A stretch of 64,000 bases of DNA from a virus: the IMG/VR virus record IMGVR_UViG_3300044492_000179; one strand, given 5' to 3'. How positions within the stretch are numbered: the first letter of the stretch is position 1; the number at the start of each line of letters is the position of its first letter. The notes under the pieces were generated by a model. It did no database searches, had not been told where the DNA came from, and was given only the letters and a program-made list of their open reading frames with translations. Shown one piece after another: positions 1-64,000 of the stretch. A program made the position numbers and the translations under genes.

Positions 1-780
1 TTTGGTGCTCGGCGAGCGTTGGGCTGGATACCCTTCCAGAGACAGAGTCGTCAAACCTGCGGGAACAGCATTACCTATCTCGGCAAGCGCTACCGCTTCT
101 GGGAAAGCGACAGGCCGCTACCCGAGAACGCCAAGGGCGGATGCTTCGTCGAGGATACGCTTGGCCGCTGGTACGTGTGCTTTTACATTGAGGTTGATCT
201 ACCTGCAGGCGGCAATGACGCGATCGGCGTTGACCTTGGCCTGAAATCGCTGGCGACGCTCAGCGATGGCCGCAAGATCGAGGCGCCGCAACACTATCGG
301 CAGCACGAGCAACGCCTGGCTTTGGCGCAGCGCGCCAATAATAAGCAGCGTACCCGGCGCATCCACGCCAAGATCAAGAATTGCAGACGGGATTTTCTGC
401 ACAAGGAAACGACGAAGCTGCACCGCGAACACGCGCTCATCGCGGTCGGCAATGTCAACGCACAACAGCTCGCAAAGACGCGGATGGCGAAGTCCGTGCT
501 CGATGCCGGCTGGTCTGCTTTCCGCTCCATGCTGAAATACAAATCAGCGGGATATGTGGAGGTAGACGAAAAGTTCACGACCCAAACCTGTTCGACGTGC
601 GGATCACTTCCGCCTTCGCGGCCGAAAGGTATCGCAGGCCTTGGAATAAGAGCGTGGGACTGTTCCGACTGTGGCGCGAGCCACGACCGCGACGTGAACG
701 CGGCTCGGAATATTCTCGCGCTCGCGCTCAGTGTCGAGCGTCCTGTTGAGGAAAGCCGGAGGGCAACATGCCACGGATAG
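1..780 (+). CDS. tnpB: TnpB-family RNA-guided nuclease (IS200/IS605-type), 5' end outside window
   Basis: Frame open from base 1. RuvC-I GVDLG, C-terminal CxxC...CxxC zinc finger (CSTC/CSDC), RuvC-III DRDVNAARNI. RuvC-II position reads IAVGNVN, with a Glu downstream in VDEKFTTQ. Confidence 0.9.
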   Translation, partial: FGARRALGWIPFQRQSRQTCGNSITYLGKRYRFWESDRPLPENAKGGCFVEDTLGRWYVCFYIEVDLPAGGNDAIGVDLGLKSLATLSDGRKIEAPQHYRQHEQRLALAQRANNKQRTRRIHAKIKNCRRDFLHKETTKLHREHALIAVGNVNAQQLAKTRMAKSVLDAGWSAFRSMLKYKSAGYVEVDEKFTTQTCSTCGSLPPSRPKGIAGLGIRAWDCSDCGASHDRDVNAARNILALALSVERPVEESRRATCHG

Positions 781-1097
781 GCACGCGCACGCATCAGGCG
801 CACGCCGAACTGATCGCCAAGCTCGCGGCGGCCAAGCCCACCCGCATCATCACCGAGCGCGGCGCCGACGAAACCGACATCGCGCTGCGCGAAATGCACA
901 TCCGCGCCGTGACGGGCAACTATCTCAAATACCTCCAGGCGGTCATCGAGGACATGAACGAGCACCTCGTCGCCGGCGAGAAGGTCGACTGCGGGCAGTT
1001 CATCTCGGCCTTTGTCGATGTCGCCAGCGACTATCTCTACGCACCCATGCGCGCAGCGGCCAACGCGACCGAAGCCGAGCGGGAGTGGGTGGCATGA
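768..1097 (+). CDS. Hypothetical phage protein
   Basis: 109-aa ORF; its stop overlaps the next ATG (ATGA coupling at 1094-1097). Confidence 0.65.
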   Translation: MPRIGTRTHQAHAELIAKLAAAKPTRIITERGADETDIALREMHIRAVTGNYLKYLQAVIEDMNEHLVAGEKVDCGQFISAFVDVASDYLYAPMRAAANATEAEREWVA

Positions 1098-2026
1098 CCG
1101 TCGAGCGCATTCAAATTCAGAGCCGCGATCAGTGGCTGGCCGCGCGCAAGCAGGATGTGACCGCTTCAACTGCGGCTGGATTGCTTGGCCTGCATCCATA
1201 CGTCACCCCGTACGCGCTCCATCAATTCAAGAGCGGTGCGATTGCTGACGATACCGACGAGACACAGCCGATGCGCCGTGGAAGGCTTTTGGAGCCTGTC
1301 GCGGTTCAGATGATCCGCGAGGATTATCCCGACATCAAACTCGATGACTACCCAGTCGGGTATTACTATCGCGACCCCGAGCACCGCATCGGCGCAACAC
1401 CAGACCTGCTGGCAACGGACGCCAAAGGCCGGCTCGGTGTCGTGCAAATCAAAAATTGCGAGCCCTCAATCTTCCGCCGCGACTGGCGCGGAGAGAACGG
1501 CGGCGTCGATCCGCCACTGTGGATCGTGGTGCAAGCCCTCATCGAGGCCTACCTGACCGGCGCCGAATGGGCGGCCGTCGCGCCGATGCGCGTCAGCTTC
1601 GGTGTTGAGATCGAACTCATCCCGATCCCGCTGCACGCCGGCATCATCGACCGCATCAAGTACGAAGTCGCCGAGTTTTGGGAGCGCGTGGAGCGCGGAA
1701 CGCCGCCTGACCCAGACTATGGAAAGGATGGCGCGCTGATCGCCAAGCTTTTCCCGAAAGACGACGGCAGCGAAATCGATTTGAGCGCGGACAACATGGC
1801 CCCGCAGCTCGTTGCCGACCTCGAGCGCGCGCGCGCCGACAAGAAAGACGCCGAGACGCGCGAGAAAATCGCAAAGACGGGCATCAACGAGAAGATGGGC
1901 CCTGCCCGCTTCGCGCGCCTCGCCGACGGCCGTCGCATCTCAAACTCCACCATCGACCGTAAGGCCTACGAGGTCGCGGCCACGTCTTTCCGAATGATCA
2001 AAATATTAAACGGGAGAGCCGCATGA
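1094..2026 (+). CDS. YqaJ/lambda-exonuclease-like recombination nuclease
   Basis: WLAARKQDVTAS..LLGLHPY, MRRGRLLEP, IGATPD and VQIKN motifs of the YqaJ family. ATG at 1094 is coupled to the upstream stop. Confidence 0.85.
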   Translation: MTVERIQIQSRDQWLAARKQDVTASTAAGLLGLHPYVTPYALHQFKSGAIADDTDETQPMRRGRLLEPVAVQMIREDYPDIKLDDYPVGYYYRDPEHRIGATPDLLATDAKGRLGVVQIKNCEPSIFRRDWRGENGGVDPPLWIVVQALIEAYLTGAEWAAVAPMRVSFGVEIELIPIPLHAGIIDRIKYEVAEFWERVERGTPPDPDYGKDGALIAKLFPKDDGSEIDLSADNMAPQLVADLERARADKKDAETREKIAKTGINEKMGPARFARLADGRRISNSTIDRKAYEVAATSFRMIKILNGRAA

Positions 2027-2931
2027 ACGCGCCAATCAAGACGCCGGCGATTGGCGACAACCGGCCCGCGCTAATCACCGCCGACCAGCTGGCGAAGGAC
2101 TTCGCGCACATTGAGGCGTTCGTGGCCGGCCTTGAGGCTGCAGCGAAGGACGTTGCCCCCGTCGTTGAAGATGACGACGACCTCGCCATCATCAATGCGC
2201 TGGTGCCCAAGCTGCGCGCCGGCGCCAAGCGTTGCGACGAGGTTCGCGACCAGGAGAAGCGGCCCTACCTCGACGCCGGCACCACGGTGCAAACCTTTTT
2301 CAAGGCGCTTGAAACCCGCCTGCTCACGCTCAAGACCGATCTCGAGAGCCGCGGCGGCCGATACCTCAAGAAGAAGGCCGACGCCGAGCGCATCGCGCGC
2401 GAGGAAGAATCCCGCAAAGCCCGCGAGGAAGAAGCTCGCCAGCGCGCTGCAGCCGAAGCCGCGGAGGCCGCAGCACGGCGCGCGCGCGAAGCCGCTGAGA
2501 AGGCGGAGGCTGACCGCGCCAAGGCCGCAGCGATGGCCGATGCGAGGGCGCTGGAGAAAGCAGCACAGGCGAAGGCCGCAGCTGATGCTGAGGTCGCCGC
2601 AGCGACGGCGCGCGCGCAGGCCGAGCAGAAAGCCGCGAGCGAAGCGACGGCCCAGACCGCGGCGACAGAAAAGGCCGCGACGGCGAAGGCCGCGGATCTG
2701 GCACGTACGCACACCGCCGGCGGGACGAGCACTTTGATCGAGGCATTCGAGCCGAAGGTCGACGATTTCACCAAGGTCGATTTGCTCGCGATCCGGGCCT
2801 TCATTCGAGAAGACGAGATCATGTTGGCGCTACGCGCCTACGCGCGCGCGAACAAGGACGAGCTCAAAGCCGGCCGCGCCAAGATCAACGGCGTGACGTT
2901 CGTGCTCACCACGAAAGGAAGTTTTCGATGA
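2023..2931 (+). CDS. Coiled-coil Ala/Glu/Lys-rich phage protein in recombination cluster
   Basis: 302-aa ORF with ATGA overlaps on both sides and a long A/E/K/R helical tract. Confidence 0.7.
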   Translation: MNAPIKTPAIGDNRPALITADQLAKDFAHIEAFVAGLEAAAKDVAPVVEDDDDLAIINALVPKLRAGAKRCDEVRDQEKRPYLDAGTTVQTFFKALETRLLTLKTDLESRGGRYLKKKADAERIAREEESRKAREEEARQRAAAEAAEAAARRAREAAEKAEADRAKAAAMADARALEKAAQAKAAADAEVAAATARAQAEQKAASEATAQTAATEKAATAKAADLARTHTAGGTSTLIEAFEPKVDDFTKVDLLAIRAFIREDEIMLALRAYARANKDELKAGRAKINGVTFVLTTKGSFR

Positions 2932-3986
2932 CCACCACCGAAGTCGCAGTCCAGCAGGCTAGCAACGTCGCAGCGTTGCCGACGCGCCATCTCGTGCCAT
3001 CAACCGATCTGTTCTCCGACCCAGCGGCCTTCGAACACGCGCAGCGAGTTGCCAAGGTCTTTGCCTCGTCAAAACTCGTCCCGCAACACATGCAGGGCAA
3101 CACGGCCGACTGTCTTATTGCGCTCCAGATCGCACGCAGGCTCAATGAAGAGCCTCTGACAGTCATGCAGCAAATCTACATCGTGAACGGCCGCCCCGGT
3201 TGGTACACGAGCTACATGATCTCGCGCGTCAACCGCGCTGGGATATTAAAAGGCCCAATCACATGGGAAGAGGCGGGTGAGGGCGACGCGCTCACTGTGA
3301 CTGCAAAGGCAGTGCTCGCAGCCACTGGAGAAGAAATCCGCGCGTCTGCGGACATGCGGATGGCAGCCGCCGAGGGATGGACCAAAAACGCCAAATACAA
3401 AAGCATGCCAGCCCATATGCTGCGCTGGCGCTCGGCCGCGATGCTGATCCGCCTTTACGCCCCCGAGGTCATGCTCGGCATGCCGGCCGTCGAAGAACTC
3501 GAGACGATGCCCAAGATGCGGGACGTGACGCCTGCGAAAAACCTAGCCGATAAGCTCGACGCTCTCGCCAAAATCCCCGACAAGCCTGCCCCGGCGGAAG
3601 CGGCCGAGACGCACGACCCCGACACGGGCGAAATCACCGACGAGCAAGGTTCGCAGCAGGAAGCGCCGAACGCACCTGCGGCGGGCCAGCCGGCTTCCGA
3701 TCCTGATCCCTCCCAAAGGAAATCAGAACAACCGGGAGCCGGCGCGGCCGCTCGTGCCGAGAAAGACGACGGCCCGAAAACCGCGGCGGCTTATCTGCAA
3801 AACACCCACGCATGGATCGAAAACCTGCTCGACGCCGACGCTGGCGAGAAGCGATGGAAAGCCGAGAAGGCGCAGCGGAATAAGCTGAACGTCGATCCCG
3901 ACGACCGTGACCGGCTTGATGCCGAATTGAAGGCGAAGATCGCGGCGCTGCGCGGCGGGACAGCCAGCCAAAAGCAAGTCGTGTGA
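2928..3986 (+). CDS. RecT-like single-strand annealing protein
   Basis: AQRVAKVFASSKLVP, GNTADCLIA, IYIVNGRP and MLRWRSAAMLIRLYAPEVMLG resemble RecT/Redbeta-type annealases; lies downstream of the exonuclease. Confidence 0.7.
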   Translation: MTTTEVAVQQASNVAALPTRHLVPSTDLFSDPAAFEHAQRVAKVFASSKLVPQHMQGNTADCLIALQIARRLNEEPLTVMQQIYIVNGRPGWYTSYMISRVNRAGILKGPITWEEAGEGDALTVTAKAVLAATGEEIRASADMRMAAAEGWTKNAKYKSMPAHMLRWRSAAMLIRLYAPEVMLGMPAVEELETMPKMRDVTPAKNLADKLDALAKIPDKPAPAEAAETHDPDTGEITDEQGSQQEAPNAPAAGQPASDPDPSQRKSEQPGAGAAARAEKDDGPKTAAAYLQNTHAWIENLLDADAGEKRWKAEKAQRNKLNVDPDDRDRLDAELKAKIAALRGGTASQKQVV

Positions 3987-4075
3987 TGCACTGACTGCGG
4001 CGTGAGCTCGCCGCAGTAGGGGCAACATGCTCGAAACCGCGGACATTGTGATCCGCAAACAAACGGAGACTTCAG

Positions 4076-4486
4076 ATGAATACCACTGGCACCAATACCA
4101 ATGGCCGCTCGCTGGCGACGCCACCGCCGCTCCCGGCCACCAAAAAGGACTTGCTCGCCCAGCGCGTCGGTCAGATGCGACGGACGCTGAACGACATGGT
4201 CGAGGAATCGCATATCGCTCTTTACGGTGACGATCGGTATGTCGCCTTCCTCAACGCCGTTTACGACGAGCAGGCGGTAGAAGGTTCGCTGTCGGCCGAC
4301 AACATCATGGCCGCGACCATGATCCGCGACCACGCCAAGAAGAATGGTGGCGGTCAGTTGGTCAATGAGAAGCTGGCAACGATCAGCAAGGCACTCGGCG
4401 TTGTTATGCGGCGTTACGAGATCAGCCGCAAGGAACGCCGCGACATGATCCATGGCGAAACAGTGCCGGGCAACAACGGTGATTGA
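4076..4486 (+). CDS. Hypothetical protein
   Basis: 136-aa ORF with upstream GGAG-like RBS. Confidence 0.6.
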   Translation: MNTTGTNTNGRSLATPPPLPATKKDLLAQRVGQMRRTLNDMVEESHIALYGDDRYVAFLNAVYDEQAVEGSLSADNIMAATMIRDHAKKNGGGQLVNEKLATISKALGVVMRRYEISRKERRDMIHGETVPGNNGD

Positions 4487-4569
4487 TTGAGGCGCCGGGG
4501 TTAATAGCTCCGGCACTCTTTCCTTTAGCGCGGGCATGGTGTCCCGCAGTTATTAAGCAGGAGATAGTT

Positions 4570-5487
4570 ATGAAATGCGTATGTCCGATGGGTGGCGATC
4601 GAACCTGCCCCGACAACTGTGTCATCGCCACATGGCATGGCATGCCGGAAGATCAAAGGACAAAAGAGCGTCGTCGCCCTTTAGTCGAGATACTTGCTAA
4701 GCAGGGTTACACCCAGGAAGCGATTGCAATGCAGCTTGGCGTGAGCCACCAGACGGTTGGTCGCGATCTTGAGACATTGTCCATCGTGGACAATGTCAAA
4801 GGGCAAGGCAAAGACACGCTTGGGCGAAAGAAGAGTACCGGCCGCCCAAAGGGCAGACAACGCAAGACCACGGCCGATCAGGACGCACAGATTGCCGGTG
4901 CGATTTTGGACAGCGGCAAAACCTATGAGCAAGCGCAACAAGAATTTGATGTCAGCAACACAGTAGTGCGGCGCGCAGTGGCGCAAGAGCAAGGGCGCCG
5001 AGAAGCGCAGGCCGACCCACCGATTGATCCGGCCACGCTGTCGCTATCGGCGCAAGAAAAACTGGCGGCGGCTATGCGCCAGTATCAACGCAAGCTCGAT
5101 GCCAAGTATGAAAAGGATTTGCGCGACGGTATCCAGAAAGCCGTGGAAGATGCCGTTCTGCCGCACTACGAAGAGAAGATTGCGCTAAGCGAGCAGATAA
5201 CCAAAGCCCGTCAAGGGCTCATGAAAAAATCCGACTACAACAAGATCAGATTCTGTTTGCATCCCGACCAGTACATGAACCGCACACCGGAACAACGCAA
5301 CGCTGCGAGCCAGTTGTGGGAAGAGTTGGAGGTCGTGCTGGTCAGTGAGGCTGAGAAGCCCACCGACACATTCAAGATGCCAAAGACCTATGCCGAATTG
5401 TTGGCGCGCAAGCAGGCAGCGCAGGAAAAGCGAAAGACGAGGCGCGGACCGGGCCACCAGTCGCTGGCCGCGACGGAATGCGGATAA
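4570..5487 (+). CDS. HTH-containing DNA-binding protein
   Basis: GYTQEAIAMQLGVSHQTVGRDL helix-turn-helix; second HTH-like KTYEQAQQEFDVSNTVVRRA; RBS GGAG before ATG 4570. Confidence 0.7.
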   Translation: MKCVCPMGGDRTCPDNCVIATWHGMPEDQRTKERRRPLVEILAKQGYTQEAIAMQLGVSHQTVGRDLETLSIVDNVKGQGKDTLGRKKSTGRPKGRQRKTTADQDAQIAGAILDSGKTYEQAQQEFDVSNTVVRRAVAQEQGRREAQADPPIDPATLSLSAQEKLAAAMRQYQRKLDAKYEKDLRDGIQKAVEDAVLPHYEEKIALSEQITKARQGLMKKSDYNKIRFCLHPDQYMNRTPEQRNAASQLWEELEVVLVSEAEKPTDTFKMPKTYAELLARKQAAQEKRKTRRGPGHQSLAATECG

Positions 5488-5873
5488 TGCAACCCCGGCT
5501 TTTCAACATGCGCCTTCACGCGACAGTCATTGCGCTCGCCATGGTCCCGCTCGGGCTGTTTGCGCTCGCGAGCTACGGCAAGCCGCAGAAGCCAGTAGTG
5601 CCGATCGAGCAGCCGACCGTGCTGCGCGCGGTCAAGACCGACAGCTTTCGCGCGCCTGTAGTCACCGCCGAATTCAAAGCCACACCATTCACGCCGGTCC
5701 TAGTCGAGCGTCCGGTCGTGACGGAGGAGGCTCGGTCCATCCCCGCCTCCGGGCCTCCTCCACCACAGTCAGTCAAGAAGAAGACCCGGTTGGCGTACCG
5801 ATCGGACGACATCTGTACGCGACACGGGATGTATCGCGTGAATTACGGCCGCCGATGGCGGTGCCGGAAATGA
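5478..5873 (+). CDS. Membrane-anchored Pro-rich protein with C-terminal Cys pair
   Basis: N-terminal hydrophobic segment, Pro-rich linker, ends DICTRHG...GRRWRCRK; paralogous in layout to 55458-55826. Confidence 0.65.
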   Translation: MRIMQPRLFNMRLHATVIALAMVPLGLFALASYGKPQKPVVPIEQPTVLRAVKTDSFRAPVVTAEFKATPFTPVLVERPVVTEEARSIPASGPPPPQSVKKKTRLAYRSDDICTRHGMYRVNYGRRWRCRK

Positions 5874-5899
5874 TCTCAACCCAGAAGGACTATCACCCC

Positions 5900-6727
5900 A
5901 TGAGGAAACTACTTGCAGCAACCACCTTGGTACTCGCCATGGCGGCACCGGCCCACGCCCACCTGATCCTGTTCGACAACCCGAACCAACCGAACTCCGG
6001 GGACGCTGTGTCCCAGTCGTTCGTCGACTTCGGGGCACAGGGCTTCGGCAACAGCCCGGCGGCACTGACCCTGCAATCCAATGGCTCCCAGATCGGCAGC
6101 GTCACGCCGAGTATCACGGGAACCGCTGTCGTTCACGATCAGGCCATCGCCGGGAGCAACAAAGCCGCAACCCCAACGCTGACCGACTTGGGTTGGCTCG
6201 GCGGCAGCGTCGTTGCCATCGGCTACAACAGCAATCAAAGCAACCAGACCGGCATTACGCTCCAGCAACTGGCGCTGACGGTCTACAGTGGAACGACGGC
6301 GCTCGCCTCGTTCAGCCTCGCCACAAACCTGATCCCGCTGCAGTTTACGGCAGCCGACCTGCAACTGCAGGAAGGCCACGGCAACGCGATCTTCGGGTTC
6401 GTGCTGGACACGCAAGAGCGCGCTCAGTTCAACGCACTCGTCGCCCTGACCGGCAGCGGTGATTTCCGGGTTGGCCTGGCCGCCAACATGGGATGCTTCG
6501 GGGCTGCGGGCAACGACCCGAATTGCCAAGTCTCGAACGACGGCGCCGACACGTTCTATCTCATCGCCCGCGGCAACCCGATCATCAACCCGACCTGCCC
6601 GGATTGCGTCATCAACCCGGTCGACGTCGTTCCCGGCCCGGTGGCCGGTGCCGGTCTGCCGGGGCTGTTCGCCGCCTGCGTCGGGCTGTGGGGCTGGCGG
6701 CGCCGCCGTCACGCGCCTGTGGCGTAG
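5900..6727 (+). CDS. Secreted protein with PEP-CTERM-like (VPGP) C-terminal sorting signal
   Basis: Signal peptide MRKLLAATTLVLAMAAPAHA; tail VPGPVAGAGLPGL + hydrophobic helix + RRRR. Confidence 0.85.
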   Translation: MRKLLAATTLVLAMAAPAHAHLILFDNPNQPNSGDAVSQSFVDFGAQGFGNSPAALTLQSNGSQIGSVTPSITGTAVVHDQAIAGSNKAATPTLTDLGWLGGSVVAIGYNSNQSNQTGITLQQLALTVYSGTTALASFSLATNLIPLQFTAADLQLQEGHGNAIFGFVLDTQERAQFNALVALTGSGDFRVGLAANMGCFGAAGNDPNCQVSNDGADTFYLIARGNPIINPTCPDCVINPVDVVPGPVAGAGLPGLFAACVGLWGWRRRRHAPVA

Positions 6728-6766
6728 TCACCTTGTCTCAGTCTCACCTCATTGGAGTTTACCTTC

Positions 6767-7462
6767 ATGAAGAAGCTGCTGCTGTTCACGACCGCTGCAC
6801 TGATCGCCACGCCGGTGGCGGCCACCGCAGACATGGCGTTGCGCCTGCAAGACGGCGCGCTCGTCCAGGATTTCTTTTCTGCGCCTGGAGCGAGTTCGTT
6901 CACCGGGCCGACCGACTTCGCGTTTGGAGATTTCACGATCTCCAACATCACGGGATCGACGACGCCGTCGACCACTGCCCCGGTGCTGTTGTCGACGAAC
7001 ACCTTGGACCTTCAGTCCACGGACATCGGATCGCACGTCCTCGACATCTTCGTCACCGGCAACAATTTGTTGTTCCCGACGGGCATCAACAACACCTTCT
7101 CGGGCTTCACCAGCGTTTCGTTGTCGGACGGCTGGACCTCGTCGTTGTCTACTTTGCTCGACACCGGCAATGGCAACTTCACCGGGTCGTTGGTTGACAG
7201 CATCGTGTTCAACGGCAACGGCATCTCGACGTTCTCCAACAACCAGACCGCCCTGGCGGACTTCGGTACTGGGCCGTACTCGATCACGGCGCACTACCAG
7301 ATCACGACCAACGGCACCGGACAGGCCAACAGCGGCATCCAGTTCGCCGCCGCGGCAGTCCCCGGCCCGGTCGTTGGCGCCGGCCTGCCCGGCCTGATCG
7401 CCGCGGGTCTGTTCATGGTCGGCCTCGCCAAACGTCGCCGCAACCGATCAGCTCAGGCCTGA
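6767..7462 (+). CDS. Secreted Ser/Thr-rich protein with PEP-CTERM-like (VPGP) sorting signal
   Basis: Signal peptide MKKLLLFTTAALIATPVAATA; tail VPGPVVGAGLPGL + TM + KRRR; RBS GGAG at 6754. Confidence 0.85.
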   Translation: MKKLLLFTTAALIATPVAATADMALRLQDGALVQDFFSAPGASSFTGPTDFAFGDFTISNITGSTTPSTTAPVLLSTNTLDLQSTDIGSHVLDIFVTGNNLLFPTGINNTFSGFTSVSLSDGWTSSLSTLLDTGNGNFTGSLVDSIVFNGNGISTFSNNQTALADFGTGPYSITAHYQITTNGTGQANSGIQFAAAAVPGPVVGAGLPGLIAAGLFMVGLAKRRRNRSAQA

Positions 7463-7560
7463 CGGGCCCTCTGCCCACTGCCCTCCCGTCAGCATGAGGG
7501 CGCGTGCGGGTCTATGTGCCGCGTCCCGCACGCGCATCATGCTCTGCTGGAGCTGCCCGC

Positions 7561-7698
7561 ATGATCGAATATGAGTTCATGACGATGGGGCAAATCCCGT
7601 TTGGCTATATCGCCGGCTTTGGGATCGTCGTGTTGGCGCTAGTGGTACTGGCCGCCTACGGGTGGCTCGTCGCGGTAGCGCGGATAATGGGATCGTGA
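7561..7698 (+). CDS. Small membrane protein (duplicated at 63098-63235)
   Basis: MIEYEFMTMGQIPFGYIAGFGIVVLALVVLAAYGWLVAV, one TM segment. Confidence 0.55.
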   Translation: MIEYEFMTMGQIPFGYIAGFGIVVLALVVLAAYGWLVAVARIMGS

Positions 7699-7847
7699 CC
7701 ACCCGTCCCGAGATCCGCGAAAAATCACCGCGCTACTGGAAGACCGGCCGCAAGCTCAGCGCCAAGCGGATCGCCGAGAACGAGCGCGCCGCAGAACTCA
7801 GCCGGTGGATCAAGGAAGAACTCGCCAGGGCCAAAACCGAGATCTAA
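7695..7847 (+). CDS. Small basic protein (duplicated at 63232-63384)
   Basis: GTG start overlapping the upstream stop; 50 aa. Confidence 0.5.
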   Translation: MTTRPEIREKSPRYWKTGRKLSAKRIAENERAAELSRWIKEELARAKTEI

Positions 7848-7861
7848 GCCGAGGAGAAAAA

Positions 7862-8089
7862 ATGACCGTCACTTATGAAACGCGGTGCGACAAAGTCGAT
7901 TGGGACAATCTCAAAACGGAAGTTATCACAAAGCTCGAATACCTTCGCATGGCCTGGGCGGCTTCGGAGCAGGGCGCGCCGACTGAATTGCATAGGAAAA
8001 TTGTTAACGATCTTTATGTCCCGGCTATTCGCCTGTTAGCGGAGTTTTGCGCGTGTCTCGAAGTGGATGAAGCACCGGACGACCAATGA
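7862..8089 (+). CDS. Hypothetical protein (duplicated at 63399-63626)
   Basis: Strong RBS GAGGAG before ATG; 75 aa. Confidence 0.65.
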   Translation: MTVTYETRCDKVDWDNLKTEVITKLEYLRMAWAASEQGAPTELHRKIVNDLYVPAIRLLAEFCACLEVDEAPDDQ

Positions 8090-8106
8090 GCCAATCCAAA
8101 TGAACA

Positions 8107-8295
8107 TCAAGATCGCGCTGCCCCGCATGCCGGCAAGCTTGGCCAAGGCGCTCGATCTTGTCTGTCGGCGATCTTGATCGGGCGCGGAAAACCATGCTCG
8201 CGCTGCTTGCGCATCAGATCGGTGCGGTTTTTCACGAGGCCGGCGCGCACAAGGCCGTCAAACCGAAAACCTTCGGCGCTCGGAAGATCATTCAT
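8107..8295 (-). pseudogene. AlpA/excisionase-like regulator, 3' end replaced at the repeat boundary
   Basis: GLVKNRTDLMRKQREHGFPRPIKIADR matches the AlpA-type FPxPIKI motif; sequence switches into the 720-bp repeat at 8157/8158. Confidence 0.55.
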
Positions 8296-8379
8296 TTGTG
8301 ACGCCCTCCAACAAAATCAGAGCGTCATCGAAATAGCATCACACCCACATCACTGTGCAGCCGGGACGAAATCATTTAG

Positions 8380-8494
8380 TTTCGAGCAGGACACCAGCAG
8401 CCCGGTGCAAATGAAGTTGTCGGAATTGCCAGCAGCGCTTGCCAATCCGAGCGCTCTGGCAGGGTTGAGGCAGAAGCAGGCGCCGCCAAAGTGA
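8380..8494 (+). pseudogene. C-terminal fragment paralogous to the gene at 10744-11001, opposite orientation
   Basis: FEQDTSSPVQMKLSELPAALANPSALAGLRQKQAP versus FVQQDTSDPVQIPLSELPAALANPSVLVGLRKKRAP. Confidence 0.7.
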
Positions 8495-8910
8495 CTTGTC
8501 GCAAGTGCGAGGAAAGGCGGCGACGACTTGGCGCAGCTTTGCGCGCGTCGTTCCCACCAGCATGGTCAACCAAATCGATGACAATCACCCGGAGTCTGAT
8601 GGTGGTCGTTCTTGTCGTTGTCACGACGCTGGCTTGCGTCGGCAGTGGTTATTTGTTGGCGGAAGCTCAGCAGCCATTGGAGTTGCCACCACCAGCACTG
8701 TCCAAATACGAACAGCAAATTATCGAGTACGATCGCGCGGCAATTGTCAGTGCCTACAAGGAGCAAATTCACCACCTGTTTTTGACCTGGGCCAAAGATG
8801 ATCGCGACCAGCCCAGAAGAGCTACCATTGGCGCTCGGCGTGCGCGATTGATGTTCGAGCGCTCGATGCTGGCACTCGAAGAGCGCGAGCGACTTTATCG
8901 CGGCAGATAA
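8491..8910 (+). CDS. Membrane-anchored protein in lysis region (start uncertain, possibly 8578)
   Basis: Hydrophobic VVVLVVVTTLACVG segment followed by a helical soluble domain; directly upstream of the endolysin. Confidence 0.55.
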   Translation: MTCRKCEERRRRLGAALRASFPPAWSTKSMTITRSLMVVVLVVVTTLACVGSGYLLAEAQQPLELPPPALSKYEQQIIEYDRAAIVSAYKEQIHHLFLTWAKDDRDQPRRATIGARRARLMFERSMLALEERERLYRGR

Positions 8911-8923
8911 TGGAGACGCAGCA

Positions 8924-9721
8924 ATGGCTGATCCGATCAACCCGCTCGTATGCGACCTGTCGCACTGGAACATGGCTGACGACTACGAGGCTGCAAGACG
9001 AGACGGAATCGTGGGCGTGATCTACAAGGCGACCGAAGGGCAGAGCTACACCGACGACACCTATGTCGGACAGCAACAGGCCGCGAAAGCGGCTAGGCTT
9101 TGTTGGGGCTCATATCACTTCGCCGACGCTTCCGACGTTGGCGGCCAGATCGACAACTATTTGAGATTTGCCGCGCCTGATCCAGACGAACTGTTTTGCC
9201 TGGATTGGGAGGACAACCCGAGCGGCAACGGCGTGATGTCGAAAGACGATTGCAAGACCTGGATAATCGAAGTCGAGCGCGCACTGCGGCGCGAAGGCGA
9301 ATGCGTCGTGTACAGCGGCAACACCGCCAAAGAGGCATTGGATGATGATGTCGATACGTTCTTCGGGTCACGCCGGCTGTGGCTCTGCCAGTACGGCACG
9401 ACACCAAGCTGGCAGCGGTCGTGGGACAATTACTGGCTTTGGCAATTCACCGATGGCGAGTATGGGCCAGAGCCTCATTCAATCAGCGGCGTCGGCGAGT
9501 GCGACATCAACTCCTACGCCGGAAGCGCGGAGCAGTTGGTGGCTGAATGGGCCACCGGCTCAGCCGATATACTGCCGCCAGCCCCAGCCCCGCATGACCC
9601 AGTCGTGAACATCATCATCGCTGCGTCGCCGGGCGTGATCGTGAAGGTGAGGCAGACACAATTCAGTACGGCGTACCGCCAAATGCTGCCGGATCGACGC
9701 AGGGAAGCCGACGTCGAGTAA
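8924..9721 (+). CDS. GH25 muramidase (endolysin)
   Basis: DLSHWN, IYKATEG, WGSYHF, LDWED, VYSG, LWLCQY, WQFTD and DINSY are the GH25 motif series. Confidence 0.9.
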   Translation: MADPINPLVCDLSHWNMADDYEAARRDGIVGVIYKATEGQSYTDDTYVGQQQAAKAARLCWGSYHFADASDVGGQIDNYLRFAAPDPDELFCLDWEDNPSGNGVMSKDDCKTWIIEVERALRREGECVVYSGNTAKEALDDDVDTFFGSRRLWLCQYGTTPSWQRSWDNYWLWQFTDGEYGPEPHSISGVGECDINSYAGSAEQLVAEWATGSADILPPAPAPHDPVVNIIIAASPGVIVKVRQTQFSTAYRQMLPDRRREADVE

Positions 9722-9755
9722 AGTAAGCTGTTTGACGCAAAAGGAGAAGTTGACC

Positions 9756-9977
9756 ATGAATTTAATCTATGTCGCGATCGTGCTGGCCATCATCGCGGCG
9801 GGCGTCGACTACTTCATCGGCGGCATTCAAGAGCCGTGGCGCAAGATCGTTATCGCCGGGATCGTCGTGATCTTTGTGCTCGGCCTGCTGCTGGTGCTGG
9901 TGCCAGGCGTCTTTCCACTTCGGCTTGGCCGCGTGACTGATGAAGCCGTCTTGCTGCTGGCTTGGCCGGCCGGTTAG
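9756..9977 (+). CDS. Two-TM small membrane protein, holin candidate
   Basis: RBS AGGAG; two hydrophobic helices; immediately after the endolysin. Confidence 0.55.
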   Translation: MNLIYVAIVLAIIAAGVDYFIGGIQEPWRKIVIAGIVVIFVLGLLLVLVPGVFPLRLGRVTDEAVLLLAWPAG

Positions 9978-10078
9978 TGCGCACGCATGAACATCAGCAG
10001 CAGCAGCACGGCCAGGATCGGAAGCGTGCCAGCGGAAACGACCTGCGCCACCAGCAAACGGTCGATCGGGCTTCGCAT
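9974..10078 (-). CDS. Small hydrophobic peptide
   Basis: MRSPIDRLLVAQVVSAGTLPILAVLLLLMFMRAH; ATG overlaps the stop of the upstream minus-strand ORF. Confidence 0.4.
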   Translation of the reverse strand: MRSPIDRLLVAQVVSAGTLPILAVLLLLMFMRAH

Positions 10079-10359
10079 CACAGGCTCGTTGAATAATTTA
10101 AATTCAACTGATCACCATTCACTACGGCCTTATCACCCGTGCTGAGCGTGCCGGCACTCCACAGCACGCCGCCGGTGTCGTCCTTGGTGGCGACCGCGCC
10201 GGTGCCGAAGCAGAGGAACGCACCCTTGACGGTGCCGGTGCCGGTGATGGCGAACGACAGCGCCGCCGACAATGCCTTTCCCCCAGCCGTGGCCGCCGAC
10301 CACACGGCGGTCTTGCGGTTGCCGGTATAGGTCGGCGCGTTGGCACCAACTCGGCTCAC
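10078..10359 (-). pseudogene. C-terminal fragment of a phage virion structural-type protein
   Basis: ANAPTYTGNRK...ITGTGTVKGAF...TKDDTGGVLWSAG...GDKAVVNGDQLNLNY resembles a recurrent tail-region protein; N-terminus appears missing. Confidence 0.5.
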
Positions 10360-10403
10360 GGCCCGGTGTTTGCCTCACCGGGCGGCCCGCCTATCTTACA
10401 TCC

Positions 10404-10643
10404 TCACGCGCGCAGCGGCACCACCCTGTCGCCGGTCACGCCGCCCGACACGATGTCAGCAACGTGTTGGTCCCAGACGTTGAGTGCCTGCCGCATCGGG
10501 GCTTCCAGTTGCGCGAGATTGTAGGCGGCCCTGCACACCCGATCGGAACCCGGTGTGGTTCAGACATAGCTCGACGACGTGCGGGGAGACCCCCAACTCG
10601 CACAGGCCGGTCGCCGTGGTCCGGCGCAGATCGTGCAGGGTGC
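10404..10643 (-). pseudogene. Tyrosine integrase C-terminal remnant with frameshift
   Basis: Hand translation gives TLHDLRRTTATGLCELGVSPHVVELCLNH, then after a 1-nt shift near 10530 AYNLAQLEAPMRQALNVWDQHV...VVPLRA*. This is the HxxR / H / Y catalytic box; the N-terminal part is absent. Confidence 0.85.
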
Positions 10644-10644
10644 T

Positions 10645-10740
10645 TCAGCGCGCGAAATCCAGCGCGATCAGTATGACCGCCGCGAACGCGAGCACCGCCA
10701 GCATGATCGCCAGCCACGCCTCTCGCTCCTGCGGCGTCAT
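10645..10740 (-). CDS. Small single-TM peptide
   Basis: MTPQEREAWLAIMLAVLAFAAVILIALDFAR; follows 10744-11001 directly. Confidence 0.5.
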   Translation of the reverse strand: MTPQEREAWLAIMLAVLAFAAVILIALDFAR

Positions 10741-10743
10741 GGG

Positions 10744-11001
10744 CTAACCCGCCGTGGCTGGCTTCATCGGCGCGCGCTTCTTGCGCAGCCCCACCAGAAC
10801 ACTCGGATTAGCAAGCGCCGCCGGCAATTCGGAGAGCGGTATCTGCACCGGGTCACTGGTATCTTGCTGGACGAAAGTGTCTCCAGTCGGCTCGCCAGCG
10901 TCGTCCATCGACGCTCGCTCCGGACCCATGAATACCGTCACCAGCGGATTGCTCTCACCATTCGGAACCTCAGCCTGAAACCGCCACGGGAATAGCGCCA
11001 T
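10744..11001 (-). CDS. Hypothetical protein at end of tail operon
   Basis: 85-aa ORF coupled to the tail fibre gene; paralogous fragment at 8380-8494. Confidence 0.65.
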   Translation of the reverse strand: MALFPWRFQAEVPNGESNPLVTVFMGPERASMDDAGEPTGDTFVQQDTSDPVQIPLSELPAALANPSVLVGLRKKRAPMKPATAG

Positions 11002-11002
11002 G

Positions 11003-13021
11003 TTATTTCCCCTTCCTTTTTTCGAGGGCCTCGATGCGCGTCATTGCGCCCGCGAATGCCGACGCCAGCAGTTCGACGGCCAACCACAATCGGTTCTGCA
11101 TGTCGTCCAGCGACTGTTGACCAGGCTTCCACTCGCTGGCCGTGGGCATTCCCGGCAGTGCCTCGTTGCGCAGCATCTGCTCGACGTATTGCTGCGGGTC
11201 GCGCGGATCGAAATCTCTCAGCATCTCGACAAACTTGTGCGCCAGATCATGCTTGCCGGTAGGGCTCACGGCATCCCACTGCGCGAGGTCGACCTTGCCG
11301 TGCTTGAGGTATTGCATCCCGAAGCACGTCAACGCCGTTCCACCGGAATAGACATTGCCCTGCGCGCGGACATCGCCGCCGACACCCAGCCCACCCGCCA
11401 CCTTCAGCGCGCCGGTCGTGGGGGAGGTGGAGGCGGTGGTGTCAGGGATATTCAGTGGACCCCCTGCTAAATAAAACACGCTGCCTGTCCACTGCAGATA
11501 CTTCGTGAAGGCATCGCCGAAATAATAAAGCCCGGTGGCGGGAGTTGCGGCAAGGGAGGAAACAAAAGCAGTTCCGTAAACATCCTTCGCGTTAATGTTG
11601 CCACCGATCCCCAGCCCACCCGCCACCGTCAGCGCGCCCGTGGTCGGGGAAGTACTAGCAAGCGTGCTGTCCGCCCAGACACGGCTGCCGCCAAGTTTTA
11701 GTGGCTGGAAAGAACCAAAGCCGGTCTTATCGACCCCCTCCACGACGCCGCCGATCACATCGGTGCCAATTCGAACACCGTAGGTAGGCCCAGAAACCAG
11801 CAGCGTTCCGCCATTAGCGACGGCCTCGGATATCCGCATTTGATTGCCAAAATAAGCCATCCCGCTGACACCGAGTCCGCCCGCCACCGTCAGCGCGCCC
11901 GTGGTCGTGCTGCTCGATGCGGCGAGCGACCCCACCGTCAGGCTGCCGTCAGGACCAACGGAAAAACGGTAGCTCTTGAAAGGCGAGCCCAGGAATGTCG
12001 CACCCGTCAGGTCGATTCCGTCGGTAATTGTCGGAGCACTTTTGACGGCCAGAATACTGCCCGTCGTCTGCAGCGGAGTGGCGCCGTACTCTTCGCCGAC
12101 CTGTATCAGCGTTCGCCAGCCCACCGCGCTAGGCTGATTGGAAAACAGCACGGCCGCGTCGTTGCGACTGCCGGCCACCGCGTCCTTGGAGGTCTGGACG
12201 ATCTTGAGGCCATACTTGTTGAGCGCGCTCGAGCCGGCCTCTAGTTGGGTGTTATACTCCGATATGCTCGCCTCCAGCAGGTTCTTGGCCGCGGGCGCAA
12301 GCCAAACGACAGGGTTGGTCGCAAAAACATAACCGCGCTCGCTCCCGACCCCGCCACCGTCCGACGACGTGGCCTGCCCCAGGAACATGGCGCCGACGTA
12401 AAATTGATTACTGTTGGTCGGCGCCGAAGGCGCGTCCAAGCTGGTAATGACCTGCAGCCCCTGCCGGCCGCCCTTCATCGCGGCCCCGCCGAAGGTGTGC
12501 ACAATCGCCAACCCGTCCACGAAGCCGGTTCCGGCATCGAGCGTATCGCTCCAGACCGAGACCTGGTTCAGGGCGCCGGTGTTGGCTGTGCGGGGGCGAA
12601 CGCCAAGCGTACCGGGCAGCAGCAGCGCCGCCGCGCTGCCGGCGATCGTGCCGGCAGGATTCTGGTAGACGTCGAGCGCCCGGTCCGTGGCCGGCGGCGC
12701 GACCTTGGCCGTCGCATTGACCGTCAGCTGCCCGCTCATGGCGTCACCGGCCTTGGACACCTTTGGCGTTTCGAGCTTGGCGTCGGAAATGCCGCCGTCG
12801 AGGATGCCGATATTCACGACCGTCGTGCCGCCGCCACCGGACAGGCCGTCGCTCACACCGACGGAATGGATAACCCCAGGCACGCCGTCGTCGCCCTTTG
12901 CCCCTTGCGGACCGGGCGGGCCCTGCTCCATCGTCTGGATGACTTCGGCCATGTCATCGAGCATGACAACAACAGACGCGATCCCGACATCCACATCCTG
13001 CGTGACGACTACCTCTTTCAC
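11003..13021 (-). CDS. Tail fibre / receptor-binding protein
   Basis: Short collagen-like GPPGPQG, Gly/Ser/Thr-rich body, three S(T/P)TTGAL(T/K)VAGGLG repeats, C-terminal coiled coil MTRIEALEKR typical of fibre chaperone ends. Confidence 0.8.
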   Translation of the reverse strand: MKEVVVTQDVDVGIASVVVMLDDMAEVIQTMEQGPPGPQGAKGDDGVPGVIHSVGVSDGLSGGGGTTVVNIGILDGGISDAKLETPKVSKAGDAMSGQLTVNATAKVAPPATDRALDVYQNPAGTIAGSAAALLLPGTLGVRPRTANTGALNQVSVWSDTLDAGTGFVDGLAIVHTFGGAAMKGGRQGLQVITSLDAPSAPTNSNQFYVGAMFLGQATSSDGGGVGSERGYVFATNPVVWLAPAAKNLLEASISEYNTQLEAGSSALNKYGLKIVQTSKDAVAGSRNDAAVLFSNQPSAVGWRTLIQVGEEYGATPLQTTGSILAVKSAPTITDGIDLTGATFLGSPFKSYRFSVGPDGSLTVGSLAASSSTTTGALTVAGGLGVSGMAYFGNQMRISEAVANGGTLLVSGPTYGVRIGTDVIGGVVEGVDKTGFGSFQPLKLGGSRVWADSTLASTSPTTGALTVAGGLGIGGNINAKDVYGTAFVSSLAATPATGLYYFGDAFTKYLQWTGSVFYLAGGPLNIPDTTASTSPTTGALKVAGGLGVGGDVRAQGNVYSGGTALTCFGMQYLKHGKVDLAQWDAVSPTGKHDLAHKFVEMLRDFDPRDPQQYVEQMLRNEALPGMPTASEWKPGQQSLDDMQNRLWLAVELLASAFAGAMTRIEALEKRKGK

Positions 13022-13362
13022 CGCGTTGCTCCCGCATTATTCGTCAGCAGACCTGACCAGACGCGAATCTTGTTTCCGTACATCGTTAGGATGTTCGAGT
13101 GGTCAAACTCGCCAAGGCCGAGCTGCACCAGCGTGCCCTGCTGAATTCGCACGGAAAATTTGCCAGCCACTGGATCGATCAGGACGATTTCGCCGGTATC
13201 GGTCGCGAGACGCAGCAGTGCGATCGCGTCTTTCGCGTGCCGCCGCAGCATCATCTCCATCGAGCCGCCGGTCAAATCGATCGGAGCGCCGTCGATCGTC
13301 TGGTACGAGAACGAGCGGTAAAAGTCCGCGTCGTTGTAGGTGGTGATGTTGACGATGGCCAT
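13018..13362 (-). CDS. Tail/baseplate-associated small protein
   Basis: PIDLTG..MEMMLR...IVLIDPVAGKFSV pattern; position between fibre genes. Confidence 0.6.
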   Translation of the reverse strand: MAIVNITTYNDADFYRSFSYQTIDGAPIDLTGGSMEMMLRRHAKDAIALLRLATDTGEIVLIDPVAGKFSVRIQQGTLVQLGLGEFDHSNILTMYGNKIRVWSGLLTNNAGATR

Positions 13363-13374
13363 GACGAACGAACC

Positions 13375-13950
13375 CTAGGCGAATGCAGTGTCGATCTGCG
13401 CCAGCGTCGTGGTCGTGCCGGCGTCGATGTCGGTGAACACGCCGGACGAGATCGTGAAACAATTGTTGATGTGGGCTTGCAGCTCATCACTCATCGCGGT
13501 AACGGCAGCGTCGTCCAACGACCAGAACGAGCCATCGGCCGCGTGCCATTGGGTACTGGCTTGCGTCACCAGCCTGATACCGTTGATCTTGGCCTGCGAG
13601 CGGTCGTCGGTCTTGATCGGCATGCCAGAAGTCAACGTGATCCCGCCCTGCTCCTTCCGCCAGCGCGCATCGCTGGCATAGGCTTTCAGTTGATCTTTGC
13701 TGTACGTGCTCAACGCCGGTTGAATGAACGACGCCGCGTTGAACAGCCAAGACGGCAGTCGCGAACCGTTGGAACGCACAGCGTCCGCCAACTCAACCTC
13801 GTTGACGATAGGGGTCGCTTGGCCGTTGGCCGTTTGCCATGCAACATAATTTGCGTCGCCGCTCGCAACCATCGTGTTGGACTTGCTCTGATAGACTTGC
13901 GTGGTTGAACCAGCAATCGACCAGTAGTGATCTGCGATGTTCATGTTCAT
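13375..13950 (-). CDS. Tail fibre assembly-type protein (DUF4376-like)
   Basis: ARWRKEQGGIT..GMPIKTDDRSQAKING...WHAADGSF pattern; follows a tail fibre gene. Confidence 0.75.
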   Translation of the reverse strand: MNMNIADHYWSIAGSTTQVYQSKSNTMVASGDANYVAWQTANGQATPIVNEVELADAVRSNGSRLPSWLFNAASFIQPALSTYSKDQLKAYASDARWRKEQGGITLTSGMPIKTDDRSQAKINGIRLVTQASTQWHAADGSFWSLDDAAVTAMSDELQAHINNCFTISSGVFTDIDAGTTTTLAQIDTAFA

Positions 13951-15257
13951 GCGTATTGTCCTCCGCTGGAGGTGCTGCCCGCGACAGTTCCTGGCAGATA
14001 GGATACGCCTCTGCCTATCGTCTGGATCACGCCATTCGTGTTCGCGCTATATTTTGGGCCGGTGGCATTTGAGAAGCCGGTGTATGACTTCCAGATTGGC
14101 CTCGCCTGCCCGCCTTCAGTCGCGCCAACGAATGCAGAGCCGAACGACGCCGCTCCTGAAATGATCATGTCCGGGTCAGATGGCAGCCCTACTCCACTGA
14201 GCAGTTGCCCGTTCGTGTATGCGTGCTGATGAAACAAGGAGGCACCGCCGTTGATCGTTTGTGTCCCTTGGACGAGCGTAAACCCACCGGGCCCGGTGAC
14301 GATGTGCGAGCCGACGACCGCGTTCCAGTAAGCAACAACAATGTGCAAAGTAGTCGCTCCAGACGACCAAATGCCGTGGCCCTGATCGCCCGGTGCTTGC
14401 GCCGTCGTGCGGAAGCTGAAGCCGTCAACGATGTAGCTACCTCCATTCCGCATATGCCACGCCGACCCGGTCCCGACGTTGAAGATGGATACCGCGGCGG
14501 GGTTGCTGACATTACCGACGAGATGCACGTTGCCAGACCCGTTCGGCATCGGAAACAGGACCGGACTTGAGTTGCTATAGACGCTGTCGGCCACGTGAAT
14601 ATAAAAGTCCCAGCCACCAAGGTTATACTTGACCATCGTGCTCAAGGCTTTCTGGATCGTCCGAAACGGACCACCGTGTGGTCCTGTGATGGTCGACGAG
14701 GTGCCGTCGTACAATGAATCATCCCCAGTAACGCCGTTGACGTAGAGGTGGCTGGTCGCGACCATAATGACAGACGCGCTGGGATTCCCCCCGCCGACGA
14801 GTTGAAAGTAGGCCCCGTCATAGATGACGTCGATCAATTGCCCGGCCGTTAGCTCGTATGCCAGCATCGCCGACAGATCGGAGTGGATGAGCGGCACCGC
14901 GCCCAGGCCGCTGACGTTGACGGTCACTTGCGACGTGTTGCCGGAAGCTAGCTTGATGACCATGCGCAGACCGGCCCTGTAGGCTGTAACAGGGACGACA
15001 GGTGCGACCGCAACCTGGTTCGGCGCACCGACATCGACACCATAGTTGATCTGGCCGCTCTGCACGGCCTTCGCGAGTTGCAGCAAATCGGAATTCGTCG
15101 GCGTCAGTCCGGTGACGTTGATGAGGTTGACAATTTCCCGTTGCGGGTACTCGATCGACGCCGCGGGTGGGATCGACCCCATCGTGCCGGTCTCGGGATT
15201 GCCGTTGATGTAAATTGCGTCTTCGTCCGAGTTGCCAAAAGGTGCGTTGTATTTCAT
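13947..15257 (-). CDS. Tail fibre protein (baseplate-proximal)
   Basis: N-terminus YINGNP...IPPAASIEYPQREIVNLI...DLLQLAKAV typical of Mu-like fibre attachment domains; after the baseplate wedge genes. Confidence 0.75.
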   Translation of the reverse strand: MKYNAPFGNSDEDAIYINGNPETGTMGSIPPAASIEYPQREIVNLINVTGLTPTNSDLLQLAKAVQSGQINYGVDVGAPNQVAVAPVVPVTAYRAGLRMVIKLASGNTSQVTVNVSGLGAVPLIHSDLSAMLAYELTAGQLIDVIYDGAYFQLVGGGNPSASVIMVATSHLYVNGVTGDDSLYDGTSSTITGPHGGPFRTIQKALSTMVKYNLGGWDFYIHVADSVYSNSSPVLFPMPNGSGNVHLVGNVSNPAAVSIFNVGTGSAWHMRNGGSYIVDGFSFRTTAQAPGDQGHGIWSSGATTLHIVVAYWNAVVGSHIVTGPGGFTLVQGTQTINGGASLFHQHAYTNGQLLSGVGLPSDPDMIISGAASFGSAFVGATEGGQARPIWKSYTGFSNATGPKYSANTNGVIQTIGRGVSYLPGTVAGSTSSGGQYA

Positions 15258-15258
15258 G

Positions 15259-16233
15259 TCATGGTGTCCCTGTCAGGAAGATACGGCAGTGCGGATCGAT
15301 GCCGCATTGATGTTTGCCAACCTCGAACCAGACGTGTCGTGGCATGTCGGCCATTTCGGAGTAGTCGAAGATGATTTTGGTGTGTGCCGGCTTCCAGCGA
15401 TTGAGCAGGCATTCCAGGTCGTCGGCAAGGCCGATGCGCAAGTGCGGATCGATGCCGCATTGGCCGCCGCCGCTGCCGACCCGGAACCAAATCAGCTTCG
15501 ATTGATCGACGTGGACCGTCCAATAGAAGCGGTTGGTCTGTGGGCCAAGCCCATAGCTCGGCCACGCCGATAATTGCCCTTCCGCAACCGGGGTGCCGCG
15601 CTCGTTGACGATGGGGTCGCCCCATTCGTCGTACATCGGCAGCGGCGGCGTGCCATAGACGCGGCTGTCGCCACAACGATCGATGCCTACCACCCAAGGC
15701 CGATACTCCGAGATCGTAATTCCGTAGCCAAGCTGCGCGGCGACCTTGATGAAGAATTCGCGCGATTGCGCGCCCTCCATCGTCATCCGCATGACCAGCG
15801 CACGCTGGCGCTCGCCAATCGTCAGCGGCTCGGTGTAGCAAGGATCGGGTAGCCCCCAGTTGCGCTCCCAGTCCGGCAGCAGTTCCAGTGTACGGCGCGG
15901 GTCGCTCTCCTGTTCGAGCAAGTCGGCCGCGCGGGTGTCCACGAAGCCCCAGATTTGCGCCAGCCCCCTGACCGTACGCATCAATGCTGCGAGCGGGTCG
16001 CGTGGCCATGCCGGTCCACTCGGCAACAGGCCGGTGAGTGGCTCCGCATAGTCGTCGCCTGAGCGGCGGGCGTGAACGTCGGTCGCTGGCACAGGCACCA
16101 CCTGCGACGGCGGCGCGTCCAGCGGCGCGGGCGGCGGCGGGGCTGGTGGACCCACCAGGGGCGTATAGCCGTCGGTGTCGCCGTAGAAGTAGCGCTTGCC
16201 TGGAAGCGGGTTTGTGTAGGGGTCGTCGGTCAT
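15259..16233 (-). CDS. Baseplate wedge protein, YmfQ/DUF2313 (Mu gp48-like)
   Basis: LLPSGPAW...ELLPDWERNWGLPD...LECLLNRWKPAHT. Confidence 0.85.
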   Translation of the reverse strand: MTDDPYTNPLPGKRYFYGDTDGYTPLVGPPAPPPPAPLDAPPSQVVPVPATDVHARRSGDDYAEPLTGLLPSGPAWPRDPLAALMRTVRGLAQIWGFVDTRAADLLEQESDPRRTLELLPDWERNWGLPDPCYTEPLTIGERQRALVMRMTMEGAQSREFFIKVAAQLGYGITISEYRPWVVGIDRCGDSRVYGTPPLPMYDEWGDPIVNERGTPVAEGQLSAWPSYGLGPQTNRFYWTVHVDQSKLIWFRVGSGGGQCGIDPHLRIGLADDLECLLNRWKPAHTKIIFDYSEMADMPRHVWFEVGKHQCGIDPHCRIFLTGTP

Positions 16234-17303
16234 GCGAAATAGACCGTGCCCAGCACCGCCATGTGCCCAAGCGACGGCATGACGACGGTGTCGAAGGTCA
16301 GCTCGTGGTGCTCCTCGCCAATGGCACCGCTAACGGCCTCCGCAACCCACGAGCGATAGATCGTCTGTCCTGGAGCTGCGTTCCTGAACAGCATGTCGGA
16401 CACTGCCTGCACGACGGCGTTGCGGGTGGCGTCGTCGTCCCGCGTCAGCGCGCTGACCGTGAGGTCGATGTACTGGATCAGCGGCGCGAAGCAGTAGCAC
16501 TCCATCACCGTGACCGGTCGCATTGTGTCGAGATGGTCCGACACCGTCTGCACGTCGGCCGGCGTCGGCCAGCCGCCCGTCGACGCGCGCAGGTCGTCCA
16601 TCAGAAAACGCGTGGTGATGGTGCCTGCGCCCTGCTCCGACGCCGCCCACGCGCGCGTGACCCCCGGCATCTGCATCGCCCAAATTTCATAATCGGCCTG
16701 ACTGCCGCCCATCGCAGGGTTCTGGATGCGCTTGAGGATGCGTTCGCGGAGCTGCTCGTCGCTCTCCTCGTTGACGCCGCCGTCCATGTCGCCGTAGAGC
16801 ACCGCGCTCGGGATGCCCGCAATCGGGGTGATGAGCGCGATCCCCTCGCCGTCCGGCATGTTGCCGACCGTCCCGGCGGTCAGCGCCACCGCGTCGGCAT
16901 TACCAGTGCCCCCGATCCCGATCAGGGCTTCGGCGATGGTCTGGTATCGCACGCCGTTGGCGCCCGACAGCAGCGTGCCGACCGCGACGGTGAACCCGCT
17001 GGTGCCGGTGAACTGCACCGTGCCGCTGGCGTAGGTCGCCGCCTTGCGTCCCTTCGAGCCGTCGGCATTGACCAGCCAGATGTTGCCGTGGCGATCGAGC
17101 CATTCGCGCTCGGCAGTGTCTGGCAATAACTGCTTGGCCAGCCAGTCGAGATAGAGGAGCACCAGATTTGCAAGGCCTGCCATGGCATCGGACATGATGC
17201 GCAGGGCCGAATTCGGGACCATTGCCTTTGCACCAAGCTGGCTGAGCACGTAGTCGCGTGTCAGACGGCGCGTTTCTTTCAGCGTGGGCGTAATCCACGG
17301 CAT
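16230..17303 (-). CDS. Baseplate J / Mu gp47-like protein
   Basis: Start MPWITPTL at 17303; LLPDTAE, ESDEQLRERIL, GGSQADYEIWA, GVTRAW motifs. Confidence 0.9.
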   Translation of the reverse strand: MPWITPTLKETRRLTRDYVLSQLGAKAMVPNSALRIMSDAMAGLANLVLLYLDWLAKQLLPDTAEREWLDRHGNIWLVNADGSKGRKAATYASGTVQFTGTSGFTVAVGTLLSGANGVRYQTIAEALIGIGGTGNADAVALTAGTVGNMPDGEGIALITPIAGIPSAVLYGDMDGGVNEESDEQLRERILKRIQNPAMGGSQADYEIWAMQMPGVTRAWAASEQGAGTITTRFLMDDLRASTGGWPTPADVQTVSDHLDTMRPVTVMECYCFAPLIQYIDLTVSALTRDDDATRNAVVQAVSDMLFRNAAPGQTIYRSWVAEAVSGAIGEEHHELTFDTVVMPSLGHMAVLGTVYFA

Positions 17304-17821
17304 CAGGGCGCTCCCTCGATGAGCTGCTGCCAGAGATCGGCGAAGCGTAGTTCGACGGCAGGTTCCGGGCCCCGGTAGATGACGACGCGAACGTCGATGC
17401 GGTCGATGTCGGTCTGCTCGGCGATCACGTCGATGCGTGACGCTATCCTGTTGGTGACGAACGGCCGCATGGCGTCTCGGGTCCAGCCGTCCACGCGCGC
17501 GAGCGTGGAGCCGCTGCGCGCCGACGGCCCAGTGATCTTGGCCCTGCGAAGCAGCCACAGCAGGCTGCCGACCGGCCAGCCGCCCCATATCTCCTCTGCA
17601 TCCATATCGGCCCACCAGCCGAACCTGTCGGTGCTGTCGGGGTCGGGCAACTCCTCGGTCTGCGGTGCCAGCGCGTTGGTGCCGAGTGCGATAATCACGG
17701 CAGTTTGCAGATCGTAACCATCCGCGATCAGGTTCTGGTCCGTCAGCAGCCAATCGAGATTGACCGCATAGGCAGGGAAATCGAGCTGCTGCAGGTAGCG
17801 GATGTCGCCGCCCGGTGTCAT
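17303..17821 (-). CDS. Mu gp46-like baseplate protein
   Basis: LQTAVIIAL.T...GWWAD...GSLLWLLRRAK. Confidence 0.85.
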   Translation of the reverse strand: MTPGGDIRYLQQLDFPAYAVNLDWLLTDQNLIADGYDLQTAVIIALGTNALAPQTEELPDPDSTDRFGWWADMDAEEIWGGWPVGSLLWLLRRAKITGPSARSGSTLARVDGWTRDAMRPFVTNRIASRIDVIAEQTDIDRIDVRVVIYRGPEPAVELRFADLWQQLIEGAP

Positions 17822-18828
17822 GGCCGCGCCTCCAGCTTTGCGATGCGTGCCTCAAGCGCCTCGACGCGCAGCTCCAGCGGATGCCTTATGATTTCCATCG
17901 AGCTTGGGTCAGCCTTGATCTGGATTGGCTTGCTCGACCAGATGCCTCCACTGTCGCACCAGAGAACATTGTCGCCGTGCATCATGTGAACGTGGTTGTC
18001 GTCCACCTTGCTGCTTTTCGTCTCGTCGCCGCCAGCCGTGTGCAGCCAGCGCTTGTTGTCCTTGTCGTAGTGGCCGACCACAGTCTCGCCGGTCCTGAAC
18101 TCGACCTTGCTCTTTGAGGCCCTCATCTCGGTGTTGACCTCGTCTCCCTCGTGTTTGTACTGCTCACGATTTGGGGAGCGCTCCGCTTCCGCGCGCTCGT
18201 CCGCGCTCATCGCCCTGATGTCGTAACCGGCGGCGGCCCACGATCGCAGGTTCTGTTGCGGGGTTCCGCTGCTGCGGTCCTGCTTTTTCTTGACCACGTG
18301 GCGGACTGAAACGAAGCGCTCCTTCTTCTCGCTTTTGCCGGTCGCGCGCCCCTGCGCGTCACGCAGCATTTTGCCGCCCGGAGCCTGACCACTTCCATCG
18401 TCGTCGAGCGACATGATGTAGGTCGCCGCCGCACGGATCAGCGTGCCCTGCCCCTGATGGTCGTACTGGAAGCTCTCTCCCGGCTTCATGCCCATCGGGC
18501 GGTGCCTGCGGTCATCGACCCCGATCACCACCGGATGATTGCGCTGACCTCCCAAGAAGACTGCGATGCCCTCTGCGGCCTTGCCTTTGATGTTCGCCAG
18601 CAGGCTGCCGATGGCGCCCTGCGCGCCACCCTCCTGCTCGTCGCGCGGCAGCGGGATCGCGCTCATGCCGAACGACTGCATGCGCTCGACGATCTTGCGG
18701 CCCTCCTTGGCCATGCCGTCGAAACTCAGCTCCTGCATCATCGGATTGTCGTTGGCCTTGTTCATCGTCAGCCGAACGATCTGGTGCATCGTGCGCCCCG
18801 ACATCTCCAACAGACTGTTCCTGTTCAC
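17818..18828 (-). CDS. Baseplate assembly protein V / Mu gp45-like spike
   Basis: ERMQSFG, DDRRHRPMGMKPGESFQYD typical of gp45 N-terminal OB fold. Confidence 0.8.
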   Translation of the reverse strand: MNRNSLLEMSGRTMHQIVRLTMNKANDNPMMQELSFDGMAKEGRKIVERMQSFGMSAIPLPRDEQEGGAQGAIGSLLANIKGKAAEGIAVFLGGQRNHPVVIGVDDRRHRPMGMKPGESFQYDHQGQGTLIRAAATYIMSLDDDGSGQAPGGKMLRDAQGRATGKSEKKERFVSVRHVVKKKQDRSSGTPQQNLRSWAAAGYDIRAMSADERAEAERSPNREQYKHEGDEVNTEMRASKSKVEFRTGETVVGHYDKDNKRWLHTAGGDETKSSKVDDNHVHMMHGDNVLWCDSGGIWSSKPIQIKADPSSMEIIRHPLELRVEALEARIAKLEARP

Positions 18829-18835
18829 GTCGCCC

Positions 18836-20038
18836 TCACGGTAATTGGCTGTCGATCTGCCGCCGCGCGATGGCTTCGGCTCGCTGCTCGGCGCGAAAGA
18901 TCACGTCGGCTTCGCGGTAATTGTAGCGCCCGTTCATGTGCACGGGCTTGACCATCGTCATCGTCGTCGTGGTGCCGCCCTCGCTCTGCTCGTAGGTGCA
19001 GCCCGCGCAGCCCAGCACCTCGTCGTACATGATCAGCGACGGCGAGGTGACGGCATAGTATTCGCCCGCGCGCCATATCTCCTCGGACAGGTTGGCGTCC
19101 TTGAACCAGCCCTGCACCGTAATCTGCGCCTCGATGTTGGAGCCTTCGGTGAACACGAACTCCATGTCGGCGCGGCGCTGGATGCCGTGCATCTTGTCGG
19201 CCACGTCCGCCACCACCACCATGTGCCGGTCGCGGCTGGAGCTGCCGTCGCGTTCCGCCACCTGCTTGTTCTCGGTGTCGCCGTTCGCGCCGTCACCGCC
19301 CTTGTTCTGTCCGACCGAGAAGATGCGCTTGTAGATCTTGTTGTCGCGCACCACCGCGTTGGCGCGCAGGATGTTGCCACTCTCGACCAGATAGCCGCTT
19401 GTTTGCACCGGGTGCTCGCCGATCAGCAGCAACCCGCCATTGGCCATCGACCCGATGACGATGCTGCGCATCTTGGCGTAGCGGTCGATTGCCATCATCG
19501 GAGTTTCCCCCGGCAGCACCTGCAGGTTCTCGAACGGCGTCCCGTCCACGTTGCCTTTGGTGTGGATCTGAATGCCGAGATGCGCAGCCAGATCACGCGC
19601 GAGCTGCTCCACCGACTGGCCGTCGTGGCCATCCAGCTTGTCGAGCGGCACCGACGAGTCGACCAGATCGATGGTGTCGCCGCAGCCGATCAGCCGCACA
19701 CCGTGGTTGTTGGCGTCGTAGCCGACGTGGCGCTCGGTGATGTAGCCAAACACCGCCGGATAGCCGCCCAGGAACACCCGCACGATGTCGCCGGGGACGA
19801 ACTGCGCGCCCTGGATGGTGAGCGGGACCGACGACTCCTCGGTGCACTCGAACTGAAACACTGGGAAGCTCTCGGTCCACTTCTGCTCGACCCGCACCGA
19901 TGTCCAGTTGGTGTAAATCTGCCCGCGCACCTCCAGGCTTGCGATCTCCTTGGAGCCTGGGCGGCGGATGATGACTTGATCATCCGGCGCTTCCGCGTCC
20001 ACCTGCACTCCGGGAATTTCAACGACTGTGATGCCCAT
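18836..20038 (-). CDS. Baseplate hub, Mu gp44/P-like
   Basis: YTNWTSVRV, TIDLVDSS, VQGWF; position after the DNA circularisation-type genes. Confidence 0.8.
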   Translation of the reverse strand: MGITVVEIPGVQVDAEAPDDQVIIRRPGSKEIASLEVRGQIYTNWTSVRVEQKWTESFPVFQFECTEESSVPLTIQGAQFVPGDIVRVFLGGYPAVFGYITERHVGYDANNHGVRLIGCGDTIDLVDSSVPLDKLDGHDGQSVEQLARDLAAHLGIQIHTKGNVDGTPFENLQVLPGETPMMAIDRYAKMRSIVIGSMANGGLLLIGEHPVQTSGYLVESGNILRANAVVRDNKIYKRIFSVGQNKGGDGANGDTENKQVAERDGSSSRDRHMVVVADVADKMHGIQRRADMEFVFTEGSNIEAQITVQGWFKDANLSEEIWRAGEYYAVTSPSLIMYDEVLGCAGCTYEQSEGGTTTTMTMVKPVHMNGRYNYREADVIFRAEQRAEAIARRQIDSQLP

Positions 20039-20040
20039 CG

Positions 20041-20703
20041 TTACACCGCCAGCATCTTTCCCTGCCTTGGGCAGAACGCGGGATGGACGACCGAATTCTC
20101 TGCAATCAGCTCAAGGTGGCGCATCGGGTCGGCGTAGGCGCGCTGCGCCATCCGCAGCGACGGCATCACGCCCTGGTAGCTGTAGTTGATGACGCGCGGA
20201 AGCTGCCGCCCACGCACGGCGAGGTGCTGGGTAACGCTGCCGTGCAGGTTGATCATCGCCATGTAGGTCGCGGCATCGAGGTCGTCGGACGCCACCTCGA
20301 TGGTCTGCGTGAACGCGGCGTTCATCACACCGGCAATTGCATCGACCTCCTCGCGCGAGCGGAAGGTCATGTAGGCGACGATGCGGGCCTCGGTTGCCAG
20401 CGTCAGCCGCACCATGGCGAGCACGGTTTGCACTGCCTGCAGGCTGACCGGCCGCTCCGCCAGTGCCGCCTTGCGCACCCGGTCCATGGTGGTCAGCGTG
20501 GCCTTACAGTTGCGCGCGAGATCGACGCAGACGCTGAAGGCGTAGCAGAAGGTTTCCAGGTCCAGCATGTTGGGATCGACCACCATCATGCCGACCGCGC
20601 GCCGCAACGCCGTGCCCACGGTTCCGGTCAGCCGCACGGCGGCCGACAGCACCACCGGGCCGATCCGCTTGACGATCCCAACGATTTCCTCGTCGCTCAT
20701 CAT
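20041..20703 (-). CDS. Mu gpN-like protein, C-terminal part as separate ORF
   Basis: PSLRMAQRAYAD..RHLELIAENSVVHPAFCP is the C-terminal motif of Mu N-type proteins. Confidence 0.7.
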   Translation of the reverse strand: MMSDEEIVGIVKRIGPVVLSAAVRLTGTVGTALRRAVGMMVVDPNMLDLETFCYAFSVCVDLARNCKATLTTMDRVRKAALAERPVSLQAVQTVLAMVRLTLATEARIVAYMTFRSREEVDAIAGVMNAAFTQTIEVASDDLDAATYMAMINLHGSVTQHLAVRGRQLPRVINYSYQGVMPSLRMAQRAYADPMRHLELIAENSVVHPAFCPRQGKMLAV

Positions 20704-21320
20704 GGGATGAAGGTCATGAAGTTGCCCCAGGGCGTGAGGCGGTTCATCCGCGCCTCAAGACTTGCGTTCATCTCCCCGGCGCTCTTTTTCACCAGCGCAT
20801 AGCCAACCATCTTGCTGATCTGTTCGTCGGTCTTGCGCGCGGGCGGCCCGATCAGTTGATCCTCAAGCTGGAATGCGTCGTCCTCGACCTGCCCCGATGT
20901 CGAAACCTCGCGCCGGAATTCTGGGTCGCCATACTCGACGAAGTCCATCTCGACCGTGCAATAGCCGCCCTTCTCGCGCGCCTCGGTGACGGTGTAGGAC
21001 ATCACCATGACCATCTTGTCTGTCATCTCGAATGGCAGCGGAAGCCGCAGCAGGCCGGGGCCGTCCTTCTCAAGCGCGTCGATCAGCCGGTTTTTCTGGT
21101 CCCAGTAATTCGGCCCGATAAGGTAGCCCTGCACGAGAAAGCGCAGAGCTTTGTGCCCCATATCCTCGGCGTATGGCGTGTTGCGCTTCGGGTATTCGTG
21201 CACTGCCACGCGCCGCCCGCCCTGCTGCGCATCGCTCTCGACGAAGAACTGCACGTTGCGGAACGCCGCCTCCTGATAGCGCTTGCGCCACGGGTTCGGG
21301 ACCTTGTCCTTGATGCTCAT
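20700..21320 (-). CDS. DNA circularisation N-terminal domain protein (Mu gpN-like)
   Basis: AAFRNVQFFV...GGRRVAVHEYPKRNTPYAEDMG. Confidence 0.85.
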   Translation of the reverse strand: MSIKDKVPNPWRKRYQEAAFRNVQFFVESDAQQGGRRVAVHEYPKRNTPYAEDMGHKALRFLVQGYLIGPNYWDQKNRLIDALEKDGPGLLRLPLPFEMTDKMVMVMSYTVTEAREKGGYCTVEMDFVEYGDPEFRREVSTSGQVEDDAFQLEDQLIGPPARKTDEQISKMVGYALVKKSAGEMNASLEARMNRLTPWGNFMTFIP

Positions 21321-23683
21321 ATGCTCAGCGTCTCCCCGGCGTCCTCGGTGCGCTGCATCTGCTTGTGCTGTCGCACCGTCGTGCCTTGGTAGAGGTCGCC
21401 CGCCTCGTTGACCTTGGCGTCGGCCTTGGTGCCGTTGGAATTGACCGTGACGTTGACGTTGCCGTTGACCGACGGCGGCCTGATCGCACCGTTGATGCGG
21501 TTCATCTCGCGCTGCCGGGTTTTCAGTATGGTCGCCGCCCATGACGGGTCGGTGCTGTTGTAGCCGCCCTTAACCAAGTTACGCATCGTCTCTTCCGGCG
21601 TGTCGCCGTAGCGACCACCCCAGCGCTTGGCGTGGTCCTCGAAGCCCTCGGCCAAAGAGCCGTAGACCTTGTGCTTCTGACCGTCCGCGCCGATGATGAA
21701 GCCCTGCGAACCGACGCCGGTCTGCCCGAACGGGTTGGTGCCACCGGAGCGATCGAAAATGCCGCCCTTACCGCGCTGCATGTTGCCGCTCTCGTGCATT
21801 GCGATGGCAGCAGCCGTGTCAGGGTCTTTGATGCCAGCCGCGACCGCCGCCGCGCGCGCCTTCATGAATGGCGTCTGCTGACCATTCGGGGCCGTCCCAC
21901 CGCTGTTCTTGATCAGCGCCTCCCGCGCCGCCTCGGCACTGCGAATGCCAAAGTGGCCCTGATCATTGCTCTTCCACTTGTTGCCCGAGACGAGGCCCCA
22001 CTTTTCTGCGAGCTCGTCCTCCATTCCGGGGGCCAGTGATCTCCCGGTCCCGCCGCGAATTCCGCGCCCGACCTGATTGATGTCGATGGCGGCACCAATC
22101 GGATGTCCCGATGCGTTGTGAGGGCGAGAGCCAAGCGTGCCGGTGGCCGAACCCAGCGTGCCGCCAGCCCCCTCGTAGTCGTTGATGAACCCTTGGAAGT
22201 TCTGCGCGAACCGCTCATCGACCTGAAACTTCTTGCCGCTGGGGGAGGTGACGGTCGCCAGCCCGCTGCGCGCGATCGCGGTGCCAGCAGGAGCCGTGAT
22301 GCCTGCAGGGCCGCCTTGCGAGCCGCCGCCAACACCTTGGCCGTTAGGGTTGCCGGTTGTCGTACCGGGCGGCCCCGATGGCCCGGTCCCCGACGGGCCG
22401 GTGCCGCCCGTGGATGCCGCGCGGAAAGCTCGTCCAATCGGGGTGTTGTCCCCCGTGCCGCCGGGGCTGTAGGAGGCGTTGGTGAAGCCGTTTCCGCCAC
22501 CCAGGCTGCCCCTGCTGCCGCCCGAGAACTCCACCAGGGCGTCGTACACGCCGGTTTGCACGATGCGCGATGCCCCGCTGCTCTCGCCGCCGTCGTCGCC
22601 AAAGCCGCCGAACGAAATTGGACTGAAGCCACGGGCGCGGCGCGCGGCGCGCTTCTCCTGCAGCGTCGGCGGCGGCGGCGCGCTTGGGGGGAGGTCACCT
22701 GACTGAGCCTTCCAGCCAAACGGGTCCCATTTGTCCATGCCGGTGAGTCTGTTGATCCACCCGACGGCTGCTCCCATCGGATCGGAGGCTGCGCCCTTGC
22801 CGCCGTCCCCCTTGCCAGCCGTCTTGTCGATCCAATTGTCGATCCACGTCAGCCCACTGATGATCTTGTCGATGTCTTCGAGATCGCGGCCGATCATCGG
22901 CATGATGCGCACGCCGATCTTGGCCTTGAGCAAATCGAAGTTCTCGCCCATGTCGACGAGCATGCCGTTGAATTTTACGGCAGTGGCAATCTCATCGTCG
23001 GTAAACACCTTCTTCGTCTTGTACGTTTCGTAGAACTGCTCCCACGACAGCCGCGCCACGCCCGCACCCAGTTGGATCTTGTCGAAGAACCGTCTGCCCT
23101 TTTCTCCTGACGGGTCCTCCTTATCGAGCGCCCCCTTGAAGCTGAACGCCTGCTTAAGGGCATCCAGCATGTCGGTTGAATTCTTCACCCGGTTGACGAA
23201 GTCGCCTGCGCCCATCGCGTATAGCTCGCCGCGCAGCGAGCCGATCCGCATCTTGAAATCGTCCACATTGCTCTTGAAGCCAGCGAGGCCCGCCATCATG
23301 GCCTCAGGCGCCATGCCTGCCTTCTGCGCCTCGGACGTGAAAGCGCGCAGCGCCTGTTCGCTCAGCCCCAGCTCCTTGCTGGCGTACTTCATCTGGACGA
23401 TCTTGGATGAGATGTCGCCCAGCGTGCCGGTCAGCGTGCGGGCGGCAACCCCGACGCCAGCCGCGCCCAAGCCGAATGCCCCCAGCGACGGCACCGCCGA
23501 CTTCAGCTCGCTGCCGACGCCCTTGATGGTCTTGCCGAGCGCGCTGAAGCTGCTGTCGACCTGCTGAACGCCCTTGCCTGCCCGTACCGGCACCGCGCCG
23601 ATCTCACGGCCGATCGCGCGGATGTTCGCCAGCGCCTCCTCGCTGACGACGGTCGCGCGTAATCGAAGGACGTCATCGGGCAT
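21317..23683 (-). CDS. Tape measure protein with putative peptidoglycan-hydrolase domains
   Basis: Helical N-terminal half after the tail chaperone genes; C-terminal SGHPIGAAID...WGL...DQGHF (M15 peptidase-like) and HESG...NPFG...YGSLAEGFEDH (glucosaminidase/lysozyme-like). Confidence 0.75.
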   Translation of the reverse strand: MPDDVLRLRATVVSEEALANIRAIGREIGAVPVRAGKGVQQVDSSFSALGKTIKGVGSELKSAVPSLGAFGLGAAGVGVAARTLTGTLGDISSKIVQMKYASKELGLSEQALRAFTSEAQKAGMAPEAMMAGLAGFKSNVDDFKMRIGSLRGELYAMGAGDFVNRVKNSTDMLDALKQAFSFKGALDKEDPSGEKGRRFFDKIQLGAGVARLSWEQFYETYKTKKVFTDDEIATAVKFNGMLVDMGENFDLLKAKIGVRIMPMIGRDLEDIDKIISGLTWIDNWIDKTAGKGDGGKGAASDPMGAAVGWINRLTGMDKWDPFGWKAQSGDLPPSAPPPPTLQEKRAARRARGFSPISFGGFGDDGGESSGASRIVQTGVYDALVEFSGGSRGSLGGGNGFTNASYSPGGTGDNTPIGRAFRAASTGGTGPSGTGPSGPPGTTTGNPNGQGVGGGSQGGPAGITAPAGTAIARSGLATVTSPSGKKFQVDERFAQNFQGFINDYEGAGGTLGSATGTLGSRPHNASGHPIGAAIDINQVGRGIRGGTGRSLAPGMEDELAEKWGLVSGNKWKSNDQGHFGIRSAEAAREALIKNSGGTAPNGQQTPFMKARAAAVAAGIKDPDTAAAIAMHESGNMQRGKGGIFDRSGGTNPFGQTGVGSQGFIIGADGQKHKVYGSLAEGFEDHAKRWGGRYGDTPEETMRNLVKGGYNSTDPSWAATILKTRQREMNRINGAIRPPSVNGNVNVTVNSNGTKADAKVNEAGDLYQGTTVRQHKQMQRTEDAGETLSI

Positions 23684-23692
23684 GGCCGTGGC

Positions 23693-23866
23693 TCAGTGCG
23701 ATCGCGTCGTCTCTGCAATGGCGAGTAATCTGTCGGTCCACTCCATGTGCTGCTCGACCTCATCGAGCGGCATCGCGAGAAATTCCGCCGGGGAACAGGA
23801 ATAGACTCGCGCCAGCCGATAGCAGTTCAGTACTGCATCGCCTGGACGCCCGGCGGGAAAAAACCC
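23693..23866 (-). CDS. -1 frameshift extension of the tail assembly chaperone (gpGT/GpE'-like)
   Basis: -1 frame after the slippery site reads FPAGRPGDAVLNCYRLARVYSCSPAEFLAMPL and ends just before the tape measure gene. Confidence 0.75.
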   Translation of the reverse strand, partial: GFFPAGRPGDAVLNCYRLARVYSCSPAEFLAMPLDEVEQHMEWTDRLLAIAETTRSH

Positions 23867-24177
23867 ATGAGCGCATGGGCGCAGGTCGACCAGTCCTCGC
23901 TGTCGAGCGCCTTGATGGTGGAGGGCGGCACCGCCGCCAGCGTGGACATCATAGCGCCCATGACCTCTGGGTTCGGTGCAATCCTCCCGGTCTGCCAATC
24001 GATGACGATCGGATAGCCGTTGCCCATCGCCATGATGTCGCCTCCGGTCGGCCTGCGGAACACCAGCTTCTTCACCATCTCCCCGTTCGCTTGCACGGGC
24101 GTGGTCAGGTCGATGACGATCTCTTTCGGGCGCTTCAGCTCGACTACGTCCGCCGCCTTGACTGCCGCTTCCGCCAT
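23827..24177 (-). CDS. Tail assembly chaperone
   Basis: IDLTTPV....KKLVFRRPTGGDI...IKALDSEDW; between tube and tape measure. Confidence 0.85.
   Translation of the reverse strand: MAEAAVKAADVVELKRPKEIVIDLTTPVQANGEMVKKLVFRRPTGGDIMAMGNGYPIVIDWQTGRIAPNPEVMGAMMSTLAAVPPSTIKALDSEDWSTCAHALMGFFPPGVQAMQY
23857..23866 (-). other. Programmed -1 frameshift slippery sequence GGGTTTTTTC
   Basis: Zero-frame ATG GGT TTT TTC gives X XXY YYZ heptamers (G GGT TTT and T TTT TTC) near the chaperone 3' end, with an open -1 frame downstream. Confidence 0.75.
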
Positions 24178-24187
24178 TGCGTGCTCC

Positions 24188-24556
24188 CTACGACGTCAGC
24201 TCGTCGCCATCGACGCCTTCGAACCTGATCCGAAACTGGCCGTCGTGCGTGTTGATCTCGACCGGCCCTTTGACCCACGCATTGCGCAGCACGTAGGTGT
24301 GCCCATTCACCAGCTCGGCGGTGACGGTGGCATCGGTGATGCTTTCCAGGAACTCGGTGCTGACCTCGGGCAAGGTTGAGAGATCGCCCTCGATGTACGG
24401 CACGCGCGGCAGCTCCTGGTAGCCGTGCACGTAATCCTGACCGGCGATGCCGGTGCGCTCGACCTGCGTGATCGAGACGGTGAGGCTGCCCTTGAGCGGA
24501 AACATCGCTCCGTCAACCTTCAGATATGCGGTGCCGGCGATAGGTCCTTGCGGCAT
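24188..24556 (-). CDS. Tail tube protein (Mu gpM-like)
   Basis: IAGTAYLKVDG...GYQELPRVPYIEG...ATVTAELVNG. Confidence 0.85.
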   Translation of the reverse strand: MPQGPIAGTAYLKVDGAMFPLKGSLTVSITQVERTGIAGQDYVHGYQELPRVPYIEGDLSTLPEVSTEFLESITDATVTAELVNGHTYVLRNAWVKGPVEINTHDGQFRIRFEGVDGDELTS

Positions 24557-24872
24557 GCAAGCCTCCATGATTAAAGGGGCATGCATCCGTAGAGGTCTAA
24601 CTGAGAGGGGGCAGGCGAAACGCGCCTACCCTCTTTTTTATTGCGATCTTAATAGCAGCCAAGTTTTCAAATGAAAGTCGTCCAAGGTCGTGCAAATGCT
24701 TTCCGTTGGTTGGAGATACCTTTCTCCAAACTCGCCCAGGTAGTTAGTGCGACTTCCGGGTTGTAATGAAGCGTTGCGTGAGCTGTCGACCGCGATAACC
24801 CGCTCCCGCCACGATCGAATACAGCCCTGTGTAGGTCCCGACATCGATGGCGACCAGACCGGGCGCGCGCGA

Positions 24873-25502
24873 TCACTGCCACGCCTCTTGCACCCACGGC
24901 GGCTTGTGGGTCCCTCCGCAATTGATGACCGCCGAGTGCTTCGGTGGGTGAATTGTCAGGTCGCGGTAATTGCAGAAAAAATCCCGTGGCATCAGGGCTT
25001 GCAGGAACAGTGCGTTGGGATACAGAAGCTCAATGGCCTTCTGGTCGCCGTAGCGCCCCGACCGCTCAATGTACCAGTCGCGACGGTGGTCGAAGCGCGA
25101 CCAGATGAACCCGCACTGGCCGCCGCCGATCACCATGACGCTGCTACTGTATTTGCAGGCGCCGACGGCACCCTGGTTCGCCAAAATGCTGAACTCGCCA
25201 ACCGCATCCGCAAGTGGTGTAATGTCGTTGATGAGAATGTTGTCGAGATCGAGATAAACTACTTTTGATCGGCCGCGCCACTCGGGAGCGAACAAAATCA
25301 TTTTAGCCCAGCAGCTCTTGAGCCCGATCTCCTCGATGTCGATGAAGGTCACGTCATCGCAACGCTCCCTCTGGTCGGTCAGGCAGACCAGTTCATAGGG
25401 GCGCTGCATGTGGCGCGCGACCATGTTGCGCATCTTGGTGACGTGGCCAAAGTCGAAGGCGGTTCCGGTGCGGACACACGCGACAATGACATCGCCGATC
25501 AT
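24873..25502 (-). CDS. Glycosyltransferase-like protein (GT-A, DxD)
   Basis: VTKMRNMVARHM..PYELVCLTD, WAKMILF, VVYLDLD, YSSSVM, GDQ, HKP pattern of GT8-like enzymes. Confidence 0.75.
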   Translation of the reverse strand: MIGDVIVACVRTGTAFDFGHVTKMRNMVARHMQRPYELVCLTDQRERCDDVTFIDIEEIGLKSCWAKMILFAPEWRGRSKVVYLDLDNILINDITPLADAVGEFSILANQGAVGACKYSSSVMVIGGGQCGFIWSRFDHRRDWYIERSGRYGDQKAIELLYPNALFLQALMPRDFFCNYRDLTIHPPKHSAVINCGGTHKPPWVQEAWQ

Positions 25503-26203
25503 TTTTTCAGCATTGCCACGCCGTCATCGAGCGTGACCTTCTGAAAACAGCGAATTGCCGATGCTGGACAGGCATTCGCAATGTGAACGCCACGCTTGTT
25601 GAGGTGCGGGACGTAGACTTCGAAGTGGCTTGCCCAGACCTTCCAGTTCTCGTGATTCTGTGCCCGCTTCTTGTCATGCTGCTGGTTGTCTTGAAAGGAA
25701 CCGTCATAGTCGTAGCCGAACAAGATGATGCGCTTGGCCTGCTTGTGCAGGCAGATTTGCAGTGCACCGAACCCGCTGGTGCCGCCGCCATAGATCGCGC
25801 TTGGATCTTCAGACACCGCCTGACCCACCAGCCGCTTGACGAAGGTGACGTTGCGCGATGGCGGCGCAGCACCTGTCTTGGTGAGCTGGTCCTCGGGGAC
25901 AGCCCAGTAGACACGCGCCGGCACGTCGGCGAGCTTGTCGCGCCATTCGGCATAGCGCTCCATGTCGAGACCGAACCCGGCGTCCGCCCATGGGATGTCG
26001 AAGATCGACCCCTTGACCGCAAGGATGGTCGCGCCCCGCAGCCTTTCGAAGTCGAAGCCGACGAGTGAAGGCCCATCGGCGACGATCGCGACCGGCTGCT
26101 TGTCCCAGTACGGCGATCCCACCTTGCCGTAGGTATCATTCGCGTCGAAATCCGCATCTGGCGGTGCCGTGACCATGCGCCGGTTGACTCGTCCTGTCGT
26201 CAT
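25499..26203 (-). CDS. Glycosyltransferase/DUF115-like Rossmann-fold protein
   Basis: VAIVADGPSL, ILAVK, GGGTSGFGALQI, KRIILFGYD motif series seen in sugar-transfer-related phage proteins; exact activity unknown. Confidence 0.6.
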   Translation of the reverse strand: MTTGRVNRRMVTAPPDADFDANDTYGKVGSPYWDKQPVAIVADGPSLVGFDFERLRGATILAVKGSIFDIPWADAGFGLDMERYAEWRDKLADVPARVYWAVPEDQLTKTGAAPPSRNVTFVKRLVGQAVSEDPSAIYGGGTSGFGALQICLHKQAKRIILFGYDYDGSFQDNQQHDKKRAQNHENWKVWASHFEVYVPHLNKRGVHIANACPASAIRCFQKVTLDDGVAMLKK

Positions 26204-26223
26204 CGTCCGCCTCGGAGCTTTAT

Positions 26224-26802
26224 TCAGGCTGAAATCCGCTTCGAGGCGTTGCGCCGCCGGTTGAGACCTAACAGCGCGAAAGCCGCGGCAAGCAGCCCCG
26301 GCAACCCTGCACCAGCAATTGGTCCCGGAACTCCAGAGACCGACAGATTGCCGCCGTAGCCCGCAAGCGCGCCAGCATTACCCTGAATCTGCAGATAGTA
26401 GTGGCCGGCATTGAGCAACCCACTACCGTTGAGTTCCTGGCTCAAGCCATCTGCACTGATGGTCGCAAACTGGGGCCCGAACTTCAGTTCATCGCCGTTA
26501 CCGATGGTGCCATCAGGGTCAAGAAAGATCGCCGCAGCGAAATTCTGAATGCCGAAGGGGCCGGTGACGCCGCCAATGGCGAACGTGTTGGTCGCCGATG
26601 CCACGGTAACGAACGTCGGACCACCAACAAGATCAAACGTGTACTGGTCTTGAAACAACCCACCTACGAGCGGGCCATTTGGGTCGTTCGAGAACGCACC
26701 GGCAGCCGAGGTCGGATTGACTCCGAACGTGCCGATGATGGCAGCTTTGCTCGACGCCGGCATGGCCAGCACAATCGCGAACGCAAGTAAACATGCCCTC
26801 AT
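26224..26802 (-). CDS. Secreted protein with PEP-CTERM-like (VPGP) sorting signal
   Basis: Signal peptide MRACLLAFAIVLAMPASSKA; tail VPGPIAGAGLPGL + TM + RRR. Confidence 0.85.
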   Translation of the reverse strand: MRACLLAFAIVLAMPASSKAAIIGTFGVNPTSAAGAFSNDPNGPLVGGLFQDQYTFDLVGGPTFVTVASATNTFAIGGVTGPFGIQNFAAAIFLDPDGTIGNGDELKFGPQFATISADGLSQELNGSGLLNAGHYYLQIQGNAGALAGYGGNLSVSGVPGPIAGAGLPGLLAAAFALLGLNRRRNASKRISA

Positions 26803-26907
26803 GGTTGGGACTCCCTCTGTTTTTGTTGATGATCGTCTAAAGTTCTGGATGCGCCGCCCGAAAGCGGGTGCATCCAGGCTCGGCCTCGAGCAGCGCGCCG
26901 GGGTCGC

Positions 26908-27444
26908 TTATTTGGGTGAGGCCGCGTCCGGCCCTGGGAAATACCCCCAACCAACACTCGGAGCATAGGCCCAGCCGCCCGTCTCGGGTGGCGGCTTGAT
27001 CGCCTCGCCGTCAGGCGGCGGCGGCGGCAACGGCGGCACCACGATGGGATGCGTGGGATGCCCCGGATTCGGCCAAATCGTGACCGGCGGTCCGCCTTCC
27101 TGATAGGGCGGCAGCACGATCGGGTTGGTCGGGAACGGCCCTCCCTGCGACGGGCCACCACCAGGCGCGATCGGGTGCGACGGATAACCAGGGTACCAAG
27201 GCAAGCCTTGATCCGGATACGACGGCGCACCACCCCAGATGCCGGGTGGGCGGCCCGGCAGGCCCTGGTCGGGATATGGCATGTTGCCGCCACCCCAAAT
27301 GCCGGGCGGCTGACCTCCTCCGGGCGCGATCGGGTGCGCCGGATGCCCAGGGCTCGGCCAGATACCAGGCGGTGGCTCCGCAATCGGATGGGTCGGCACG
27401 CCGCCGTCGGTCAGCGGCGTAATCATCGCAAGAAATGGTCGCAT
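26908..27444 (-). CDS. Pro/Gly-rich repeat protein (PxHPI, PPGIW, YPDQGLP repeats)
   Basis: 178-aa ORF with RBS AGGAG, in operon orientation directly after the sheath gene. Confidence 0.75.
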   Translation of the reverse strand: MRPFLAMITPLTDGGVPTHPIAEPPPGIWPSPGHPAHPIAPGGGQPPGIWGGGNMPYPDQGLPGRPPGIWGGAPSYPDQGLPWYPGYPSHPIAPGGGPSQGGPFPTNPIVLPPYQEGGPPVTIWPNPGHPTHPIVVPPLPPPPPDGEAIKPPPETGGWAYAPSVGWGYFPGPDAASPK

Positions 27445-27502
27445 TTACTGTTTCTCCTTCGGTTGCAGTTCTCGCGGCGGATGATCACCAGTCTCTGGTG
27501 TG

Positions 27503-29041
27503 CTAAATCGCAATTGCTGTATCGATCCCTCTATCATATTGGAGACGGAACTGCGCCAGCACCGCGAAGATGCGGAGTTGGTTGATGAGGTCGGGCGGAT
27601 ACAGCACATCGATCCGGTTTGGATCGTTGGCGTTGCGCTCCACGATCAGGTTTTTCTTGAAGGCCTGCGCGTTCTCGACCCGGCCCAGGAACTCGTCGGC
27701 CCGGTACTGCGCGACCAATTCCGCCTTGATGATCTTCGGCGTCACGATGGCTTGCCCTGCCCCGAACCGCGTTCCGTCGTCCGCCAGCTTGTGACGCGGG
27801 TATTTGCTGGTGATGACGAAACGCTGCGAGCGGAACAATGCCGCCAGCGTGGCCAGCGTCGGCACCAACTCGTAGGCGTCGTCGCCCTGGCCGTAGAGGT
27901 TCTTCTGGTAGGTGGTGCTCTCCCGCATGATCGCCGGGATGCCGTCGTCGTTCACCGACTGTGTGGCGATTCCGACGCCAGCAAGTTGGTTGCATTGCGC
28001 CTTTGTGAAGCGCTGATGCTTTGGCGCGGGCAGGCATCCCTCCATTGCAAGCGTCTGCAGCGGTCGCGCCGGGTCGTTGAGCAGCGCGCGCGCGGCCTTG
28101 GCCGTGTAGGCCGCGGCCCAGTTCCACGAAGGAGTCGGCGAGGTGTCCTCCACCCCCATGATCGAAAGCACGCCGGAATTGTTGTTCGGGCCATACTGAA
28201 GGAGCGTTGCGACATCTCCCTTGTAGGCGCCGAACACATGTCCGTAGAGCTGCCGCATCCAACCCCAGCGACCAGTGTCGGAGAAGCCATATTCGGCCTC
28301 CAACTGCGTCAGCGAGGTGCTGTCGGAGAAGCCGGTGGCGACGTATTCGTAGATCTCGTCGCCCAGGTTGACGATGGCCTGCGTGAGATCGACGGTGCCG
28401 GTTCCGCCCGCCAGTTTGTTGTCGACGGGCATCGTGATAGTGAGGCCGACCGGCACGCGCTCCGCTGCGAGCGCCCCGCCATAGGCCAGCCGCACGTCGA
28501 TCTCGTTGCCTTCCACGCCCTTCCACTTCGCGGTCAGCGTGATGTCGGGACTGTCGGCCGGCGTCGTGGTAGCGATCACCGGCATCGACGGGTCCGCGTT
28601 GATGGCGACGGCGATCTTGCCGCCAACAACGGCGATAGCCTCACCGGCCGCGATGCTGACCTGCACTCGGCGTCCGGCGATGTAGACCGGCAGCGTGCCT
28701 GCGGCGGTCGCCGGCGCCGTCACCGTCATGGACGCGGTGGCGGCAACGCCAGCCGTCGCCTCGGCGATGGGGACTACCCACAGCTCCTGCGCAAAATTAT
28801 TGCGAGTGAATGACTCAACCATGCCGTCGAGCATCGAGCCGTAGCCGAACAGCAGGCGGGCGTCGGCCTGCGACGGCACCGGCACCGGCACGTTTGGAAT
28901 TGCGCTGCCGTCCGCGGTCATGGTTCCGATGATGAGCGAGGTCAGCCGCGACCGGGGATAGCCTGCCATCGAGGGATCTACTTCCACCCAGTATAAGGGC
29001 ATCCGCCAATTCGCGGGGATGCTGTTAAACGACACGGGCAT
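27503..29041 (-). CDS. Contractile tail sheath protein (Mu gpL-like)
   Basis: FNSIPANWRMPLYWVE, DPARPLQTL, YPRHKLADDG, DLINQLRIFA. Confidence 0.95.
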   Translation of the reverse strand: MPVSFNSIPANWRMPLYWVEVDPSMAGYPRSRLTSLIIGTMTADGSAIPNVPVPVPSQADARLLFGYGSMLDGMVESFTRNNFAQELWVVPIAEATAGVAATASMTVTAPATAAGTLPVYIAGRRVQVSIAAGEAIAVVGGKIAVAINADPSMPVIATTTPADSPDITLTAKWKGVEGNEIDVRLAYGGALAAERVPVGLTITMPVDNKLAGGTGTVDLTQAIVNLGDEIYEYVATGFSDSTSLTQLEAEYGFSDTGRWGWMRQLYGHVFGAYKGDVATLLQYGPNNNSGVLSIMGVEDTSPTPSWNWAAAYTAKAARALLNDPARPLQTLAMEGCLPAPKHQRFTKAQCNQLAGVGIATQSVNDDGIPAIMRESTTYQKNLYGQGDDAYELVPTLATLAALFRSQRFVITSKYPRHKLADDGTRFGAGQAIVTPKIIKAELVAQYRADEFLGRVENAQAFKKNLIVERNANDPNRIDVLYPPDLINQLRIFAVLAQFRLQYDRGIDTAIAI

Positions 29042-29061
29042 GTTCGCGGTCTCCTTCTCGG

Positions 29062-29694
29062 TCAGGGGTGTAGCGGACGCTGTCCGCCGTTTCGTCCCGC
29101 CTTCAACTGTGCTGCCCTGGCCAGCGCCATGGTGATCTCATTCTGCGTCAGGTCGTACTGGCGGATAATCTGCAGCACCTCCGCAGGATCGGTGTCCACG
29201 CTCGGATAGCGCGTCTCGACATGGATCGTGTTCAGCATGTCCGGCACCCTCGGGGGGTGCCAGTCGGTGAACACCATCATCAGCTCGACCCTGATCTCGA
29301 ACAGCGTTGTCTCACCGACCTTGGCGTATTGCGACTTCCGGTCCATGCCGGTGAAGCCCTCGACCAGCCGCACGAATGTCGGGTCCTCCAGCAGGATCTC
29401 GTCCGCCTCCGACATCCATTCCTCCAGCGCGTCGAGTTTGTTTTGGTCGTCGGTCTCGGCGTGCACCGCACCCGAGAAGCCCAGCGTCAGCTCGGCCTGG
29501 AATTTCGGCTCGGCGTGATTTGCGGACCCCAATGGCCTGCGCTGCTCACGCAGGATGTAGACCCCCAGCAACGGCAGGTCCGCGGGCGTCACCTGCAGCG
29601 CGGGCGTGTTGCGGTAGGTCTTGAAGCGCGTGGTGAAGCCAGCCTGCAAGCGCGCCATCGCGGCGGTCTGCATCATGCTTGCATAGTGGCTCAT
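29062..29694 (-). CDS. Tail terminator/completion-type protein
   Basis: Start MSHYAS at 29694; DLPLLGVYILRE; position between head-tail joining and sheath genes. Confidence 0.6.
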   Translation of the reverse strand: MSHYASMMQTAAMARLQAGFTTRFKTYRNTPALQVTPADLPLLGVYILREQRRPLGSANHAEPKFQAELTLGFSGAVHAETDDQNKLDALEEWMSEADEILLEDPTFVRLVEGFTGMDRKSQYAKVGETTLFEIRVELMMVFTDWHPPRVPDMLNTIHVETRYPSVDTDPAEVLQIIRQYDLTQNEITMALARAAQLKAGRNGGQRPLHP

Positions 29695-30056
29695 GGCCCG
29701 TCCGGTGGGTGCTGAATCCGCAACAGCAGTGCCGCGCCGCCCTGCCCATCCAAATCCACGTCGCCGATCCAGTATTTCGATCCGAATGCGGGGTGGCTGA
29801 TGTCGACGATTTCGACGAGGTCGCCGCGCCCCGGCGGCGGCAGGGCGAAGTCGCGCAGCCGGATGCCCAGCGAGGTCTGCTGGTCGCCAAAGATGGTCTC
29901 GTCCTGCATCTGCACGTCGATCGGGTTGGACGAGAAGACTCCGCGCGCCACGAACGGTGGTGCGCCTGGATTGGACACAAGCTGCGTGAACGTGCACGCG
30001 ATGGCGAAAATGTCCTCGCACGGGGACAACACCAATGCGTCGAAATTCACGCCCAC
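29691..30056 (-). CDS. Head-tail joining protein
   Basis: 121 aa; P..GDLVEI...YWIGDV..DGQGG..LLLR pattern of gpFII-like proteins. Confidence 0.65.
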   Translation of the reverse strand: MGVNFDALVLSPCEDIFAIACTFTQLVSNPGAPPFVARGVFSSNPIDVQMQDETIFGDQQTSLGIRLRDFALPPPGRGDLVEIVDISHPAFGSKYWIGDVDLDGQGGAALLLRIQHPPDGP

Positions 30057-30116
30057 CGTTTTGGCTCCTCAAAAAGGCGGATGCGGCCGCGACCGCATCC
30101 AAGTTAGGGGAGGAAT

Positions 30117-30470
30117 TCAGGGAGTTGAGATTGCTATTGCCAGTTTGCAGTCGACTTTTTGCAGCGTTGGTCTATCGCGCGTGCCGGACCGCAGCTTGAT
30201 GAAGCCGACGGTGCGCGCCCACGTCCTGTCGATCACGATGCCTTGGTTTGCCCGCGCCACGACGACGATTTCTTTTCCTTCGTCATCGAACATATCGTTA
30301 TAGCCATTGCCGTCCGACGATACCTGGAACGACATTTGATTCGGCATATCGCCGTCGTTGTACTCCTGGGGCACGGTGATGCGGACGATGGTTCCAGCCG
30401 AACAATCAGCTCCATCCGAAAGGCTTTCTCCCGCGTGGATGGTTGGACCGTCGATAATAACAAGCGGCAT
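30117..30470 (-). CDS. Hypothetical head-region protein
   Basis: 117-aa ORF between capsid and head-tail joining genes. Confidence 0.6.
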   Translation of the reverse strand: MPLVIIDGPTIHAGESLSDGADCSAGTIVRITVPQEYNDGDMPNQMSFQVSSDGNGYNDMFDDEGKEIVVVARANQGIVIDRTWARTVGFIKLRSGTRDRPTLQKVDCKLAIAISTP

Positions 30471-30506
30471 TGGCAGTCCTCCAGATAAAGGGTGGCAAGG
30501 TGCAGA

Positions 30507-31520
30507 TCAGGTGTGTGTGCCCTTTAGCAGCGCGAGCGGACGCGAGCAGAAGTTGAGGGCATTCATCTGCGTGTCCATGTGGACGCCTTTGTCATTCGGC
30601 ATCTGGTACTGTTTGACGTAGCGCGGCAGGCCCATCGTGTTCACGGTCTCGATGTAGTCGGCTGGCGCATAGACCGTGGGGAACAGGTTCGGCACGCCTG
30701 TGGGATAAAAGTAGGCAGCGTCGGTCTCGATGATCGGCACCCCTTGCGCATAGCCGCGATAATTGGTCCACAGGATGCCGCCGAACACGAACGAGCCCCA
30801 GGTCTGACCTCCGCTGATGTAAGCGCTGCGCAATTCGGCAGCGTCCTGCGTTTGGAGGTATGTCGAGCGCACCTCGGCGCATGCGATCAGTGCATCGAAG
30901 AACGCATCGCCAACGATTGCCTCAACGCCGGTAAAGCCCTGACCATCAAGATTGGTGCCCATGGTGCGGATGACCTGCGCGCATATCTGGCGAATGTTCC
31001 CGGTTGCCGGCGCCGTGCTGAATGGGAAGTTGATCGCCGCTGGCGGGGTTATGCCGTACTCGTTGAACAAATTGAGCGTCGTGCCATCGGCATAGGTGAC
31101 GATGCCCTTGATCGCACCAGCGCGAGCGTATTCCTGCGTATATTCCAGCGACTGTCCGGCAATTTGCATTCGCTCACCGACTTTCGTCATCACTGCTTCG
31201 GTGCCTGTTTCCTGTCCGAAGGGGCGAACGCCCTGGACTTCTTCGGCCATGATGGCGTCGTTGATCTCGAAGTGCGGGACCGCGAGCATGCGCAGGGCGC
31301 GGCGTGGCTTCGGCATCGTGTGGCCGGGAGCGCCGCGCGGCGTCGGCGCGATCAGCATCAAGATGTTGTTGTTTTCCTCGATCGACACCGCCGTGGTCGC
31401 AACGCTGATCTCGTTGAAGATGCCCCTGCTGCTGATAAAGCCGGGTTTGAATTTCAGATTGTTGATTGCGATTGAAAGCGGCACCACGCCATAGGCATCG
31501 CCGCGAAAGATGTCGAGCAT
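30507..31520 (-). CDS. Major capsid protein (lambda gpE family)
   Basis: PHFEINDAIMAEEVQGVRPFG, TQEYARAGAIKG, YAPADYIETVNTMGLP, SRPLAL. Confidence 0.9.
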   Translation of the reverse strand: MLDIFRGDAYGVVPLSIAINNLKFKPGFISSRGIFNEISVATTAVSIEENNNILMLIAPTPRGAPGHTMPKPRRALRMLAVPHFEINDAIMAEEVQGVRPFGQETGTEAVMTKVGERMQIAGQSLEYTQEYARAGAIKGIVTYADGTTLNLFNEYGITPPAAINFPFSTAPATGNIRQICAQVIRTMGTNLDGQGFTGVEAIVGDAFFDALIACAEVRSTYLQTQDAAELRSAYISGGQTWGSFVFGGILWTNYRGYAQGVPIIETDAAYFYPTGVPNLFPTVYAPADYIETVNTMGLPRYVKQYQMPNDKGVHMDTQMNALNFCSRPLALLKGTHT

Positions 31521-31573
31521 TTCCGTGATCCTTTGATTAGCTGCCTATCGGCGAGCGGTTGATGGATGCCCGC

Positions 31574-32422
31574 TTAGTAACGGACGATGATCCCAGCGGC
31601 GGCGAGAGTGGTCAGGCCGATGGCCTGCTCCGGCACGGTGATCGCACCCCAGTTGATGCAATAGCCGTTGATCTCGCAGTCACGCACCAGCACCGCGATG
31701 CGCAGACCGTTGGTCGGATTTGACGTGCCGCCGTAGAGCGCAATCGCGCTGCAGTCCGCGCCCACCGCAGCCGGAACGAAGGTTCCCGGCGTGTTCGATG
31801 TCGGCGCGACCGTCTGCTTCAACGGCTGGCCGACCTTGATGGTGACGGGATCGGCGAGATAGGCATACGCCCGCGAGCGCTGACCGTTGGCTTCCGTCAG
31901 AACCATCTCTGTCGGATGCGCGGTTTCGTTATAGAGCGGATACGATGGCGTCCCGGCGAGCTGGTTGATCTGGTCCATCTGCTCTGGCGTGACAAAGCCA
32001 ACAATCCCCTTTTCCTCGTTGTCTTTTGCGATTTCCTCCGGGGTGCGGCTTGCGCGCTTCTCATCTTCTTCGAGGCGCTCGGCAGGGCTGAGTGCTGCGC
32101 GGCGCTCGTCTTCTTTCCTGCGGTCATCCTGATGCTTCTGGACAAGCTCGCGGCGCTCCTTGAGCGCCTTCTGCTCGTCGGCAAGCTGCTGTTGCTGCGC
32201 CTCGAACAGCTTGTCGGAATACTCGCGAGCCCTTTCCCGGGCCTTTTTTTGGATTTCTTCATTCTCATGCCGCATCTTTTCGTCGTTCTGCTTCTGCGTG
32301 CGGCGCTGGTCATCAGAAACGTAGCCTGGATCGCGCGGATCACTGGTCCCAGCGATAGGGCGCTCGACCGGGCGGTGTTCGCCACCCTTGGTCGTGGGAT
32401 TTTCCTTGGTGTGGTCGGCCAT
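31574..32422 (-). CDS. Head decoration protein (gpD-like) with long charged N-terminal extension
   Basis: C-terminal HPTEMVLTEANGQRSR...AIALY...LVRDCEIN is decoration-protein-like; about 140 aa of E/K/R/Q-rich sequence precede it. Confidence 0.7.
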   Translation of the reverse strand: MADHTKENPTTKGGEHRPVERPIAGTSDPRDPGYVSDDQRRTQKQNDEKMRHENEEIQKKARERAREYSDKLFEAQQQQLADEQKALKERRELVQKHQDDRRKEDERRAALSPAERLEEDEKRASRTPEEIAKDNEEKGIVGFVTPEQMDQINQLAGTPSYPLYNETAHPTEMVLTEANGQRSRAYAYLADPVTIKVGQPLKQTVAPTSNTPGTFVPAAVGADCSAIALYGGTSNPTNGLRIAVLVRDCEINGYCINWGAITVPEQAIGLTTLAAAGIIVRY

Positions 32423-32439
32423 ATCAAAAACCTCCTTTT

Positions 32440-33522
32440 CTACTTGGTGCTGCGGCGCGCGTTGATCTTGTCGGTGATCTTTGCCCATGCCGCCGCTGGC
32501 GGCGTTTGTGGTGCAAGCGGGTGGTGGGGCATCACCGCCGGTTCTGCCGTTTGCATTGCCAACAGCTCCTTGCGGACCTGCTCCACGGGGGTGTTCGCGC
32601 GCACATAGGCACCGACACGCTCTGGTGCGCGCGCCAGTGTGCAAAGGTCGGTCACATCGGTGACGTACCGACGATGCTCATCGACGCCCTGCTGCTTGGC
32701 AGCATTCAGATCGACCACCTTCTCGCTCCTGGGCGAGCCTGGGGTCGGGGGCGGCTCCTTTGGCGTCGGCCGGGTGACCGGCGGCTGCTCGGCGGGCGCC
32801 TCGTGCGGATGCTCCTGATAACCCGGGGGCGGGGCCGGAGGAACGGTGGGCTGCCCCTCCGGGCCCCCAGGGGCCGGTGCAGTTTGAGGCGGGTCGCCCT
32901 GCGCGGTCCCTGTTTCTGCGCGGAAGCGATCGGCCGCCGCCTTCGGCAACAGGCGCAATGAGAATTTTGCAGCCATCTTTTTCTCGGCCGTGACCTCATC
33001 TGCGAAGCCCCACTGCTTGGCTTCGGTCGCGTCCATCAGGCGATCCTCTTTCATCAGCGCCTTGACTTTGTCGGTCGTGCTTTTCGCGCGTGCGACGTAA
33101 GTCGCGGTCAGCGAGTTGTCGATGCGATCGAGGTCGTCGGCGGTAGCGCGCATGACATCGGCACCGCCCAGCGCCAAGCCGGAAGCGCCGTGGATCAGCA
33201 GGAATGAATTTGATGGCATCACGATCTTGTCGGCGGCCATTGCAATGAATGACGCGGCAGACGCGGCGATGCCGTCAATCTGCGCGGTCACCTTGGCCTT
33301 GTGGTTTTTCAGCGAGTTGTGGATCGCGACACCATCGAACACATCGCCACCCGGCGAGTTGATCCGCAGCGTGATGCTGTCGACATCACCCAGCGCATTG
33401 AGGTCATCCAAGAATTGCTTGGCCCCGATGGCATCCTCGTTCCACCATGACTTGCCAATCTCGTCGTAGATGACGATCTCGGCGGCGGTCTGTTCTGCCT
33501 TCATCGTGTACCACTTGCGCAT
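32440..33522 (-). CDS. ClpP-like (S14) prohead protease with scaffold-like C-terminus
   Basis: IYDEIG, INSPGGDVF, IDGIAASAASFIAMA, LIH, WGFAD; Pro-rich linker then helical tail. Confidence 0.9.
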   Translation of the reverse strand: MRKWYTMKAEQTAAEIVIYDEIGKSWWNEDAIGAKQFLDDLNALGDVDSITLRINSPGGDVFDGVAIHNSLKNHKAKVTAQIDGIAASAASFIAMAADKIVMPSNSFLLIHGASGLALGGADVMRATADDLDRIDNSLTATYVARAKSTTDKVKALMKEDRLMDATEAKQWGFADEVTAEKKMAAKFSLRLLPKAAADRFRAETGTAQGDPPQTAPAPGGPEGQPTVPPAPPPGYQEHPHEAPAEQPPVTRPTPKEPPPTPGSPRSEKVVDLNAAKQQGVDEHRRYVTDVTDLCTLARAPERVGAYVRANTPVEQVRKELLAMQTAEPAVMPHHPLAPQTPPAAAWAKITDKINARRSTK

Positions 33523-33534
33523 CGCATTACTCCT

Positions 33535-35121
33535 TCACGCCGCATCCTCTGTGGCCGCCTGGTCCGCCGCCTCCTGCGCGGCTTGATCGGCGGCCTCCTT
33601 GTCTCTGGCGTCCTTCTCGGCCTGCTCGCTCGGCGTCAGTGGCTGCGTGGCAGCGGCGGTATGAACCGCAAACACCAGATCGAGCCGTTCCGCGCGCGCC
33701 TGATCGGCCGCAATTCGCAGATCGTTCTCCTCCGGGTCCGACCCTTCGGCTTCGATCACGTCGCTGCGGCTCTTGAAGCCCGCATCGACGGCGAGTTTTT
33801 CAGCCTGACGATCCTTCAGCGGATCAACCCAATCGTTGCGCTGAGGTATCCACTTCGCACGCTGATAGCGCGCCTGATCCGCCAGATACTCACTCGCTCC
33901 TATCGGGACTGCCTGCGCCAACACCGCCGTGTCGAGCCACCGCTTCCAGATCGGAGTGCACATCTGGAACACGATGATCTGATGCTGGAACTGCTCGAGC
34001 TTGCGCCTGTATTCCACGATGGAGCCGCGCAACGAGGAATAGTTCGCGCGTCGAAGGTCTGACGTTCCGACCGAATATGGAATGCCGAGAGCAGAGTAGA
34101 TCGCCAACTGCTGGCGATATTGATAGGCCTCATAAGTGCCACCGACATCGGCGGGCTCGGAGAACTTGATGTCCTCGCCCGGAAGCAGTGTCTGCATGGT
34201 GCCCGGTTCCAAACCCGACAGCCCGATGTTCTCCTGCGGGGCGCTGGTGTCCACGCCATCGATGGGGATGACGTCCTCGGGGGTCGGTGTCGTGATAAAA
34301 CCAGCGAACATCGCCGCAATGCGTTTGCGCTCCAGCTCGGCGTCGTCGTACTGATCGAGCAAGAACATTCGCACCAGCGCCGGGGTGATCAGGGGCACAC
34401 CGCGCATCTGACCGGGCCGCGTGCATTTGAAGATGTGCAGCACCTCGGACGCCGGAATTCGCACCGGGGCAAGCGATGCCATCTGCACTTCAATCGGCAT
34501 GTCGCCCGGATGCGTCGGATAGAACCAATACGCTGCACGCTTGCCCAGCAGATCAAGCTCGATACCGTTCATGATCCAGTTGCCGTTCGGCGCTTGCCGG
34601 TTGAACCAGTACGGACACATCTCGCTTTCGAGCAGTTGCACCTGCATCGGCACCACATACCCGTCATCCGGCTTGCGATTGCGAAAGCGGATGAACACCT
34701 CACCGGCTTCGAATATCGAGCGCGCTGCTATGGTTTGCATTCCGTAAAAGTCGGCAATGCCGTCCGCGTCCGTCTGGTCGGTCCAGTCCAGCCACGTCTG
34801 CATGATGGTCTGACGCAGATCGGCATCAGCCTCGTCGCTCAGCAGTGACGATGGCTTGATGCCTGTGCCGATCAGATTTGCAACGAAGCTCTCGCAGGCG
34901 GCACTGGCGTGCGGGTTGTTGCGCAGTGCATCGCGCGCGCGGGCGCGCAGCACGGCACCTGTCGCGGACAGTATGACGTTTGTAGTGTACTGGGTCGGCA
35001 TCCACGACTTCAGCCGCCGCCGCTGCCCGCCGCCGTCATACTGATTGCGTGCGCTCTTGCTGGTCTTAGAGATGAACCGCCCCAGAATGCCTTCCGACAG
35101 GATGTCGCGCACGGTGCCCAT
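33535..35121 (-). CDS. Portal protein, lambda family
   Basis: LRARARDALRNNP, RPGQMRGVP, NYSSLRG, WVDPLKD. Confidence 0.95.
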   Translation of the reverse strand: MGTVRDILSEGILGRFISKTSKSARNQYDGGGQRRRLKSWMPTQYTTNVILSATGAVLRARARDALRNNPHASAACESFVANLIGTGIKPSSLLSDEADADLRQTIMQTWLDWTDQTDADGIADFYGMQTIAARSIFEAGEVFIRFRNRKPDDGYVVPMQVQLLESEMCPYWFNRQAPNGNWIMNGIELDLLGKRAAYWFYPTHPGDMPIEVQMASLAPVRIPASEVLHIFKCTRPGQMRGVPLITPALVRMFLLDQYDDAELERKRIAAMFAGFITTPTPEDVIPIDGVDTSAPQENIGLSGLEPGTMQTLLPGEDIKFSEPADVGGTYEAYQYRQQLAIYSALGIPYSVGTSDLRRANYSSLRGSIVEYRRKLEQFQHQIIVFQMCTPIWKRWLDTAVLAQAVPIGASEYLADQARYQRAKWIPQRNDWVDPLKDRQAEKLAVDAGFKSRSDVIEAEGSDPEENDLRIAADQARAERLDLVFAVHTAAATQPLTPSEQAEKDARDKEAADQAAQEAADQAATEDAA

Positions 35122-35553
35122 CTACAGCCCTTTGTCGGCTGAAGTGGTCATCCTGATCTGGCGGATGCGACCGCCCTGACCCAAGGCCGCGGCCAAATCC
35201 TCTTCGAGACCGTTGAGGATCTGCCGCATCTCGGCGAGCGAGCGGAATTCGGTGCGCTTGTCTCCGTAGCCAGCACTGTTGACGCCGGAAACGATGATCG
35301 CCTTCAGCGCCGTGATCTGGCTGACGATCTGTTCGGGAGTTTCCTTGCCGGTGCGGCCGCCTGGAGCAAGCAATCCGCGCACCAGCGCAAACTGCGTTGC
35401 GGTTGGCGTTGCAGCTTGCGAGGTCTTCTTGTCAGGCTGAGATGGCGGGGCAATGCCCGCTACTTCCCGCACAAACGGCGATGGCTGCGCGAGCTGCGCC
35501 TGCAGCGCGGCGATCTGCGCAAGCAGCTCTTCGCGGGTAGGTTCCGAAGGCAC
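35122..35553 (-). CDS. gpW-like head completion protein with N-terminal extension
   Basis: C-terminal half YGDKRTEFRSLAEMRQI between terminase and portal. Confidence 0.65.
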   Translation of the reverse strand: MPSEPTREELLAQIAALQAQLAQPSPFVREVAGIAPPSQPDKKTSQAATPTATQFALVRGLLAPGGRTGKETPEQIVSQITALKAIIVSGVNSAGYGDKRTEFRSLAEMRQILNGLEEDLAAALGQGGRIRQIRMTTSADKGL

Positions 35554-35566
35554 GATGCGGAGCCCG

Positions 35567-37606
35567 TCAGGCTCCGAGATAGCTCGATCTGATGATGCGT
35601 CTAGCCCTTCGACCGCGCTGTAATGGTGGCGGGACGGGTGGCGGATCAGGAGCGGTTGTCGCTACCTCGGATGGGGTTGCTGGCTGCCTGCCACCGGCAT
35701 CCTTAGTGCCATTGTCAAGCTTTTGCAATGGTATGCGCTGCACGTTGAGCAAATAGCCAGCCGCCGCCTGCTGGGCCTCCACGTCAAAAAAATGATTATC
35801 CCTCGACCGCTGCACCCACTCCACGCGCCCGGTTGGACGCTTCAGCCGCGCCTCAGATACGAGCTGATGGCAGTAGTCGTCATCCACGCCCTTGAACACG
35901 TGCCAGCCGCCGACATGATCTTCCGGCCAGCGCAGCCGCTCGTGCACCCAGCTTTTCCAGTGGTCGGTATCGAGCCGCACGAGGTCGAGACCGTACTTCG
36001 CAGCGCGGCCATCCTTGCGGTTGACCTCGATCTTGCTGATGAGCAACGGCGTGCGCATGGGCGACGACGAGCCCTTTGTCGGCCGCACCCTGCGCGGGAA
36101 CCGGCGGCAGAACTCATAGACTCGATTGAGCGGCAATGTGTCGGTCTTACCAGGGCGGAAACCACTATCGATGAAGGCAAGCCGGATTGCCATGCCGTCG
36201 ATCGGCTGCACGACAAGGTCGCCCAGCGCATTCCAAATATCCTCCTCGGTGGTGTCGCCGCGCAGGTAACCGTAGTTGATCAGCCACGAGCTGGCGCGTG
36301 CACCCCAGCCCCTGACGGCCCACGGGATCGAATGCCGTTGCACGTCGCAGGCCAGCGTCAGATAGAGCACGTCCTCTGGCACCTCGCCGCGCTTGTAGGT
36401 GGCCTTCGCGGACTTTTCCTTGATCTCCATCCATTCGGGGACTTCGCCGCCGCCCGGCGAATAGAGCTCGCCGAAGCCGGCGTTGAAAGCCTGCTGCACC
36501 ATGGCGTCGTCGCCGGACTGCTGCGCCTCGACCCGCACCGCCACGCGCTCACCGATGGTGACAAACGGCGAGGCCAGGCCCGAGCACCAGTACGACGCAG
36601 ACTTGGTATCAGGCGGCTTGCCCTCGACATTGCCGTCTTTGTCGACGGTCTGCCCTGGGGCGACATAGCGCCCGCGCTCGTTCATCTCGGCCTTGTGAGC
36701 CTCCACGATCACGCCATGGCACGAGGGGCATTCCAAGAATGTTTCACGTGACGCCTGCAGCGGGGTTGCCTTCAGCGGAAACTTCAACAAGTCGGATCGC
36801 GGCACGAAATATTCGCCACAGTGTGGGCACGGCCAGCACCAGTGATGCCGCGTGCCTTGCTGCCAGAGCTGCCAGACCGGGCTGTCGATGTCCTCGACAT
36901 CCACCGGGTCCCAGAAGAACAGGCCCGACGCCGCGTCCTGGACGGCCGCCACCCGCCCGCGCTTCGGCGTTGACGTCACCACGCAAACAAAGTCGGCATA
37001 GGTATCGCCGCGCCGTTCGACCAATCCCAGCGGGCCGCCCTGCTCATTCACGTTGTCGCGCATCTCGTCGTATTCATCGACCAGCGCCAGCACGGCAGGA
37101 TCGGACTTGAGCGCAGCAGACGACCCCGAATGCGCCAAACGGAATGGCACCCCAGCTACGACCTTGCGAGTCTTGGTCATGCGCTTGCCGCGGCCCACCT
37201 TCTCGACCAGCGTCGGCGCCCCATCCAGCAACGCCATCACGCGCGGCTCGAACTGCTCGGACAAGAATTGCTTGTTGGGCCCGACGTACAAGATCGGGCC
37301 GGGACGCTGATCGAGCCGCTGGCCAGCCACGTCTAAGAGACATTCGGTTTTTCCAACCTGCGATCCGAACACCAGCACGACGCGCTTGTACTGGCCCGAC
37401 GCAATCACGCGCTCGGGCTCGATGATGTACGGCGTCAGATACGGATCACGCGGTCCCGGCACTCCCGATGTCTGCGGATGCGTCCGGTTGAGCACCGCCC
37501 AGCGATCCGGCTCCATCGGACGCGAAGGACGAGCCAGCAGCGCGACGCGCTCCCAGAGCTTTCGTTCTTTCGGTGGCAACATCGGCGATTGCATTAAGGA
37601 TGTCAT
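35567..37606 (-). CDS. Terminase large subunit (lambda gpA family); start may be 37582
   Basis: Walker A GSQVGKT, Walker B LVDEYD, STP, WPCPHCG, LACDVQ, HFFDVE. Confidence 0.95.
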   Translation of the reverse strand: MTSLMQSPMLPPKERKLWERVALLARPSRPMEPDRWAVLNRTHPQTSGVPGPRDPYLTPYIIEPERVIASGQYKRVVLVFGSQVGKTECLLDVAGQRLDQRPGPILYVGPNKQFLSEQFEPRVMALLDGAPTLVEKVGRGKRMTKTRKVVAGVPFRLAHSGSSAALKSDPAVLALVDEYDEMRDNVNEQGGPLGLVERRGDTYADFVCVVTSTPKRGRVAAVQDAASGLFFWDPVDVEDIDSPVWQLWQQGTRHHWCWPCPHCGEYFVPRSDLLKFPLKATPLQASRETFLECPSCHGVIVEAHKAEMNERGRYVAPGQTVDKDGNVEGKPPDTKSASYWCSGLASPFVTIGERVAVRVEAQQSGDDAMVQQAFNAGFGELYSPGGGEVPEWMEIKEKSAKATYKRGEVPEDVLYLTLACDVQRHSIPWAVRGWGARASSWLINYGYLRGDTTEEDIWNALGDLVVQPIDGMAIRLAFIDSGFRPGKTDTLPLNRVYEFCRRFPRRVRPTKGSSSPMRTPLLISKIEVNRKDGRAAKYGLDLVRLDTDHWKSWVHERLRWPEDHVGGWHVFKGVDDDYCHQLVSEARLKRPTGRVEWVQRSRDNHFFDVEAQQAAAGYLLNVQRIPLQKLDNGTKDAGGRQPATPSEVATTAPDPPPVPPPLQRGRRARRIIRSSYLGA

Positions 37607-38060
37607 TCAAAGCCGTTTCGATGGTGCGGCGGAATTGCAAATCACGGGTAACGCGCGCCGGCAAACCAGATAACTGCGAACGCAGCAAACCCATGAGCTC
37701 CTCTATCACCGCGAGTACTTCTTCCAAATCAATCAAACGCCCCTCGCGTTGCGCGTTCTTCAATTCGACCTCGCGCGAGCGCGCGTCCTGAATGCGCGAG
37801 TGCGCCGCCATCTTGCTGGTGCGCCGGTCCTCGTCGTCGCGAAAGCGGATATAGCCCTGCACTACGTCGAGCAGCCGGTAGCGACGATCCGACGGCGTGC
37901 CCGCCTGCGCGATCCACCCGCCCTTGGCAAGCTGTCTGATCCGCTCGGGCCCTTTCATGATCAGCTTGGCAGCCTGCTCGGTGTTGAACAACGGGCCCCT
38001 GGGATGGCTGGCGCCGCCATCGTTGGCTTGATCCGCGCCAAGGGTTCGGTCTTCGGCCAT
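37446..38060 (-). CDS. Terminase small subunit (Nu1-like)
   Basis: N-terminal HTH-like EQAAKLIMKGPERIRQL, YRLLDVVQGYIRF, coiled coil; directly upstream of the large subunit. Confidence 0.75.
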   Translation of the reverse strand: MAEDRTLGADQANDGGASHPRGPLFNTEQAAKLIMKGPERIRQLAKGGWIAQAGTPSDRRYRLLDVVQGYIRFRDDEDRRTSKMAAHSRIQDARSREVELKNAQREGRLIDLEEVLAVIEELMGLLRSQLSGLPARVTRDLQFRRTIETALNDILNAIADVATERTKALGARRAAGSSFASDGAGSLGGAQPDASADIGSAGTA

Positions 38061-38165
38061 ATCGCGCCTCGCTGTTTGATGATGATCGACGCCGCCTGAT
38101 ATCAATCGCAATGAAATTGCTCACAAACAACTGGATGTCCGCGGGCACAGGGGCATCAACGGGCA

Positions 38166-38221
38166 TCGTCCATTGATATGTATCGCCACGACGATCCGTG
38201 GCGATACATATCAATGGACGA
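38166..38221. repeat. Perfect 25-bp inverted repeat with 6-nt spacer
   Basis: TCGTCCATTGATATGTATCGCCACG-ACGATC-CGTGGCGATACATATCAATGGACGA; arms are exact reverse complements. Confidence 0.95.
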
Positions 38222-38270
38222 CCTCGCAGCATGCGCCAACTGGTGACGGCACCGAAACAGAGGTGCCGTC

Positions 38271-38460
38271 ATGTCAAGTAAAGCCACCAAAGAGACCGCC
38301 GATACTGCCAACCTGTTGTGGGGCGCGAGGGCCATTGCCGATTATGCCGGGCTGCCAGTGAGCAAGCTGTATCACCTGCTTAAGATCGGCGCGCTCGACG
38401 GGGTTGTTACAAAGTTGTCGCACAAGGTGATCGTCGCCAGGAAAAGCGACGTGGCGCTGC
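38271..38460 (+). pseudogene. Excisionase-like HTH fragment
   Basis: LLWGARAIADYAGLPVSKLYHLLKIG pattern; sequence loses coherence after about 38455. Confidence 0.45.
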
Positions 38461-38854
38461 TGCCGCAGCGCGGCCGCCTGCGGTACCGGACTCTGCCGTG
38501 CGAGCCGGCGCCGCCGCTCAATCGAGGCCTGCCGATCCCCCCGGCGTCGGCCGGTGTGTCGCCGTCGACATGCGCGGCGCGAAAGCCGCGATCGGTGAAG
38601 CGCTCGGCGACGAGCTGAGAGTGTCTGTAGTCGTGCGGGCGATCGCCGCGGGCACTAAGAAAAACTGAAAACCCCGCGCCGCGCCCCAAGCCCCGCCAGG
38701 ATCGGCGGGATTTTTCTTGAAGTGCTTCAGCTCCCAGCCTGACGATTCAGCGCTGCTGCTGACATGGCGGTGCCTTTCCAAGGGATACTGGCTTGCGGTG
38801 ACAACGCGGCTCCCTTGGGAGACGCTGTAGGCGACTGCAAAATAAATACGGATT

Positions 38855-38872
38855 AATAGCGTATCTGCTATT
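38855..38872. promoter_or_regulatory. Operator-like palindrome AATAG-N8-CTATT overlapping a -35 box
   Basis: AATAG cgtatctg CTATT; same geometry at 51192-51213 and 58446-58466. Confidence 0.6.
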
Positions 38873-38899
38873 TACAGGTTAGGCCTGTACCGCTATATT
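38871..38899 (+). promoter_or_regulatory. Sigma70-type promoter
   Basis: TTTACA (38871-38876), 17-nt spacer, TATATT (38894-38899) in an AT-rich patch upstream of a plus-strand gene cluster. Confidence 0.65.
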
Positions 38900-39082
38900 A
38901 CGACTATCAGCAACGGGGCAGCGCCCCACTTCCCTCGGGAGACGATCCGATGACCAGCCTGATGACTAACGCCGCCATCATCCTCGACAACATCGGCGGC
39001 AACGACGCCGAAGTGCAAATGACCGCGTGCATGTGGATGGCCAAGGCCATCGCCTGGATTTTAACCTGAGGAGGATGAATCG

Positions 39083-39385
39083 GTGACCGAAATTCTGTTC
39101 GACCGCCTTGCTTATATGGATCGCCTTAAACGGGCTGGCATCAATGAGGATCACGCCCGCGCTCATGCCGAAGCAATGGACGAAGCCTTACGGGAAAGCG
39201 TGGCGACTAGGCACGATGTCGCTGCGGTGCGGATCGAAATCACTGCGGTCAAGGCCGATCTTGCTCTGCTGGGAATCTCGTTACGGCACGAGATAGCCTT
39301 GGCAGTCCGCGACATGACGATCCGCACGGGGCTGATGTCGGTAGCCGTGGTGACGATCCTCGCCAGCCTCAAGTTTTTCGTATGA
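39083..39385 (+). CDS. DUF1640/CCDC90-like coiled-coil membrane protein
   Basis: FDRLAYMDRLKRAG....ARAHAEA...VAT..D, coiled coil, C-terminal TM; RBS GAGGAG. Confidence 0.8.
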   Translation: MTEILFDRLAYMDRLKRAGINEDHARAHAEAMDEALRESVATRHDVAAVRIEITAVKADLALLGISLRHEIALAVRDMTIRTGLMSVAVVTILASLKFFV

Positions 39386-39624
39386 CCGGCGATCAAATCC
39401 GCAAAGCTCGTAAAACTCTTGGCGACATGTGGGGCCTCGACAGGCCGCTACGTGCCGCCGAGGTTGGTCGCCTCCTGCGTCTCAAAGGCCGCGATCCGGG
39501 TGCCACCGTATTGGACTGGGAGACGGGCAAGACCCCGGTGACCGGTCCCGTCTCGGTCGCCATCGAGATGATGCTCGCGGGCGCCAAGCCGCCCACCTTC
39601 AACGACGAGTTCGAACAGACGTGA
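39382..39624 (+). CDS. XRE-like HTH protein
   Basis: MTGDQIRKAR..LG...TVLDWETGKTPV.GPV. Confidence 0.7.
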   Translation: MTGDQIRKARKTLGDMWGLDRPLRAAEVGRLLRLKGRDPGATVLDWETGKTPVTGPVSVAIEMMLAGAKPPTFNDEFEQT

Positions 39625-39731
39625 TTGGCGCCGAAGCGCAAATCTTTGGCACGGAAGCGTAAGTCGGTTGGCGGGCCAGCCGGCTACTTAACAACCGGAA
39701 CCATTAACCCCACAACCATTGGAGCACGCTA

Positions 39732-40424
39732 ATGACCCCCAACAATGCCCGCTTCGCCAAGTTCGTCGGCTATCCCATGTTGGGGCTGACCCTGCTTGCA
39801 TTTGCCCACGCTGCAACAACTCCAGACAAGCCGCGCGCCGCACCCATCGTACCTGCCAAGCAACTCGCCGCAATGGTGGGTGGCGTCAAGGCAGATTACA
39901 TCATCATCGCCAAGGACAAGGAAGCATTTGTCTTGGGCTGCGCCATTCTTAACGAAGACGCACTGAGCACCGGCAAGGCAACAGGACGAATTTTCGACCC
40001 CAGTGATTCTGACCATTGTCGTGGCATCGCCGTTGGCACCGCCGTTCTTTCGCAGAAACGCTTCCGCAACGCGGTCTGTGTGCTGCCAGAGGAGGCTTCA
40101 CCGGCATGCGTCTGGGTGTTGGACGACGAACTTAAACCGGTGCAGGCTACCGCAGTACCCGCCGCGGCGACCACGCGCCCGGTGGCCAGGCCAGCACCTG
40201 CCGCGCGCGAGACTGACGAGCAACGCACCGCCAGAGCTGTTGCGACCTGGATTGCCTACGACAACGAGTGCGCAAGGCTTCCTGATCAGGTCAAGGCCGA
40301 CATTGGTGATGTGATCGGCACTATCTCGCGGCCTGCCATGAAAGCAGCAACCGACGAGGTTGTCCGCCGCGTGGCTGTTGAGGGCAACGCCCGCTTCTGC
40401 GCGGCCCTTCGGTTTGGGTTCTGA
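39732..40424 (+). CDS. Secreted or membrane-anchored hypothetical protein
   Basis: Signal-like GYPMLGLTLLAFAHAA; two Cys-containing subdomains separated by an Ala/Pro linker. Confidence 0.6.
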   Translation: MTPNNARFAKFVGYPMLGLTLLAFAHAATTPDKPRAAPIVPAKQLAAMVGGVKADYIIIAKDKEAFVLGCAILNEDALSTGKATGRIFDPSDSDHCRGIAVGTAVLSQKRFRNAVCVLPEEASPACVWVLDDELKPVQATAVPAAATTRPVARPAPAARETDEQRTARAVATWIAYDNECARLPDQVKADIGDVIGTISRPAMKAATDEVVRRVAVEGNARFCAALRFGF

Positions 40425-40552
40425 CAAATCAGAACGGTCAAGTCGAGGTTTGCGATCATCGCGCGGCGATGGCAGATACCCGGTCGGCACAATCCGGCAC
40501 CCGGTGCGTTGTCCGTTGTTCGCAATCCATCCCAACACAAGGGAAAACGCAC

Positions 40553-40723
40553 ATGGCTCAACAATATCAAGGCAAACCCATCCATAGCCAACGCGAAGCT
40601 CGCGACGGCGACCCAGGCTTCACCAAAGGCTCCGATCAGGTCACGATCACGCTGGAAGATGGCTCCGAGAAGACCGTCAAGCGCAGCGAAGTCACCGGCC
40701 AGCAAGGCCAGCAACAGAAATAA
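40553..40723 (+). CDS. Small hydrophilic protein
   Basis: MAQQYQGKPI...DQVTITLEDGSEKTVKRSEV; 56 aa. Confidence 0.55.
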   Translation: MAQQYQGKPIHSQREARDGDPGFTKGSDQVTITLEDGSEKTVKRSEVTGQQGQQQK

Positions 40724-40782
40724 TCTCGGTGGCCGGCTGGGGCGGCAGACTGGCAGGCTTGCCCGCCCCGGCTTCACGGCAA

Positions 40783-41592
40783 TCAGGCGCTGGCGCGCTC
40801 GGACAAAGACTTGGCCTCGCCAGACTCGCGATCCTGCTTGACGGCGGCAAAGGTCTGCCCGCTCGCCTCGGACCGCGGTGCGGCCAGTGACATTCTGCCA
40901 ACGCAGCACAGCCACATCGACATAGGCGGAATGATCGTGGTGCCAGAGCCGACGAACGGATCGTATACGCCGTCCCCCGGCTTCGAGTTGTTCTCAATCG
41001 GGCGCTTCATGCACTCGACAGGCTTCTGCGTGCCGTGGCCGGTTTCCGATTTCACCGGCTTGTCGATTTGCCAGAGCGTCGATTGTGTCCGGTCGCCTTG
41101 CCAGTGCGCCGTCTTGCTTTTGCGCACAGCGTACCAACACGGCTCATGCTGGACGTGATAATTTCCACGACCGATGGGGAACTGCTGCTTGGCCCAGATG
41201 ATCTGCATCCGAACCTCAAAGCCTGCGGCGACTAACGCCGCGTGATGGGCAACCTGCATGGCACCCGGCGGGTGCCATGCATACGCGACATCGCCGGGAA
41301 ACAAGGCCCATGCTTCGCGCCAGTCGCTGCGGTCGTCATTCAACACCAGCCCTATGGCGCGACCGCCATAGGGCTTACCGTTTGCACGGTCAGCCCGATT
41401 GCGCCAGTCGGGGTCATAGTCCACCCCATACGGCGGGTCGGTCACCATCAGGTGCGGCTTGGCACCGCCGAGCACCTTGGCGACGTCGTCGGCATTGGTC
41501 GCGTCACCGCACAGCAGCCGGTGGCCACTTTGAGGCTCGGCCTGAAATTCGGTGCCGCAATGCTCGCATGTGCATGCGAACGTCATGCGCAT
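40783..41592 (-). pseudogene. Beta-class DNA methyltransferase (DPPY) with apparent internal deletion/frameshift near 3' end
   Basis: HRLLCGDAT, VTDPPY, HGTQKPVECM, DPFVGSGTT. The expected AAE.TGR.C...E segment is missing and SAYVDVAVLRWQNVTG continues in another frame. Confidence 0.75.
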
Positions 41593-42587
41593 TCCTCCGA
41601 TCTAACTAGATCCGAGAAGATGTACCCGTCGGCATGTACGGCAATGCGGCCGCTTTGCTGCTGCCACCGTTGGATTATTACATCGACATAACCCGGCGAA
41701 ATCTCGCAGCCCATACCACGCCGCCCGGTTCGCTCGGCAGCAATGATGGTTGAACCGCTCCCGCAAAACGGATCGAACACAGTGTCGTTAGGGTCGGTGA
41801 ACGCATTGCAAAAGAATTCCGGCAGGCCAACCGGGAACGCAGCCGCATGTCCGGTCGCATCATGCGATGCGGTGAATGTCGGGAGGCGATTGCCGGGATA
41901 AGCGAGGCCGGGACCGATATATTCCCCAGGAGCCGCGGACGACCCCTGCTTGTCGGCCATACGCGCCGGCGTCCCGTGATGACGGCGCTTAGCGGCCCCG
42001 AATATTTCGACATTACCGCCTTGTTCGGTGGCCCCTGATGTATTTCCAACACCCGGTCCACCAGCGCGCGGCGCGTTTTCGCTTTCGTGGCGGACAGCAT
42101 CGGGCCGCATCTTCCATCGGCCGCGAGCAAACTGATAGATCGGCTCGAACTGGTTCTTGAACCGCTGCGTGACGCCTTTCGGCACGCCGTAACGTTCCCA
42201 GCAGAATTCGGTCGCAAAATGCCAACCCCAATGACGCACGTGAGCTATGACCAAATCCATCACGTAGAGCGACGTGTCGAGCCCGTCGACGCTTGGCTTG
42301 ATGTTGACGAACCACGACCCATCGGCGGCGATGTGGCTCGCCACGTTCCCAGCGACCGGCTTGAACCACTCGACGTAAGCGTCGGGAGGGACCGGACGAA
42401 ACGTCGTAGTCGCATCGTATTCGCGCTGCTCGGCGTAGGGCGGTGATGTGAATGCCAAATTGATCTCCGCTCCATCGACCAGACGATCAACGTCGGCGGG
42501 ACTGCGGCTATCGCCGCACAACACCCGGTGCCCGCCCTGCGGCGTGGCGGAGAATTCATGCTGGCAGTGTTCACACCGGCACTTCAT
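41583..42587 (-). CDS. Beta-class N4C/N6A DNA methyltransferase (SPPY)
   Basis: HRVLCGDSR, FTSPPY, HAAAFPVGL, DPFCGSGST, GCEISPGYVDVIIQRW; ATG overlaps the ParB stop. Confidence 0.9.
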   Translation of the reverse strand: MKCRCEHCQHEFSATPQGGHRVLCGDSRSPADVDRLVDGAEINLAFTSPPYAEQREYDATTTFRPVPPDAYVEWFKPVAGNVASHIAADGSWFVNIKPSVDGLDTSLYVMDLVIAHVRHWGWHFATEFCWERYGVPKGVTQRFKNQFEPIYQFARGRWKMRPDAVRHESENAPRAGGPGVGNTSGATEQGGNVEIFGAAKRRHHGTPARMADKQGSSAAPGEYIGPGLAYPGNRLPTFTASHDATGHAAAFPVGLPEFFCNAFTDPNDTVFDPFCGSGSTIIAAERTGRRGMGCEISPGYVDVIIQRWQQQSGRIAVHADGYIFSDLVRSEECA

Positions 42588-43201
42588 TTGCGGACCGCGC
42601 GTTCGAGTGGCATGGACTTCTTGCACTTCGGGCATTGCACCGTGGCACCGAGCAGCCATAGATCACCGGTGCGCGAGACCGGCACCGCCGGCGGCTCCGG
42701 CACGTCGTCGGGATCGGCCTGCGGATCGAGATTGACATTGAGCAGCCCTGCCAGCTCGGCATCGTCAAACCCGATCTTCGAAAGGTCGAACCCGAACTCC
42801 CGCAGGTCGACCAACTCCATGCGCAGAACCGCCTCGTCCCATCCAGCGTTGAGCCCGATCTGGTTGTCGGCGATGACATACGCCCGCCGCTGCGCCTCCG
42901 TCCAACCGCGCGCCACGACGACCGGCACTTGGCCGGGCGGAACGTCGGCGCCGCTCGCCATTCGGATCGTCTCGCCGGCCCCATAGATCGCCGCGGCCGC
43001 CAGCACCCGGCCGTGCCCCGCGATGATTTCACCGTCGACTGCCCCCTCGCAGCCCACGGCAATCAACACCGGAACCGTCCAACCCCACTCCCGCATCGAG
43101 GCGGCGATCTCCAAGACCTGCTCGTCCGAATGGGTGCGCGCGTTTCTGGCGTAAGCGGTCAGCCCCGCCACTTCCCGAAAGCTTACCGCCGCGCGTGCCA
43201 T
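42584..43201 (-). CDS. ParB/Srx-like N-terminal module of a split ParB-methyltransferase
   Basis: YARNARTHSDEQV..IAASMREWGW..PVL, IIAGHGRVLAA, AYVIADN, GWDEAVL, ends GDLWLLG...CPKC. Confidence 0.85.
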   Translation of the reverse strand: MARAAVSFREVAGLTAYARNARTHSDEQVLEIAASMREWGWTVPVLIAVGCEGAVDGEIIAGHGRVLAAAAIYGAGETIRMASGADVPPGQVPVVVARGWTEAQRRAYVIADNQIGLNAGWDEAVLRMELVDLREFGFDLSKIGFDDAELAGLLNVNLDPQADPDDVPEPPAVPVSRTGDLWLLGATVQCPKCKKSMPLERAVRK

Positions 43202-43467
43202 GACTCTTCCTCCCTCTTAAGGTGTAAACGCCGCCAGCCTGCCTACTGGCCTCCTGTGCTCTATTTTTAGGGGGGGAGCCACTGGGGTAGCGCCCCCTCG
43301 CCAAAACGCGCCCTGGGCCGCCCCACGCCCGCCCTGTGGCCATTCCACAGCCCAAACCAAACGGGAAAAATTCTGTACCAGAAATGTTGAAAGGGCGGGG
43401 TCGCGCGGTCCCCGCCTTGGCCCTGAGCCCGGTAGTACCTTTTTTGCTGCACGATCCAGGACCAATC

Positions 43468-44058
43468 TCATCGCGCGGTCTCCATCGCCTTCTTCACGGC
43501 CAATGGGATGGTCCTGCGCAGCTCCCGGTCCATCGACTCGGCGAAGTCTTCGTAGAACGGCACACGCTTTGGGATCTTGGTCGATGGCTTGAGCGAGTAC
43601 AGCAACCGGAGCCTGCCCTTGCCGTCCCTGGTGTACAGCATGTCCCGTATCTTGAATGCTTTTGTGGCGAGGTTCTTGGGGCGCAGTCTTGATGGCACGC
43701 CGCGCGAGGTGCGCTGGATCGTGCTGACCGGGACCGCAAGATGTCCACCTCCCTTTGGGGTTCTGGTTCCACCCTTTGCCTGCTTTTGCAGGTTCCCGCG
43801 ATCGAGCTTGTCGTAGATCTCGACCGACAGCGAGGTCTTGCTGGCGCGCGCGTCCTTGGTCGTCAGCGACGCTGCGATGAACGATGCGTTGCGCTGAACG
43901 ACGTGGGTCGGCCATGTGCTTTTGATCAGGAGGTTGCGGGTGACGTCGGCGGAGCGGTTGAGCGCAAGCGCCAAGGCAAAAGGTATCTGGTCGACGCGCG
44001 CGTTGAGCGACTGCGCGTACCGCTCAAGCTCGGCATAGTCGAACTCGATCTTGATCAT
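43468..44058 (-). CDS. Phage morphogenesis protein (minor tail protein Z-like)
   Basis: DQIPFALALALNRSA, GGTRTPK..HLAVP, VPFYE; typical position upstream of packaging genes. Confidence 0.6.
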   Translation of the reverse strand: MIKIEFDYAELERYAQSLNARVDQIPFALALALNRSADVTRNLLIKSTWPTHVVQRNASFIAASLTTKDARASKTSLSVEIYDKLDRGNLQKQAKGGTRTPKGGGHLAVPVSTIQRTSRGVPSRLRPKNLATKAFKIRDMLYTRDGKGRLRLLYSLKPSTKIPKRVPFYEDFAESMDRELRRTIPLAVKKAMETAR

Positions 44059-44450
44059 TGTGGTGTTCCGGGTTGTGTTTCACTGGCGAGCCTCACGAGC
44101 TTGACGATGTAGCCTTGCCACGCCGGCGACAGCCGGGGAAATGCCGCGGCGATCTCCAGCCCTTCACGACTGGACAGAAACTTGGTCATGACGGGGTCGG
44201 CCTGTGCGCGCACGTCGGTGATGTCGGGCAGGAAGAACGTCACCGGCCGATTGAGCGCGGTGACCAGCAGGTTGATGCGACCGCCGTTCACACGATTGGC
44301 GCCAGCCTCGTATTTCTGGACTTGCTGATATGAGATGCCGAGCAGTTGGGCGAGTTCATGCTGCGACATTTTTACGGCAAGCCTCGCCTCACGGATTCTT
44401 TCACCGAAGTAACGATCGGCGTGTGTCGATGCTTTGGAATTGTTTTTCAT
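44055..44450 (-). CDS. XRE-family HTH regulator
   Basis: GERIREARLAVKMSQHELAQLLGISYQQVQKYEAGANRV. Confidence 0.9.
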   Translation of the reverse strand: MKNNSKASTHADRYFGERIREARLAVKMSQHELAQLLGISYQQVQKYEAGANRVNGGRINLLVTALNRPVTFFLPDITDVRAQADPVMTKFLSSREGLEIAAAFPRLSPAWQGYIVKLVRLASETQPGTPQ

Positions 44451-44590
44451 CGGCTCACCAGCATTGAAACGAGCAGGCCACCCAGCACGATGACATTGAG
44501 ACCCATGCACATGAGGGCGAGCAGCACCAAGTCGTGGTCCCGCTGCCGGTATCGCTGCCACTGACGTCGCACGTCATCATCGTAATTCAT
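44447..44590 (-). CDS. Small single-TM protein
   Basis: Hand translation MNYDDDVRRQWQRYRQRDHDLVLLALMCMGLNVIVLGGLLVSMLVSR; stop overlaps the next ATG. Confidence 0.5.
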   Translation of the reverse strand: MNYDDDVRRQWQRYRQRDHDLVLLALMCMGLNVIVLGGLLVSMLVSR

Positions 44591-44969
44591 TGAGCAAGTG
44601 CTCCTGCTGGTTTGCGGACACGGCACGACCGCTCAGTTCATCCACGACCTTGCCGATGATGCTGGACGCCGAGCCATCCTGCTCGCGCGTGATGGCGTGC
44701 CGCAGGATGTCGAGCGGCACGTGGTGCTGGATGGCGATCGACAGCAGCACGGCGGCGTCGCGGGCGATCGCCTCCATGGAACTGCCGACGATGTCGGAAA
44801 ATTCGGTCGCCATCGGTGGCCACGCGCTGGCAATCAACAAACGGCGGCGCGCGTGCGGCAACCGGCGCTCAACGCTGTAAGCCTCGATCAGCCGGCGCTG
44901 CACCCAGGCGGCGGACCATTGGGGCGGCGCCAGGCCCTGGCTATCGATCGCAATGGTGCTCAGGCGCAT
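44577..44969 (-). pseudogene. Chimeric ORF: phage regulator-like N-terminus joined to TSCPD-like C-terminus
   Basis: WSAAWVQRRLIEAYSVERRLP...AWP followed abruptly by SSMEAIARDAAVLLSIAIQHHVPLDILRHAITR...SIIG. Confidence 0.5.
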
Positions 44970-45095
44970 GGGGTCTACTCCTCGATTTTCACGCTGGATC
45001 TGGTCGCCAACTCGGTAAATTCCTATTTTACCTGCGATGCTGTTGTGGCTATGGTACCGATCATTAGCCGTCGAAGACGGCGTCTGGAGCGCCTG

Positions 45096-45365
45096 ATGAC
45101 CACCGCCGACTCGCCCCCGCTGTTCGACCGGCTACGCTACGTCGATCGGCTCACCAACGCCGGCATTGCCGCCGATCAGGCGCGCGCGCACGCCGATGCG
45201 ATGGAGGATGCGCTGCGGTCGGGCGTCGCGACGAAGGCCGGTCTGAAGGCGCTGGAAACGGCGCTGCGCAGCGAAATGCTGGCCATGGAATATCGCCTGA
45301 CCGTGCGCGGCGGGCTGATGGCGGCAGCCGTCGTCGCAATCCTGGCAAGCCTGAAGTTCTTCTAG
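45096..45365 (+). CDS. Second DUF1640/CCDC90-like protein
   Basis: LFDRLRYVDRLTNAG...ARAHADA...VATK, ends ILASLKFF like 39083-39385. Confidence 0.8.
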   Translation: MTTADSPPLFDRLRYVDRLTNAGIAADQARAHADAMEDALRSGVATKAGLKALETALRSEMLAMEYRLTVRGGLMAAAVVAILASLKFF

Positions 45366-45379
45366 CATCTCAGTGCTCG

Positions 45380-45550
45380 TCATAGCCTCGGCTCCACGGG
45401 CGGGCATTGGCACAACCACGACATGAGCACGCAATACTGGCCGTGCGGCGTGCCCTCCAGCGCCGCGCTTGGGCACCAGCCGAGCCGCAGGTAGTCGTCG
45501 GCGCGGTGGTGAAGCACGAAGCGGTGCCAGCTGGTCATGGTGGTGATCAT
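45380..45550 (-). CDS. Small Cys/His-containing protein
   Basis: Hand translation MITTMTSWHRFVLHHRADDYLRLGWCP...SWLCQCPPVEPRL; RBS GGAGG. Confidence 0.5.
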   Translation of the reverse strand: MITTMTSWHRFVLHHRADDYLRLGWCPSAALEGTPHGQYCVLMSWLCQCPPVEPRL

Positions 45551-45980
45551 GTTTCCTCCCTTCGTAGTCGGGGTGCGCCGCTCTCCTGACGAGGCGGCGC
45601 ACCCCTATCGGGCCGGGCCGAATGGGGCCGCCCGGACCCGAATCTCATTCGCACACCTCCGGCATGCACTTCCCCTTCCCCGTACCCCTTCCCCTATAGG
45701 GGTAGGTATGGAACGGAACGGCTACCTGCAGACCGCTCCCAGCGTGGTCGCTGCAGGTGACCCCGTCCCCCTCAAAACGGATGAAAGTGTTGTTTGTCAT
45801 ATCGTTAGCCTCAATCGTTCCAATTCGGCGCTGTCGTTCCAAAATCCTGGAACGGGAGCGTGGTTGTATTTTTCGCGACCACAGTCGTTCCAAATGCCTG
45901 GAACGATTTTGCCTTTGATTTTGCTCACTTTTTTCACGATCGTTCCAAGAGATGCCGTTCCAGCGAAAAGCCCAACAAAA

Positions 45981-47621
45981 TCAATCGAGTGGCAAGCGGC
46001 CGCCGGCGAACCAATCCGCGGCGCACTCGGGGTGCAGCGCCACCGCCTTTTCCCCGGGTTCATTGAGCGCGATCTTGCGAACCTCGCCGGTTGAGCGGTG
46101 GCAGTGCTCGCAGGCCGTGCCGGCTTGGGTGGCGCCGGTGTCCTTGAACTTCTCTTTTTGCTGGCTGTTCTTCTGCGCCGGCACGGCCTGTTGAGCGACT
46201 TGGGTCTGGTTGGCCTGGCGCATGGCGATGGCTCGAGCGGCCGCCTTGCCCTTCTCGGTGAGTTCCCACTTGTCGCGGTTGCTGTCGGTAAATGCGGGCT
46301 TTGGTTTCTTGGCGAGCGCAGCGAGCATGCGCTGCACCTTCGACTTGTGCGGCTCGCCGCTGCCGAGCAGGAAGCCGCAGGCGCGCGCCAGGTCGGCGAC
46401 CGATTGACCGGAAAGCTTGAGCATCTCGGTCAGCAGTCGGTCCTCTTCGGTGCGCTGCTTGTACGCCTGCTTCTCCTCCTCGCTCTCAGTGATCGGCACG
46501 ACGCGCACCGTCGGCAGCAGGCGACCGTCGGCGTCGGCGAGCTTATCGGTGCGGATCGTTTCCAGTTCGAACGAGAGCGGCTCGAAGCCGGGCCCGCGCA
46601 TCTTGGTGTGATGCAGCACGATCATGTCGGTGGCTTTCCAGGCGGTTAAGTTGCCGTCTATCTCGGCGAGGAACGCGCCACCGCCGCGCGGCACCAATTG
46701 GCTCGGCTCCACCGCGTGCTTGATCGGATGACAGAGCACGAGCACGCACGGACCACCGGGCAAGGTTGTCAGCCGGCGCAGCACGCGCGCGTGCGCACCC
46801 ATCTGCGTGTTCGACAGCTCCTCGTTGCCGAGGAAGTAGGCGGCCGAGGTGTCGACCACGACGAGATCGATCGGTCCGGGCAGGCGCTCGATCTCGGCCT
46901 CGAGCTTTTCGAACATCTTGTCGATGTCGAACACGCCCGGGATAAACGAAATCCAATCCTGCAGTGGATCTCCAGGGCGCCGCGAGTCGGCGCCAATGAC
47001 GCGCATGCGCACGTCGTCAGGGTTCTCGCCGACGAAATAGACGACACGTCCCTTGCGCACGCGATGGCCGAGCAGCATCGCATTCGGCTCGGGCGACGAC
47101 ACCAGCTCGCAGATCAACAACGCGATCGCGGTCTTGGCATGGCCAGTGGCGCCGGTGATCGAATAGATAAACCGCCGTTGCAACATGCCTTCGATCAGGT
47201 AGCTCGGCGCGTGAAACCCTTTCACGAAGTCGGCTTTCGAATAAATGACAAAGGTGCTCTCGGTGCCTTTGCCGTTGGCCTGACCGTTCGGCTTCGGATC
47301 GGGCGCGTCAGGGCCAGGGTGATGATCATCATCCTCGATTGGATCCGGCACGACGTCGCGCTCGGATTGCTCGAAGGCAAACGCGATCGCGGCTTGTATG
47401 CCATCGACCTGGTGCTCGGCCGTGAAGCCGTGCGCCTCGGCCTTAGCCATCAGCCAGTCGACGGCATCGGCCTTGCTCAAACCCTTACGGGTATAGCCGG
47501 CAATCTCTTTTGCGGCCTGTTTGAAAACCCTCCAGCGCGCTTCGCCTGGCGGCACGGTCGTCAGTAGACTTGCCCACGAGTTTAGGCCTTCCGAAAAGCT
47601 TTGGTCTGTGAAGCCGCTCAT
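45981..47621 (-). CDS. AAA ATPase, RepA-like replicative helicase
   Basis: Walker A variant TGATGHAKT, VVYFVGEN, Walker B LVVVDT, HPIK, RGGGAF; C-terminal winged-helix-like part and CxxC...C. Confidence 0.8.
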   Translation of the reverse strand: MSGFTDQSFSEGLNSWASLLTTVPPGEARWRVFKQAAKEIAGYTRKGLSKADAVDWLMAKAEAHGFTAEHQVDGIQAAIAFAFEQSERDVVPDPIEDDDHHPGPDAPDPKPNGQANGKGTESTFVIYSKADFVKGFHAPSYLIEGMLQRRFIYSITGATGHAKTAIALLICELVSSPEPNAMLLGHRVRKGRVVYFVGENPDDVRMRVIGADSRRPGDPLQDWISFIPGVFDIDKMFEKLEAEIERLPGPIDLVVVDTSAAYFLGNEELSNTQMGAHARVLRRLTTLPGGPCVLVLCHPIKHAVEPSQLVPRGGGAFLAEIDGNLTAWKATDMIVLHHTKMRGPGFEPLSFELETIRTDKLADADGRLLPTVRVVPITESEEEKQAYKQRTEEDRLLTEMLKLSGQSVADLARACGFLLGSGEPHKSKVQRMLAALAKKPKPAFTDSNRDKWELTEKGKAAARAIAMRQANQTQVAQQAVPAQKNSQQKEKFKDTGATQAGTACEHCHRSTGEVRKIALNEPGEKAVALHPECAADWFAGGRLPLD

Positions 47622-47818
47622 TCATTCTCCAGGTCGAAGGGTTTGAGAATGATGGCCTCGACCGCTGGCGCACCGAGCTGCTCGACGAGCCCGCTGTCAC
47701 GCGCCCATTGCCGCAATGGCTCGATGGCCTGCACGAGCGTGAGCTCGCCATAGCCGCACAAGAACGCCCGCGCCTCGGCGCGCGCCTGCAGCACCAGGAT
47801 GGGCGCGACTTGGGTCAT
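47618..47818 (-). CDS. Hypothetical protein
   Basis: 66-aa coupled ORF, LQARAEARAFL. Confidence 0.6.
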   Translation of the reverse strand: MTQVAPILVLQARAEARAFLCGYGELTLVQAIEPLRQWARDSGLVEQLGAPAVEAIILKPFDLENE

Positions 47819-48006
47819 TCGGCGGCCTCTTCGAGTAGCGCATCCTCGTAGTCGCGCGCGATTGCTTCCATCGCCGCGATCTCATGCGCTGCCTTGCCGG
47901 CGCTCATCTTGTTTTGCTCGACGAAGCGCGGGTAAACATTCTTGCGCATCGCTAGCTCGCGCTTCGCGCACGCAAGCTTGTCGGCCGTGGTGATGATGTC
48001 GGTCAT
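47815..48006 (-). CDS. Hypothetical protein
   Basis: 63-aa coupled ORF, KLACAKRELAMRKNVYPR. Confidence 0.65.
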   Translation of the reverse strand: MTDIITTADKLACAKRELAMRKNVYPRFVEQNKMSAGKAAHEIAAMEAIARDYEDALLEEAAE

Positions 48007-48746
48007 GCTGCCGCCGTGGCCTGATATTTTTCGCGCGGCACATAGCTGTCGTCAGCATTAACAAAAGTGGGCGCGACCCAGATGAGCTTGATTTGCGCGT
48101 TGCCTTGTCCGAAATGTTGTTTTCGCGAGTGGCCTCTTCGTAAGTGCATTTTCACAATCCGATGGCTATCGGATTGAGATGCATGCCGCTCTCGCTCAAT
48201 TACTATTTTTGGGAGATTCAAGTAAGTGATGTGGCGGTAATGTTGGTGTTTTGATTTCCCGATTCCCAATTTAGCGCGCTTGTTTTCGGTGACTTTTTTA
48301 TCGACATTGGATGTCGCCAGAGCAATGATCAAAACAATCGCTGCGACATCGCAGTGGGCCCGTGCTTCAGCCTCGCGTTCCGAATGATCTGTCGATGGAC
48401 ATAAATCAAAGCTTGTATTGTAAAAAACATTCCCCAGTGCGAAATTTGGTGTCTTTAGACCCTCTTGGAATAGTCCCCGATAGCTTTCCAATTCATGCGT
48501 GAGATGAAGATTTTTTATTAGTAGTTTGTCGCCGCCAGTTTGAGAGTCTGTAAACTTCACGTCGACGACATCATATGGCAGCTTAAAAATGCCGAACGCC
48601 TTCATGTCATCAATGAGATCGCAAAGGACGTCTTTGTCACTGCCTAAGCATGTCTTTATAAGCCGGTCCGGCAGCACGAATAACTCGGAACTCGCTGCGC
48701 TTGGTGGCTCCGCAAGTATCGCTTCTTGACGCATCTCGCTGCTCAT
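48003..48746 (-). CDS. Hypothetical protein with HLRRGH motif, lower GC
   Basis: Ends MHLRRGHSRKQHFG...IWVAPTFVN; visibly more AT-rich than its neighbours. Confidence 0.65.
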   Translation of the reverse strand: MSSEMRQEAILAEPPSAASSELFVLPDRLIKTCLGSDKDVLCDLIDDMKAFGIFKLPYDVVDVKFTDSQTGGDKLLIKNLHLTHELESYRGLFQEGLKTPNFALGNVFYNTSFDLCPSTDHSEREAEARAHCDVAAIVLIIALATSNVDKKVTENKRAKLGIGKSKHQHYRHITYLNLPKIVIERERHASQSDSHRIVKMHLRRGHSRKQHFGQGNAQIKLIWVAPTFVNADDSYVPREKYQATAAA

Positions 48747-49201
48747 GCCGCCTTCCTCCATGCTTGCTTTCGTCGCCGCAGGTATCGCCGCGCAAGCCAA
48801 CTGCGACCGGCCGACGCGATCACCCAATCGGTCTCCTCCAGCAGGTCGTTGATCTGCTTGATGTGCTGGCTGACGCAGTTGCGGGTCTTGTTTCCGGCAT
48901 AGAGGTCATCGGTCAGCTCGCGCGCCGAAATGCCGACCTCGCCCGCCGCCTTGATGCGGTCGAGCAACCGCGCCTTGAGCGGCGAGAGCCGCACGCCCAG
49001 GCGCTCCACGCGAATGTGCTGGTGGCAGTGCGGGCATCGGGTCATCGGCGTTTGCGCTCCCGGCTGAGACCATCGTGGTGCGCACTCGGGACATTGGACG
49101 GCAACCGGCCTCCACTCCGCATCAGCCACCAAGTAGCCGCGCCCCTTACATCGGTCGCAGTGGAGCGCAATGTGCTGCTGACAGTGCGGGCATCGGGTCA
49201 T
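48743..49201 (-). CDS. Zinc-finger / winged-helix protein with duplicated start
   Basis: MTRCPHCQQHI and MTRCPHCHQHI; C-terminal VSQHIKQINDLL helix. Confidence 0.55.
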   Translation of the reverse strand: MTRCPHCQQHIALHCDRCKGRGYLVADAEWRPVAVQCPECAPRWSQPGAQTPMTRCPHCHQHIRVERLGVRLSPLKARLLDRIKAAGEVGISARELTDDLYAGNKTRNCVSQHIKQINDLLEETDWVIASAGRSWLARRYLRRRKQAWRKAA

Positions 49202-49599
49202 GGGCGTTGGCGCCCCCGCGCAGGCACGTAGCTAAGCCGATGGTGGTAGGGGCAATAGCTGGAGCCCCTGAGGTTGGGCTCCGCGCAGAAGCAGAAGTCC
49301 GCACCAGGCTCGTTGATCGGCCAGTGGCACTCGTCGCTCCGCAGCTCGATGATCTGCCTGCGCGCGTGCCCGACCACCCACGGCGGTTTCGGCCGCGGCG
49401 CTCGCGCAGGCGCAGGCTGCTGCGGCGTCGCACGCGGAACAAAACGCTTAAGCCCGAGGCGGTGCACCCTGCCGACCACGGCGTTGCGCGAGCAGCCGAT
49501 GGCCGCACCGATCTGGCTCATGGTGCAGCCCTCCTTGAACATCTTGCGCATCAGTGGGTCTGCCTCGGGGTGTTCTTGCCAGAACGAGCTGTTGGTCAT
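49198..49599 (-). CDS. gcrA: GcrA-like cell-cycle regulator
   Basis: GCTMSQIGAAIGCSRNAVVGRVHRLGL HTH plus ELRSDECHWPI...FCFC...YCPYH, the two GcrA-family blocks. Confidence 0.85.
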   Translation of the reverse strand: MTNSSFWQEHPEADPLMRKMFKEGCTMSQIGAAIGCSRNAVVGRVHRLGLKRFVPRATPQQPAPARAPRPKPPWVVGHARRQIIELRSDECHWPINEPGADFCFCAEPNLRGSSYCPYHHRLSYVPARGRQRP

Positions 49600-50123
49600 G
49601 ACGCAGCCCTCCGCAGAAACAGCGGCGACGTCTCCACGGCGATGCGGGGGTCAATGAGCGAGCACTGGTAGTGCCAAAGGCTCAACGCATCGGCAGCGTC
49701 AGTGTCGGCCGGGTTCCAGCCGAGCCGTCGACACTTCGCGACCGTCGCCTCTTTGATGGCCTTGCTCTTGAGCCGATAGAGGCTGCCGATGAAGTGGCGC
49801 CGGTGCTCGCTCGGCGTTGCCTCGGTCAGCGTGATGGCCGGCCGCTGTTCGAGCAGCTCCTCGACGATCGCCGCATAGCCGCACAACGCGCGCACCGTGC
49901 CGATCGTGTCGTGCGGCCGCAGGATCGGCGCCTCAAAGATCACGCGCGTCGCCGACGGCCGCTCGGCCAGCACCTTGACCAGCCAGGTGCGCAGCGCGCG
50001 GAAGCGCACGCCGAGCTGCTCGCCGTCGGCACACAGTTTGTGCGTGCCGTGCTCGGGCACCGGCGTGCCGACCGCGCCAAAAGCCCAGCCGGTGCGAAGG
50101 GCTAGATCTAGCGCGAGGATCAT
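49596..50123 (-). CDS. RuvC-like Holliday junction resolvase
   Basis: MILALDLALRTGWA, VIFEAP, HRRHFIG, DAADAL. Confidence 0.75.
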   Translation of the reverse strand: MILALDLALRTGWAFGAVGTPVPEHGTHKLCADGEQLGVRFRALRTWLVKVLAERPSATRVIFEAPILRPHDTIGTVRALCGYAAIVEELLEQRPAITLTEATPSEHRRHFIGSLYRLKSKAIKEATVAKCRRLGWNPADTDAADALSLWHYQCSLIDPRIAVETSPLFLRRAAS

Positions 50124-50174
50124 TCAAACCTCCGACGCCGATCTTGCTTGCTCGTCGCCCATGACGCTCACGCG

Positions 50175-50750
50175 TCACGCGTCCGGTTGCGTCATGTGGC
50201 GCGGTCTCAAGTCTTTGACGTTGTCGTCATCTGGCTTCACAGGCATCGGCTTGATGCCGGCCTTGACCATGGTGGCTTGGCCGGCGTGGTAGCCCTGCAT
50301 AAATCGGCGATATTGCTCGGTGTCGGGCGCGTAGTCGGTCTTGCACGGCGCGCCTGCGAGCCCGTCGCGCTTGCCCTCCTCCTCGGCCCGATCGACGGCG
50401 GGGGTGCGATCGTCGTCCTCCAGAAAGTTGGCTTGGGTGCCGAGCGCCTTGGCGTTCCAGCGCAGGATGCGCAGGGCGGTATCGATGCGTTCCCTAATCC
50501 TGGCCTCGCCCTCGGGCGTGCGTTGCGCGATCTGGGTGCGGAAATCACGGATGACGTGCTTGCCAAGCACCGACTTGGCCTCTTCCTCGACGATCTTGAC
50601 CGCTGCGCGGGCGGCCTCCCAGTTGGTGCAGTAGCTGAAAAACCGGGTGCGCTTATCATCCTCGCTCAGGCCGTTATGGCCTGCGGTAGCTGGATGCTCG
50701 GTCTGTGTTCCACTGCCGTTTTTGGTTCCGTCCTTCGCTGATCGTGCCAT
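50175..50750 (-). CDS. Hypothetical protein
   Basis: 191-aa ORF with RBS AGGAG; AEEEGKRDGLAG...FMQGYHAGQ. Confidence 0.65.
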   Translation of the reverse strand: MARSAKDGTKNGSGTQTEHPATAGHNGLSEDDKRTRFFSYCTNWEAARAAVKIVEEEAKSVLGKHVIRDFRTQIAQRTPEGEARIRERIDTALRILRWNAKALGTQANFLEDDDRTPAVDRAEEEGKRDGLAGAPCKTDYAPDTEQYRRFMQGYHAGQATMVKAGIKPMPVKPDDDNVKDLRPRHMTQPDA

Positions 50751-50854
50751 CGGTTATCTCCTATCAGCGAGCCACAGCGACGCGCATGCGCCGCCGATCG
50801 CGTCGCTAGGTCAGATTTTGCATATGCTTCAAGCGGGTAGTCGGAGCCGGCCTA

Positions 50855-51112
50855 TCAAGGGCTGGCGGGGGTATCGTGACCGTTCTTGCGTACCTTCGGG
50901 CGACGCCGATTGCGTCGCGATTTTGCGAGCTGATCCTGTTTCTGGATGAAGCGTTGCGCGATCTCAACCAGCCGCAGCGAAGGGGCGCGACCTCGCCGCA
51001 ACTGGAAGACAAAATTCGGGTCGTTGATCGCCTCACGCCCAAAATTCGTTGCGGGCATGCCGCTTCGCGTGAGGAACGCCTCAATCTGGTTGGCGAATTG
51101 ATCCACAGACAT
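50855..51112 (-). CDS. Cro-like regulator
   Basis: IEAFLTRSGMPATNFGREAINDPNFVFQLRRGRAPSL; divergent from the repressor-like gene. Confidence 0.75.
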   Translation of the reverse strand: MSVDQFANQIEAFLTRSGMPATNFGREAINDPNFVFQLRRGRAPSLRLVEIAQRFIQKQDQLAKSRRNRRRPKVRKNGHDTPASP

Positions 51113-51191
51113 GATCGGCATGGGTCCGATCCTATCCAACCTATTCCTATTTTGCAAATCCGTGGAAGAGAAGGCGACCTGGCGTGGACAA

Positions 51192-51213
51192 AAAATAGGA
51201 TATTTACTATTTT
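51192..51213. promoter_or_regulatory. Operator-like palindrome AAAATAG-N8-CTATTTT in the divergent cro/cI intergenic region
   Basis: Perfect 7-bp arms; extra CCTAT half-sites at 51131, 51140 and 51146. Confidence 0.7.
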
Positions 51214-51254
51214 CTGCTTGAATTTGGTTGCAGAGTCGGAGCAGGTTGAGTTTT

Positions 51255-51725
51255 ATGGATCATTCGCAAATGAACTCAGACGCGCCACAGTCAGTCAATC
51301 TAGACGACAAGGATGGTAATGCTGTCCGCGCCTTTGTCGTAGCTCAGTGCAAAGCCCCCGGCAGGAGCTTGGCCTGGCTGTCCAAGGAATGCGGCAAAAA
51401 TCACGCATATTTCCAACAGTTTGTAAGGCGTGGGACCCCGGTGCAACTGCCGGAAGATGTACGCCAGCAGGCCGCGCGCGCGTTGGGGTTGGCCGACGTA
51501 ACGATCGCGCTCACTGACGACCCGCGGCGCGCGGCGCGCGAGCCCCCCATCCGCAAGATCAAGTCGCGCCAGTCTACTGGCGAGCCGTACCTGATCTCGA
51601 TGACACAGGGGCGATTGCGCGGGGAATTCGACCTGGCCAACCGGGACGAGTGCGACGAATTGATCGAGGCACTGCGGTCTTGGCGACGGACGCCGCCGTT
51701 TGACGAGATAGGAATCTTACGATAA
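51255..51725 (+). CDS. CI-like repressor (N-terminal HTH, no S24 peptidase domain)
   Basis: SLAWLSKECGKNHAYFQQFVRRGTPVQLPEDVRQQAARALG matches the N-terminus of alphaproteobacterial phage repressors. Confidence 0.7.
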   Translation: MDHSQMNSDAPQSVNLDDKDGNAVRAFVVAQCKAPGRSLAWLSKECGKNHAYFQQFVRRGTPVQLPEDVRQQAARALGLADVTIALTDDPRRAAREPPIRKIKSRQSTGEPYLISMTQGRLRGEFDLANRDECDELIEALRSWRRTPPFDEIGILR

Positions 51726-51754
51726 GTAGGAGGGTCCCTACAGAGGGCCCGCCC

Positions 51755-52195
51755 GTGAAATTCGGCATCATCGATCCCACCAAGAAAACCACGACGACCG
51801 TCGAAGCGAAGGAGTTTGCTGACGCGCTTGTGCTCGCTGGCCTGAAGCGGGGCGAGGTCGATCACCACGACATTGTCGCGAGCGGACTCGGTATCGTGGT
51901 GTTCGAGTTCGGGCTATTCGCTCCCGCGCACCGACAAAGCTATTTCGCGATCGGCGGCCAGCTCTACGGCGGCAACGCTGTGCTGTACGCCTACGACGAG
52001 CTCGGCGTCTCGATCGACTTCAAGCGCGATGACTGGGCGGATGTGCTCAATGCCATCCTCTGGTTCGATTCCGCCGCCGACGTCGAGGCCGCGATCGCGA
52101 TGACCGTGGTCCAGCGCCCGCAGATCGCGGTCAACGGCGAAGTGGGCTGGCAATGGCCAGCGGCGGCACCGCCCGGCATGGGGGCGCGGTCATGA
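51755..52195 (+). CDS. Hypothetical protein
   Basis: 146-aa ORF in a coupled early operon. Confidence 0.65.
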   Translation: MKFGIIDPTKKTTTTVEAKEFADALVLAGLKRGEVDHHDIVASGLGIVVFEFGLFAPAHRQSYFAIGGQLYGGNAVLYAYDELGVSIDFKRDDWADVLNAILWFDSAADVEAAIAMTVVQRPQIAVNGEVGWQWPAAAPPGMGARS

Positions 52196-52437
52196 GCATG
52201 CCGCCCGCTGTCGCACCCGAAACAATCCATGACTGGTTCGACGAGCTGACCACCAGCACCGACTTCTTGCTTGGCGGCAGTGAATTGCAGCCGCCCGAGC
52301 GCGAGGAGGTGAAACGCCTCGTGCACATCCTCTTCGACATTGCTCAGAGCGTGGTGACCGACCTCAACCGCATTGCGGCGGCGCAGGAAGCGATCGCCAA
52401 GCTGTTGCTGCAAGCTGACCGGCGGGGCGGCGAATGA
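52192..52437 (+). CDS. Hypothetical protein
   Basis: ATGA overlaps at both ends. Confidence 0.6.
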   Translation: MSMPPAVAPETIHDWFDELTTSTDFLLGGSELQPPEREEVKRLVHILFDIAQSVVTDLNRIAAAQEAIAKLLLQADRRGGE

Positions 52438-53258
52438 CACCGCTGGCCTACGAGCTGCTGAAGGATTTGACCACGCCAGGTGCGTTCAAGTCGCTCGATC
52501 CACACGCGCGCGAAACACTCTGGTCGATCGTTAACGAGGCAAAATTTTTCGACGTTGTGAGCGCCCAGGAAATGATCCTCGACGTCGCGATTAAAACATA
52601 TGAGGCGTTCCGTAAGTACAGCGCGCTCGATCGCCGCCTTGCGTTCTTGCCGGCGACGGTCACTTGGATCGAATACTCCGTGTCTTCCGGCCGTGCGGCT
52701 TACGTCCTCGTCTCACCGGACCTTGAACGCACGACGATGGCTGCCGATGTCGTGATGATCGCTAAGGACGGCGATTGGTCTGCGTTGCGCATGACCGCGC
52801 AGCCGCTGCCGTTGATCAGCTCAGGGGGTGTGCCCGATGCTGAGGCCGAACAGAAGCGGTGGCAAAAGATTGGCAGCGAGAGACTGCCTCTCAATGTCCA
52901 CTTTGTCTGCTATGCCTCGCTCGCGCTCATCAACACGCCGCGCATCATTGGCCGGCGCCAGCACATGCCGCATGAGCGCGTCGAGCGCGAGAAGCTCAAG
53001 ACGCTCGGGCTGGTCGGTAAATTTCCGTTGCGCGCCTGGACCGAAATCATCCTGAAGGTCGCGCCCCCCGATAATCGCACGGGCGAACCCTCGACCGAGG
53101 GGCACTTGACCGGTGAGAAATGCCTGCACTTCGTGCGCACGTTCTTGCGCGTGCGCATGGGCCAGCTCGAATACGTTGAATCCCACTGGCGTGGCAATCC
53201 AGCACTCGGGATGAAGCGCAGCCGGTACCGGCTTCAGCCCGGAGAGGCGCAGCAATGA
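52434..53258 (+). CDS. Hypothetical protein
   Basis: 274 aa, ends CLHFVRTFLR...VESHWRGNP. Confidence 0.7.
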   Translation: MTPLAYELLKDLTTPGAFKSLDPHARETLWSIVNEAKFFDVVSAQEMILDVAIKTYEAFRKYSALDRRLAFLPATVTWIEYSVSSGRAAYVLVSPDLERTTMAADVVMIAKDGDWSALRMTAQPLPLISSGGVPDAEAEQKRWQKIGSERLPLNVHFVCYASLALINTPRIIGRRQHMPHERVEREKLKTLGLVGKFPLRAWTEIILKVAPPDNRTGEPSTEGHLTGEKCLHFVRTFLRVRMGQLEYVESHWRGNPALGMKRSRYRLQPGEAQQ

Positions 53259-54277
53259 CACCCATCGAGCCCGGCATTTATTTCGGTTTGGACGAAGCGA
53301 TCTATCACGCTGACCCGGCGCTCGGCTCGACCGACATCCGGCGGCTGCGATGCAGCGCGGCTGACTACTGGCACCATTCGGCGCTCAACCCAACGCGGCC
53401 GTCGGTGGAACCGAGTCCGGCGCAAGCTTATGGCCGCGCCATTCACCTGCGCGTCCTGGAAGGCCACGACAAATTCCTGCAGCGCTACGAACGCACGCCC
53501 GAGCCCGAGGGCTTGCTGGTGACCGACGCCGACCTGGCGGACTGGTTGACCGCGCATGGCGTCAACAAGTTGCCGCGCAGCAAGGCCGAGAAGATCGTGC
53601 AGGCAATCGGCCTTGATCCGCAAGTGCGCATCTTGTCCGAATTCGAACGGCGAGCTGCAGAAGCCGGCCGCGAGTTGCTCAAGCGTGCAGATTACGATCG
53701 CATCATCACCGCGTCCAATTTGATCACGCAAAACCCCGATCTTGCCACCGCATTCAGCAACGGCTTCTCAGAGGTTAGCGTGTTCTGGGATCGTGCCGAC
53801 GGCGTGCGCTGTAAGGCACGGTTTGATTTCCTGAAAGCCCGCGGCATCGGCGATCTCAAGTCGACACGCAACCCGCTCGGGCTGGATTTCATCGATGCCT
53901 GCCGGCGCGCGATCGCCAACTATCGCTATGACATCCAGGCCGCACATTACCTCGAAGGCCGCCGGCACATTCCGGCACTGCTCGGCAACGTGCAGGGCGA
54001 CCACGATGACGACTGGCTGGCGCGTGTCGCAGCTACGGAAGAGTTCGGTTTCGTGTTCGTGTTTTTCCAGGCCGATGATGCGCCAATTTCCTGGGCGTGC
54101 TCGCTCTCGCCCGGCAATCCGATTCTTGAGATCGGGCGTCAGTCGATCGAGGCGGCGATCGAGCGCTTCAAGCTGTTCGGATCGCAGTTCGGGCCCCACG
54201 AGCCCTGGATGCTGCAGGAGCCTGTCGAAGAACTCACCATCGGAGAGCTGCCAGGCTATTACGGGAGAGGCAAATGA
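53255..54277 (+). CDS. PD-(D/E)xK exonuclease (RecE/ExoVIII C-terminal, DUF3799-like)
   Basis: IEPGIYFGL....YHADPALGST, EVSVFW, CKARFDFL, DLKS, YRYDIQAAHY. Confidence 0.85.
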   Translation: MTPIEPGIYFGLDEAIYHADPALGSTDIRRLRCSAADYWHHSALNPTRPSVEPSPAQAYGRAIHLRVLEGHDKFLQRYERTPEPEGLLVTDADLADWLTAHGVNKLPRSKAEKIVQAIGLDPQVRILSEFERRAAEAGRELLKRADYDRIITASNLITQNPDLATAFSNGFSEVSVFWDRADGVRCKARFDFLKARGIGDLKSTRNPLGLDFIDACRRAIANYRYDIQAAHYLEGRRHIPALLGNVQGDHDDDWLARVAATEEFGFVFVFFQADDAPISWACSLSPGNPILEIGRQSIEAAIERFKLFGSQFGPHEPWMLQEPVEELTIGELPGYYGRGK

Positions 54278-55461
54278 GTGAACGCGTAGACCAGAAAACC
54301 GGCGAGATAATTCCCGAGCAACTGCCCGCCACCGTCGATACCACGATGGCGAGCGCAATCGTCAAGGCCGAGCTCGATTCCCGCGTCACGACTGCGCACG
54401 CTTTCCCGCGTTCGGTCGCAACGTCAGTGCAAAACATTCTCTCGCTGGTAACGCTCAACGAAAAGACCGCCGAGACCATGATCTATGCAGTGCCGCGCGG
54501 CAACAAGCCGATCGTCGGCCCATCAATCCGGCTGGCTGAAATCGTGTCGCAATGCTGGGGCAATTGCGTTTCGGAATCACGCATGGTGGCGATCGACAGA
54601 GTCAATAAGATCGTCACCGCGGAAGGCCTGTTCACAGACCTACAGACGAACTCCACCGTTAAGGCCTCGGTCGAGCGGCGCATTTCCGACAAGCATGGCC
54701 GGCTTTATTCCGACGACATGATCGCTGTCACAGGCAACGCCGCGCGCTCGATCGCGCGCCGCAACGCCATCCTGGCCGGGGTGCCCAAGGCAATCTGGGA
54801 ACAAGCCTATGAGGCGGCCGAGCAATGTGTCGCCGGCGATGTCGCCACCGTGGCGGTGACCCGCGAGAAGGCGATCAAAGCTTTTGCGGTTTATGGGCTC
54901 AAGCCCGAGCAGGTCTACAAGCTGATCGATGTGAAGGGCGAGCAAGACATCGGCATCGACGAGGTGCTCTCGCTGCGCGCCATGTATGCATCGATCAAGA
55001 ACGGCGAGGCTACGGTCGAGGAGCTGATGGCCGAGGCTACGCGCGGCGCCACAAATTTCGAGCGTGTTGCCAATCCGCTTAAGGATGCGCCCGGCGACAA
55101 AAAGCCCGAGCCGCGCAAGAAGGCAGCCGCAGCAACAGCAACTACCGAATCCACTTCTTCCGCTGGCGCCGAACACGCAGCGGGAGGAGGTGCGCCCGCC
55201 CCAACTTCCGGTGCCGCGTCAGGGGCGGGCGCCACTTCCGATGCAAAGAAGACCGAGCCGAAGACACAGGCCGCCTACGTGGCCTACGCCGGCAACTGGC
55301 GCGACGCGACCGATGATGCTGACGACCTCGCGCGCCGCTGGGATGCGGAGAAGACTTTGCGCAACAAGTGCCTGGTCGAACCCGAGGTGCGCGACGATCT
55401 CAAGGCGTTGCTCGACGTGAAGGTCGGCATGCTGCGGGCGAAAGCGGGAGCCCCGGCGTGA
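54274..55461 (+). CDS. Putative recombination partner protein
   Basis: AHAFPRS, YAVPRG.KPIVGPSIRLAE...WGN; adjacent to the exonuclease; C-terminal domain resembles that of 2928-3986. Confidence 0.55.
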   Translation: MSERVDQKTGEIIPEQLPATVDTTMASAIVKAELDSRVTTAHAFPRSVATSVQNILSLVTLNEKTAETMIYAVPRGNKPIVGPSIRLAEIVSQCWGNCVSESRMVAIDRVNKIVTAEGLFTDLQTNSTVKASVERRISDKHGRLYSDDMIAVTGNAARSIARRNAILAGVPKAIWEQAYEAAEQCVAGDVATVAVTREKAIKAFAVYGLKPEQVYKLIDVKGEQDIGIDEVLSLRAMYASIKNGEATVEELMAEATRGATNFERVANPLKDAPGDKKPEPRKKAAAATATTESTSSAGAEHAAGGGAPAPTSGAASGAGATSDAKKTEPKTQAAYVAYAGNWRDATDDADDLARRWDAEKTLRNKCLVEPEVRDDLKALLDVKVGMLRAKAGAPA

Positions 55462-55826
55462 CGACCGAGGCGGCTGTTCGGTTTGGCATCGTGCTGGGGT
55501 TGCTGGTGTTGGTGCTGCTGCTGGCGCCGTCGGCGAGCGCGCCGCGCAGCAGCGAGAAGCCGAGCCGGCCGCCCGTAGTCGCGGCGGCAGTGCAATCGGT
55601 GGCAGTCAAGGACGACAAGCTGCCGGTGCGCACGGACAGCTACCGACCGTCATTCGCGGTGAGCGCACCGGAAGCGTCCCTGCCGGTGCCGGCAGTCGAA
55701 ACGCCGCCGCCGCCGGCCGCGCGCGCCGCTGTTCCGCCGCGGCGTGTCGCACACAACATCTGCCGCGGGCGCGGCCGCACCTACTACAACGCCGGGCGCT
55801 CCTGGCGTTGCAACCGAAGAGGATAA
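55458..55826 (+). CDS. Membrane-anchored Pro-rich protein with C-terminal Cys pair
   Basis: GTG start, TM FGIVLGLLVLVLLLA, RTDSYR, NICRGRG...GRSWRC. Confidence 0.65.
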   Translation: MTTEAAVRFGIVLGLLVLVLLLAPSASAPRSSEKPSRPPVVAAAVQSVAVKDDKLPVRTDSYRPSFAVSAPEASLPVPAVETPPPPAARAAVPPRRVAHNICRGRGRTYYNAGRSWRCNRRG

Positions 55827-56052
55827 ACCATGCCGAACAGTCACGGTCACCGACGAGCTCGACCGGATAGCCGCGCTCTGCTCCGACCGGGCCTGGCTGC
55901 GGATTATGGGGCCGTTCAGATGGGGCGGCGAATGGGTCGCCCACGGCGAACTGCGGGAGCGCAGCCCATAGGCTTGTGCGAGCCTATGACCGGCGACCTC
56001 GCCGAACACGGCGCACCAGACGCCAATATCTGGGGGAAGAAAGGATCGTCAA

Positions 56053-57063
56053 ATGGATACAGAAACGTCAATAAGCCCAAAGCAGAATCTGGCAAACGAA
56101 GTTCGCACAAAGATCGCGGCAGTTGCTGCTGCCGCGACCGATGACGAGCGCAAGACCGTAAAAGACATTCTCGCTCTGGCTGCTAAAGGACAATATGGGG
56201 CGGGACCAAAACCATACAACATCACCGCTGGAATTGGGGCGGTGCTTTTTCTAGAGCACAATCCGCACAATCGTGATTGGGATCCAAAATGGTCTTTGGA
56301 ACTCAGCCGTCGTCAGCGGGCGGGTATCTGGCGCCTGAATAATGAATGCCCAGGCTTTTACAAAGACGGCAAGCTTGCAGACGCGCAACATCGCTTTGCC
56401 GCTACGGCGCTATCGTCTGGCTTCGCGTGGACAACGGTGATCATCTTTGGAATGGAGCGCAATTCAATTACGACAGTAGATGCCGGGCGGCGGCGCGATG
56501 CAGCGTCGGCGCTCAAGATGGACGGCATGCGCGACCCCAAACTCAAGCAAACGGTGATCAAGACCGCCGCAAGTTACCTCGTAAAGCTCGGGCACGAGAG
56601 CGCTGCACTTCGTTCGGAAGTTGAGATTTCTGATGCAATCCAAGGAAACCACGGCGTGCTCGAAGTGGCGATCTCAATCGCCGAGACCAGCGAACAGAAT
56701 CTAGTCAATCCAGTCCTCAAGACCTCCATTGCAGCAACGGTCGCATATCTTGGCCTGACGCATGGCTGGCCGGAACAGCGTGTGCGCGAGAAGCTGGCGC
56801 TGTTCCAGACCGGCCAGTCGAATGCAGGCGAGCAAGAGCCGTTCTTTCTGGCTGGCAAGATTATCGAAAATGCCCGCGCCAAGAGTGGCGCGCAAGAGAA
56901 GCTCTCGACGATCAAGGAGGTCGCTTTGGTTATGCATGCGATGCGCATCACGACCCAGGGCGTGCGTGCGACGACAAAGAAGCAGATGCTGGCTGCAATC
57001 AAAAGCGATTTGCCGAAGGTCGACTACCCTGGCGAGGAGCTCCTGCTGGAGGCGGCTGAATAG
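56053..57063 (+). CDS. ParB/Srx-like (DGQHR-type) domain protein
   Basis: HNRDW...GIWRLNNE...KDGKLADAQHRFAA...TVDAGRRR. Confidence 0.6.
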   Translation: MDTETSISPKQNLANEVRTKIAAVAAAATDDERKTVKDILALAAKGQYGAGPKPYNITAGIGAVLFLEHNPHNRDWDPKWSLELSRRQRAGIWRLNNECPGFYKDGKLADAQHRFAATALSSGFAWTTVIIFGMERNSITTVDAGRRRDAASALKMDGMRDPKLKQTVIKTAASYLVKLGHESAALRSEVEISDAIQGNHGVLEVAISIAETSEQNLVNPVLKTSIAATVAYLGLTHGWPEQRVREKLALFQTGQSNAGEQEPFFLAGKIIENARAKSGAQEKLSTIKEVALVMHAMRITTQGVRATTKKQMLAAIKSDLPKVDYPGEELLLEAAE

Positions 57064-57121
57064 CTTCAGGGAAGGCGAAGCGCCGGGGCGCGAATGCCCC
57101 GGCTTACCGGAGGCAAATGCC

Positions 57122-58351
57122 ATGACCGCAGAAGCAATGAGAGTTTCCAACCTTGATGACGAGCGCCTGATTCGCGAGGGCGAAGCTGCTGCCAGATCTT
57201 ACGCAAGATCGGGACGAGAGAGTATTCTACCAATGGCGCGCGGCCTCGTCGCAGCTCGCCTAAAATATCCAAGCAACCAGGAATTTGGTTGCTGGTTCGA
57301 TCAGTCGCCATATGCCGAAGTGGTGACGAATCACACCATGCGCGCCGCACTGATCTATCTTGGTGAACACGACGAGATCGCAGCCCCAATCATTCAGAAT
57401 TGTCGCACTGTCGATCCCGTAGCCATCGCGGCGGCGGTCACAGCCATCGCTGAATCGTTTTCACAAAAAGTGAAAACGCCACGCGTCCCACCTTCAACTC
57501 CAGAACTACCCACTGCAATCGCTCGGGCCACTGAAGGTGCCGAATCGCCTGTGCCGGAAGCAGTGCCGCCGACATCTATCTCCCGGCGCAGCCCGTTCTA
57601 CGGCTTGCCTCGCGCAGACGAGGTCGCGGCCATCTACCTCGCCAAAGAAACCCGCGTTGATCTCGGCAAACTCATCAAAGCGCGCGGTGGCAAGGAAGTA
57701 TGGTCATTGGTTCTTGCATTCATCGATGCCGGGTTCTTGACGCCCACGAAGCTGGCTTTCACCAAGGCCAGCTTGCGAATTTTATTCCCGCCTGCCGACC
57801 GCGCTTATTGCAAACGCCACGACCTCACCATCGCAAGACAGCGCGAGCATGTGCGAGATCACATCCTCCCGGCCATGATCGCATGCCGTGACAAGCTGCT
57901 GGCTGCACCGGAACGTATCGGCGAGATACTGGCTGAGCACGAGAATGCGCAGCGCGCGGATCAACGCGCGGCCGCACATAGCGTAAGGCGCGCGACTGCG
58001 GTTAAGGCTCTCCCATCAATAGAGCAGGAGCTTGTGATGTTCGGCCAAACCGTCTGGCCGAGGCTCGATAACAGCCAAGGCGAATACGACTATGATCAAG
58101 TGCGCGCGGCAGTTTGGACCTTCCGGGATTATGAAGCGTGGAACGTGCTAGCACAGGAAAACACCAAGTCGCACGCGATGCGCATCCGCAATTCGCTGCG
58201 ATATTTTGGGGAATACGTGGATCGTACCGACCGCAACAACCCTGTGCGCAAAATCATTTCGTTGATGCTCTGGTTCTCTTACCTAATGGAAAAACATCCA
58301 GGCGCTGAGTGCAAGTGGCCGATGTATCCTCACATCGAAGGGCAATGGTAA
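57122..58351 (+). CDS. Hypothetical protein
   Basis: 409-aa ORF with RBS GGAGG; N-terminal ARGLVAARLKYPSNQEFGCWF. Confidence 0.65.
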   Translation: MTAEAMRVSNLDDERLIREGEAAARSYARSGRESILPMARGLVAARLKYPSNQEFGCWFDQSPYAEVVTNHTMRAALIYLGEHDEIAAPIIQNCRTVDPVAIAAAVTAIAESFSQKVKTPRVPPSTPELPTAIARATEGAESPVPEAVPPTSISRRSPFYGLPRADEVAAIYLAKETRVDLGKLIKARGGKEVWSLVLAFIDAGFLTPTKLAFTKASLRILFPPADRAYCKRHDLTIARQREHVRDHILPAMIACRDKLLAAPERIGEILAEHENAQRADQRAAAHSVRRATAVKALPSIEQELVMFGQTVWPRLDNSQGEYDYDQVRAAVWTFRDYEAWNVLAQENTKSHAMRIRNSLRYFGEYVDRTDRNNPVRKIISLMLWFSYLMEKHPGAECKWPMYPHIEGQW

Positions 58352-58445
58352 CGCGGCACACCGGCGGAAACGAGGCAAGACGTGCATCGTGCATGAACTT
58401 CGCCGCTTCAAGGTGTGGCGAAAGAAGGCTGCCTAAAAAGTCCAA

Positions 58446-58466
58446 AAAATAGGCCCAGTCCTATCT
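58446..58466. promoter_or_regulatory. Operator-like AAAATAG-N8-CTAT site upstream of the recombinase operon
   Basis: AAAATAG gcccagtc CTATCT, about 45 nt before ATG 58511. Confidence 0.55.
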
Positions 58467-58510
58467 CGACTTGGGGTCAATTCTGAGCGACTCTATTGGG
58501 AGTTTGCGTA

Positions 58511-58774
58511 ATGGCGAATCGGCCACCGATTGACCTGAGTGTTCGAAAGCTCGATCCGTCCGATCCGCGCAGCCCGGAGCACCCGAGTCATGACGAGCAG
58601 TTCCGGGAATTAGCCCGCGCTGTCGGGCGAGCCCTTGCTCGGCGTGATTGGGAGCGCGCACACAATGGCAAGATTGAGAGGACATCAAGTGACGAAGGCA
58701 GCCGAGGGAAAGAGGAGGGCCGTGCTCTACGCAAGGTTCTCAAGCGATCTGCAAAAGGATCGGTCGATCGATGA
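58511..58774 (+). CDS. Small protein overlapping the recombinase start (directionality-factor candidate)
   Basis: ELARAVGRALARRDW; overlaps the integrase 5' end. Confidence 0.5.
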   Translation: MANRPPIDLSVRKLDPSDPRSPEHPSHDEQFRELARAVGRALARRDWERAHNGKIERTSSDEGSRGKEEGRALRKVLKRSAKGSVDR

Positions 58775-60452
58775 TCAATTTGCGGTTTGCGAGAATTTGG
58801 CAAGGCGCGAACAGCTCAAGATAGTCGAAAGGTACAGCGACCGCGCCAAGTCAGGCGCGAGCATGTTTGAGCGCGACGAATTGCTCGAGATGATGACGGC
58901 GGCGAAGGGGCGGCAGTTCGAGTTCATCATTGTCGAAAGTCTGGACCGACTGTCGCGAGATCAGGAAGATCTAGCTGGCATCTTCAAGCGCCTAACCTTT
59001 TACGGCATTGAGATTCAAACCGTCAACGAAGGTGCAGCCACATCGCTGCACATTGGCATTCGCGGGATCGTCGGATCGATGTTCCTGGCGGATCTTGGCA
59101 ACAAAGTGCGCCGCGGTTTGAGTGGGCGCGTGCGTGAGGGCAAATTTCCAGGGACCGTCACTTATGGCTACCGCATGATCCCCGGCAAGCCTGGCGAGCG
59201 GGAGATCGATTTAGATCAAGCCGCGATCGTGCGGCGGATCTTCGAACAGTATGCGAAGGGCCGTTCGCCGCGCTCGATCGCCAGCGATCTGACTAACGAG
59301 GTGATTCCGACGCCGGGCGGGGCCGCTGCTTGGTCCCATCAAATGTTCGTCGGCGGCAATCTGCGCCACGGGATGATCGGCAACCGGCTCTACATCGGCG
59401 AGCTAGAGTGGAATCTGACGCGGACGGTTCTGAACCCCGAGACGGGCTCGCGGACGAAGCGGGCCGGCCCAGCTGACGAGCGACTGGTCGTCGCCGTCCC
59501 GCACCTGCGTATTATCGATCAAGACCTCTGGGATGAAGCGAACGCCACGCGGCAACGGCGCGCGAAGAAAATGTTTGGAGGAGACGGGAAGCTGAATACA
59601 TCGCGCGCGGGAATCGTCACTCGAAACGATTACCTGCTTGGCGGCCTGCTGCGCTGTGGCAAGTGCAATGGCCCCATGCGCATCGTTTGCTCGACTACGA
59701 AGGGCAAGTATGCTGGAAGCCGCATCGGATGCTCTGCGGCGTCGCAGACTTCCACCTGTGAACATTCCCGGTCTTATGATTTGGCGAAGCTTACGAACAG
59801 CGTGCTCGACGGCATGCGCGTGCGCCTGACCAACCGTAGCGTTATCGCCGACCTGGCTCGCGCCTACCACGAGGAATATTCGGCACACGATAAAAAGAAC
59901 CGTGGCGATGTGACCTCGATCAAGAAGGCGCTCAATCGCGTCATGGTGAAAATCGACCGGACCATTGCCGTGATCCGGGATAGCGATCTTCCCCTTAAGC
60001 CTTTGACGGCCGAACTTCAGACGCTTGAGCGCGAGCGCATCGGACTTGCCGAACGGCTTCGCCTGCTGGAGCAGAGCAACGTCGTCAACCTGCACCCCAA
60101 GGCCATCGACGGCTTTGTTGCTAACGTCGAGACCTTGTGGGGCGCCTTGACCAAGGACGGGGAGATCGAGCCCGGCGCCCGCGAGGCTTTCCGCAACGTG
60201 ATCGACACGGTGATCGTCCATCCAACCGGCAAGCGAATGCCTTACGAGACCACGGCCTATGCAAGGATCGGGGCAATCTCCGGCGTCGACCTCTTTCCGC
60301 CGGTGCGCAGCACGGCTGAAATCCTGGAATCTGAAGGGGTTAAATTCTTTTGTGACGGCAACCCCGCCACCCCGGGGTTGCCGGTAACGAAGAATGGAAA
60401 TGGGGGGGTTATTCCGCTCGGACGGTGGGTCCAAAGGGCAAAGGTGGCCTGA
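58689..60452 (+). CDS. Large serine recombinase (integrase)
   Basis: AVLYARFSS catalytic Ser motif, ESLDRLSR, YGY, recombinase domain, zinc ribbon LRCGKC...C...C, coiled coil; GTG start after GAGAGGA. Confidence 0.95.
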   Translation: MTKAAEGKRRAVLYARFSSDLQKDRSIDDQFAVCENLARREQLKIVERYSDRAKSGASMFERDELLEMMTAAKGRQFEFIIVESLDRLSRDQEDLAGIFKRLTFYGIEIQTVNEGAATSLHIGIRGIVGSMFLADLGNKVRRGLSGRVREGKFPGTVTYGYRMIPGKPGEREIDLDQAAIVRRIFEQYAKGRSPRSIASDLTNEVIPTPGGAAAWSHQMFVGGNLRHGMIGNRLYIGELEWNLTRTVLNPETGSRTKRAGPADERLVVAVPHLRIIDQDLWDEANATRQRRAKKMFGGDGKLNTSRAGIVTRNDYLLGGLLRCGKCNGPMRIVCSTTKGKYAGSRIGCSAASQTSTCEHSRSYDLAKLTNSVLDGMRVRLTNRSVIADLARAYHEEYSAHDKKNRGDVTSIKKALNRVMVKIDRTIAVIRDSDLPLKPLTAELQTLERERIGLAERLRLLEQSNVVNLHPKAIDGFVANVETLWGALTKDGEIEPGAREAFRNVIDTVIVHPTGKRMPYETTAYARIGAISGVDLFPPVRSTAEILESEGVKFFCDGNPATPGLPVTKNGNGGVIPLGRWVQRAKVA

Positions 60453-60810
60453 AGCGCGTGTGGCCGACCCGCCCATAGGATTGCGCATATTTTGGGCATT
60501 GCGCTGCCGATGGCATGACGGCCATAGCCAAGTCGGACGTTGCCGATTGCAACCGGCCCGCGCTAAAATCGCGCTGGGTGTGAGAACCCTGATGTGACTT
60601 GGGCGGATTCTATCCGCCGACGGTGCCCAGCGCGCTGTTGAAGCAGCGCGCACGGCACTCGGACGCGGCTTAGCGGCTGCGCCCCCACGGCCATCATGGC
60701 CGGGGTGCGGACGCTATACAATAGGGCGAAAGCTCGAAGGCCCCGCTCAGCTAGTCACAGCTGTTCTCACCCCCGGTCACCGAGGCCGGACCATTCCAGC
60801 GGGGGTCCCA

Positions 60811-61107
60811 ATGACACATCGTGCAACGAGCTGGACGCTCCCCGCGCTGAGGAACACCATGCTCCGTGTGCTGTCGCGCAGTGAGCGCGACCGGATCATA
60901 ATCCCGATTGACTGCGATATGTGCCAGGCCGGCGACCTCGTTGGGATCACCGCGCTGGTGTGCACGGGCATGATCGTGTGGCTCGACCGCTACGCGCTGT
61001 GCCTGCCGCGCAGCCGCAACGCTTTTCAGCTGATCAGTGTCAACGTGTACCTGCTGACGCCCGCAGGCTCCGCGCTGTGCGAGCAGCACGGGATCAAGCA
61101 ACGATGA
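60811..61107 (+). CDS. Hypothetical protein
   Basis: 98-aa ORF ending YLLTPAGSAL. Confidence 0.45.
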   Translation: MTHRATSWTLPALRNTMLRVLSRSERDRIIIPIDCDMCQAGDLVGITALVCTGMIVWLDRYALCLPRSRNAFQLISVNVYLLTPAGSALCEQHGIKQR

Positions 61108-61337
61108 CCGACCATCCGGTGGTGAGGCCGCAGAAAGAGAGCTGACATGGTCGCGTACTCATTCAAACGCCAGTTTGTCGAACCGATCCGCATCGGGCTT
61201 GGCCTGCCGCCGCTGGTGCTGCCGCCGGCACGACGCGCGGACGGGGCAAAGCCGCCGGTCAAAGGGAACGCGGTCGGCCTTGATATAGCCGGTCGTCACC
61301 GGCGACGAGATTTTGCGGGCGATGGAGGAGGACTGAT

Positions 61338-61946
61338 ATGGCGAGCCGGGAACATTTGGAGCGGGTCAGCAAGGCGTTGATCGGCGAGGGCAAGCTGATC
61401 GAGGCCGGCTGGGCGGGCCTGCGGCTCGCAGTTGGCTTGGAGAATGCGCCGGCCGAGCAGCTGCGCGAGATGCGGACAGCCTTTTTTGCCGGGGCGCAGC
61501 ATCTCTTGGCCAGCGTGATGTCGGTGCTCGACCCCGGGGCTGAGCCGACCGACGCCGACCTGAAGCTGGTGGGGCAGATCAACAACGAGCTGCAGAAATT
61601 CATCGAGGGGTTTGCGCAGGACGTCGGGCGCAAGAATAAGGCAAGCGCTAGGCCGGCGCCGGCGGAACCAGCGCGGCCCACCGCTTTCCAGCAGACGCTC
61701 GGCGACGCGCCGATCGAGGCGGACTATCGCGAGCAGATGAATGTCTTGGCGCACGTTTTAGATGCCGAATTTAATGGAGGGGATACCGGCAGGAAAACCG
61801 GCTTTGTGCTGCTGGTGTTCCCGTTTGCCGATCATGCCGGTCGCTGCAACTACATCAGCAACGCCAACCGCGACGACGTCGTCGTTTTGCTCAAGGAGCA
61901 GCTGGCGCGGTTCGAGGGCTGGCCGGACGCGAGCGGCCATGCCTAA
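61338..61946 (+). CDS. Hypothetical protein
   Basis: RBS GGAGGAG; EMRTAFFAGAQH and GFVLLVFPF...CNYISNA blocks. Confidence 0.7.
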   Translation: MASREHLERVSKALIGEGKLIEAGWAGLRLAVGLENAPAEQLREMRTAFFAGAQHLLASVMSVLDPGAEPTDADLKLVGQINNELQKFIEGFAQDVGRKNKASARPAPAEPARPTAFQQTLGDAPIEADYREQMNVLAHVLDAEFNGGDTGRKTGFVLLVFPFADHAGRCNYISNANRDDVVVLLKEQLARFEGWPDASGHA

Positions 61947-61961
61947 ACAGGATATGCGATT

Positions 61962-62654
61962 ATGAGCGGTCGGTTTGTTGATGAAAGGGAGGATGACATG
62001 ATCGAGCGGCCGGCGCGGCTTAAGCATTTTCCGACGGACCATCGCGGATTTGTAGTCCCCTGGTTCGTGCAGTGGTTCAAGGACGGCGAGCCCGGTACCT
62101 TTGGCGAGGGCGCGCCCGACTTTCGCGTTGCCGACGAGCACAAGTTTAGGCGCGCGCTGAAGGAGAAGCGCTGCTGGGTTTGCGGCGACAAGCTTGGCGT
62201 GCATTTGGCGTTTCTGATCGGGCCGATGTGCGCGGTGAACAAGGTCACCAGCGAGCCGGCCTGTCATTTCGAGTGTGCGGACTATGCGGCGCGCGTCTGC
62301 CCCTTCCTGACGCGCCCGCGGATGCGGCGCAACGAGCATGCGTTGCCGGCGGAGCGCATCGAGGCGCCCGGGTTGCATTTGCGGCGCAATCCGGGTGCGT
62401 CCTGCCTCTGGGTCACGCGCAGTTACACGACGTTTCGGCCGGGCGTCGGCGCGGACGGCATGCTCTTCGCGCTCGGCCCGCCCGAGCGCGTGCTTTGGTA
62501 TTGCGAGGGGCGGGCGGCGACGCGCGCCGAGATCGAGGCCGCGATCGTCGGCGGCTTGCCGGCGCTGGAGGAGGTCGCGGAGTTGCAGGGCGGCGGCGCC
62601 AGGGCCGAATTGATCGAGGGCGTGCGGGCCGTCCGGACGCTGTTGCCGGCATGA
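61962..62654 (+). CDS. Cys-rich hypothetical phage protein (start may be 61997)
   Basis: GFVVPWFV, RCWVCG, GPMCAVN..TSEPACH.ECA.YAARVCPFL. Confidence 0.7.
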   Translation: MSGRFVDEREDDMIERPARLKHFPTDHRGFVVPWFVQWFKDGEPGTFGEGAPDFRVADEHKFRRALKEKRCWVCGDKLGVHLAFLIGPMCAVNKVTSEPACHFECADYAARVCPFLTRPRMRRNEHALPAERIEAPGLHLRRNPGASCLWVTRSYTTFRPGVGADGMLFALGPPERVLWYCEGRAATRAEIEAAIVGGLPALEEVAELQGGGARAELIEGVRAVRTLLPA

Positions 62655-62974
62655 ACGACAAGCAGCTTGAGCTTTGGACCGTCTACCAAAACACGAGCGA
62701 TTACCCTGGGCAGTACGTGGCGCGGAAGTTTCTCAACGATCAACCGACGGCGGAGATGTTTGTTTCCGCCCGGATGTTACCGGGCATGCGTAAGCACCGC
62801 GGGATTGAGCAACGGCAACTCCAGCCAGGCAGGCTTCGCCGGCTGACGGCAGTCGCGGATGTCGCGGACCAGATTGGCGATCAGCTCGGCCTGCGTTTTG
62901 TTGCGCTCGGAAGCGTTGGCGGCGACTTCGCCGAGCACATAGGCGGCGAACCAGAGAAAACCAACATTAACCAC

Positions 62975-63694
62975 CCGCAACCGATCAGCTCAGGCCTGAC
63001 GGGCCCTCTGCCCACTGCCCTCCCGTCAGCATGAGGGCGCGTGCGGGTCTATGCGCCGCGTCCCGCACGCGCATCATGCTCTGCTGGAGCTGCCCGCATG
63101 ATCGAATATGAGTTCATGACGATGGGGCAAATCCCGTTTGGCTATATCGCCGGCTTTGGGATCGTCGTGTTGGCGCTAGTGGTACTGGCCGCCTACGGGT
63201 GGCTCGTCGCGGTAGCGCGGATAATGGGATCGTGACCACCCGTCCCGAGATCCGCGAAAAATCACCGCGCTACTGGAAGACCGGCCGCAAGCTCAGCGCC
63301 AAGCGGATCGCCGAGAACGAGCGCGCCGCAGAACTCAGCCGGTGGATCAAGGAAGAACTCGCCAGGGCCAAAACCGAGATCTAAGCCGAGGAGAAAAAAT
63401 GACCGTCACTTATGAAACGCGGTGCGACAAAGTCGATTGGGACAATCTCAAAACGGAAGTTATCACAAAGCTCGAATACCTTCGCATGGCCTGGGCGGCT
63501 TCGGAGCAGGGCGCGCCGACTGAATTGCATAGGAAAATTGTTAACGATCTTTATGTCCCGGCTATTCGCCTGTTAGCGGAGTTTTGCGCGTGTCTCGAAG
63601 TGGATGAAGCACCGGACGACCAATGAGCCAATCCAAATGAACATCAAGATCGCGCTGCCCCGCATGCCGGCAAGCTTGGCCAAGGCGCTCGATC
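62975..63694. repeat. 720-bp direct repeat, copy 2
   Basis: Matches 7438-8157 with one difference; begins with the last codons of the VPGP gene that is complete only at copy 1. Confidence 0.95.
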
Positions 63695-63870
63695 GCTACA
63701 GCGACTGGGCCGAGCAGCCGGTCCTGCGCCGGGACCTGGTGTCGATCGGCATCATCGCCAGCGTCTGCTTTGTCTATTCGTTCTGGGTCGGCGCTGAAGC
63801 CGCCATGGTCCTCGGCATACCGAGCGGCGTGTTGGCCTGGATCGCCATCGAAAATTGGTACGCAGCATGA
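63637..63870 (+). CDS. Small two-TM membrane protein (intact version of the ORF truncated at 8100-8157)
   Basis: MNIKIALPRMPASLAKALDRYSDW... continues here; in copy 1 it stops shortly after ALD. Confidence 0.65.
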   Translation: MNIKIALPRMPASLAKALDRYSDWAEQPVLRRDLVSIGIIASVCFVYSFWVGAEAAMVLGIPSGVLAWIAIENWYAA

Positions 63871-64000
63871 CCGGAGGCGAGCGATATATCTGCCGCGGCA
63901 AGGGGCGAGCCTATTACAACAACGGCCGCTCATGGCGGTGCAACCGAACTCGGCAGTAACGTTTGAGGTTGCTTGAACTCGCGAACTCCGAGCCCGTCAG

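Follow-up and report, generated by a model that had tools for sequence, protein, structure and literature searches.

Three genes in a viral stretch of 64,000 nucleotides, the whole of which was analysed and is called here the window, encode predicted exported proteins that end in a common tail with the motif VPGPxxGAGLPGL. As judged from comparative sequence analysis, they are probably accessory genes, or morons, belonging to two temperate phages of Bradyrhizobium type, and their products would be cargo sorted by a divergent exosortase of the host, a reading to which we assign a probability of roughly 0.68. Since the tag goes with this divergent exosortase in Bradyrhizobium, the phages probably exploit the sorting machine of the host for proteins of their own.

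Three predicted exported proteins with a common C-terminal tail

The preliminary description had reported three secreted proteins with a common VPGP tail, and the open reading frames, their alignment and a tail profile bear this out:

5900..6727, + strand: gene 1, predicted exported protein of 275 residues, 59.2 bits to the tail profile
6767..7462, + strand: gene 2, predicted exported protein of 231 residues, 60.7 bits to the tail profile
26224..26802, - strand: gene 3, predicted exported protein of 192 residues, FxDxF PEP-CTERM-type family, 57.9 bits to the tail profile

The N-termini of gene 1 (MRKLLAATTLVLAMAAPAHA), gene 2 (MKKLLLFTTAALIATPVAATA) and gene 3 (MRACLLAFAIVLAMPASSKA) each show, when read by eye, the basic start, hydrophobic core and AxA-type end of a Sec-type leader. 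In gene 1 the leader (residues 1-20) is followed by a beta-rich body and by the VPGP tail from residue 244 (nt 6629-6724); gene 2 has a beta-sandwich body and its tail from residue 198 (nt 7358-7459), and the tail of gene 3 begins at residue 158 (nt 26227-26331). In all three the motif is followed by a hydrophobic helix and then by an Arg cluster, and in the predicted models of genes 1 and 2 the tail position is helical. The three-tail alignment is invariant at V, P, G, P, G, A, G, L, P, G, L, A, A, G, RRR and the final A. When a profile built from 55 tails (alignment A3) was run against the six frames of the window, only genes 1-3 matched, with 57.9-60.7 bits and E values of 1e-16 to 6e-16, which excludes chance. 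Products of 275, 231 and 192 residues also recur in the gene calls of independent metagenome contigs.

The tail is a real and widespread domain that is captured by no curated model. The comparison system is PEP-CTERM/exosortase (EpsH, XrtA; models TIGR02595 and PF07589) (Haft et al., 2006; PMC1569441). The near-invariant Pro-Glu-Pro of PEP-CTERM is absent; Pro-Gly-Pro stands in all three tails and in the 55 aligned ones, across which V, P, P, G, G, L, P and G are invariant. This alignment makes the tail a PGP variant of PEP-CTERM that is not yet catalogued, with Gly in place of Glu. It had been described as PEP-CTERM- or VPLPA-CTERM-like; by the curated models it falls outside both. TIGR02595 gave 12.9 bits against a cut-off of 16 for gene 1 and no match for genes 2 and 3, and PF07589 matched none of the three tails. 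The three-part layout is shared with VPLPA-CTERM, VPDSG-CTERM (PF18205), IPTL-CTERM and MYXO-CTERM, but the three tails stay below the cut-offs of those models as well, the first three giving no match and MYXO-CTERM reaching 13.6 against 20 on one tail only.

The bodies had been called unrelated, which is true of them relative to one another (28-30% identity, and only when the alignment is forced), although each lies in its own family of PEP-CTERM-type cargo. In homologues of the three genes the same bodies are joined to PF07589, PF18205, VPLPA-like and PEP tails, and by this homology all three belong to exosortase-cargo families with swapped tails. Among the 120 homologues of gene 1 listed, 80 have VPGP-type, 17 PEP, six VPLPA-like and four VPDSG-like tails; its AlphaFold2 model (pLDDT 83.7) found no solved relative. 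The gene 2 family is the commonest tail-bearing family among the fetched loci (57 proteins in 54 loci), and across 46 homologues the two tail prolines are the only invariant columns. The best AlphaFold DB matches of the gene 2 model (pLDDT 86.2) are PEP-CTERM proteins (E 3.7e-13, TM 0.64), and its weak matches in the PDB are CBM-like beta-sandwiches. Gene 3, whose homologues bear VPGP, VPLPA-like and PEP tails, aligns with the FxDxF PEP-CTERM model NF038126 over residues 7-184, thus nearly full-length and with the tail included; with 46 bits (E 6.3e-12) against a cut-off of 50, and with its PGP motif, it is a homologue and not a curated member.

The tail and a divergent host exosortase

The window contains no exosortase, as the preliminary description had noted and a profile search of the window confirms. 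The enzyme that goes with the tail was found in host genomes and, unlike known exosortases, is missed by Pfam PF09721 (nothing in five of five tail-bearing genomes), matches none of the named Xrt subfamily models and barely reaches TIGR04178 (22.4-27.9 bits against a cut-off of 23). In three genomes (G001, G002 and G557) the TIGR04178 matches, of 24-28 bits, lie 30-45 kb from tail genes. The protein has 6-8 hydrophobic segments, and in its profile (A4) C187, R233 and H248 are invariant, within the motifs CSSLANMSL, NVxR and H..xG; by analogy with the family, this Cys, Arg and His would be the catalytic residues.

As in an XrtA/PEP-CTERM EPS locus, a PrsT-like TPR gene and polysaccharide genes lie close to the enzyme. 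The TPR protein, encoded by the gene divergent from the exosortase, scores 343.6 bits with TIGR02917 (cut-off 312.2). Within a polysaccharide supercluster, a Wzc-like kinase lies near it, together with Wza-like, priming transferase, Asn-synthase-type amidotransferase and glycosyltransferase genes, all of which, the kinase included, score below their XrtA-specific cut-offs. This setting, a large polysaccharide cluster beside the PrsT-like gene, is that of one genome group; in another the exosortase adjoins a mini-substrate of about 80 residues, and a tail-bearing mini-substrate is adjacent to the exosortase gene in 9 of 11 fetched loci. In host genomes the tail scores up to 74 bits, it occurs in chromosomal polysaccharide loci, and five Bradyrhizobium-type genomes hold 3-10 matches each, a multi-copy pattern like that of PEP-CTERM.

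Co-occurrence of the tail with a host exosortase, which the preliminary description had proposed as a check, was evaluated in 201 Bradyrhizobium species genomes, with counts that ignore shared ancestry and with thresholds of a strong match to profile A4 and E<=1e-6 for the tail. The exosortase was present in 17 genomes (about 8% of the sampled species) and the tail in 17, with both in 11 (OR 54, p 3e-10; uncorrected for ancestry). Each of the six genomes that seemed to have the exosortase only proved to encode an adjacent APGPxAGAGL mini-substrate of sub-threshold score, and with these counted, PGP-type tails occur in 17 of 17 exosortase genomes (p 5e-20; ancestry likewise uncorrected). None of 19 genomes with a classical exosortase has a PGP-type tail. 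Four Bradyrhizobium genomes carrying prophages with a related terminase (58-70% identity) have neither the tail nor the divergent exosortase. Six of the 201 genomes, three of them with strong scores, have a tail match and no detectable exosortase, one of the six retaining a degraded fragment only; beyond the genus sample, the same holds for a fragmented MAG (G404, 14 tails) and for G005 (3 tails).

The earlier suggestion that the phage borrows a host exosortase is therefore supported at the comparative level, by an enzyme that TIGR04178 only marginally recognises, by PGP tails in all 17 genomes that have it and by the mini-substrates adjoining it in 9 of 11 loci: the phage carriers of the tail are genuine, and a host exosortase that tracks it exists. 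The comparison likewise supports the view that the tail acts like a sorting signal of the exosortase type. The most serious competing explanation, which we consider unlikely, is that the tail is a mere C-terminal anchor, so that the exported protein would be tethered uncleaved in the inner membrane, facing the periplasm, with the Pro/Gly motif as a structural hinge. Tails in genomes with no detectable exosortase (G644, G467, G582, G005 and G404) fit an anchor, as do the failure to find an exosortase on any phage contig examined, the missing Glu of PEP and the sub-cut-off scores with curated models. However, a plain anchor has no need of an invariant 13-residue motif, nor would it account for a gene 2 family whose only invariant columns fall within that motif, for co-occurrence and adjacency with one exosortase subfamily, or for alternation with proven sorting-tail classes on the same bodies.

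Phage carriers of the tail genes

The tail, for which a wider search had also been proposed earlier, occurs on IMG/VR phages as well as on some Bradyrhizobium chromosomes. It is encoded on at least 80 IMG/VR contigs (81 IMG/VR stretches), where the neighbouring genes encode endolysin, RecE, RecT, integrases, major head protein, DNA polymerase and helicase. The preliminary description had spoken of a single phage; a 720-bp repeat and independent ENA and JGI contigs reveal instead that the window is made of two phage genomes fused at a common module, with genes 1-2 on phage X and gene 3 on phage Y:

1..8157, + strand: phage X left arm, 100% identical to ENA contig L130; phage X continues at 63695-64000
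7438..8157, + strand: 720-bp module, copy 1, 99.86% identical to 62975-63694
62975..63694, + strand: 720-bp module, copy 2, 99.86% identical to copy 1
8158..62974: phage Y, a myovirus-type temperate phage, 55,537 bp counting one module copy
8924-9721: phage Y GH25 lysozyme
11003-20038: phage Y tail fibres and baseplate
21317-23683: phage Y tape measure
24188-24586: phage Y tail tube
24873..27444, - strand: four-gene insert in the gap between tail sheath and tail tube (2.9 kb)
24873-25502, - strand: insert, GT-A-like putative glycosyltransferase (Atlas lead only)
25499-26203, - strand: insert, MptE-like putative glycosyltransferase (Atlas lead only)
26908-27444, - strand: insert, Pro-rich ORF of 178 aa
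27503-29041: phage Y tail sheath
30507-31520: phage Y major head
33535-35121: phage Y portal
35567-37606: phage Y large terminase
58635-60452: phage Y serine recombinase

Three small ORFs are encoded in copy 1 of the module, the start of which lies inside the final 25 nt of gene 2. The left arm of phage X, which comprises TnpB, unknown early genes, an HTH protein, genes 1-2 and the module, is syntenic with two IMG/VR contigs (L010 and L011). On L130, positions 1-8157 of the window are joined directly to 63695-64000, and further on the contig encodes a tyrosine integrase and differs in its lysis and tail region.

The presence of one copy in the late structural operon had been regarded as unexpected for a cell-surface protein. 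The position between sheath and tube stands, but gene 3 lies in an insert and is, from the genomic comparison, apparently no structural gene but a moron. In genome G584, the related prophage has a sheath-tube spacing of about 140 bp without the insert, and in L010 the slot of genes 1-2 is occupied by one different tail-bearing gene of 378 aa; the genes are thus optional and missing at the same position in relatives. Consensus scans for a promoter (sigma-70-type only) and a terminator of their own gave no excess over shuffled sequence.

Gene 3 and its neighbours might instead serve the virion, as a tail-associated or decoration protein perhaps modified by the adjacent glycosyltransferase-like proteins. 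The site on the late strand, the resemblance of the neighbours to phage glycosyltransferases and the occurrence in tail fibres of the CBM-like beta-sandwich fold class of a gene 2 relative would suit this role. It is nevertheless quite improbable, as a cleavable leader and a C-terminal anchor would direct the protein away from the cytoplasm, the site of tail assembly, the G584 prophage builds on the same sheath and tube genes without the insert, and the family of gene 3 is the cellular FxDxF cargo family. That host genes were misjoined to phage DNA by assembly or binning, an explanation to which the composite window, possibly an assembly artefact, and the chromosomal copies of the tail lend some colour, is very improbable, as is the earlier proviso that the tail might be only chromosomal and the ORFs contaminants: identical genes 1-2 and gene 3 are found on many independent contigs, the former 100% identical and within an unchanged phage setting in several independent samples and the latter with the same surroundings and the whole insert on an independent JGI contig of 55,680 bp, and eighty further viral contigs have the tail beside phage genes.

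Proposed mechanism and significance

In the preferred reading, sorting by the host exosortase, Sec would export each product through its N-terminal leader, and the C-terminal helix would hold it in the inner membrane, the Arg cluster facing the cytoplasm. The VPGPxxGAGLPGL motif, at the periplasmic face, would then be recognised and cleaved by the divergent host exosortase, and the beta-sandwich body handed to the envelope or the exopolysaccharide layer. The phages would supply the cargo only and the host the enzyme, the likely outcome being an altered surface or matrix of the cell, whether lysogen or infected. The sequences show the tail, its distribution among phages, the exchange of tails on common bodies, and the link with the exosortase in genome content and gene neighbourhood; that the cargo is exported and cleaved, where it ends up and what it does are inferred, and receptor masking, superinfection exclusion and biofilm modification are guesses as to that role. 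A wider reading, tentative and somewhat doubtful, is that Bradyrhizobium and its phages have in common an undescribed "PGP-CTERM" system, with its own exosortase subfamily and tag, for which unrelated soil phages would repeatedly have captured and tagged cargo.

The resemblance to PEP-CTERM/exosortase (PMC1569441) extends to the N-terminal leader (by eye) and the C-terminal motif, helix and basic cluster, to diverse bodies with little other homology in several copies per genome, to the ties with polysaccharide loci and a PrsT-like TPR protein, and to a tail that tracks a membrane protein of the exosortase family in which Cys, Arg and His are conserved. Unlike in that system, the cargo here is phage-borne.

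Phage morons, or lysogenic-conversion genes, are sited beside lysis, integration or tail genes, as are lambda bor and lom, the products of which use general lipoprotein or outer-membrane routes. The genes described here are similarly optional, unrelated to virion building, placed in swap-prone slots, absent from close relatives and predicted to encode envelope proteins; in contrast to the lambda type, their products would be tagged for a dedicated host sorting enzyme of sporadic distribution. No description of such a class of phage accessory gene was found in the literature and phage protein libraries searched, so that a class would be added.

To our knowledge, the attachment targets of exosortases and the roles of PEP-CTERM proteins are still largely obscure twenty years after the system was described. 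If the wider "PGP-CTERM" reading is true, an infecting or resident phage would fix sugar-binding-type proteins of its own to host surface polysaccharide by means of a host enzyme, and the presence of that enzyme would decide which hosts the cargo benefits or protects. The set is compact, with a near-invariant tag, an enzyme in a minority of species of one well-studied plant-symbiont genus, gene pairs of a minimal exosortase and a mini-substrate, and dozens of phages with extra cargo, and it can therefore be tested in culturable strains, both those that have the enzyme and those that lack it. Annotation would gain from two new profiles, one of the tail and one of the enzyme, which would name proteins that are currently called hypothetical.

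The tail shared by three genes of the window

The C-terminal tail, composed of a VPGPxxGAGLPGL motif, a hydrophobic helix and an Arg cluster, is a real feature and is a variant of a known sorting system, PEP-CTERM (Haft et al., 2006; PMC1569441). It is encoded by:

5900-6727 (+), gene 1
6767-7462 (+), gene 2
26224-26802 (-), gene 3

The preliminary description had placed these three reading frames correctly, and the same three products are called independently on other contigs. Each N-terminus runs from a short basic stretch through a hydrophobic core to an AxA-type end, and each C-terminus runs from VPGP(V/I)(A/V)GAGLPGL through about 12 hydrophobic residues and RRR to a few residues more. 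Outside these ends the bodies are, as had been described, unlike one another, with a forced identity of 28–30% in full-length alignments of genes 1–3. A profile of 55 VPGP-type tails (A3), searched against the window in six frames, matched genes 1–3 only, at 58–61 bits, and none of the curated CTERM models reached its cut-off with the tails. No RNA genes were found by tRNA and Rfam scans, and promoter and terminator scans returned sites at chance level.

Exchange of tails on shared bodies

A search with gene 1 yielded 163 homologues at E <= 1e-5, with about 50% identity for those listed. Among the 120 homologues listed, this body carries a VPGP-type tail in 80, PEP in 17, a VPLPA-like tail in 6 and a VPDSG-like tail in 4; many of the 17 PEP-tailed proteins have a precomputed PF07589 match, and the 4 VPDSG-like ones match PF18205. 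The same alternation of tail types was observed in the families of genes 2 and 3. That one body can end in any of these tails is an argument for the VPGP tail doing what the recognised sorting tails do.

Invariant columns in the gene 2 family are limited to the two tail prolines. The gene 2 model (pLDDT 86) consists of a beta-sandwich and a terminal helix; PEP-CTERM proteins are its top matches in AlphaFold DB (E 3.7e-13, TM 0.64), and its PDB matches are weak and CBM-like. No convincing solved relative was found for the gene 1 model (pLDDT 84). Gene 3 aligns with nearly the full FxDxF PEP-CTERM model, tail included, with an E value of 6.3e-12 and 46 bits (cut-off 50).

Distribution of the tail

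By pattern scan, 81 IMG/VR stretches encode the tail, and its flanking genes on viral contigs include those for endolysin, RecE, RecT, integrases, major head protein, DNA polymerase and helicase, among others. No conserved multi-pass membrane neighbour of the tail genes was seen on the IMG/VR contigs. In species genomes, the strict pattern retrieved 18 loci, mainly from Bradyrhizobium and unnamed Alphaproteobacteria; five tail-bearing genomes hold 3–10 copies each, scoring up to 74 bits with a 39-position profile. The spread is patchy, with matches at E <= 1e-5 in 4/251 order genomes, and at E <= 1e-6 in 5/201 family genomes and 17/201 genus (Bradyrhizobium) genomes. Among the fetched chromosomal tail proteins, there was no homologue of any of the three phage bodies. 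Tail genes are also borne by short contigs (L083, L096, L097) binned in Verrucomicrobiota and Pyrinomonadaceae MAGs; these are likely mis-binned, because their tails are almost identical to Bradyrhizobium ones.

A divergent exosortase in tail-bearing genomes

The reported lack of an exosortase in the window was borne out, and neither the window nor 80 viral loci nor, by pattern scan, IMG/VR yielded a phage-encoded exosortase. With PF09721, the five tail-bearing genomes gave no exosortase match either. This model is too narrow, however, since TIGR04178 (cut-off 23) picks up one weak match each, of about 26–28 bits, in genomes G001, G002 and G557, at 30–45 kb from the tail genes. The proteins comprise 290–330 residues with 6–8 hydrophobic segments and an invariant Cys (CSSLANMSL), Arg (NVxR) and His; the named Xrt subfamily models gave no match with them. 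A PrsT-like TPR protein (343.6 bits; cut-off 312.2) is encoded next to the enzyme in divergent orientation, and further neighbours are a Wzc-like kinase, an ABC exporter and a single-pass protein of 170 residues. In G001 (Bradyrhizobium centrosematis LMG 29515; exosortase gene at 5937380-5938225 of the chromosome), the tail genes and the enzyme operon lie within a polysaccharide cluster of about 80 kb, which includes a priming transferase, Wza-like and Wzc-like proteins, a flippase, acyltransferases, a pyruvyl transferase, an Asn-synthase-type amidotransferase and numerous glycosyltransferases.

Other candidate sorting enzymes were discarded. Two unannotated multi-pass proteins of the G001 cluster were dropped because they are confined to a single genome sharing that locus, and a 10-helix neighbour is an acyltransferase. 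With the rhombosortase model TIGR03902, only rhomboid-like matches below threshold were obtained, in controls too.

Co-occurrence of tail and enzyme

The preliminary description had suggested co-occurrence with host exosortases as a check on its reading, and such co-occurrence was found. A profile of the enzyme (A4) was searched over the same 201 genus genomes as the tail and scored above 330 bits in 17, 11 of which were tail-positive (odds ratio 54, p 3e-10, ancestry being ignored). Eleven exosortase loci were then fetched, including all six apparent exosortase-only genomes; nine of them, those six included, have an adjoining ORF of about 80–120 residues that starts with a leader and ends in an APGPxAGAGL-helix-RRRR tail, a mini-substrate whose tail had fallen below threshold in the tail search. 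G591 and G525, whose loci have none, carry tail matches elsewhere in their genomes. PGP-type tails are thus present in 17/17 enzyme genomes (p 5e-20, in a test that ignores shared ancestry). No VPGP-type tail was found in 19 genomes with a classical exosortase (58–79 bits).

There are exceptions. Six genus genomes have tail matches without the enzyme, one of them with a degraded enzyme fragment, and the enzyme went undetected in two MAGs, G005 with 3 tails and the highly fragmented G404 with 14. Judged against a small reference set, the context of the tail genes of enzyme-negative genomes is neither clearly prophage nor clearly chromosomal. Four Bradyrhizobium genomes hold prophages with a terminase 58–70% identical to that of phage Y, the phage carrying gene 3, and both tail and enzyme are absent from these genomes. 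The best-supported reading from these sequence comparisons, with about two chances in three, is that the phage cargo would be meant for a host exosortase, as had been proposed, with receptor masking, exclusion and biofilm modification as conjectured roles.

In nine Bradyrhizobium genomes (loci L161-L169, e.g., L161:1865-3311, L162:2464-3878), the enzyme and adjacent mini-substrate form a minimal pair, in which the latter comprises hardly anything but a leader, a short linker rich in Cys or Gly, and the APGPxAGAGL-helix-RRRR tail. A third exosortase-like group (L118-L120, L124, L125; e.g., L118:9174-13387) has weak cyanoexosortase-type matches. Its neighbours are a single-pass protein of 194 residues and one of 895 residues that has some 23 hydrophobic segments; the locus, conserved near NAD synthesis genes, has no link to the VPGP tail.

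Comparison with PEP-CTERM

The present system resembles PEP-CTERM (PMC1569441) in its layout and copy number, in the link to polysaccharide genes, in the PrsT neighbour and, probably, in depending on an EpsH-type protein. It differs in that the tail motif has Gly where PEP has Glu, the tails are missed by curated models, the enzyme is a divergent subfamily, and cargo is carried by phages. No account of PEP-CTERM cargo on phages was retrieved by full-text literature searches.

Two phages and their cargo slots

The window is phage DNA end to end, yet from two phages and not from the single one first assumed. Genes 1 and 2 belong to phage X (1-8157 and 63695-64000), just upstream of a 720-bp module, and gene 3 belongs to phage Y:

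8158-62974, phage Y: GH25 lysozyme, tail fibres, baseplate, tape measure, chaperone, tube, sheath, major head protein, portal, large terminase, replication genes, large serine recombinase
7438-8157 and 62975-63694, 720-bp direct repeat (module): 99.86% identity, three small ORFs

An ENA contig matches 1-8157 at 100% and runs straight on into 63695-64000, past which it has a tyrosine integrase and a different lysis/tail region. On a JGI contig of 55,680 bp, an identical gene 3 has the same surroundings, and this contig agrees with the unit of 55,537 bp that the repeats bound. Phage Y, of myovirus type, so sits within phage X at the module common to both, the junction reflecting either homologous recombination of co-resident phages or a path taken by the assembly through the shared module. 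In a megablast search, 33 kb of the window matched none of the GenBank phage records.

Gene 3 had been assigned to the late structural operon. Instead, it lies in an insert, as four same-strand genes part sheath from tube in phage Y:

24188-24586, tube
24873-26203 (-), MptE-like and GT-A-like putative glycosyltransferases (Atlas leads only, from features and structure; both common in phages)
26908-27444 (-), Pro/Gly-rich ORF of 178 residues with repeated PPGIWGG and HPIAPGGG units
27503-29041, sheath

The position is a moron slot, since a Bradyrhizobium prophage with a sheath 65% and a tube 72% identical to those of phage Y has the two genes about 140 bp apart. The slot of phage X varies too, an IMG/VR relative (L010) having one 378-residue tail-bearing gene in place of genes 1 and 2.

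Further features were observed on the two phages. A TnpB / IS605 OrfB-type gene (PF07282, PF01385) occupies 19-780 (+) in the early region of phage X and is absent from some sister contigs (L132). Small proteins at 5478-5873 (+) and 55368-55826 (+), one per phage, share a layout of N-terminal hydrophobic segment, Pro-rich middle and C-terminal Cys...Y..GR.WRC, and no family was found for them. A near-perfect 58-bp palindrome (93%) at 38166-38221 lies upstream of the terminase region, where genes are sparse, and could act in packaging or as an operator. Upstream of the serine recombinase, a lower-GC stretch (0.574) at 55461-58635 contains ORFs of 336 and 529 residues, one of which shows 74% DNA identity to a gene on the phage X-type contig L132.

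Follow-up and report, generated by a model that had tools for sequence, protein, structure and literature searches.

The 64,000-nt stretch of viral DNA analysed here (IMG/VR record IMGVR_UViG_3300044492_000179; hereafter the window) is probably a metagenome-assembly join, in which the assembler threaded two separate uncultivated phage genomes through a segment that they share. The enclosed unit together with one copy of a 720-bp direct repeat is a complete temperate myovirus of the Mu-tail type, phage A, a circle of 55,537 bp, and the outer flanks come from a second phage, phage B, a circle of 55,045 bp with a tyrosine integrase. Both parents exist alone with a single repeat copy, and in mixed samples contigs break at the repeat, as an origin in assembly would suggest. 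Against this stand the reappearance of the hybrid junction in a second contig (L013) and the presence in both phages of their own recombination modules, an ExoVIII-like nuclease in A and a YqaJ-like exonuclease with a weak RecT-like match in B.

The shared segment and the two phage genomes

The two repeat copies (Table 1) start 55,537 bp apart and are identical at 719 of 720 positions (99.86%), the sole mismatch being T at 7517 versus C at 63054. Both ends of the repeat are sharp, with identity falling to random level within one base and unrelated sequence on either side, and a repeat of this length cannot have arisen by chance. Copy 1 takes in the tail of the 236-aa gene, three small ORFs (45, 50 and 75 aa) and the MNIK ORF as far as codon 19. 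It begins 25 nt upstream of the stop codon of the 236-aa gene, and at its other end the MNIK ORF is cut at codon 19 and stops six codons further on; after copy 2 the same ORF is whole (77 aa). The right edge of copy 1 also cuts a minus-strand ORF, whose first 46 codons occupy 8158-8295. This candidate AlpA/excisionase-like ORF had no match in Pfam or PHROGs even at E = 10, and its label, which comes from a feature-based search, is offered as a lead. At the left edge of copy 2, a 5'-truncated homologue of the phage B 93-aa gene abuts the repeat in phage A; in phage B the full gene adjoins the lysozyme. Both repeat edges cut genes in phage A, and in phage B the segment lies within an ordinary operon context. 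A more distant relative (L044) has a mosaic junction at this same right edge of the repeat. Among GTDB genomes there was no meaningful relative of the repeat-encoded 75-aa protein, so no host was identified by that route.

The initial annotation had described a 55,537-bp unit bracketed by a 720-bp direct repeat, which begins in the last codons of a gene and is followed by a broken MNIK ORF after copy 1 and an intact one after copy 2, and this description holds. The broken left flank that it assigned to copy 2 is now accounted for by the truncated, 93% identical copy of the B gene. Of the AlpA fragment said to be fused at copy 1, the cut ORF is there, and the AlpA identity goes no further than the feature score. 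The phage gene set claimed for 8158-62974 was recovered for lysis, tail, head, packaging, replication, recombination and integrase functions; the immunity repressor was not confirmed, the gene at 44598-45365 having no family match.

Other metagenome contigs show each phage by itself. The unique part of A is 100% identical to A-only contigs (over the ~23 kb of that part that was compared), and four further contigs run across the repeat in the order A-left/repeat/A-right, each 100% identical to the window; this is the excised circle that the initial annotation had predicted. Contigs of 55,680 bp (JGI) and 55,567 bp (Logan, equal to 55,537 + 30) fit a circle of 55,537 bp, the circularity of A being judged from this length arithmetic and one verified end; the end examined in the Logan contig coincides exactly with the repeat's right edge. 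For B, the left arm and copy 1 (1-8157) are 100% identical to B-only contigs (e.g., L016, L019 and L023), and 16 independent contigs join 1-8157 straight to 63695-64000 with 100% identity to the window, exactly the continuous region that this joining had been expected to restore. In B contigs the right arm is followed by a 58-aa gene, a 64-aa gene and the tyrosine integrase, and one of them (ERZ27257245 k141_598000, 55,186 bp) is circular, its ends overlapping exactly over 141 nt. Megablast of both window ends against GenBank phages and PLSDB plasmids gave no match, and a search for the junction pattern in IMG/VR and JGI metagenome contigs yielded no more than a 57.7-kb distant relative of B and a fragment of 2.6 kb; the source contig was not among the matches.

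Table 1. Features of the window (positions counted from its first base) and stops of contig arms in the shared segment
Feature	Position	Strand	Remark
Left arm, B early/recombination operon, strain B1	1-7437	+	Pfam matches
TnpB	1-780	+	5' end cut by window
YqaJ-like exonuclease	ends 2026	+	left arm
302-aa gene	2023-2931	+	left arm
RecT-like gene (weak)	2928-3986	+	left arm
136-aa gene	4076-4486	+	left arm
HTH protein	ends 5487	+	left arm
236-aa gene	6752-7462	+	TTG start
Repeat copy 1	7438-8157	+	B allele (T at 7517)
AlpA/excisionase-like ORF (candidate)	8107-8295	-	language-model (Atlas) feature score 0.92 to Phage_AlpA clusters of 65-72 aa
Phage A unique part	8158-62974		
GH25 lysozyme (lysis)	8924-9721	+	
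Tail fibre/baseplate, Mu-type	11003-20703	-	
Tape measure	21317-23683	-	
Tube	24188-24586	-	
Sheath	27503-29041	-	
Major capsid E	30507-31520	-	
ClpP-type protease	32440-33522	-	
Portal	33535-35121	-	
Large terminase	35567-37606	-	
Two methyltransferases	40783-42659	-	
Primase/helicase	45981-47621	-	
ExoVIII-like nuclease (recombination)	53255-54277	+	
Large serine integrase	58635-60452	+	2.5 kb from repeat
5'-truncated homologue of phage B 93-aa gene	62768-62973	-	93% nt identity, e.g., L016 20023-20228
Repeat copy 2	62975-63694	+	A allele (C at 63054)
Right arm, B early operon continued	63695-64000	+	intact MNIK ORF 63637-63870
Arm stops, MEGAHIT	8017, 63554, 7658		
Arm stops, JGI	8031, 63569, 7643		
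Arm stops, Logan	8128		

The source record is apparently a JGI contig of 74,788 bp, which holds ~19 kb of B and all of A. Its B genes reach ~8 kb to the left of the window (190-aa gene, GcrA, MT-A70 and TnpB) and ~2.6 kb to the right (64-aa gene, tyrosine integrase and 43-aa gene); the next B genes are absent, and the source contig gave no sign of host DNA. With only ~19 kb of the 55-kb B genome present, the contig shows the pattern expected when mixed strains are assembled from short reads. Neither end of the window coincides with a visible variant branch, and the window is therefore an internal slice of the 74,788-bp contig. The two arms carry the markers of different strains: the right arm carries the allele of the 43-aa gene (P0048) that occurs in the TnpB-less strain B2 (L017, L018), the left arm belongs to B1, in which TnpB is present, and the two are combined in none of the 16 repeat-spanning B records. 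From 7256 to the end of the integrase, a distance of ~3.2 kb, B1 and B2 do not differ, so that short reads would be unable to phase across. A natural recombinant of B1 and B2 could also have given rise to the mixed markers.

Alleles, contig ends and hybrid junctions

In every contig the allele at the single mismatch goes with the left flank (T for B, C for A), and the ambiguous stretch comprises only the 640 bp to its right. The only hybrid-specific combinations are 7517T with 8158 and 63054C with 63695, each 642 nt apart, and the window contains no hybrid-specific sequence shorter than this. Since the ambiguity is confined to the 640 bp right of the mismatch, proof of a hybrid junction requires one fragment that is 642 nt or longer.

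Contig arms of A and B that halt at the shared segment end k or k-1 bases inside it (k = 141, 127 or 31), namely 141 nt (MEGAHIT), 126-127 nt (JGI) or 30 nt (Logan) within the repeat, and in the mixed sample ERZ27267878 three of the four arms do so. The repeat is longer than the k-mer, and independent assemblies branch at it. The JGI assemblies of mixed samples differ in how they treat it, with a break (3300043580), a thread from B to B that leaves A dangling (3300049153), or a hybrid. The independent JGI contig L013 (2,911 bp, sample 3300043609) shows the window's hybrid order, B-left/repeat(T)/A-right, with 100% identity, so the B-left/A-right junction has been assembled twice. The ends of L013 do not correspond to known strain variants, as the nearest variant sites (6316 and 7255) do not match its start at 7057.

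Assembly join versus recombination

The initial annotation had inferred either a cointegrate or an assembler join; the anatomy behind both has been recovered, and the evidence favours the join. Phages A and B co-occur in one sample series, and we propose that their circles, which share 720 nearly identical bp, formed a figure-eight in the assembly graph that meets at this stretch. A path through B-left, the repeat, the whole A loop, the repeat again and B-right would take every edge and give exactly this contig. The source assembly was presumably made from short reads, and repeat or loop resolution, a behaviour generally known of SPAdes-type assemblers, probably picked the hybrid path. The 720-bp segment itself is real, and is probably a mosaic patch that phage A gained from a B-like phage, because both its edges in A cut genes. 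In terms of the modular theory, a short, nearly identical patch in two otherwise dissimilar temperate phages, with edges that cut the recipient's genes, resembles mosaic module exchange, for which such a shared patch is the ordinary pattern, with no unusual feature.

Repeats shared between replicons can give rise to chimeric or loop-traversing contigs when metagenomes are assembled through de Bruijn graphs, a problem described for plasmids (PMC6581055). The window resembles these contigs in that (i) the repeat common to two circular genomes is longer than the k-mer and probably exceeds the insert too, (ii) contigs from sister samples break at the repeat edges with overhangs of k-1, and (iii) the hybrid contig contains nothing that is absent from both parents. 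If it is an artefact, the window is a clean example of a shared mosaic patch that makes an assembler nest one complete phage in another. Contigs of this kind inflate estimates of genome size and can be mistaken for giant or nested prophages or taken as evidence of phage-in-phage integration.

The most serious competitor, though an unlikely one, is a real cointegrate, formed when a circular A genome and a B genome underwent one reciprocal homologous crossover within the shared 720 bp, to the right of the mismatch. Campbell-type insertion by general recombination places a phage in a related resident phage, as in tandem or double lysogens of the lambda type; classically, the resident is a chromosomal prophage, and the phages are related and extensively homologous. 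Here, host RecA or the exonuclease/annealase modules of the phages would have catalysed the crossover, which would have left A inserted, in the Campbell manner, within the early operon of B. The structure and allele pattern are exactly those that a single crossover predicts, with a whole circular phage between direct repeats of shared homology and the parental flanks exchanged; both parents are documented, both carry recombination genes, and a second assembly (L013) has one of the junctions. The 99.86% identity of the segment in otherwise unrelated phages suggests that A and B exchanged DNA recently, in a common host, so that real crossovers here would be biologically expected. However, the reciprocal A-left/repeat/B-right junction was in no other contig examined, no hybrid occurs among the MEGAHIT or Logan contigs, which cannot jump repeats, and the two B arms bear markers of different strains. 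The B integrase in the source contig is still followed by phage genes, without host DNA, and B is therefore not a resident chromosomal prophage here. A cointegrate would instead be a free dimer of ~110.6 kb, twice either genome, for which packaging or dominance of the sample is unlikely. Unlike the classical cases, moreover, these phages are unrelated beyond the 720 bp, show no host DNA and are known here solely from contigs.

In a bolder version, which we consider improbable, the contig would reflect a real heterodimer of ~110.6 kb, formed by two unrelated temperate phages that recombined via a conserved, portable 720-bp patch of the early operon. Because other phages also have a mosaic junction at the right edge of the patch, the patch might be a dedicated crossover point, perhaps swapping whole early and late halves between the unrelated phages of one host. 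If real, the hybrid is a recombination intermediate of two unrelated soil phages at a defined 720-bp hotspot, an event of known kind that is rarely caught in nature and of modest interest. Artefact or cointegrate, either reading is a known kind of thing, and either way the data yield two complete uncultivated temperate phage genomes and the single module that they share.

Site-specific integration of prophage into prophage, with the A integrase inserting into an attB-like site of B and the repeats as attL and attR, is very improbable, even though A has a large serine integrase close to the repeat. Serine integrases do not require long identity and create no long duplication, the segment in A is bounded by truncated genes, as after illegitimate acquisition, and the same segment has an ordinary operon context in B. 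Integrase-mediated prophage-in-prophage integration is documented in E. coli, in chromosomal prophage clusters and at att sites of 21-121 bp (Nakamura et al. 2021; PMC8112680). The window is like these cases in that one complete phage is nested within another, but its repeat is 720 bp long rather than a short att core, sits within an early operon and, in phage A, has gene fragments at its borders. A single genome with terminal redundancy or concatemer read-through, which a direct repeat one genome length apart might suggest and which the initial annotation had rightly rejected for its differing flanks, is excluded, as the outer flanks are unrelated and come from a different phage found alone in 16 contigs, with foreign B DNA reaching 7.4 kb beyond the repeats on the left and 0.3 kb on the right (~2.6 kb more in the source contig).

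Two phages sharing a 720-bp segment

Seed-and-extend scanning and base-by-base comparison bore out the direct repeat described in the initial annotation: 7438-8157 (copy 1) and 62975-63694 (copy 2) are 720 bp long, lie 55,537 bp apart and differ by a single mismatch (7517 T versus 63054 C), with background identity reached within one base of both sharp ends. As had been claimed, the repeat begins in the last codons of a gene (6752-7462), 25 nt ahead of its stop, and ends at codon 19 of the MNIK ORF; downstream of copy 2 this ORF is whole (63637-63870, 77 aa), and downstream of copy 1 it is cut short. ORFs within the repeat are small (45, 50 and 75 aa), the window has a G+C content of about 62%, and it contains no tRNA genes.

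We fetched 61 loci by exact-protein lookup from JGI, ENA (MEGAHIT) and Logan assemblies and sorted them by BLAST and junction-string classification. The continuous early region predicted from joining 1-8157 to 63695-64000 was present in exactly that form in 16 independent records, all with SNP T, and represents phage B, which forms both outer flanks of the window. The proposal that the enclosed unit is a separate phage was likewise confirmed, as four independent records with SNP C carry phage A alone (62974, repeat, 8158). A B-left/repeat/A-right hybrid with SNP T was found once, in L013, a 2,911-bp locus from JGI 3300043609. All repeat-crossing records are 100% identical to the window over the repeat and junctions. 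The two ends of the MEGAHIT phage B contig ERZ27257245 k141_598000 (55,186 bp) overlap exactly over 141 nt, so that phage B is a circle of 55,045 bp. Phage A contigs measure 55,680 bp (JGI) and 55,567 bp (Logan; 55,537 + k-1, k = 31), the fetched end of the latter coinciding exactly with the repeat's right edge; these sizes and that one read end fit a 55,537-bp circle. Homology between A and B beyond the repeat is confined to two short stretches, a 206-bp fragment (62768-62973; 93% identity to the 93-aa gene of B) and 360 bp of the lysis region (9984-10344; 83.5% identity).

Features of the window and contig arm ends in samples holding both phages
Feature	Position	Strand	Content or remark
Phage B left-flank early operon	1-7437	+	TnpB, YqaJ-like exonuclease, weak RecT-like gene, HTH protein
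Phage A lysis and tail	8158-62974		GH25 lysozyme, Mu-type baseplate, tape measure, tail tube, sheath
Phage A head and packaging	8158-62974		Major capsid E, ClpP-type prohead protease, portal, large terminase
Phage A modification and replication	8158-62974		Two DNA methyltransferases, primase/helicase
Phage A nuclease	8158-62974		ExoVIII-like nuclease
Phage A integrase	58635-60452		Large serine integrase
MEGAHIT arm ends	8017, 63554, 7658		7658 is SNP plus 141
JGI arm ends	8031, 63569, 7643		7643 is SNP plus 126
Logan arm end	8128

Assembly join or cointegrate

The evidence supports the initial choice between a cointegrate and an assembler join through the shared segment, both of which are a known kind of thing, and leans to the latter: the source contig is probably a short-read assembly join of phages A and B. 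Circles A and B sharing one edge would give a figure-eight graph, in which a walk from B-left through the repeat, around the A loop, through the repeat again and into B-right would reproduce the contig, including the allele placed in each copy. Path extension of the SPAdes type would traverse such loops. In samples holding both phages, contig arms end k or k-1 bases within the shared part, and JGI assemblies of mixed samples handle the repeat inconsistently, breaking at it (3300043580), threading B to B with A left dangling (3300049153), or producing hybrids (3300043609 and the source contig). With the SNP 80 nt in from the left edge, 640 bp are truly ambiguous, and only a fragment covering 7517-8158 or 63054-63695 (642 nt) would prove a hybrid. 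Replicons sharing repeats above insert size are a recognized problem (PMC6581055). Also consistent with a join are the fragmentation of B at strain-variable sites, the mixed strains in its two arms, the lack of unique hybrid sequence, the absence of the reciprocal A-left/B-right junction from all other fetched records, and the absence of hybrids from assemblers unable to jump repeats.

The source contig (74,788 bp) is the longest for which the cluster tables list proteins from A-left, A-right, B-left and B-right as well as from the repeat; through the same tables we placed its limits by mapping further phage B proteins. It starts about 8.0-8.2 kb before the window, with 190-aa, 202-aa, GcrA, MT-A70, HTH and TnpB genes all present, and ends about 2.6-2.75 kb past it, with the 64-aa gene, tyrosine integrase and a 43-aa gene present and the 60-aa, 65-aa, 206-aa and lysozyme genes of B absent. 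It thus combines a complete A with just about 19 kb of the 55-kb B, and contains no host DNA. Its left arm is strain B1 (with TnpB), and its right-arm 43-aa allele (P0048) belongs to strain B2, which lacks TnpB (L017, L018), a combination seen in 0 of 16 repeat-spanning B records; as B1 and B2 are identical over about 3.2 kb, the phase between left and right is beyond the reach of short reads.

A real cointegrate, formed from A and B by a single crossover, we regard as less likely. Both phages carry recombination modules, the 99.86% identity of the patch implies recent exchange within a shared host, and one hybrid junction is repeated in L013, but its product, a free dimer of about 110.6 kb, would probably be too scarce to drive an assembly. 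Phage genes still follow the B integrase, so B is not integrated here, provided that attP adjoins the integrase gene. Site-specific prophage-in-prophage integration (PMC8112680) is at odds with a repeat that is 720 bp long and whose edges truncate genes. The flanks rule out terminal redundancy, as initially argued.

Origin of the shared patch

In phage B the segment lies within an intact operon. Its left neighbour in phage A is a B-type 93-aa gene in 5'-truncated form (93% identity), and its right neighbour there is a truncated, possibly AlpA-like ORF. From this arrangement we infer that the patch entered A from a B-like phage, presumably via illegitimate recombination or an aberrant excision. 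A more distant B relative (L044, a 57.7-kb IMG/VR contig) carries a rearranged version at 413-1484, 92-95% identical to window 7352-8156; as this similarity also stops at 8156, the right edge is a recurrent mosaic junction.

Gene content and strain variation

Most of the phage gene set reported between the repeats was recovered, 8158-62974 encoding a full temperate myovirus complement with lysis, tail, head, packaging, replication, recombination and integrase genes. The large terminase of A (35567-37606) is at most 49% identical to those of cultured phages, the best being Microcystis phage Mae-JY30, which places A in an uncultivated lineage.

The right flank of the window carries on the early operon of the left, and in B contigs MNIK precedes 58-aa and 64-aa genes, a tyrosine integrase, a variable region, and minus-strand lysis and tail genes. 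TnpB (IS605 OrfB-type; 1-780) is an insertion polymorphism among B strains, carried by B1 and the window alike and missing from B2, whose alignment to the window picks up again at 726 (L017/L018, compared with L016); B2 records depart from the window farther out in the left arm. The B1/B2 identity runs from 7256 through the tyrosine integrase (window 7256-8157 and onward; about 15234-18443 in L016), and just to its left (5501-6316) the strains are 2-4% divergent. The identical block points to a recent sweep or to gene conversion. The ORF directly upstream of TnpB (L016 7047-7679 and equivalents) is called as 196 to 294 aa across contigs, which may reflect a hypervariable gene or mere gene-calling differences. 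Outside the window (L016 1315-3017), a GcrA-like regulator adjoins an MT-A70 (CcrM-like) methyltransferase, a pairing typical of Alphaproteobacteria and a clue to the host of phage B.

Follow-up and report, generated by a model that had tools for sequence, protein, structure and literature searches.

A ParB-methyltransferase module divided among separate genes, with cysteine motifs on both sides of the break, in a temperate phage

Phages and prophages often encode ParB fused to an N6_N4 methylase (PMC12704722). According to the summary of the ParB-Tls locus in PMC6536676, which cites Iyer et al. 2013, the methylase genes of this locus are placed between those for ParB and the terminase, a role for ParB in directing modification during packaging has been proposed, and stand-alone ParB proteins beside modification enzymes are noted from earlier work. 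Here, we analyzed 64,000 nucleotides of viral DNA (IMG/VR record IMGVR_UViG_3300044492_000179; the whole stretch is referred to as the window). The window derives from a temperate phage and encodes a ParB-like protein and two methylases, MT1 and MT2, as three separate minus-strand open reading frames (ORFs) in this order. This split ParB-methylase with shared Cys motifs is a new form of the known phage ParB-methylase module of the ParB-Tls locus.

The features of the module and of its surroundings are listed in Table 1. The ParB gene is preceded by a ribosome-binding site (GGGAGGAAG), and MT2 by GGAGGA at positions 41593 to 41598, 6 nt upstream of its ATG at 41586; no good ribosome-binding site was found ahead of MT1 in the sequence upstream of 42587. 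Judged from the sequence, the ATGA overlap between ParB and MT1 is an instance of translational coupling. An upstream ATG at 42659 was ruled out as the start of MT1, as its homologs begin at the Cys head. With ParB on one side of the methylase genes and the terminase large subunit farther along on the other, the arrangement is that of a ParB-Tls locus, and the order AAA_25 gene, ParB, methylase, methylase, terminase is common to the window and two related loci (L001 and L003). In these two loci, the terminase directly follows the methylases; in the window, a 2.4-kb plus-strand island lies between MT2 and the terminase genes. On the profile of the fused family (phrog_498), ParB matched positions 39 to 200, MT1 matched 199 to 431, and MT2 matched 201 to 394, so that the break falls exactly where fused proteins run on. 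The window does not encode both domains in one chain: a stop codon ends the ParB tail, and MT1 lies in a different frame.

Table 1. Positions of the ParB-methylase module, its motifs, and neighboring genes in the window
Feature	Position	Strand	Content or basis
AAA_25 replication-module protein, upstream of ParB	45981..47621	minus	PF13481
ParB-like gene	43201-42584	minus	205 aa; phrog_620, phrog_498 matches
ParB tail, residues 179-205	42587..42667	minus	GDLWLLG strand, ATVQ-CPKC (C190, C193), then 12 residues
ParB stop/MT1 start ATGA overlap	42584..42587	minus	sequence
MT1 methylase	42587-41583	minus	334 aa, ATG at 42587, motif IV SPPY
MT1 head, residues 1-26	42510..42587	minus	MKCRCEHCQHEFSATPQGG (C3, C5, C8), then HRVLCGD strand
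MT1 stop/MT2 start ATGA overlap	41583..41586	minus	sequence
MT2 methylase	41586-40783	minus	267 aa, motif IV DPPY
MT2 Cys head	41503-41586	minus	intact
MT2 motif IV DPPY	41428-41439	minus	present
MT2 lesion	40870..40930	minus	tblastn of intact L003 homolog, six-homolog alignment, frame reading
Terminase large subunit, gpA type	35567..37606	minus	PF05876, PF20454
Lambda-family portal	33535-35121		PF05136

ParB has a predicted N-terminal domain of the ParB/ParB-CTPase fold (residues 1 to 155), a linker, and a putative docking tail at the C terminus. The window protein had no Pfam match at E 0.01 and only sub-threshold NCBIfam matches, among them MJ0042_CXXC at the tail. ParB-like PHROG families did match it (phrog_620 at 1e-42, another at 6e-38), PF02195 is precomputed for its orthologs in L001 and L003, and the phosphate-binding box GxxRxxA(A) is present as GHGRVLAA and conserved. 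When ParB was modeled alone with AF2, the pLDDT was about 90 for residues 1 to 155, and the tail (residues 157 to 205) was disordered (pLDDT of 35 to 57, below 60). Within the 25 ParB tails compared, which have a mean column identity of 57%, G, D, W, L, L, G, A, V, C, P, and C of GD.WLLGA.V.CP.C were invariant; the invariant columns of the window ParB include G179, D180, W182, G185, A186, C190, P191, and C193. The original prediction had ended the protein slightly too early: the tail motif is as described (GDLWLLGATVQCPKCKK), and 10 further residues (SMPLERAVRK) precede the stop.

MT1 has the features of a beta-class N6/N4 DNA methyltransferase. It matched PF01555 with 108.1 bits (cut-off, 26.7) over profile positions 1 to 219 of 221, its motif IV (SPPY, residues 48 to 51, positions 42435 to 42446) lies ahead of motif I, as in the beta-class order, and motif I is intact (DPFCGSGST, then IIAAE..GR..G.E). 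Homologs aligned over the full length with 67 to 80% identity. Its profile matches in the PDB were beta-class enzymes of both the N4C and the N6A type (M.PvuII [1boo], M.MboIIA, M.RsrI, and CcrM), and the PDB profiles of MT2 likewise matched both types. MT1 with SPPY is possibly an N4-cytosine enzyme, and MT2 with DPPY is possibly an N6-adenine enzyme. The N terminus of MT1 reads MKCRCEHCQHEF..GHRVLCGD and that of MT2 reads MTFACTCEHCGTEF..GHRLLCGD, both of which fit the pattern C.C..C..EF.A.PQ.GHR.LCGD; thus, as had been predicted, two methylases with different catalytic motifs carry the same type of Cys head. In the AF2 model of MT1 (pTM, 0.77), strands 2 to 4 and 11 to 13 of the head form a hairpin (pLDDT of 81 to 84) in the absence of ParB, followed by strand 21 to 24. 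This confident prediction suggests that the head is partly self-contained, and heads of this type, which usually have three Cys, might bind a metal by themselves.

MT2 is damaged in its C-terminal third, past motif I (DPFVGSGTTII), which is still present. It matched PF01555 with 62.8 bits over profile positions 2 to 197 of 221 only. After ..GSGTTII, about 15 residues (AAE..GR.C.A.E..), present in all six aligned homologs, are deleted; the next 20 conserved residues (SAYVDVAVLRWQNVTGRTAV) are readable in another frame only, and the original frame picks up again at ..EASGQTFAAVKQDRE. The SAM-binding region, which in its complete form comprises motif I, the next helix, and the strand bearing the conserved acidic residue, is thus incomplete. 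The identical MT2 product (269 aa), and with it the lesion, recurred on nine metagenome contigs from at least two samples. The body of MT2 is 88 to 91% identical to fused ParB-methylases such as P0275, yet its head is of the split type. MT2 is probably a pseudogene; at best, it is a noncatalytic remnant. With the segment after motif I lost, one working methylase would remain in this phage, and MT1 is probably the sole active enzyme. In line with the proposal of two alternative methylase modules, two headed methylases follow one ParB in most related loci; in the window, MT2 is damaged.

A break in a family in which most relatives are fused, next to a visibly decayed gene of the same operon, could be due to a frameshift introduced by sequencing or assembly, or could mark a fused gene in the process of dying, devoid of functional meaning. 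We give this explanation hardly any credence. In about 60 viral and metagenomic loci, a ParB tail of the identical type precedes one or two methylases that carry a Cys head; the split and its motifs persist at identities as low as about 45%, with the ORFs intact and the coupling conserved. This divergence excludes that the related loci are copies of one assembly error, and the presence of the identical operon on nine contigs from several metagenomes also speaks against an artifact. A sequencing frameshift or a pseudogene at the ParB/MT1 break was ruled out by the conserved split and the varied geometry of the junctions. The related loci were collected by pattern scans for the tail only (12 viral and 45 metagenomic loci) or for the head only (20 viral loci). 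Every intact gene downstream in the tail-selected loci was a methylase opening with a Cys head, and in all 20 head-selected viral loci a ParB with a CPxC tail lies upstream, with or without another headed methylase in between. All partner methylases displayed CxxC ahead of ..F.A.P..GHR.LCGD. Together with the invariant Cys of the tail, this universal CxxC indicates that the Cys motifs are not due to chance.

The joining of the two halves during translation constitutes a second alternative, in which frameshifting or reinitiation at ATGA would yield a fused ParB-MT1 with a continuous ribbon, and the separate ORFs would be the default products. Each single chain has one knuckle (CPKC in ParB and C.CEHC in MT1), and an artificial join of tail and head gave sub-threshold matches to two-knuckle zinc-ribbon families spanning both halves (IBR_1 with 24.6 bits at a cut-off of 27, Zn_ribbon_6, SprT, and IS1595). 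The joined peptide thus resembles two-knuckle ribbons, and a -1 slip at the AAA before TGA would give a plausible CPKC-x16-CEHC ribbon. However, an X_XXY_YYZ slippery site is absent, and the sequence before the overlap varies (AAATGA in the window and L003, CCATGA in L001). The offset between methylase start and ParB stop was -1 in 16 non-redundant related pairs and -5, +2, +4, +7, or -11 in others, which would need shifts in opposite directions. The junctions use both alternative frames but never the shared frame, and this excludes a uniform frameshift or readthrough fusion. Moreover, in one locus (L229) 770 nt separate ParB from the methylase, and the second methylase of an operon, with the same head, comes after a methylase rather than after ParB. 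A programmed frameshift fusion was therefore rejected as unlikely, given the lack of a conserved slippery sequence and the opposed shifts, and we regard bridging in translation as a whole as very improbable.

A comparison with fused proteins supported a further point of the original prediction, namely, that fused ParB-methylases run continuously through the junction, and showed that both Cys motifs go together with the split. In 135 non-redundant fused loci and in about 100 fused proteins, GD.W.LG.HR.LCGD was continuous without a single junction Cys; most homologs of MT1 and MT2 are such fusions. No fused protein bearing the ribbon was found among the tail-selected or head-selected loci, and no ParB there was in frame with its partner. 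All 23 non-redundant pairs with a two-Cys tail had a Cys head on the methylase, with two, three, and four Cys in 1, 20, and 1 cases, respectively; the remaining pair has a three-Cys head that the counting script missed. In a second split class (12 non-redundant pairs), ParB has a four-Cys tail and ends with GD.WLLGA.[FY]EC..C...C.C, and the methylase starts with (V/M)GKLKLKS.HRLLCGD and has no Cys. This class shares with the window the ParB, the GD.WLLG strand, the position of the first knuckle, and the translational coupling (mostly by an 8-nt overlap), but the whole putative ribbon is on ParB, and the break lies after it. The Cys counts of tail and head in the non-redundant table were thus 2 plus 2 or 3, 4 plus 0, and 0 plus 0 if fused, without mixed combinations. 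This covariation essentially reflects two clades (two or a few evolutionary events) and not 35 independent observations.

These counts bear on a third explanation, in which the Cys motifs are independent of each other. The methylase knuckle would be self-contained and serve DNA contact or stability, the CPxC of ParB would be a ParB-ParB zinc hook or a stabilizing knuckle, and ParB and the methylases would act separately or interact weakly. The confident hairpin of the MT1 head in the absence of ParB and the mostly three Cys of such heads fit this explanation, as does the single CPxCG..F knuckle at the end of many stand-alone ParB proteins. One of them (P0206, ending in CxCxxCG..F) precedes a Mom-family gene without any Cys head; hence, Cys knuckles can exist without a visible partner half. 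On the other hand, the Cys counts are complementary, tail and head always occur together, ParB retains a GDLWLLG strand that belongs to the methylase fold, its tail is disordered when alone, and the score of the modeled complex was far above those of the controls. We therefore regard independent motifs as unlikely, albeit as the most serious of the three alternatives.

To model the complex, MT1 was combined with the last 60 amino acids of ParB and Zn. An ipSAE of 0.89 was obtained in three runs, compared to 0.08 for the best of three controls; in a benchmark, 58 of 80 solved complexes and 2 of 110 mismatched pairs attained this ipSAE mark. For the halves of a split gene, such a pass indicates likeness to the fused fold and not the continued binding of these copies. 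Contacts agreed to at least 82% between runs, with a partner pLDDT of at least 75. The ParB tail touched MT1 residues 20 to 24, 298 to 308, and 316 to 319, and residues 1 to 8, 10 to 12, and 14 to 25 of MT1 were part of the interface. The tightest contacts were those of MT1 20 to 24 with ParB 179 to 184, where GDLWLL of ParB pairs with HRVLC of MT1, those of MT1 316 to 319 with ParB 181 to 184, and that of MT1 C5 with ParB C190. The strand complementation had been anticipated. A sequence search found no fused ParB-methylase among the solved structures, so that the score does not stem from a memorized PDB complex; the GDLWLL:HRVLC pairing could nevertheless be owed to what the model learned from fused homologs. 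C190 of ParB adjoined C5 of MT1 as the sole Cys-Cys pair among the contacts listed, in an output that consists of contacts and not of zinc geometry. Searching the literature for zinc ribbons split in methylases returned nothing relevant. The proposed docking of ParB to MT1 thus has computational support. As for the proposed inter-subunit zinc site, the Cys complementarity, the placement of C190 beside C5, and the sub-threshold ribbon matches of the joined peptide agree with it, while the predicted folding of the MT1 head without ParB speaks for a partly self-contained head.

The explanation that we favor, with somewhat better than even confidence, is a ParB-Tls DNA-modification module in which the usual single-chain ParB-methyltransferase is made as separate, coupled polypeptides that reassemble noncovalently. 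On its otherwise disordered tail, ParB would keep GDLWLL as the first beta-strand of the methylase fold, and this strand would insert between the first strand (HRVLC) and the C-terminal strand (IAVHA) of MT1. The CPKC of ParB and the CxxC of the methylase N terminus, one knuckle each, would together form a single four-Cys zinc ribbon that spans the interface. Because both methylase genes carry the same head, either enzyme could be accepted by one type of ParB tail. The ATGA overlaps would cause ParB and MT1 to be synthesized at one place and in equal amounts. ParB would then direct the enzymes to DNA, and the phage DNA might be methylated around packaging and in this way escape host restriction. 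A broader interpretation, which we put at slightly below even, is that of a natural split connector, a loop-cut zinc ribbon beside a complemented beta-strand, through which one DNA-loading protein of the ParB-CTPase fold recruits interchangeable DNA-modifying enzymes. This would be a portable adaptor with at least two cut positions and possibly a general docking standard of ParB-Tls loci as well as a metal-dependent heterodimerization tag.

Few uses of the ParB fold in phages are as common as ParB-methylase fusions, and the natural split offers an experimental handle, since the halves can be expressed, mutated, and titrated apart. This allows asking whether ParB is needed for methylation, for the choice of sites, and for coupling to packaging. 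A two-chain zinc ribbon, if true, would be a compact addition to the few known inter-protein zinc sites and would show that methylase specificities are swapped behind a constant ParB, which bears on restriction escape. It could also serve as a small metal-dependent heterodimerization module.

Compared to fused ParB-N6_N4 methyltransferases (PF02195 plus PF01555; phrog_498), the window has the same domains, domain order, junction motifs, and genomic position but differs in its separate chains, in the Cys knuckles that flank the break, and in having one ParB for two methylase genes. With the ParB-Tls locus, it shares the placement of the modification genes, with a ParB-like gene on one side and the terminase large subunit on the other; a device that physically couples ParB to the enzymes is not mentioned in the summary of this locus in PMC6536676. 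The plus-strand island between MT2 and the terminase genes sets the window apart from that locus. Zinc sites shared between chains occur in the Rad50 zinc hook, where each of two chains supplies a CxxC, and in the CD4/CD8-Lck zinc clasp, where each partner supplies two Cys. The split module would likewise build one tetrahedral zinc site with two Cys per chain, but hook and clasp are unrelated to it in sequence and fold, and the halves in the window resemble a loop-cut zinc ribbon beside a complemented beta-strand. Trm112, a small protein with a zinc knuckle, contributes a beta-strand to the sheet of several methyltransferases and thereby activates them. In a similar way, a zinc-bearing partner would join a Rossmann-fold methyltransferase by beta-strand addition, with one partner for several methylases. 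Trm112, however, holds the whole zinc site on its own, is unrelated to ParB, and has RNA or protein methyltransferases as clients.

In the window, ParB, MT1 and MT2 (coordinates are listed in the table) are arranged head to tail, with ATGA overlaps at both the ParB/MT1 and the MT1/MT2 junctions. MT1 lacks a good ribosome-binding site of its own, and GGAGGA is found 6 nt upstream of the MT2 start. The original prediction described the ParB end, both methylase starts and the SPPY and DPPY motifs correctly, except that its ParB end was too short: the protein continues for 10 residues past CPKCKK and ends in ..VSRTGDLWLLGATVQCPKCKKSMPLERAVRK. Profile searches assigned MT1 and MT2 alike to PF01555 and ParB to PHROG ParB-like families, while phrog_498, the profile of the fused ParB-methylase family, was matched by all three proteins (ParB to position 200, the methylases from 199 and 201). 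Compared to most orthologues, the ParB domain carries two short insertions, around AVGCEGAVDGE and YGAGETIRMASGADVPPGQ, the second of which is also present in P0138. The surrounding genes are of phage type, with an AAA_25 protein and an HTH regulator upstream and a gpA-type terminase large subunit and a lambda-family portal downstream. Such a ParB/methylase/terminase layout is termed a ParB-Tls locus in a passage of PMC6536676 that cites Iyer et al. 2013. Between MT2 and the terminase genes lies a 2.4-kb plus-strand island, whose ORFs (115, 100, 80 and 230 aa) belong to no Pfam family. It looks like a later insertion (moron); the related loci L001 and L003 have the terminase immediately behind the methylases.

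Features of the ParB-methylase region in the window
Feature	Coordinates	Strand	Description
ParB	43201-42584	minus	205 aa; ribosome-binding site GGGAGGAAG in front
ParB insertions	42955-43070	minus	residues ~45-82
MT1	42587-41583	minus	334 aa; start MKCRCEHCQHEFSATPQGGHRVLCGD; motif IV SPPY
MT2	41586-40783	minus	267 aa; start MTFACTCEHCGTEFQAEPQSGHRLLCGD; motif IV DPPY
MT2 body	40786-41586	minus	region compared with fused enzymes
ORF island	38271-40424	plus	between MT2 and the terminase genes

Most MT1 and MT2 relatives are one-chain ParB-methylases of about 400 to 540 aa, in which GD.W.LG.HR.LCGD is unbroken and free of a Cys motif, and the 160 loci retrieved by ParB alignment are, with few exceptions, likewise fused across a continuous junction without a Cys motif. 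A minority of homologs (P0002, P0004, P0005 and P0008) start exactly at the N-terminal Cys motif (head), and on their contigs a ParB with the CPKC-type C-terminal tail is followed by two methylases and the terminase, again with ATGA overlaps. A DNA pattern scan for the tail only (WLLGA.V.CP.C) matched 12 viral and 45 metagenomic stretches. Every intact downstream gene at these loci encoded a methylase starting C..C...F.A.....HR.LCGD, usually with another such methylase behind it, and no fused ParB-methylase was found among them. Scanning for the head only yielded 20 viral loci, all of which had a CPxC-tailed ParB upstream, directly or behind another headed methylase. An exception to this otherwise tight coupling is viral contig L229, where ~770 nt without a long ORF (1286-2058) separate a CPKC-tailed ParB from a headed methylase. 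The window operon, MT2 lesion included, is identical on 9 metagenome contigs. On five soil metagenome contigs (L177, L185, L187, L214 and L217), the ParB tail (..CPKCRKTSPLERAK) has no stop and reads on in frame into another partial ParB segment (LGIAEIPVMVAAGWSEAQKR..), with no methylase adjacent; this ParB is rearranged or duplicated.

A sequencing frameshift in a gene fused elsewhere had been named as an alternative. The split proved to be conserved, though most relatives are fused, and its recurrence across loci with varying junction offsets excludes a sequencing error at the ParB/MT1 break. Relative to the ParB stop, methylases start at -1, -5, +2, +4, +7 or -11, using both alternative frames and never the same frame, and the sequence preceding the overlap varies from locus to locus. 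Because of these differences, a uniform programmed frameshift is unlikely.

In a third architecture, ParB ends in GD.WLLGA.[FY]EC..C...C.C (four Cys), and the coupled methylase starts (V/M)GKLKLKS.HRLLCGD, without a Cys motif. At the viral loci L233-L253 (e.g., L239, L244 and L250), this end reads GD.WLLGAYYEC.DCGK...C.CG, a complete four-Cys ribbon, mostly with an 8-nt overlap with the methylase. At L256 (546-1804), the ParB tail ends in ..QQCACPACGHVF, a CxCxxCG..F motif as in methylase heads, and a Mom-family gene (PF25680) without a Cys head follows with a 4-nt overlap; a small terminase gene adjoins. A single CPxCG..F knuckle also ends the stand-alone ParB proteins P0191, P0199, P0229, P0246, P0247, P0260 and P0268. 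After duplicate removal, the 135 fused forms had no junction Cys, 2-Cys tails were paired with heads of 2, 3 and 4 Cys in 1, 20 and 1 cases (one further 3-Cys head was uncountable by script), and the 12 four-Cys tails were paired with Cys-free methylases, these counts covering essentially two clades and hence few independent events. No mixed combinations occurred in this deduplicated set. Tail and head Cys counts are complementary, in line with the expected co-conservation; CxxC is the constant pair of the head, and the third Cys moves or is missing. At the sequence level, this pattern is what would be predicted for one four-ligand ribbon, with the chain cut inside or after it.

Modeled alone, ParB showed a confident N-terminal domain (residues 1-155) and a disordered tail (157-205, pLDDT 35-57). 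MT1 alone gave a good methylase fold, and its head folded with confidence into a hairpin (strands 2-4 and 11-13, pLDDT 81-84) followed by a strand (21-24); being confident without ParB, the head appears partly self-sufficient. MT1 with the last 60 ParB residues and Zn scored 0.89 in three of three runs (best of three controls, 0.08; 58 of 80 solved complexes attain 0.89, as do 2 of 110 mismatched pairs). For split-gene halves, such a pass would indicate resemblance to the fused fold rather than binding. Contact agreement between runs was 82% or higher, and partner pLDDT was at least 75. The tightest contacts paired ParB G179-L184 with MT1 H20-C24 and A316-A319, and MT1 C5 with ParB C190; the ParB strand was sandwiched by the first and a C-terminal methylase strand, the two knuckles being adjacent. 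A sequence search of solved structures found no fused ParB-methylase, so the score is not a PDB memory of such a complex; the strand pairing may have been learned from fused sequences. For MT1, the predicted strand complementation and adjoining Cys thus appeared in the model, but the head partly folds alone. The latter favors the main rival, in which tail and head knuckles are independent of one another, as do ParB proteins with a single knuckle and no visible partner half (e.g., P0206, before a Mom-family gene). Artificially joined, tail and head gave only subthreshold matches, to two-knuckle ribbon families. As the best explanation, we lean toward a split enzyme that would reassemble via strand complementation and a two-chain zinc ribbon, with two headed methylases sharing a single ParB tail type. 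A ParB-methylase heteromer as such is likely, and the chances of a metal site common to both chains are about even.

In six of six aligned homologs, DPFVGSGTTII is followed by AAE.TGR.C.A.E..P.Y.DV...RWQ. About 15 of these post-motif-I residues are absent from the window MT2, the next block (SAYVDVAVLRWQNVTGRTAV) is readable in another frame only, and the frame is regained for the last ~30 residues. Since the missing helix and strand hold the cofactor, MT2 has very probably lost its activity; the head and the DPPY region are undamaged. Both proposed methylase modules are headed, but one is damaged in the window. The MT2 body is 88 to 91% identical to fused ParB-methylases such as P0275 (85 to 91% across P0275 and P0272-P0279), but the ~20 N-terminal residues match the split type. 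These identities suggest modular shuffling of heads and bodies and a recent swap of the N-terminal adaptor between fused and split forms.

From the literature, we infer a packaging-linked anti-restriction role, in which ParB would guide the enzymes to methylate phage DNA near packaging so that it evades restriction. A literature search turned up no account of a split in which the Cys halves complement each other. Both ParB-methylase fusions and ParB-Tls loci have been described before (PMC12704722, PMC6536676); new here is the split form of this known module, with complementary Cys halves.
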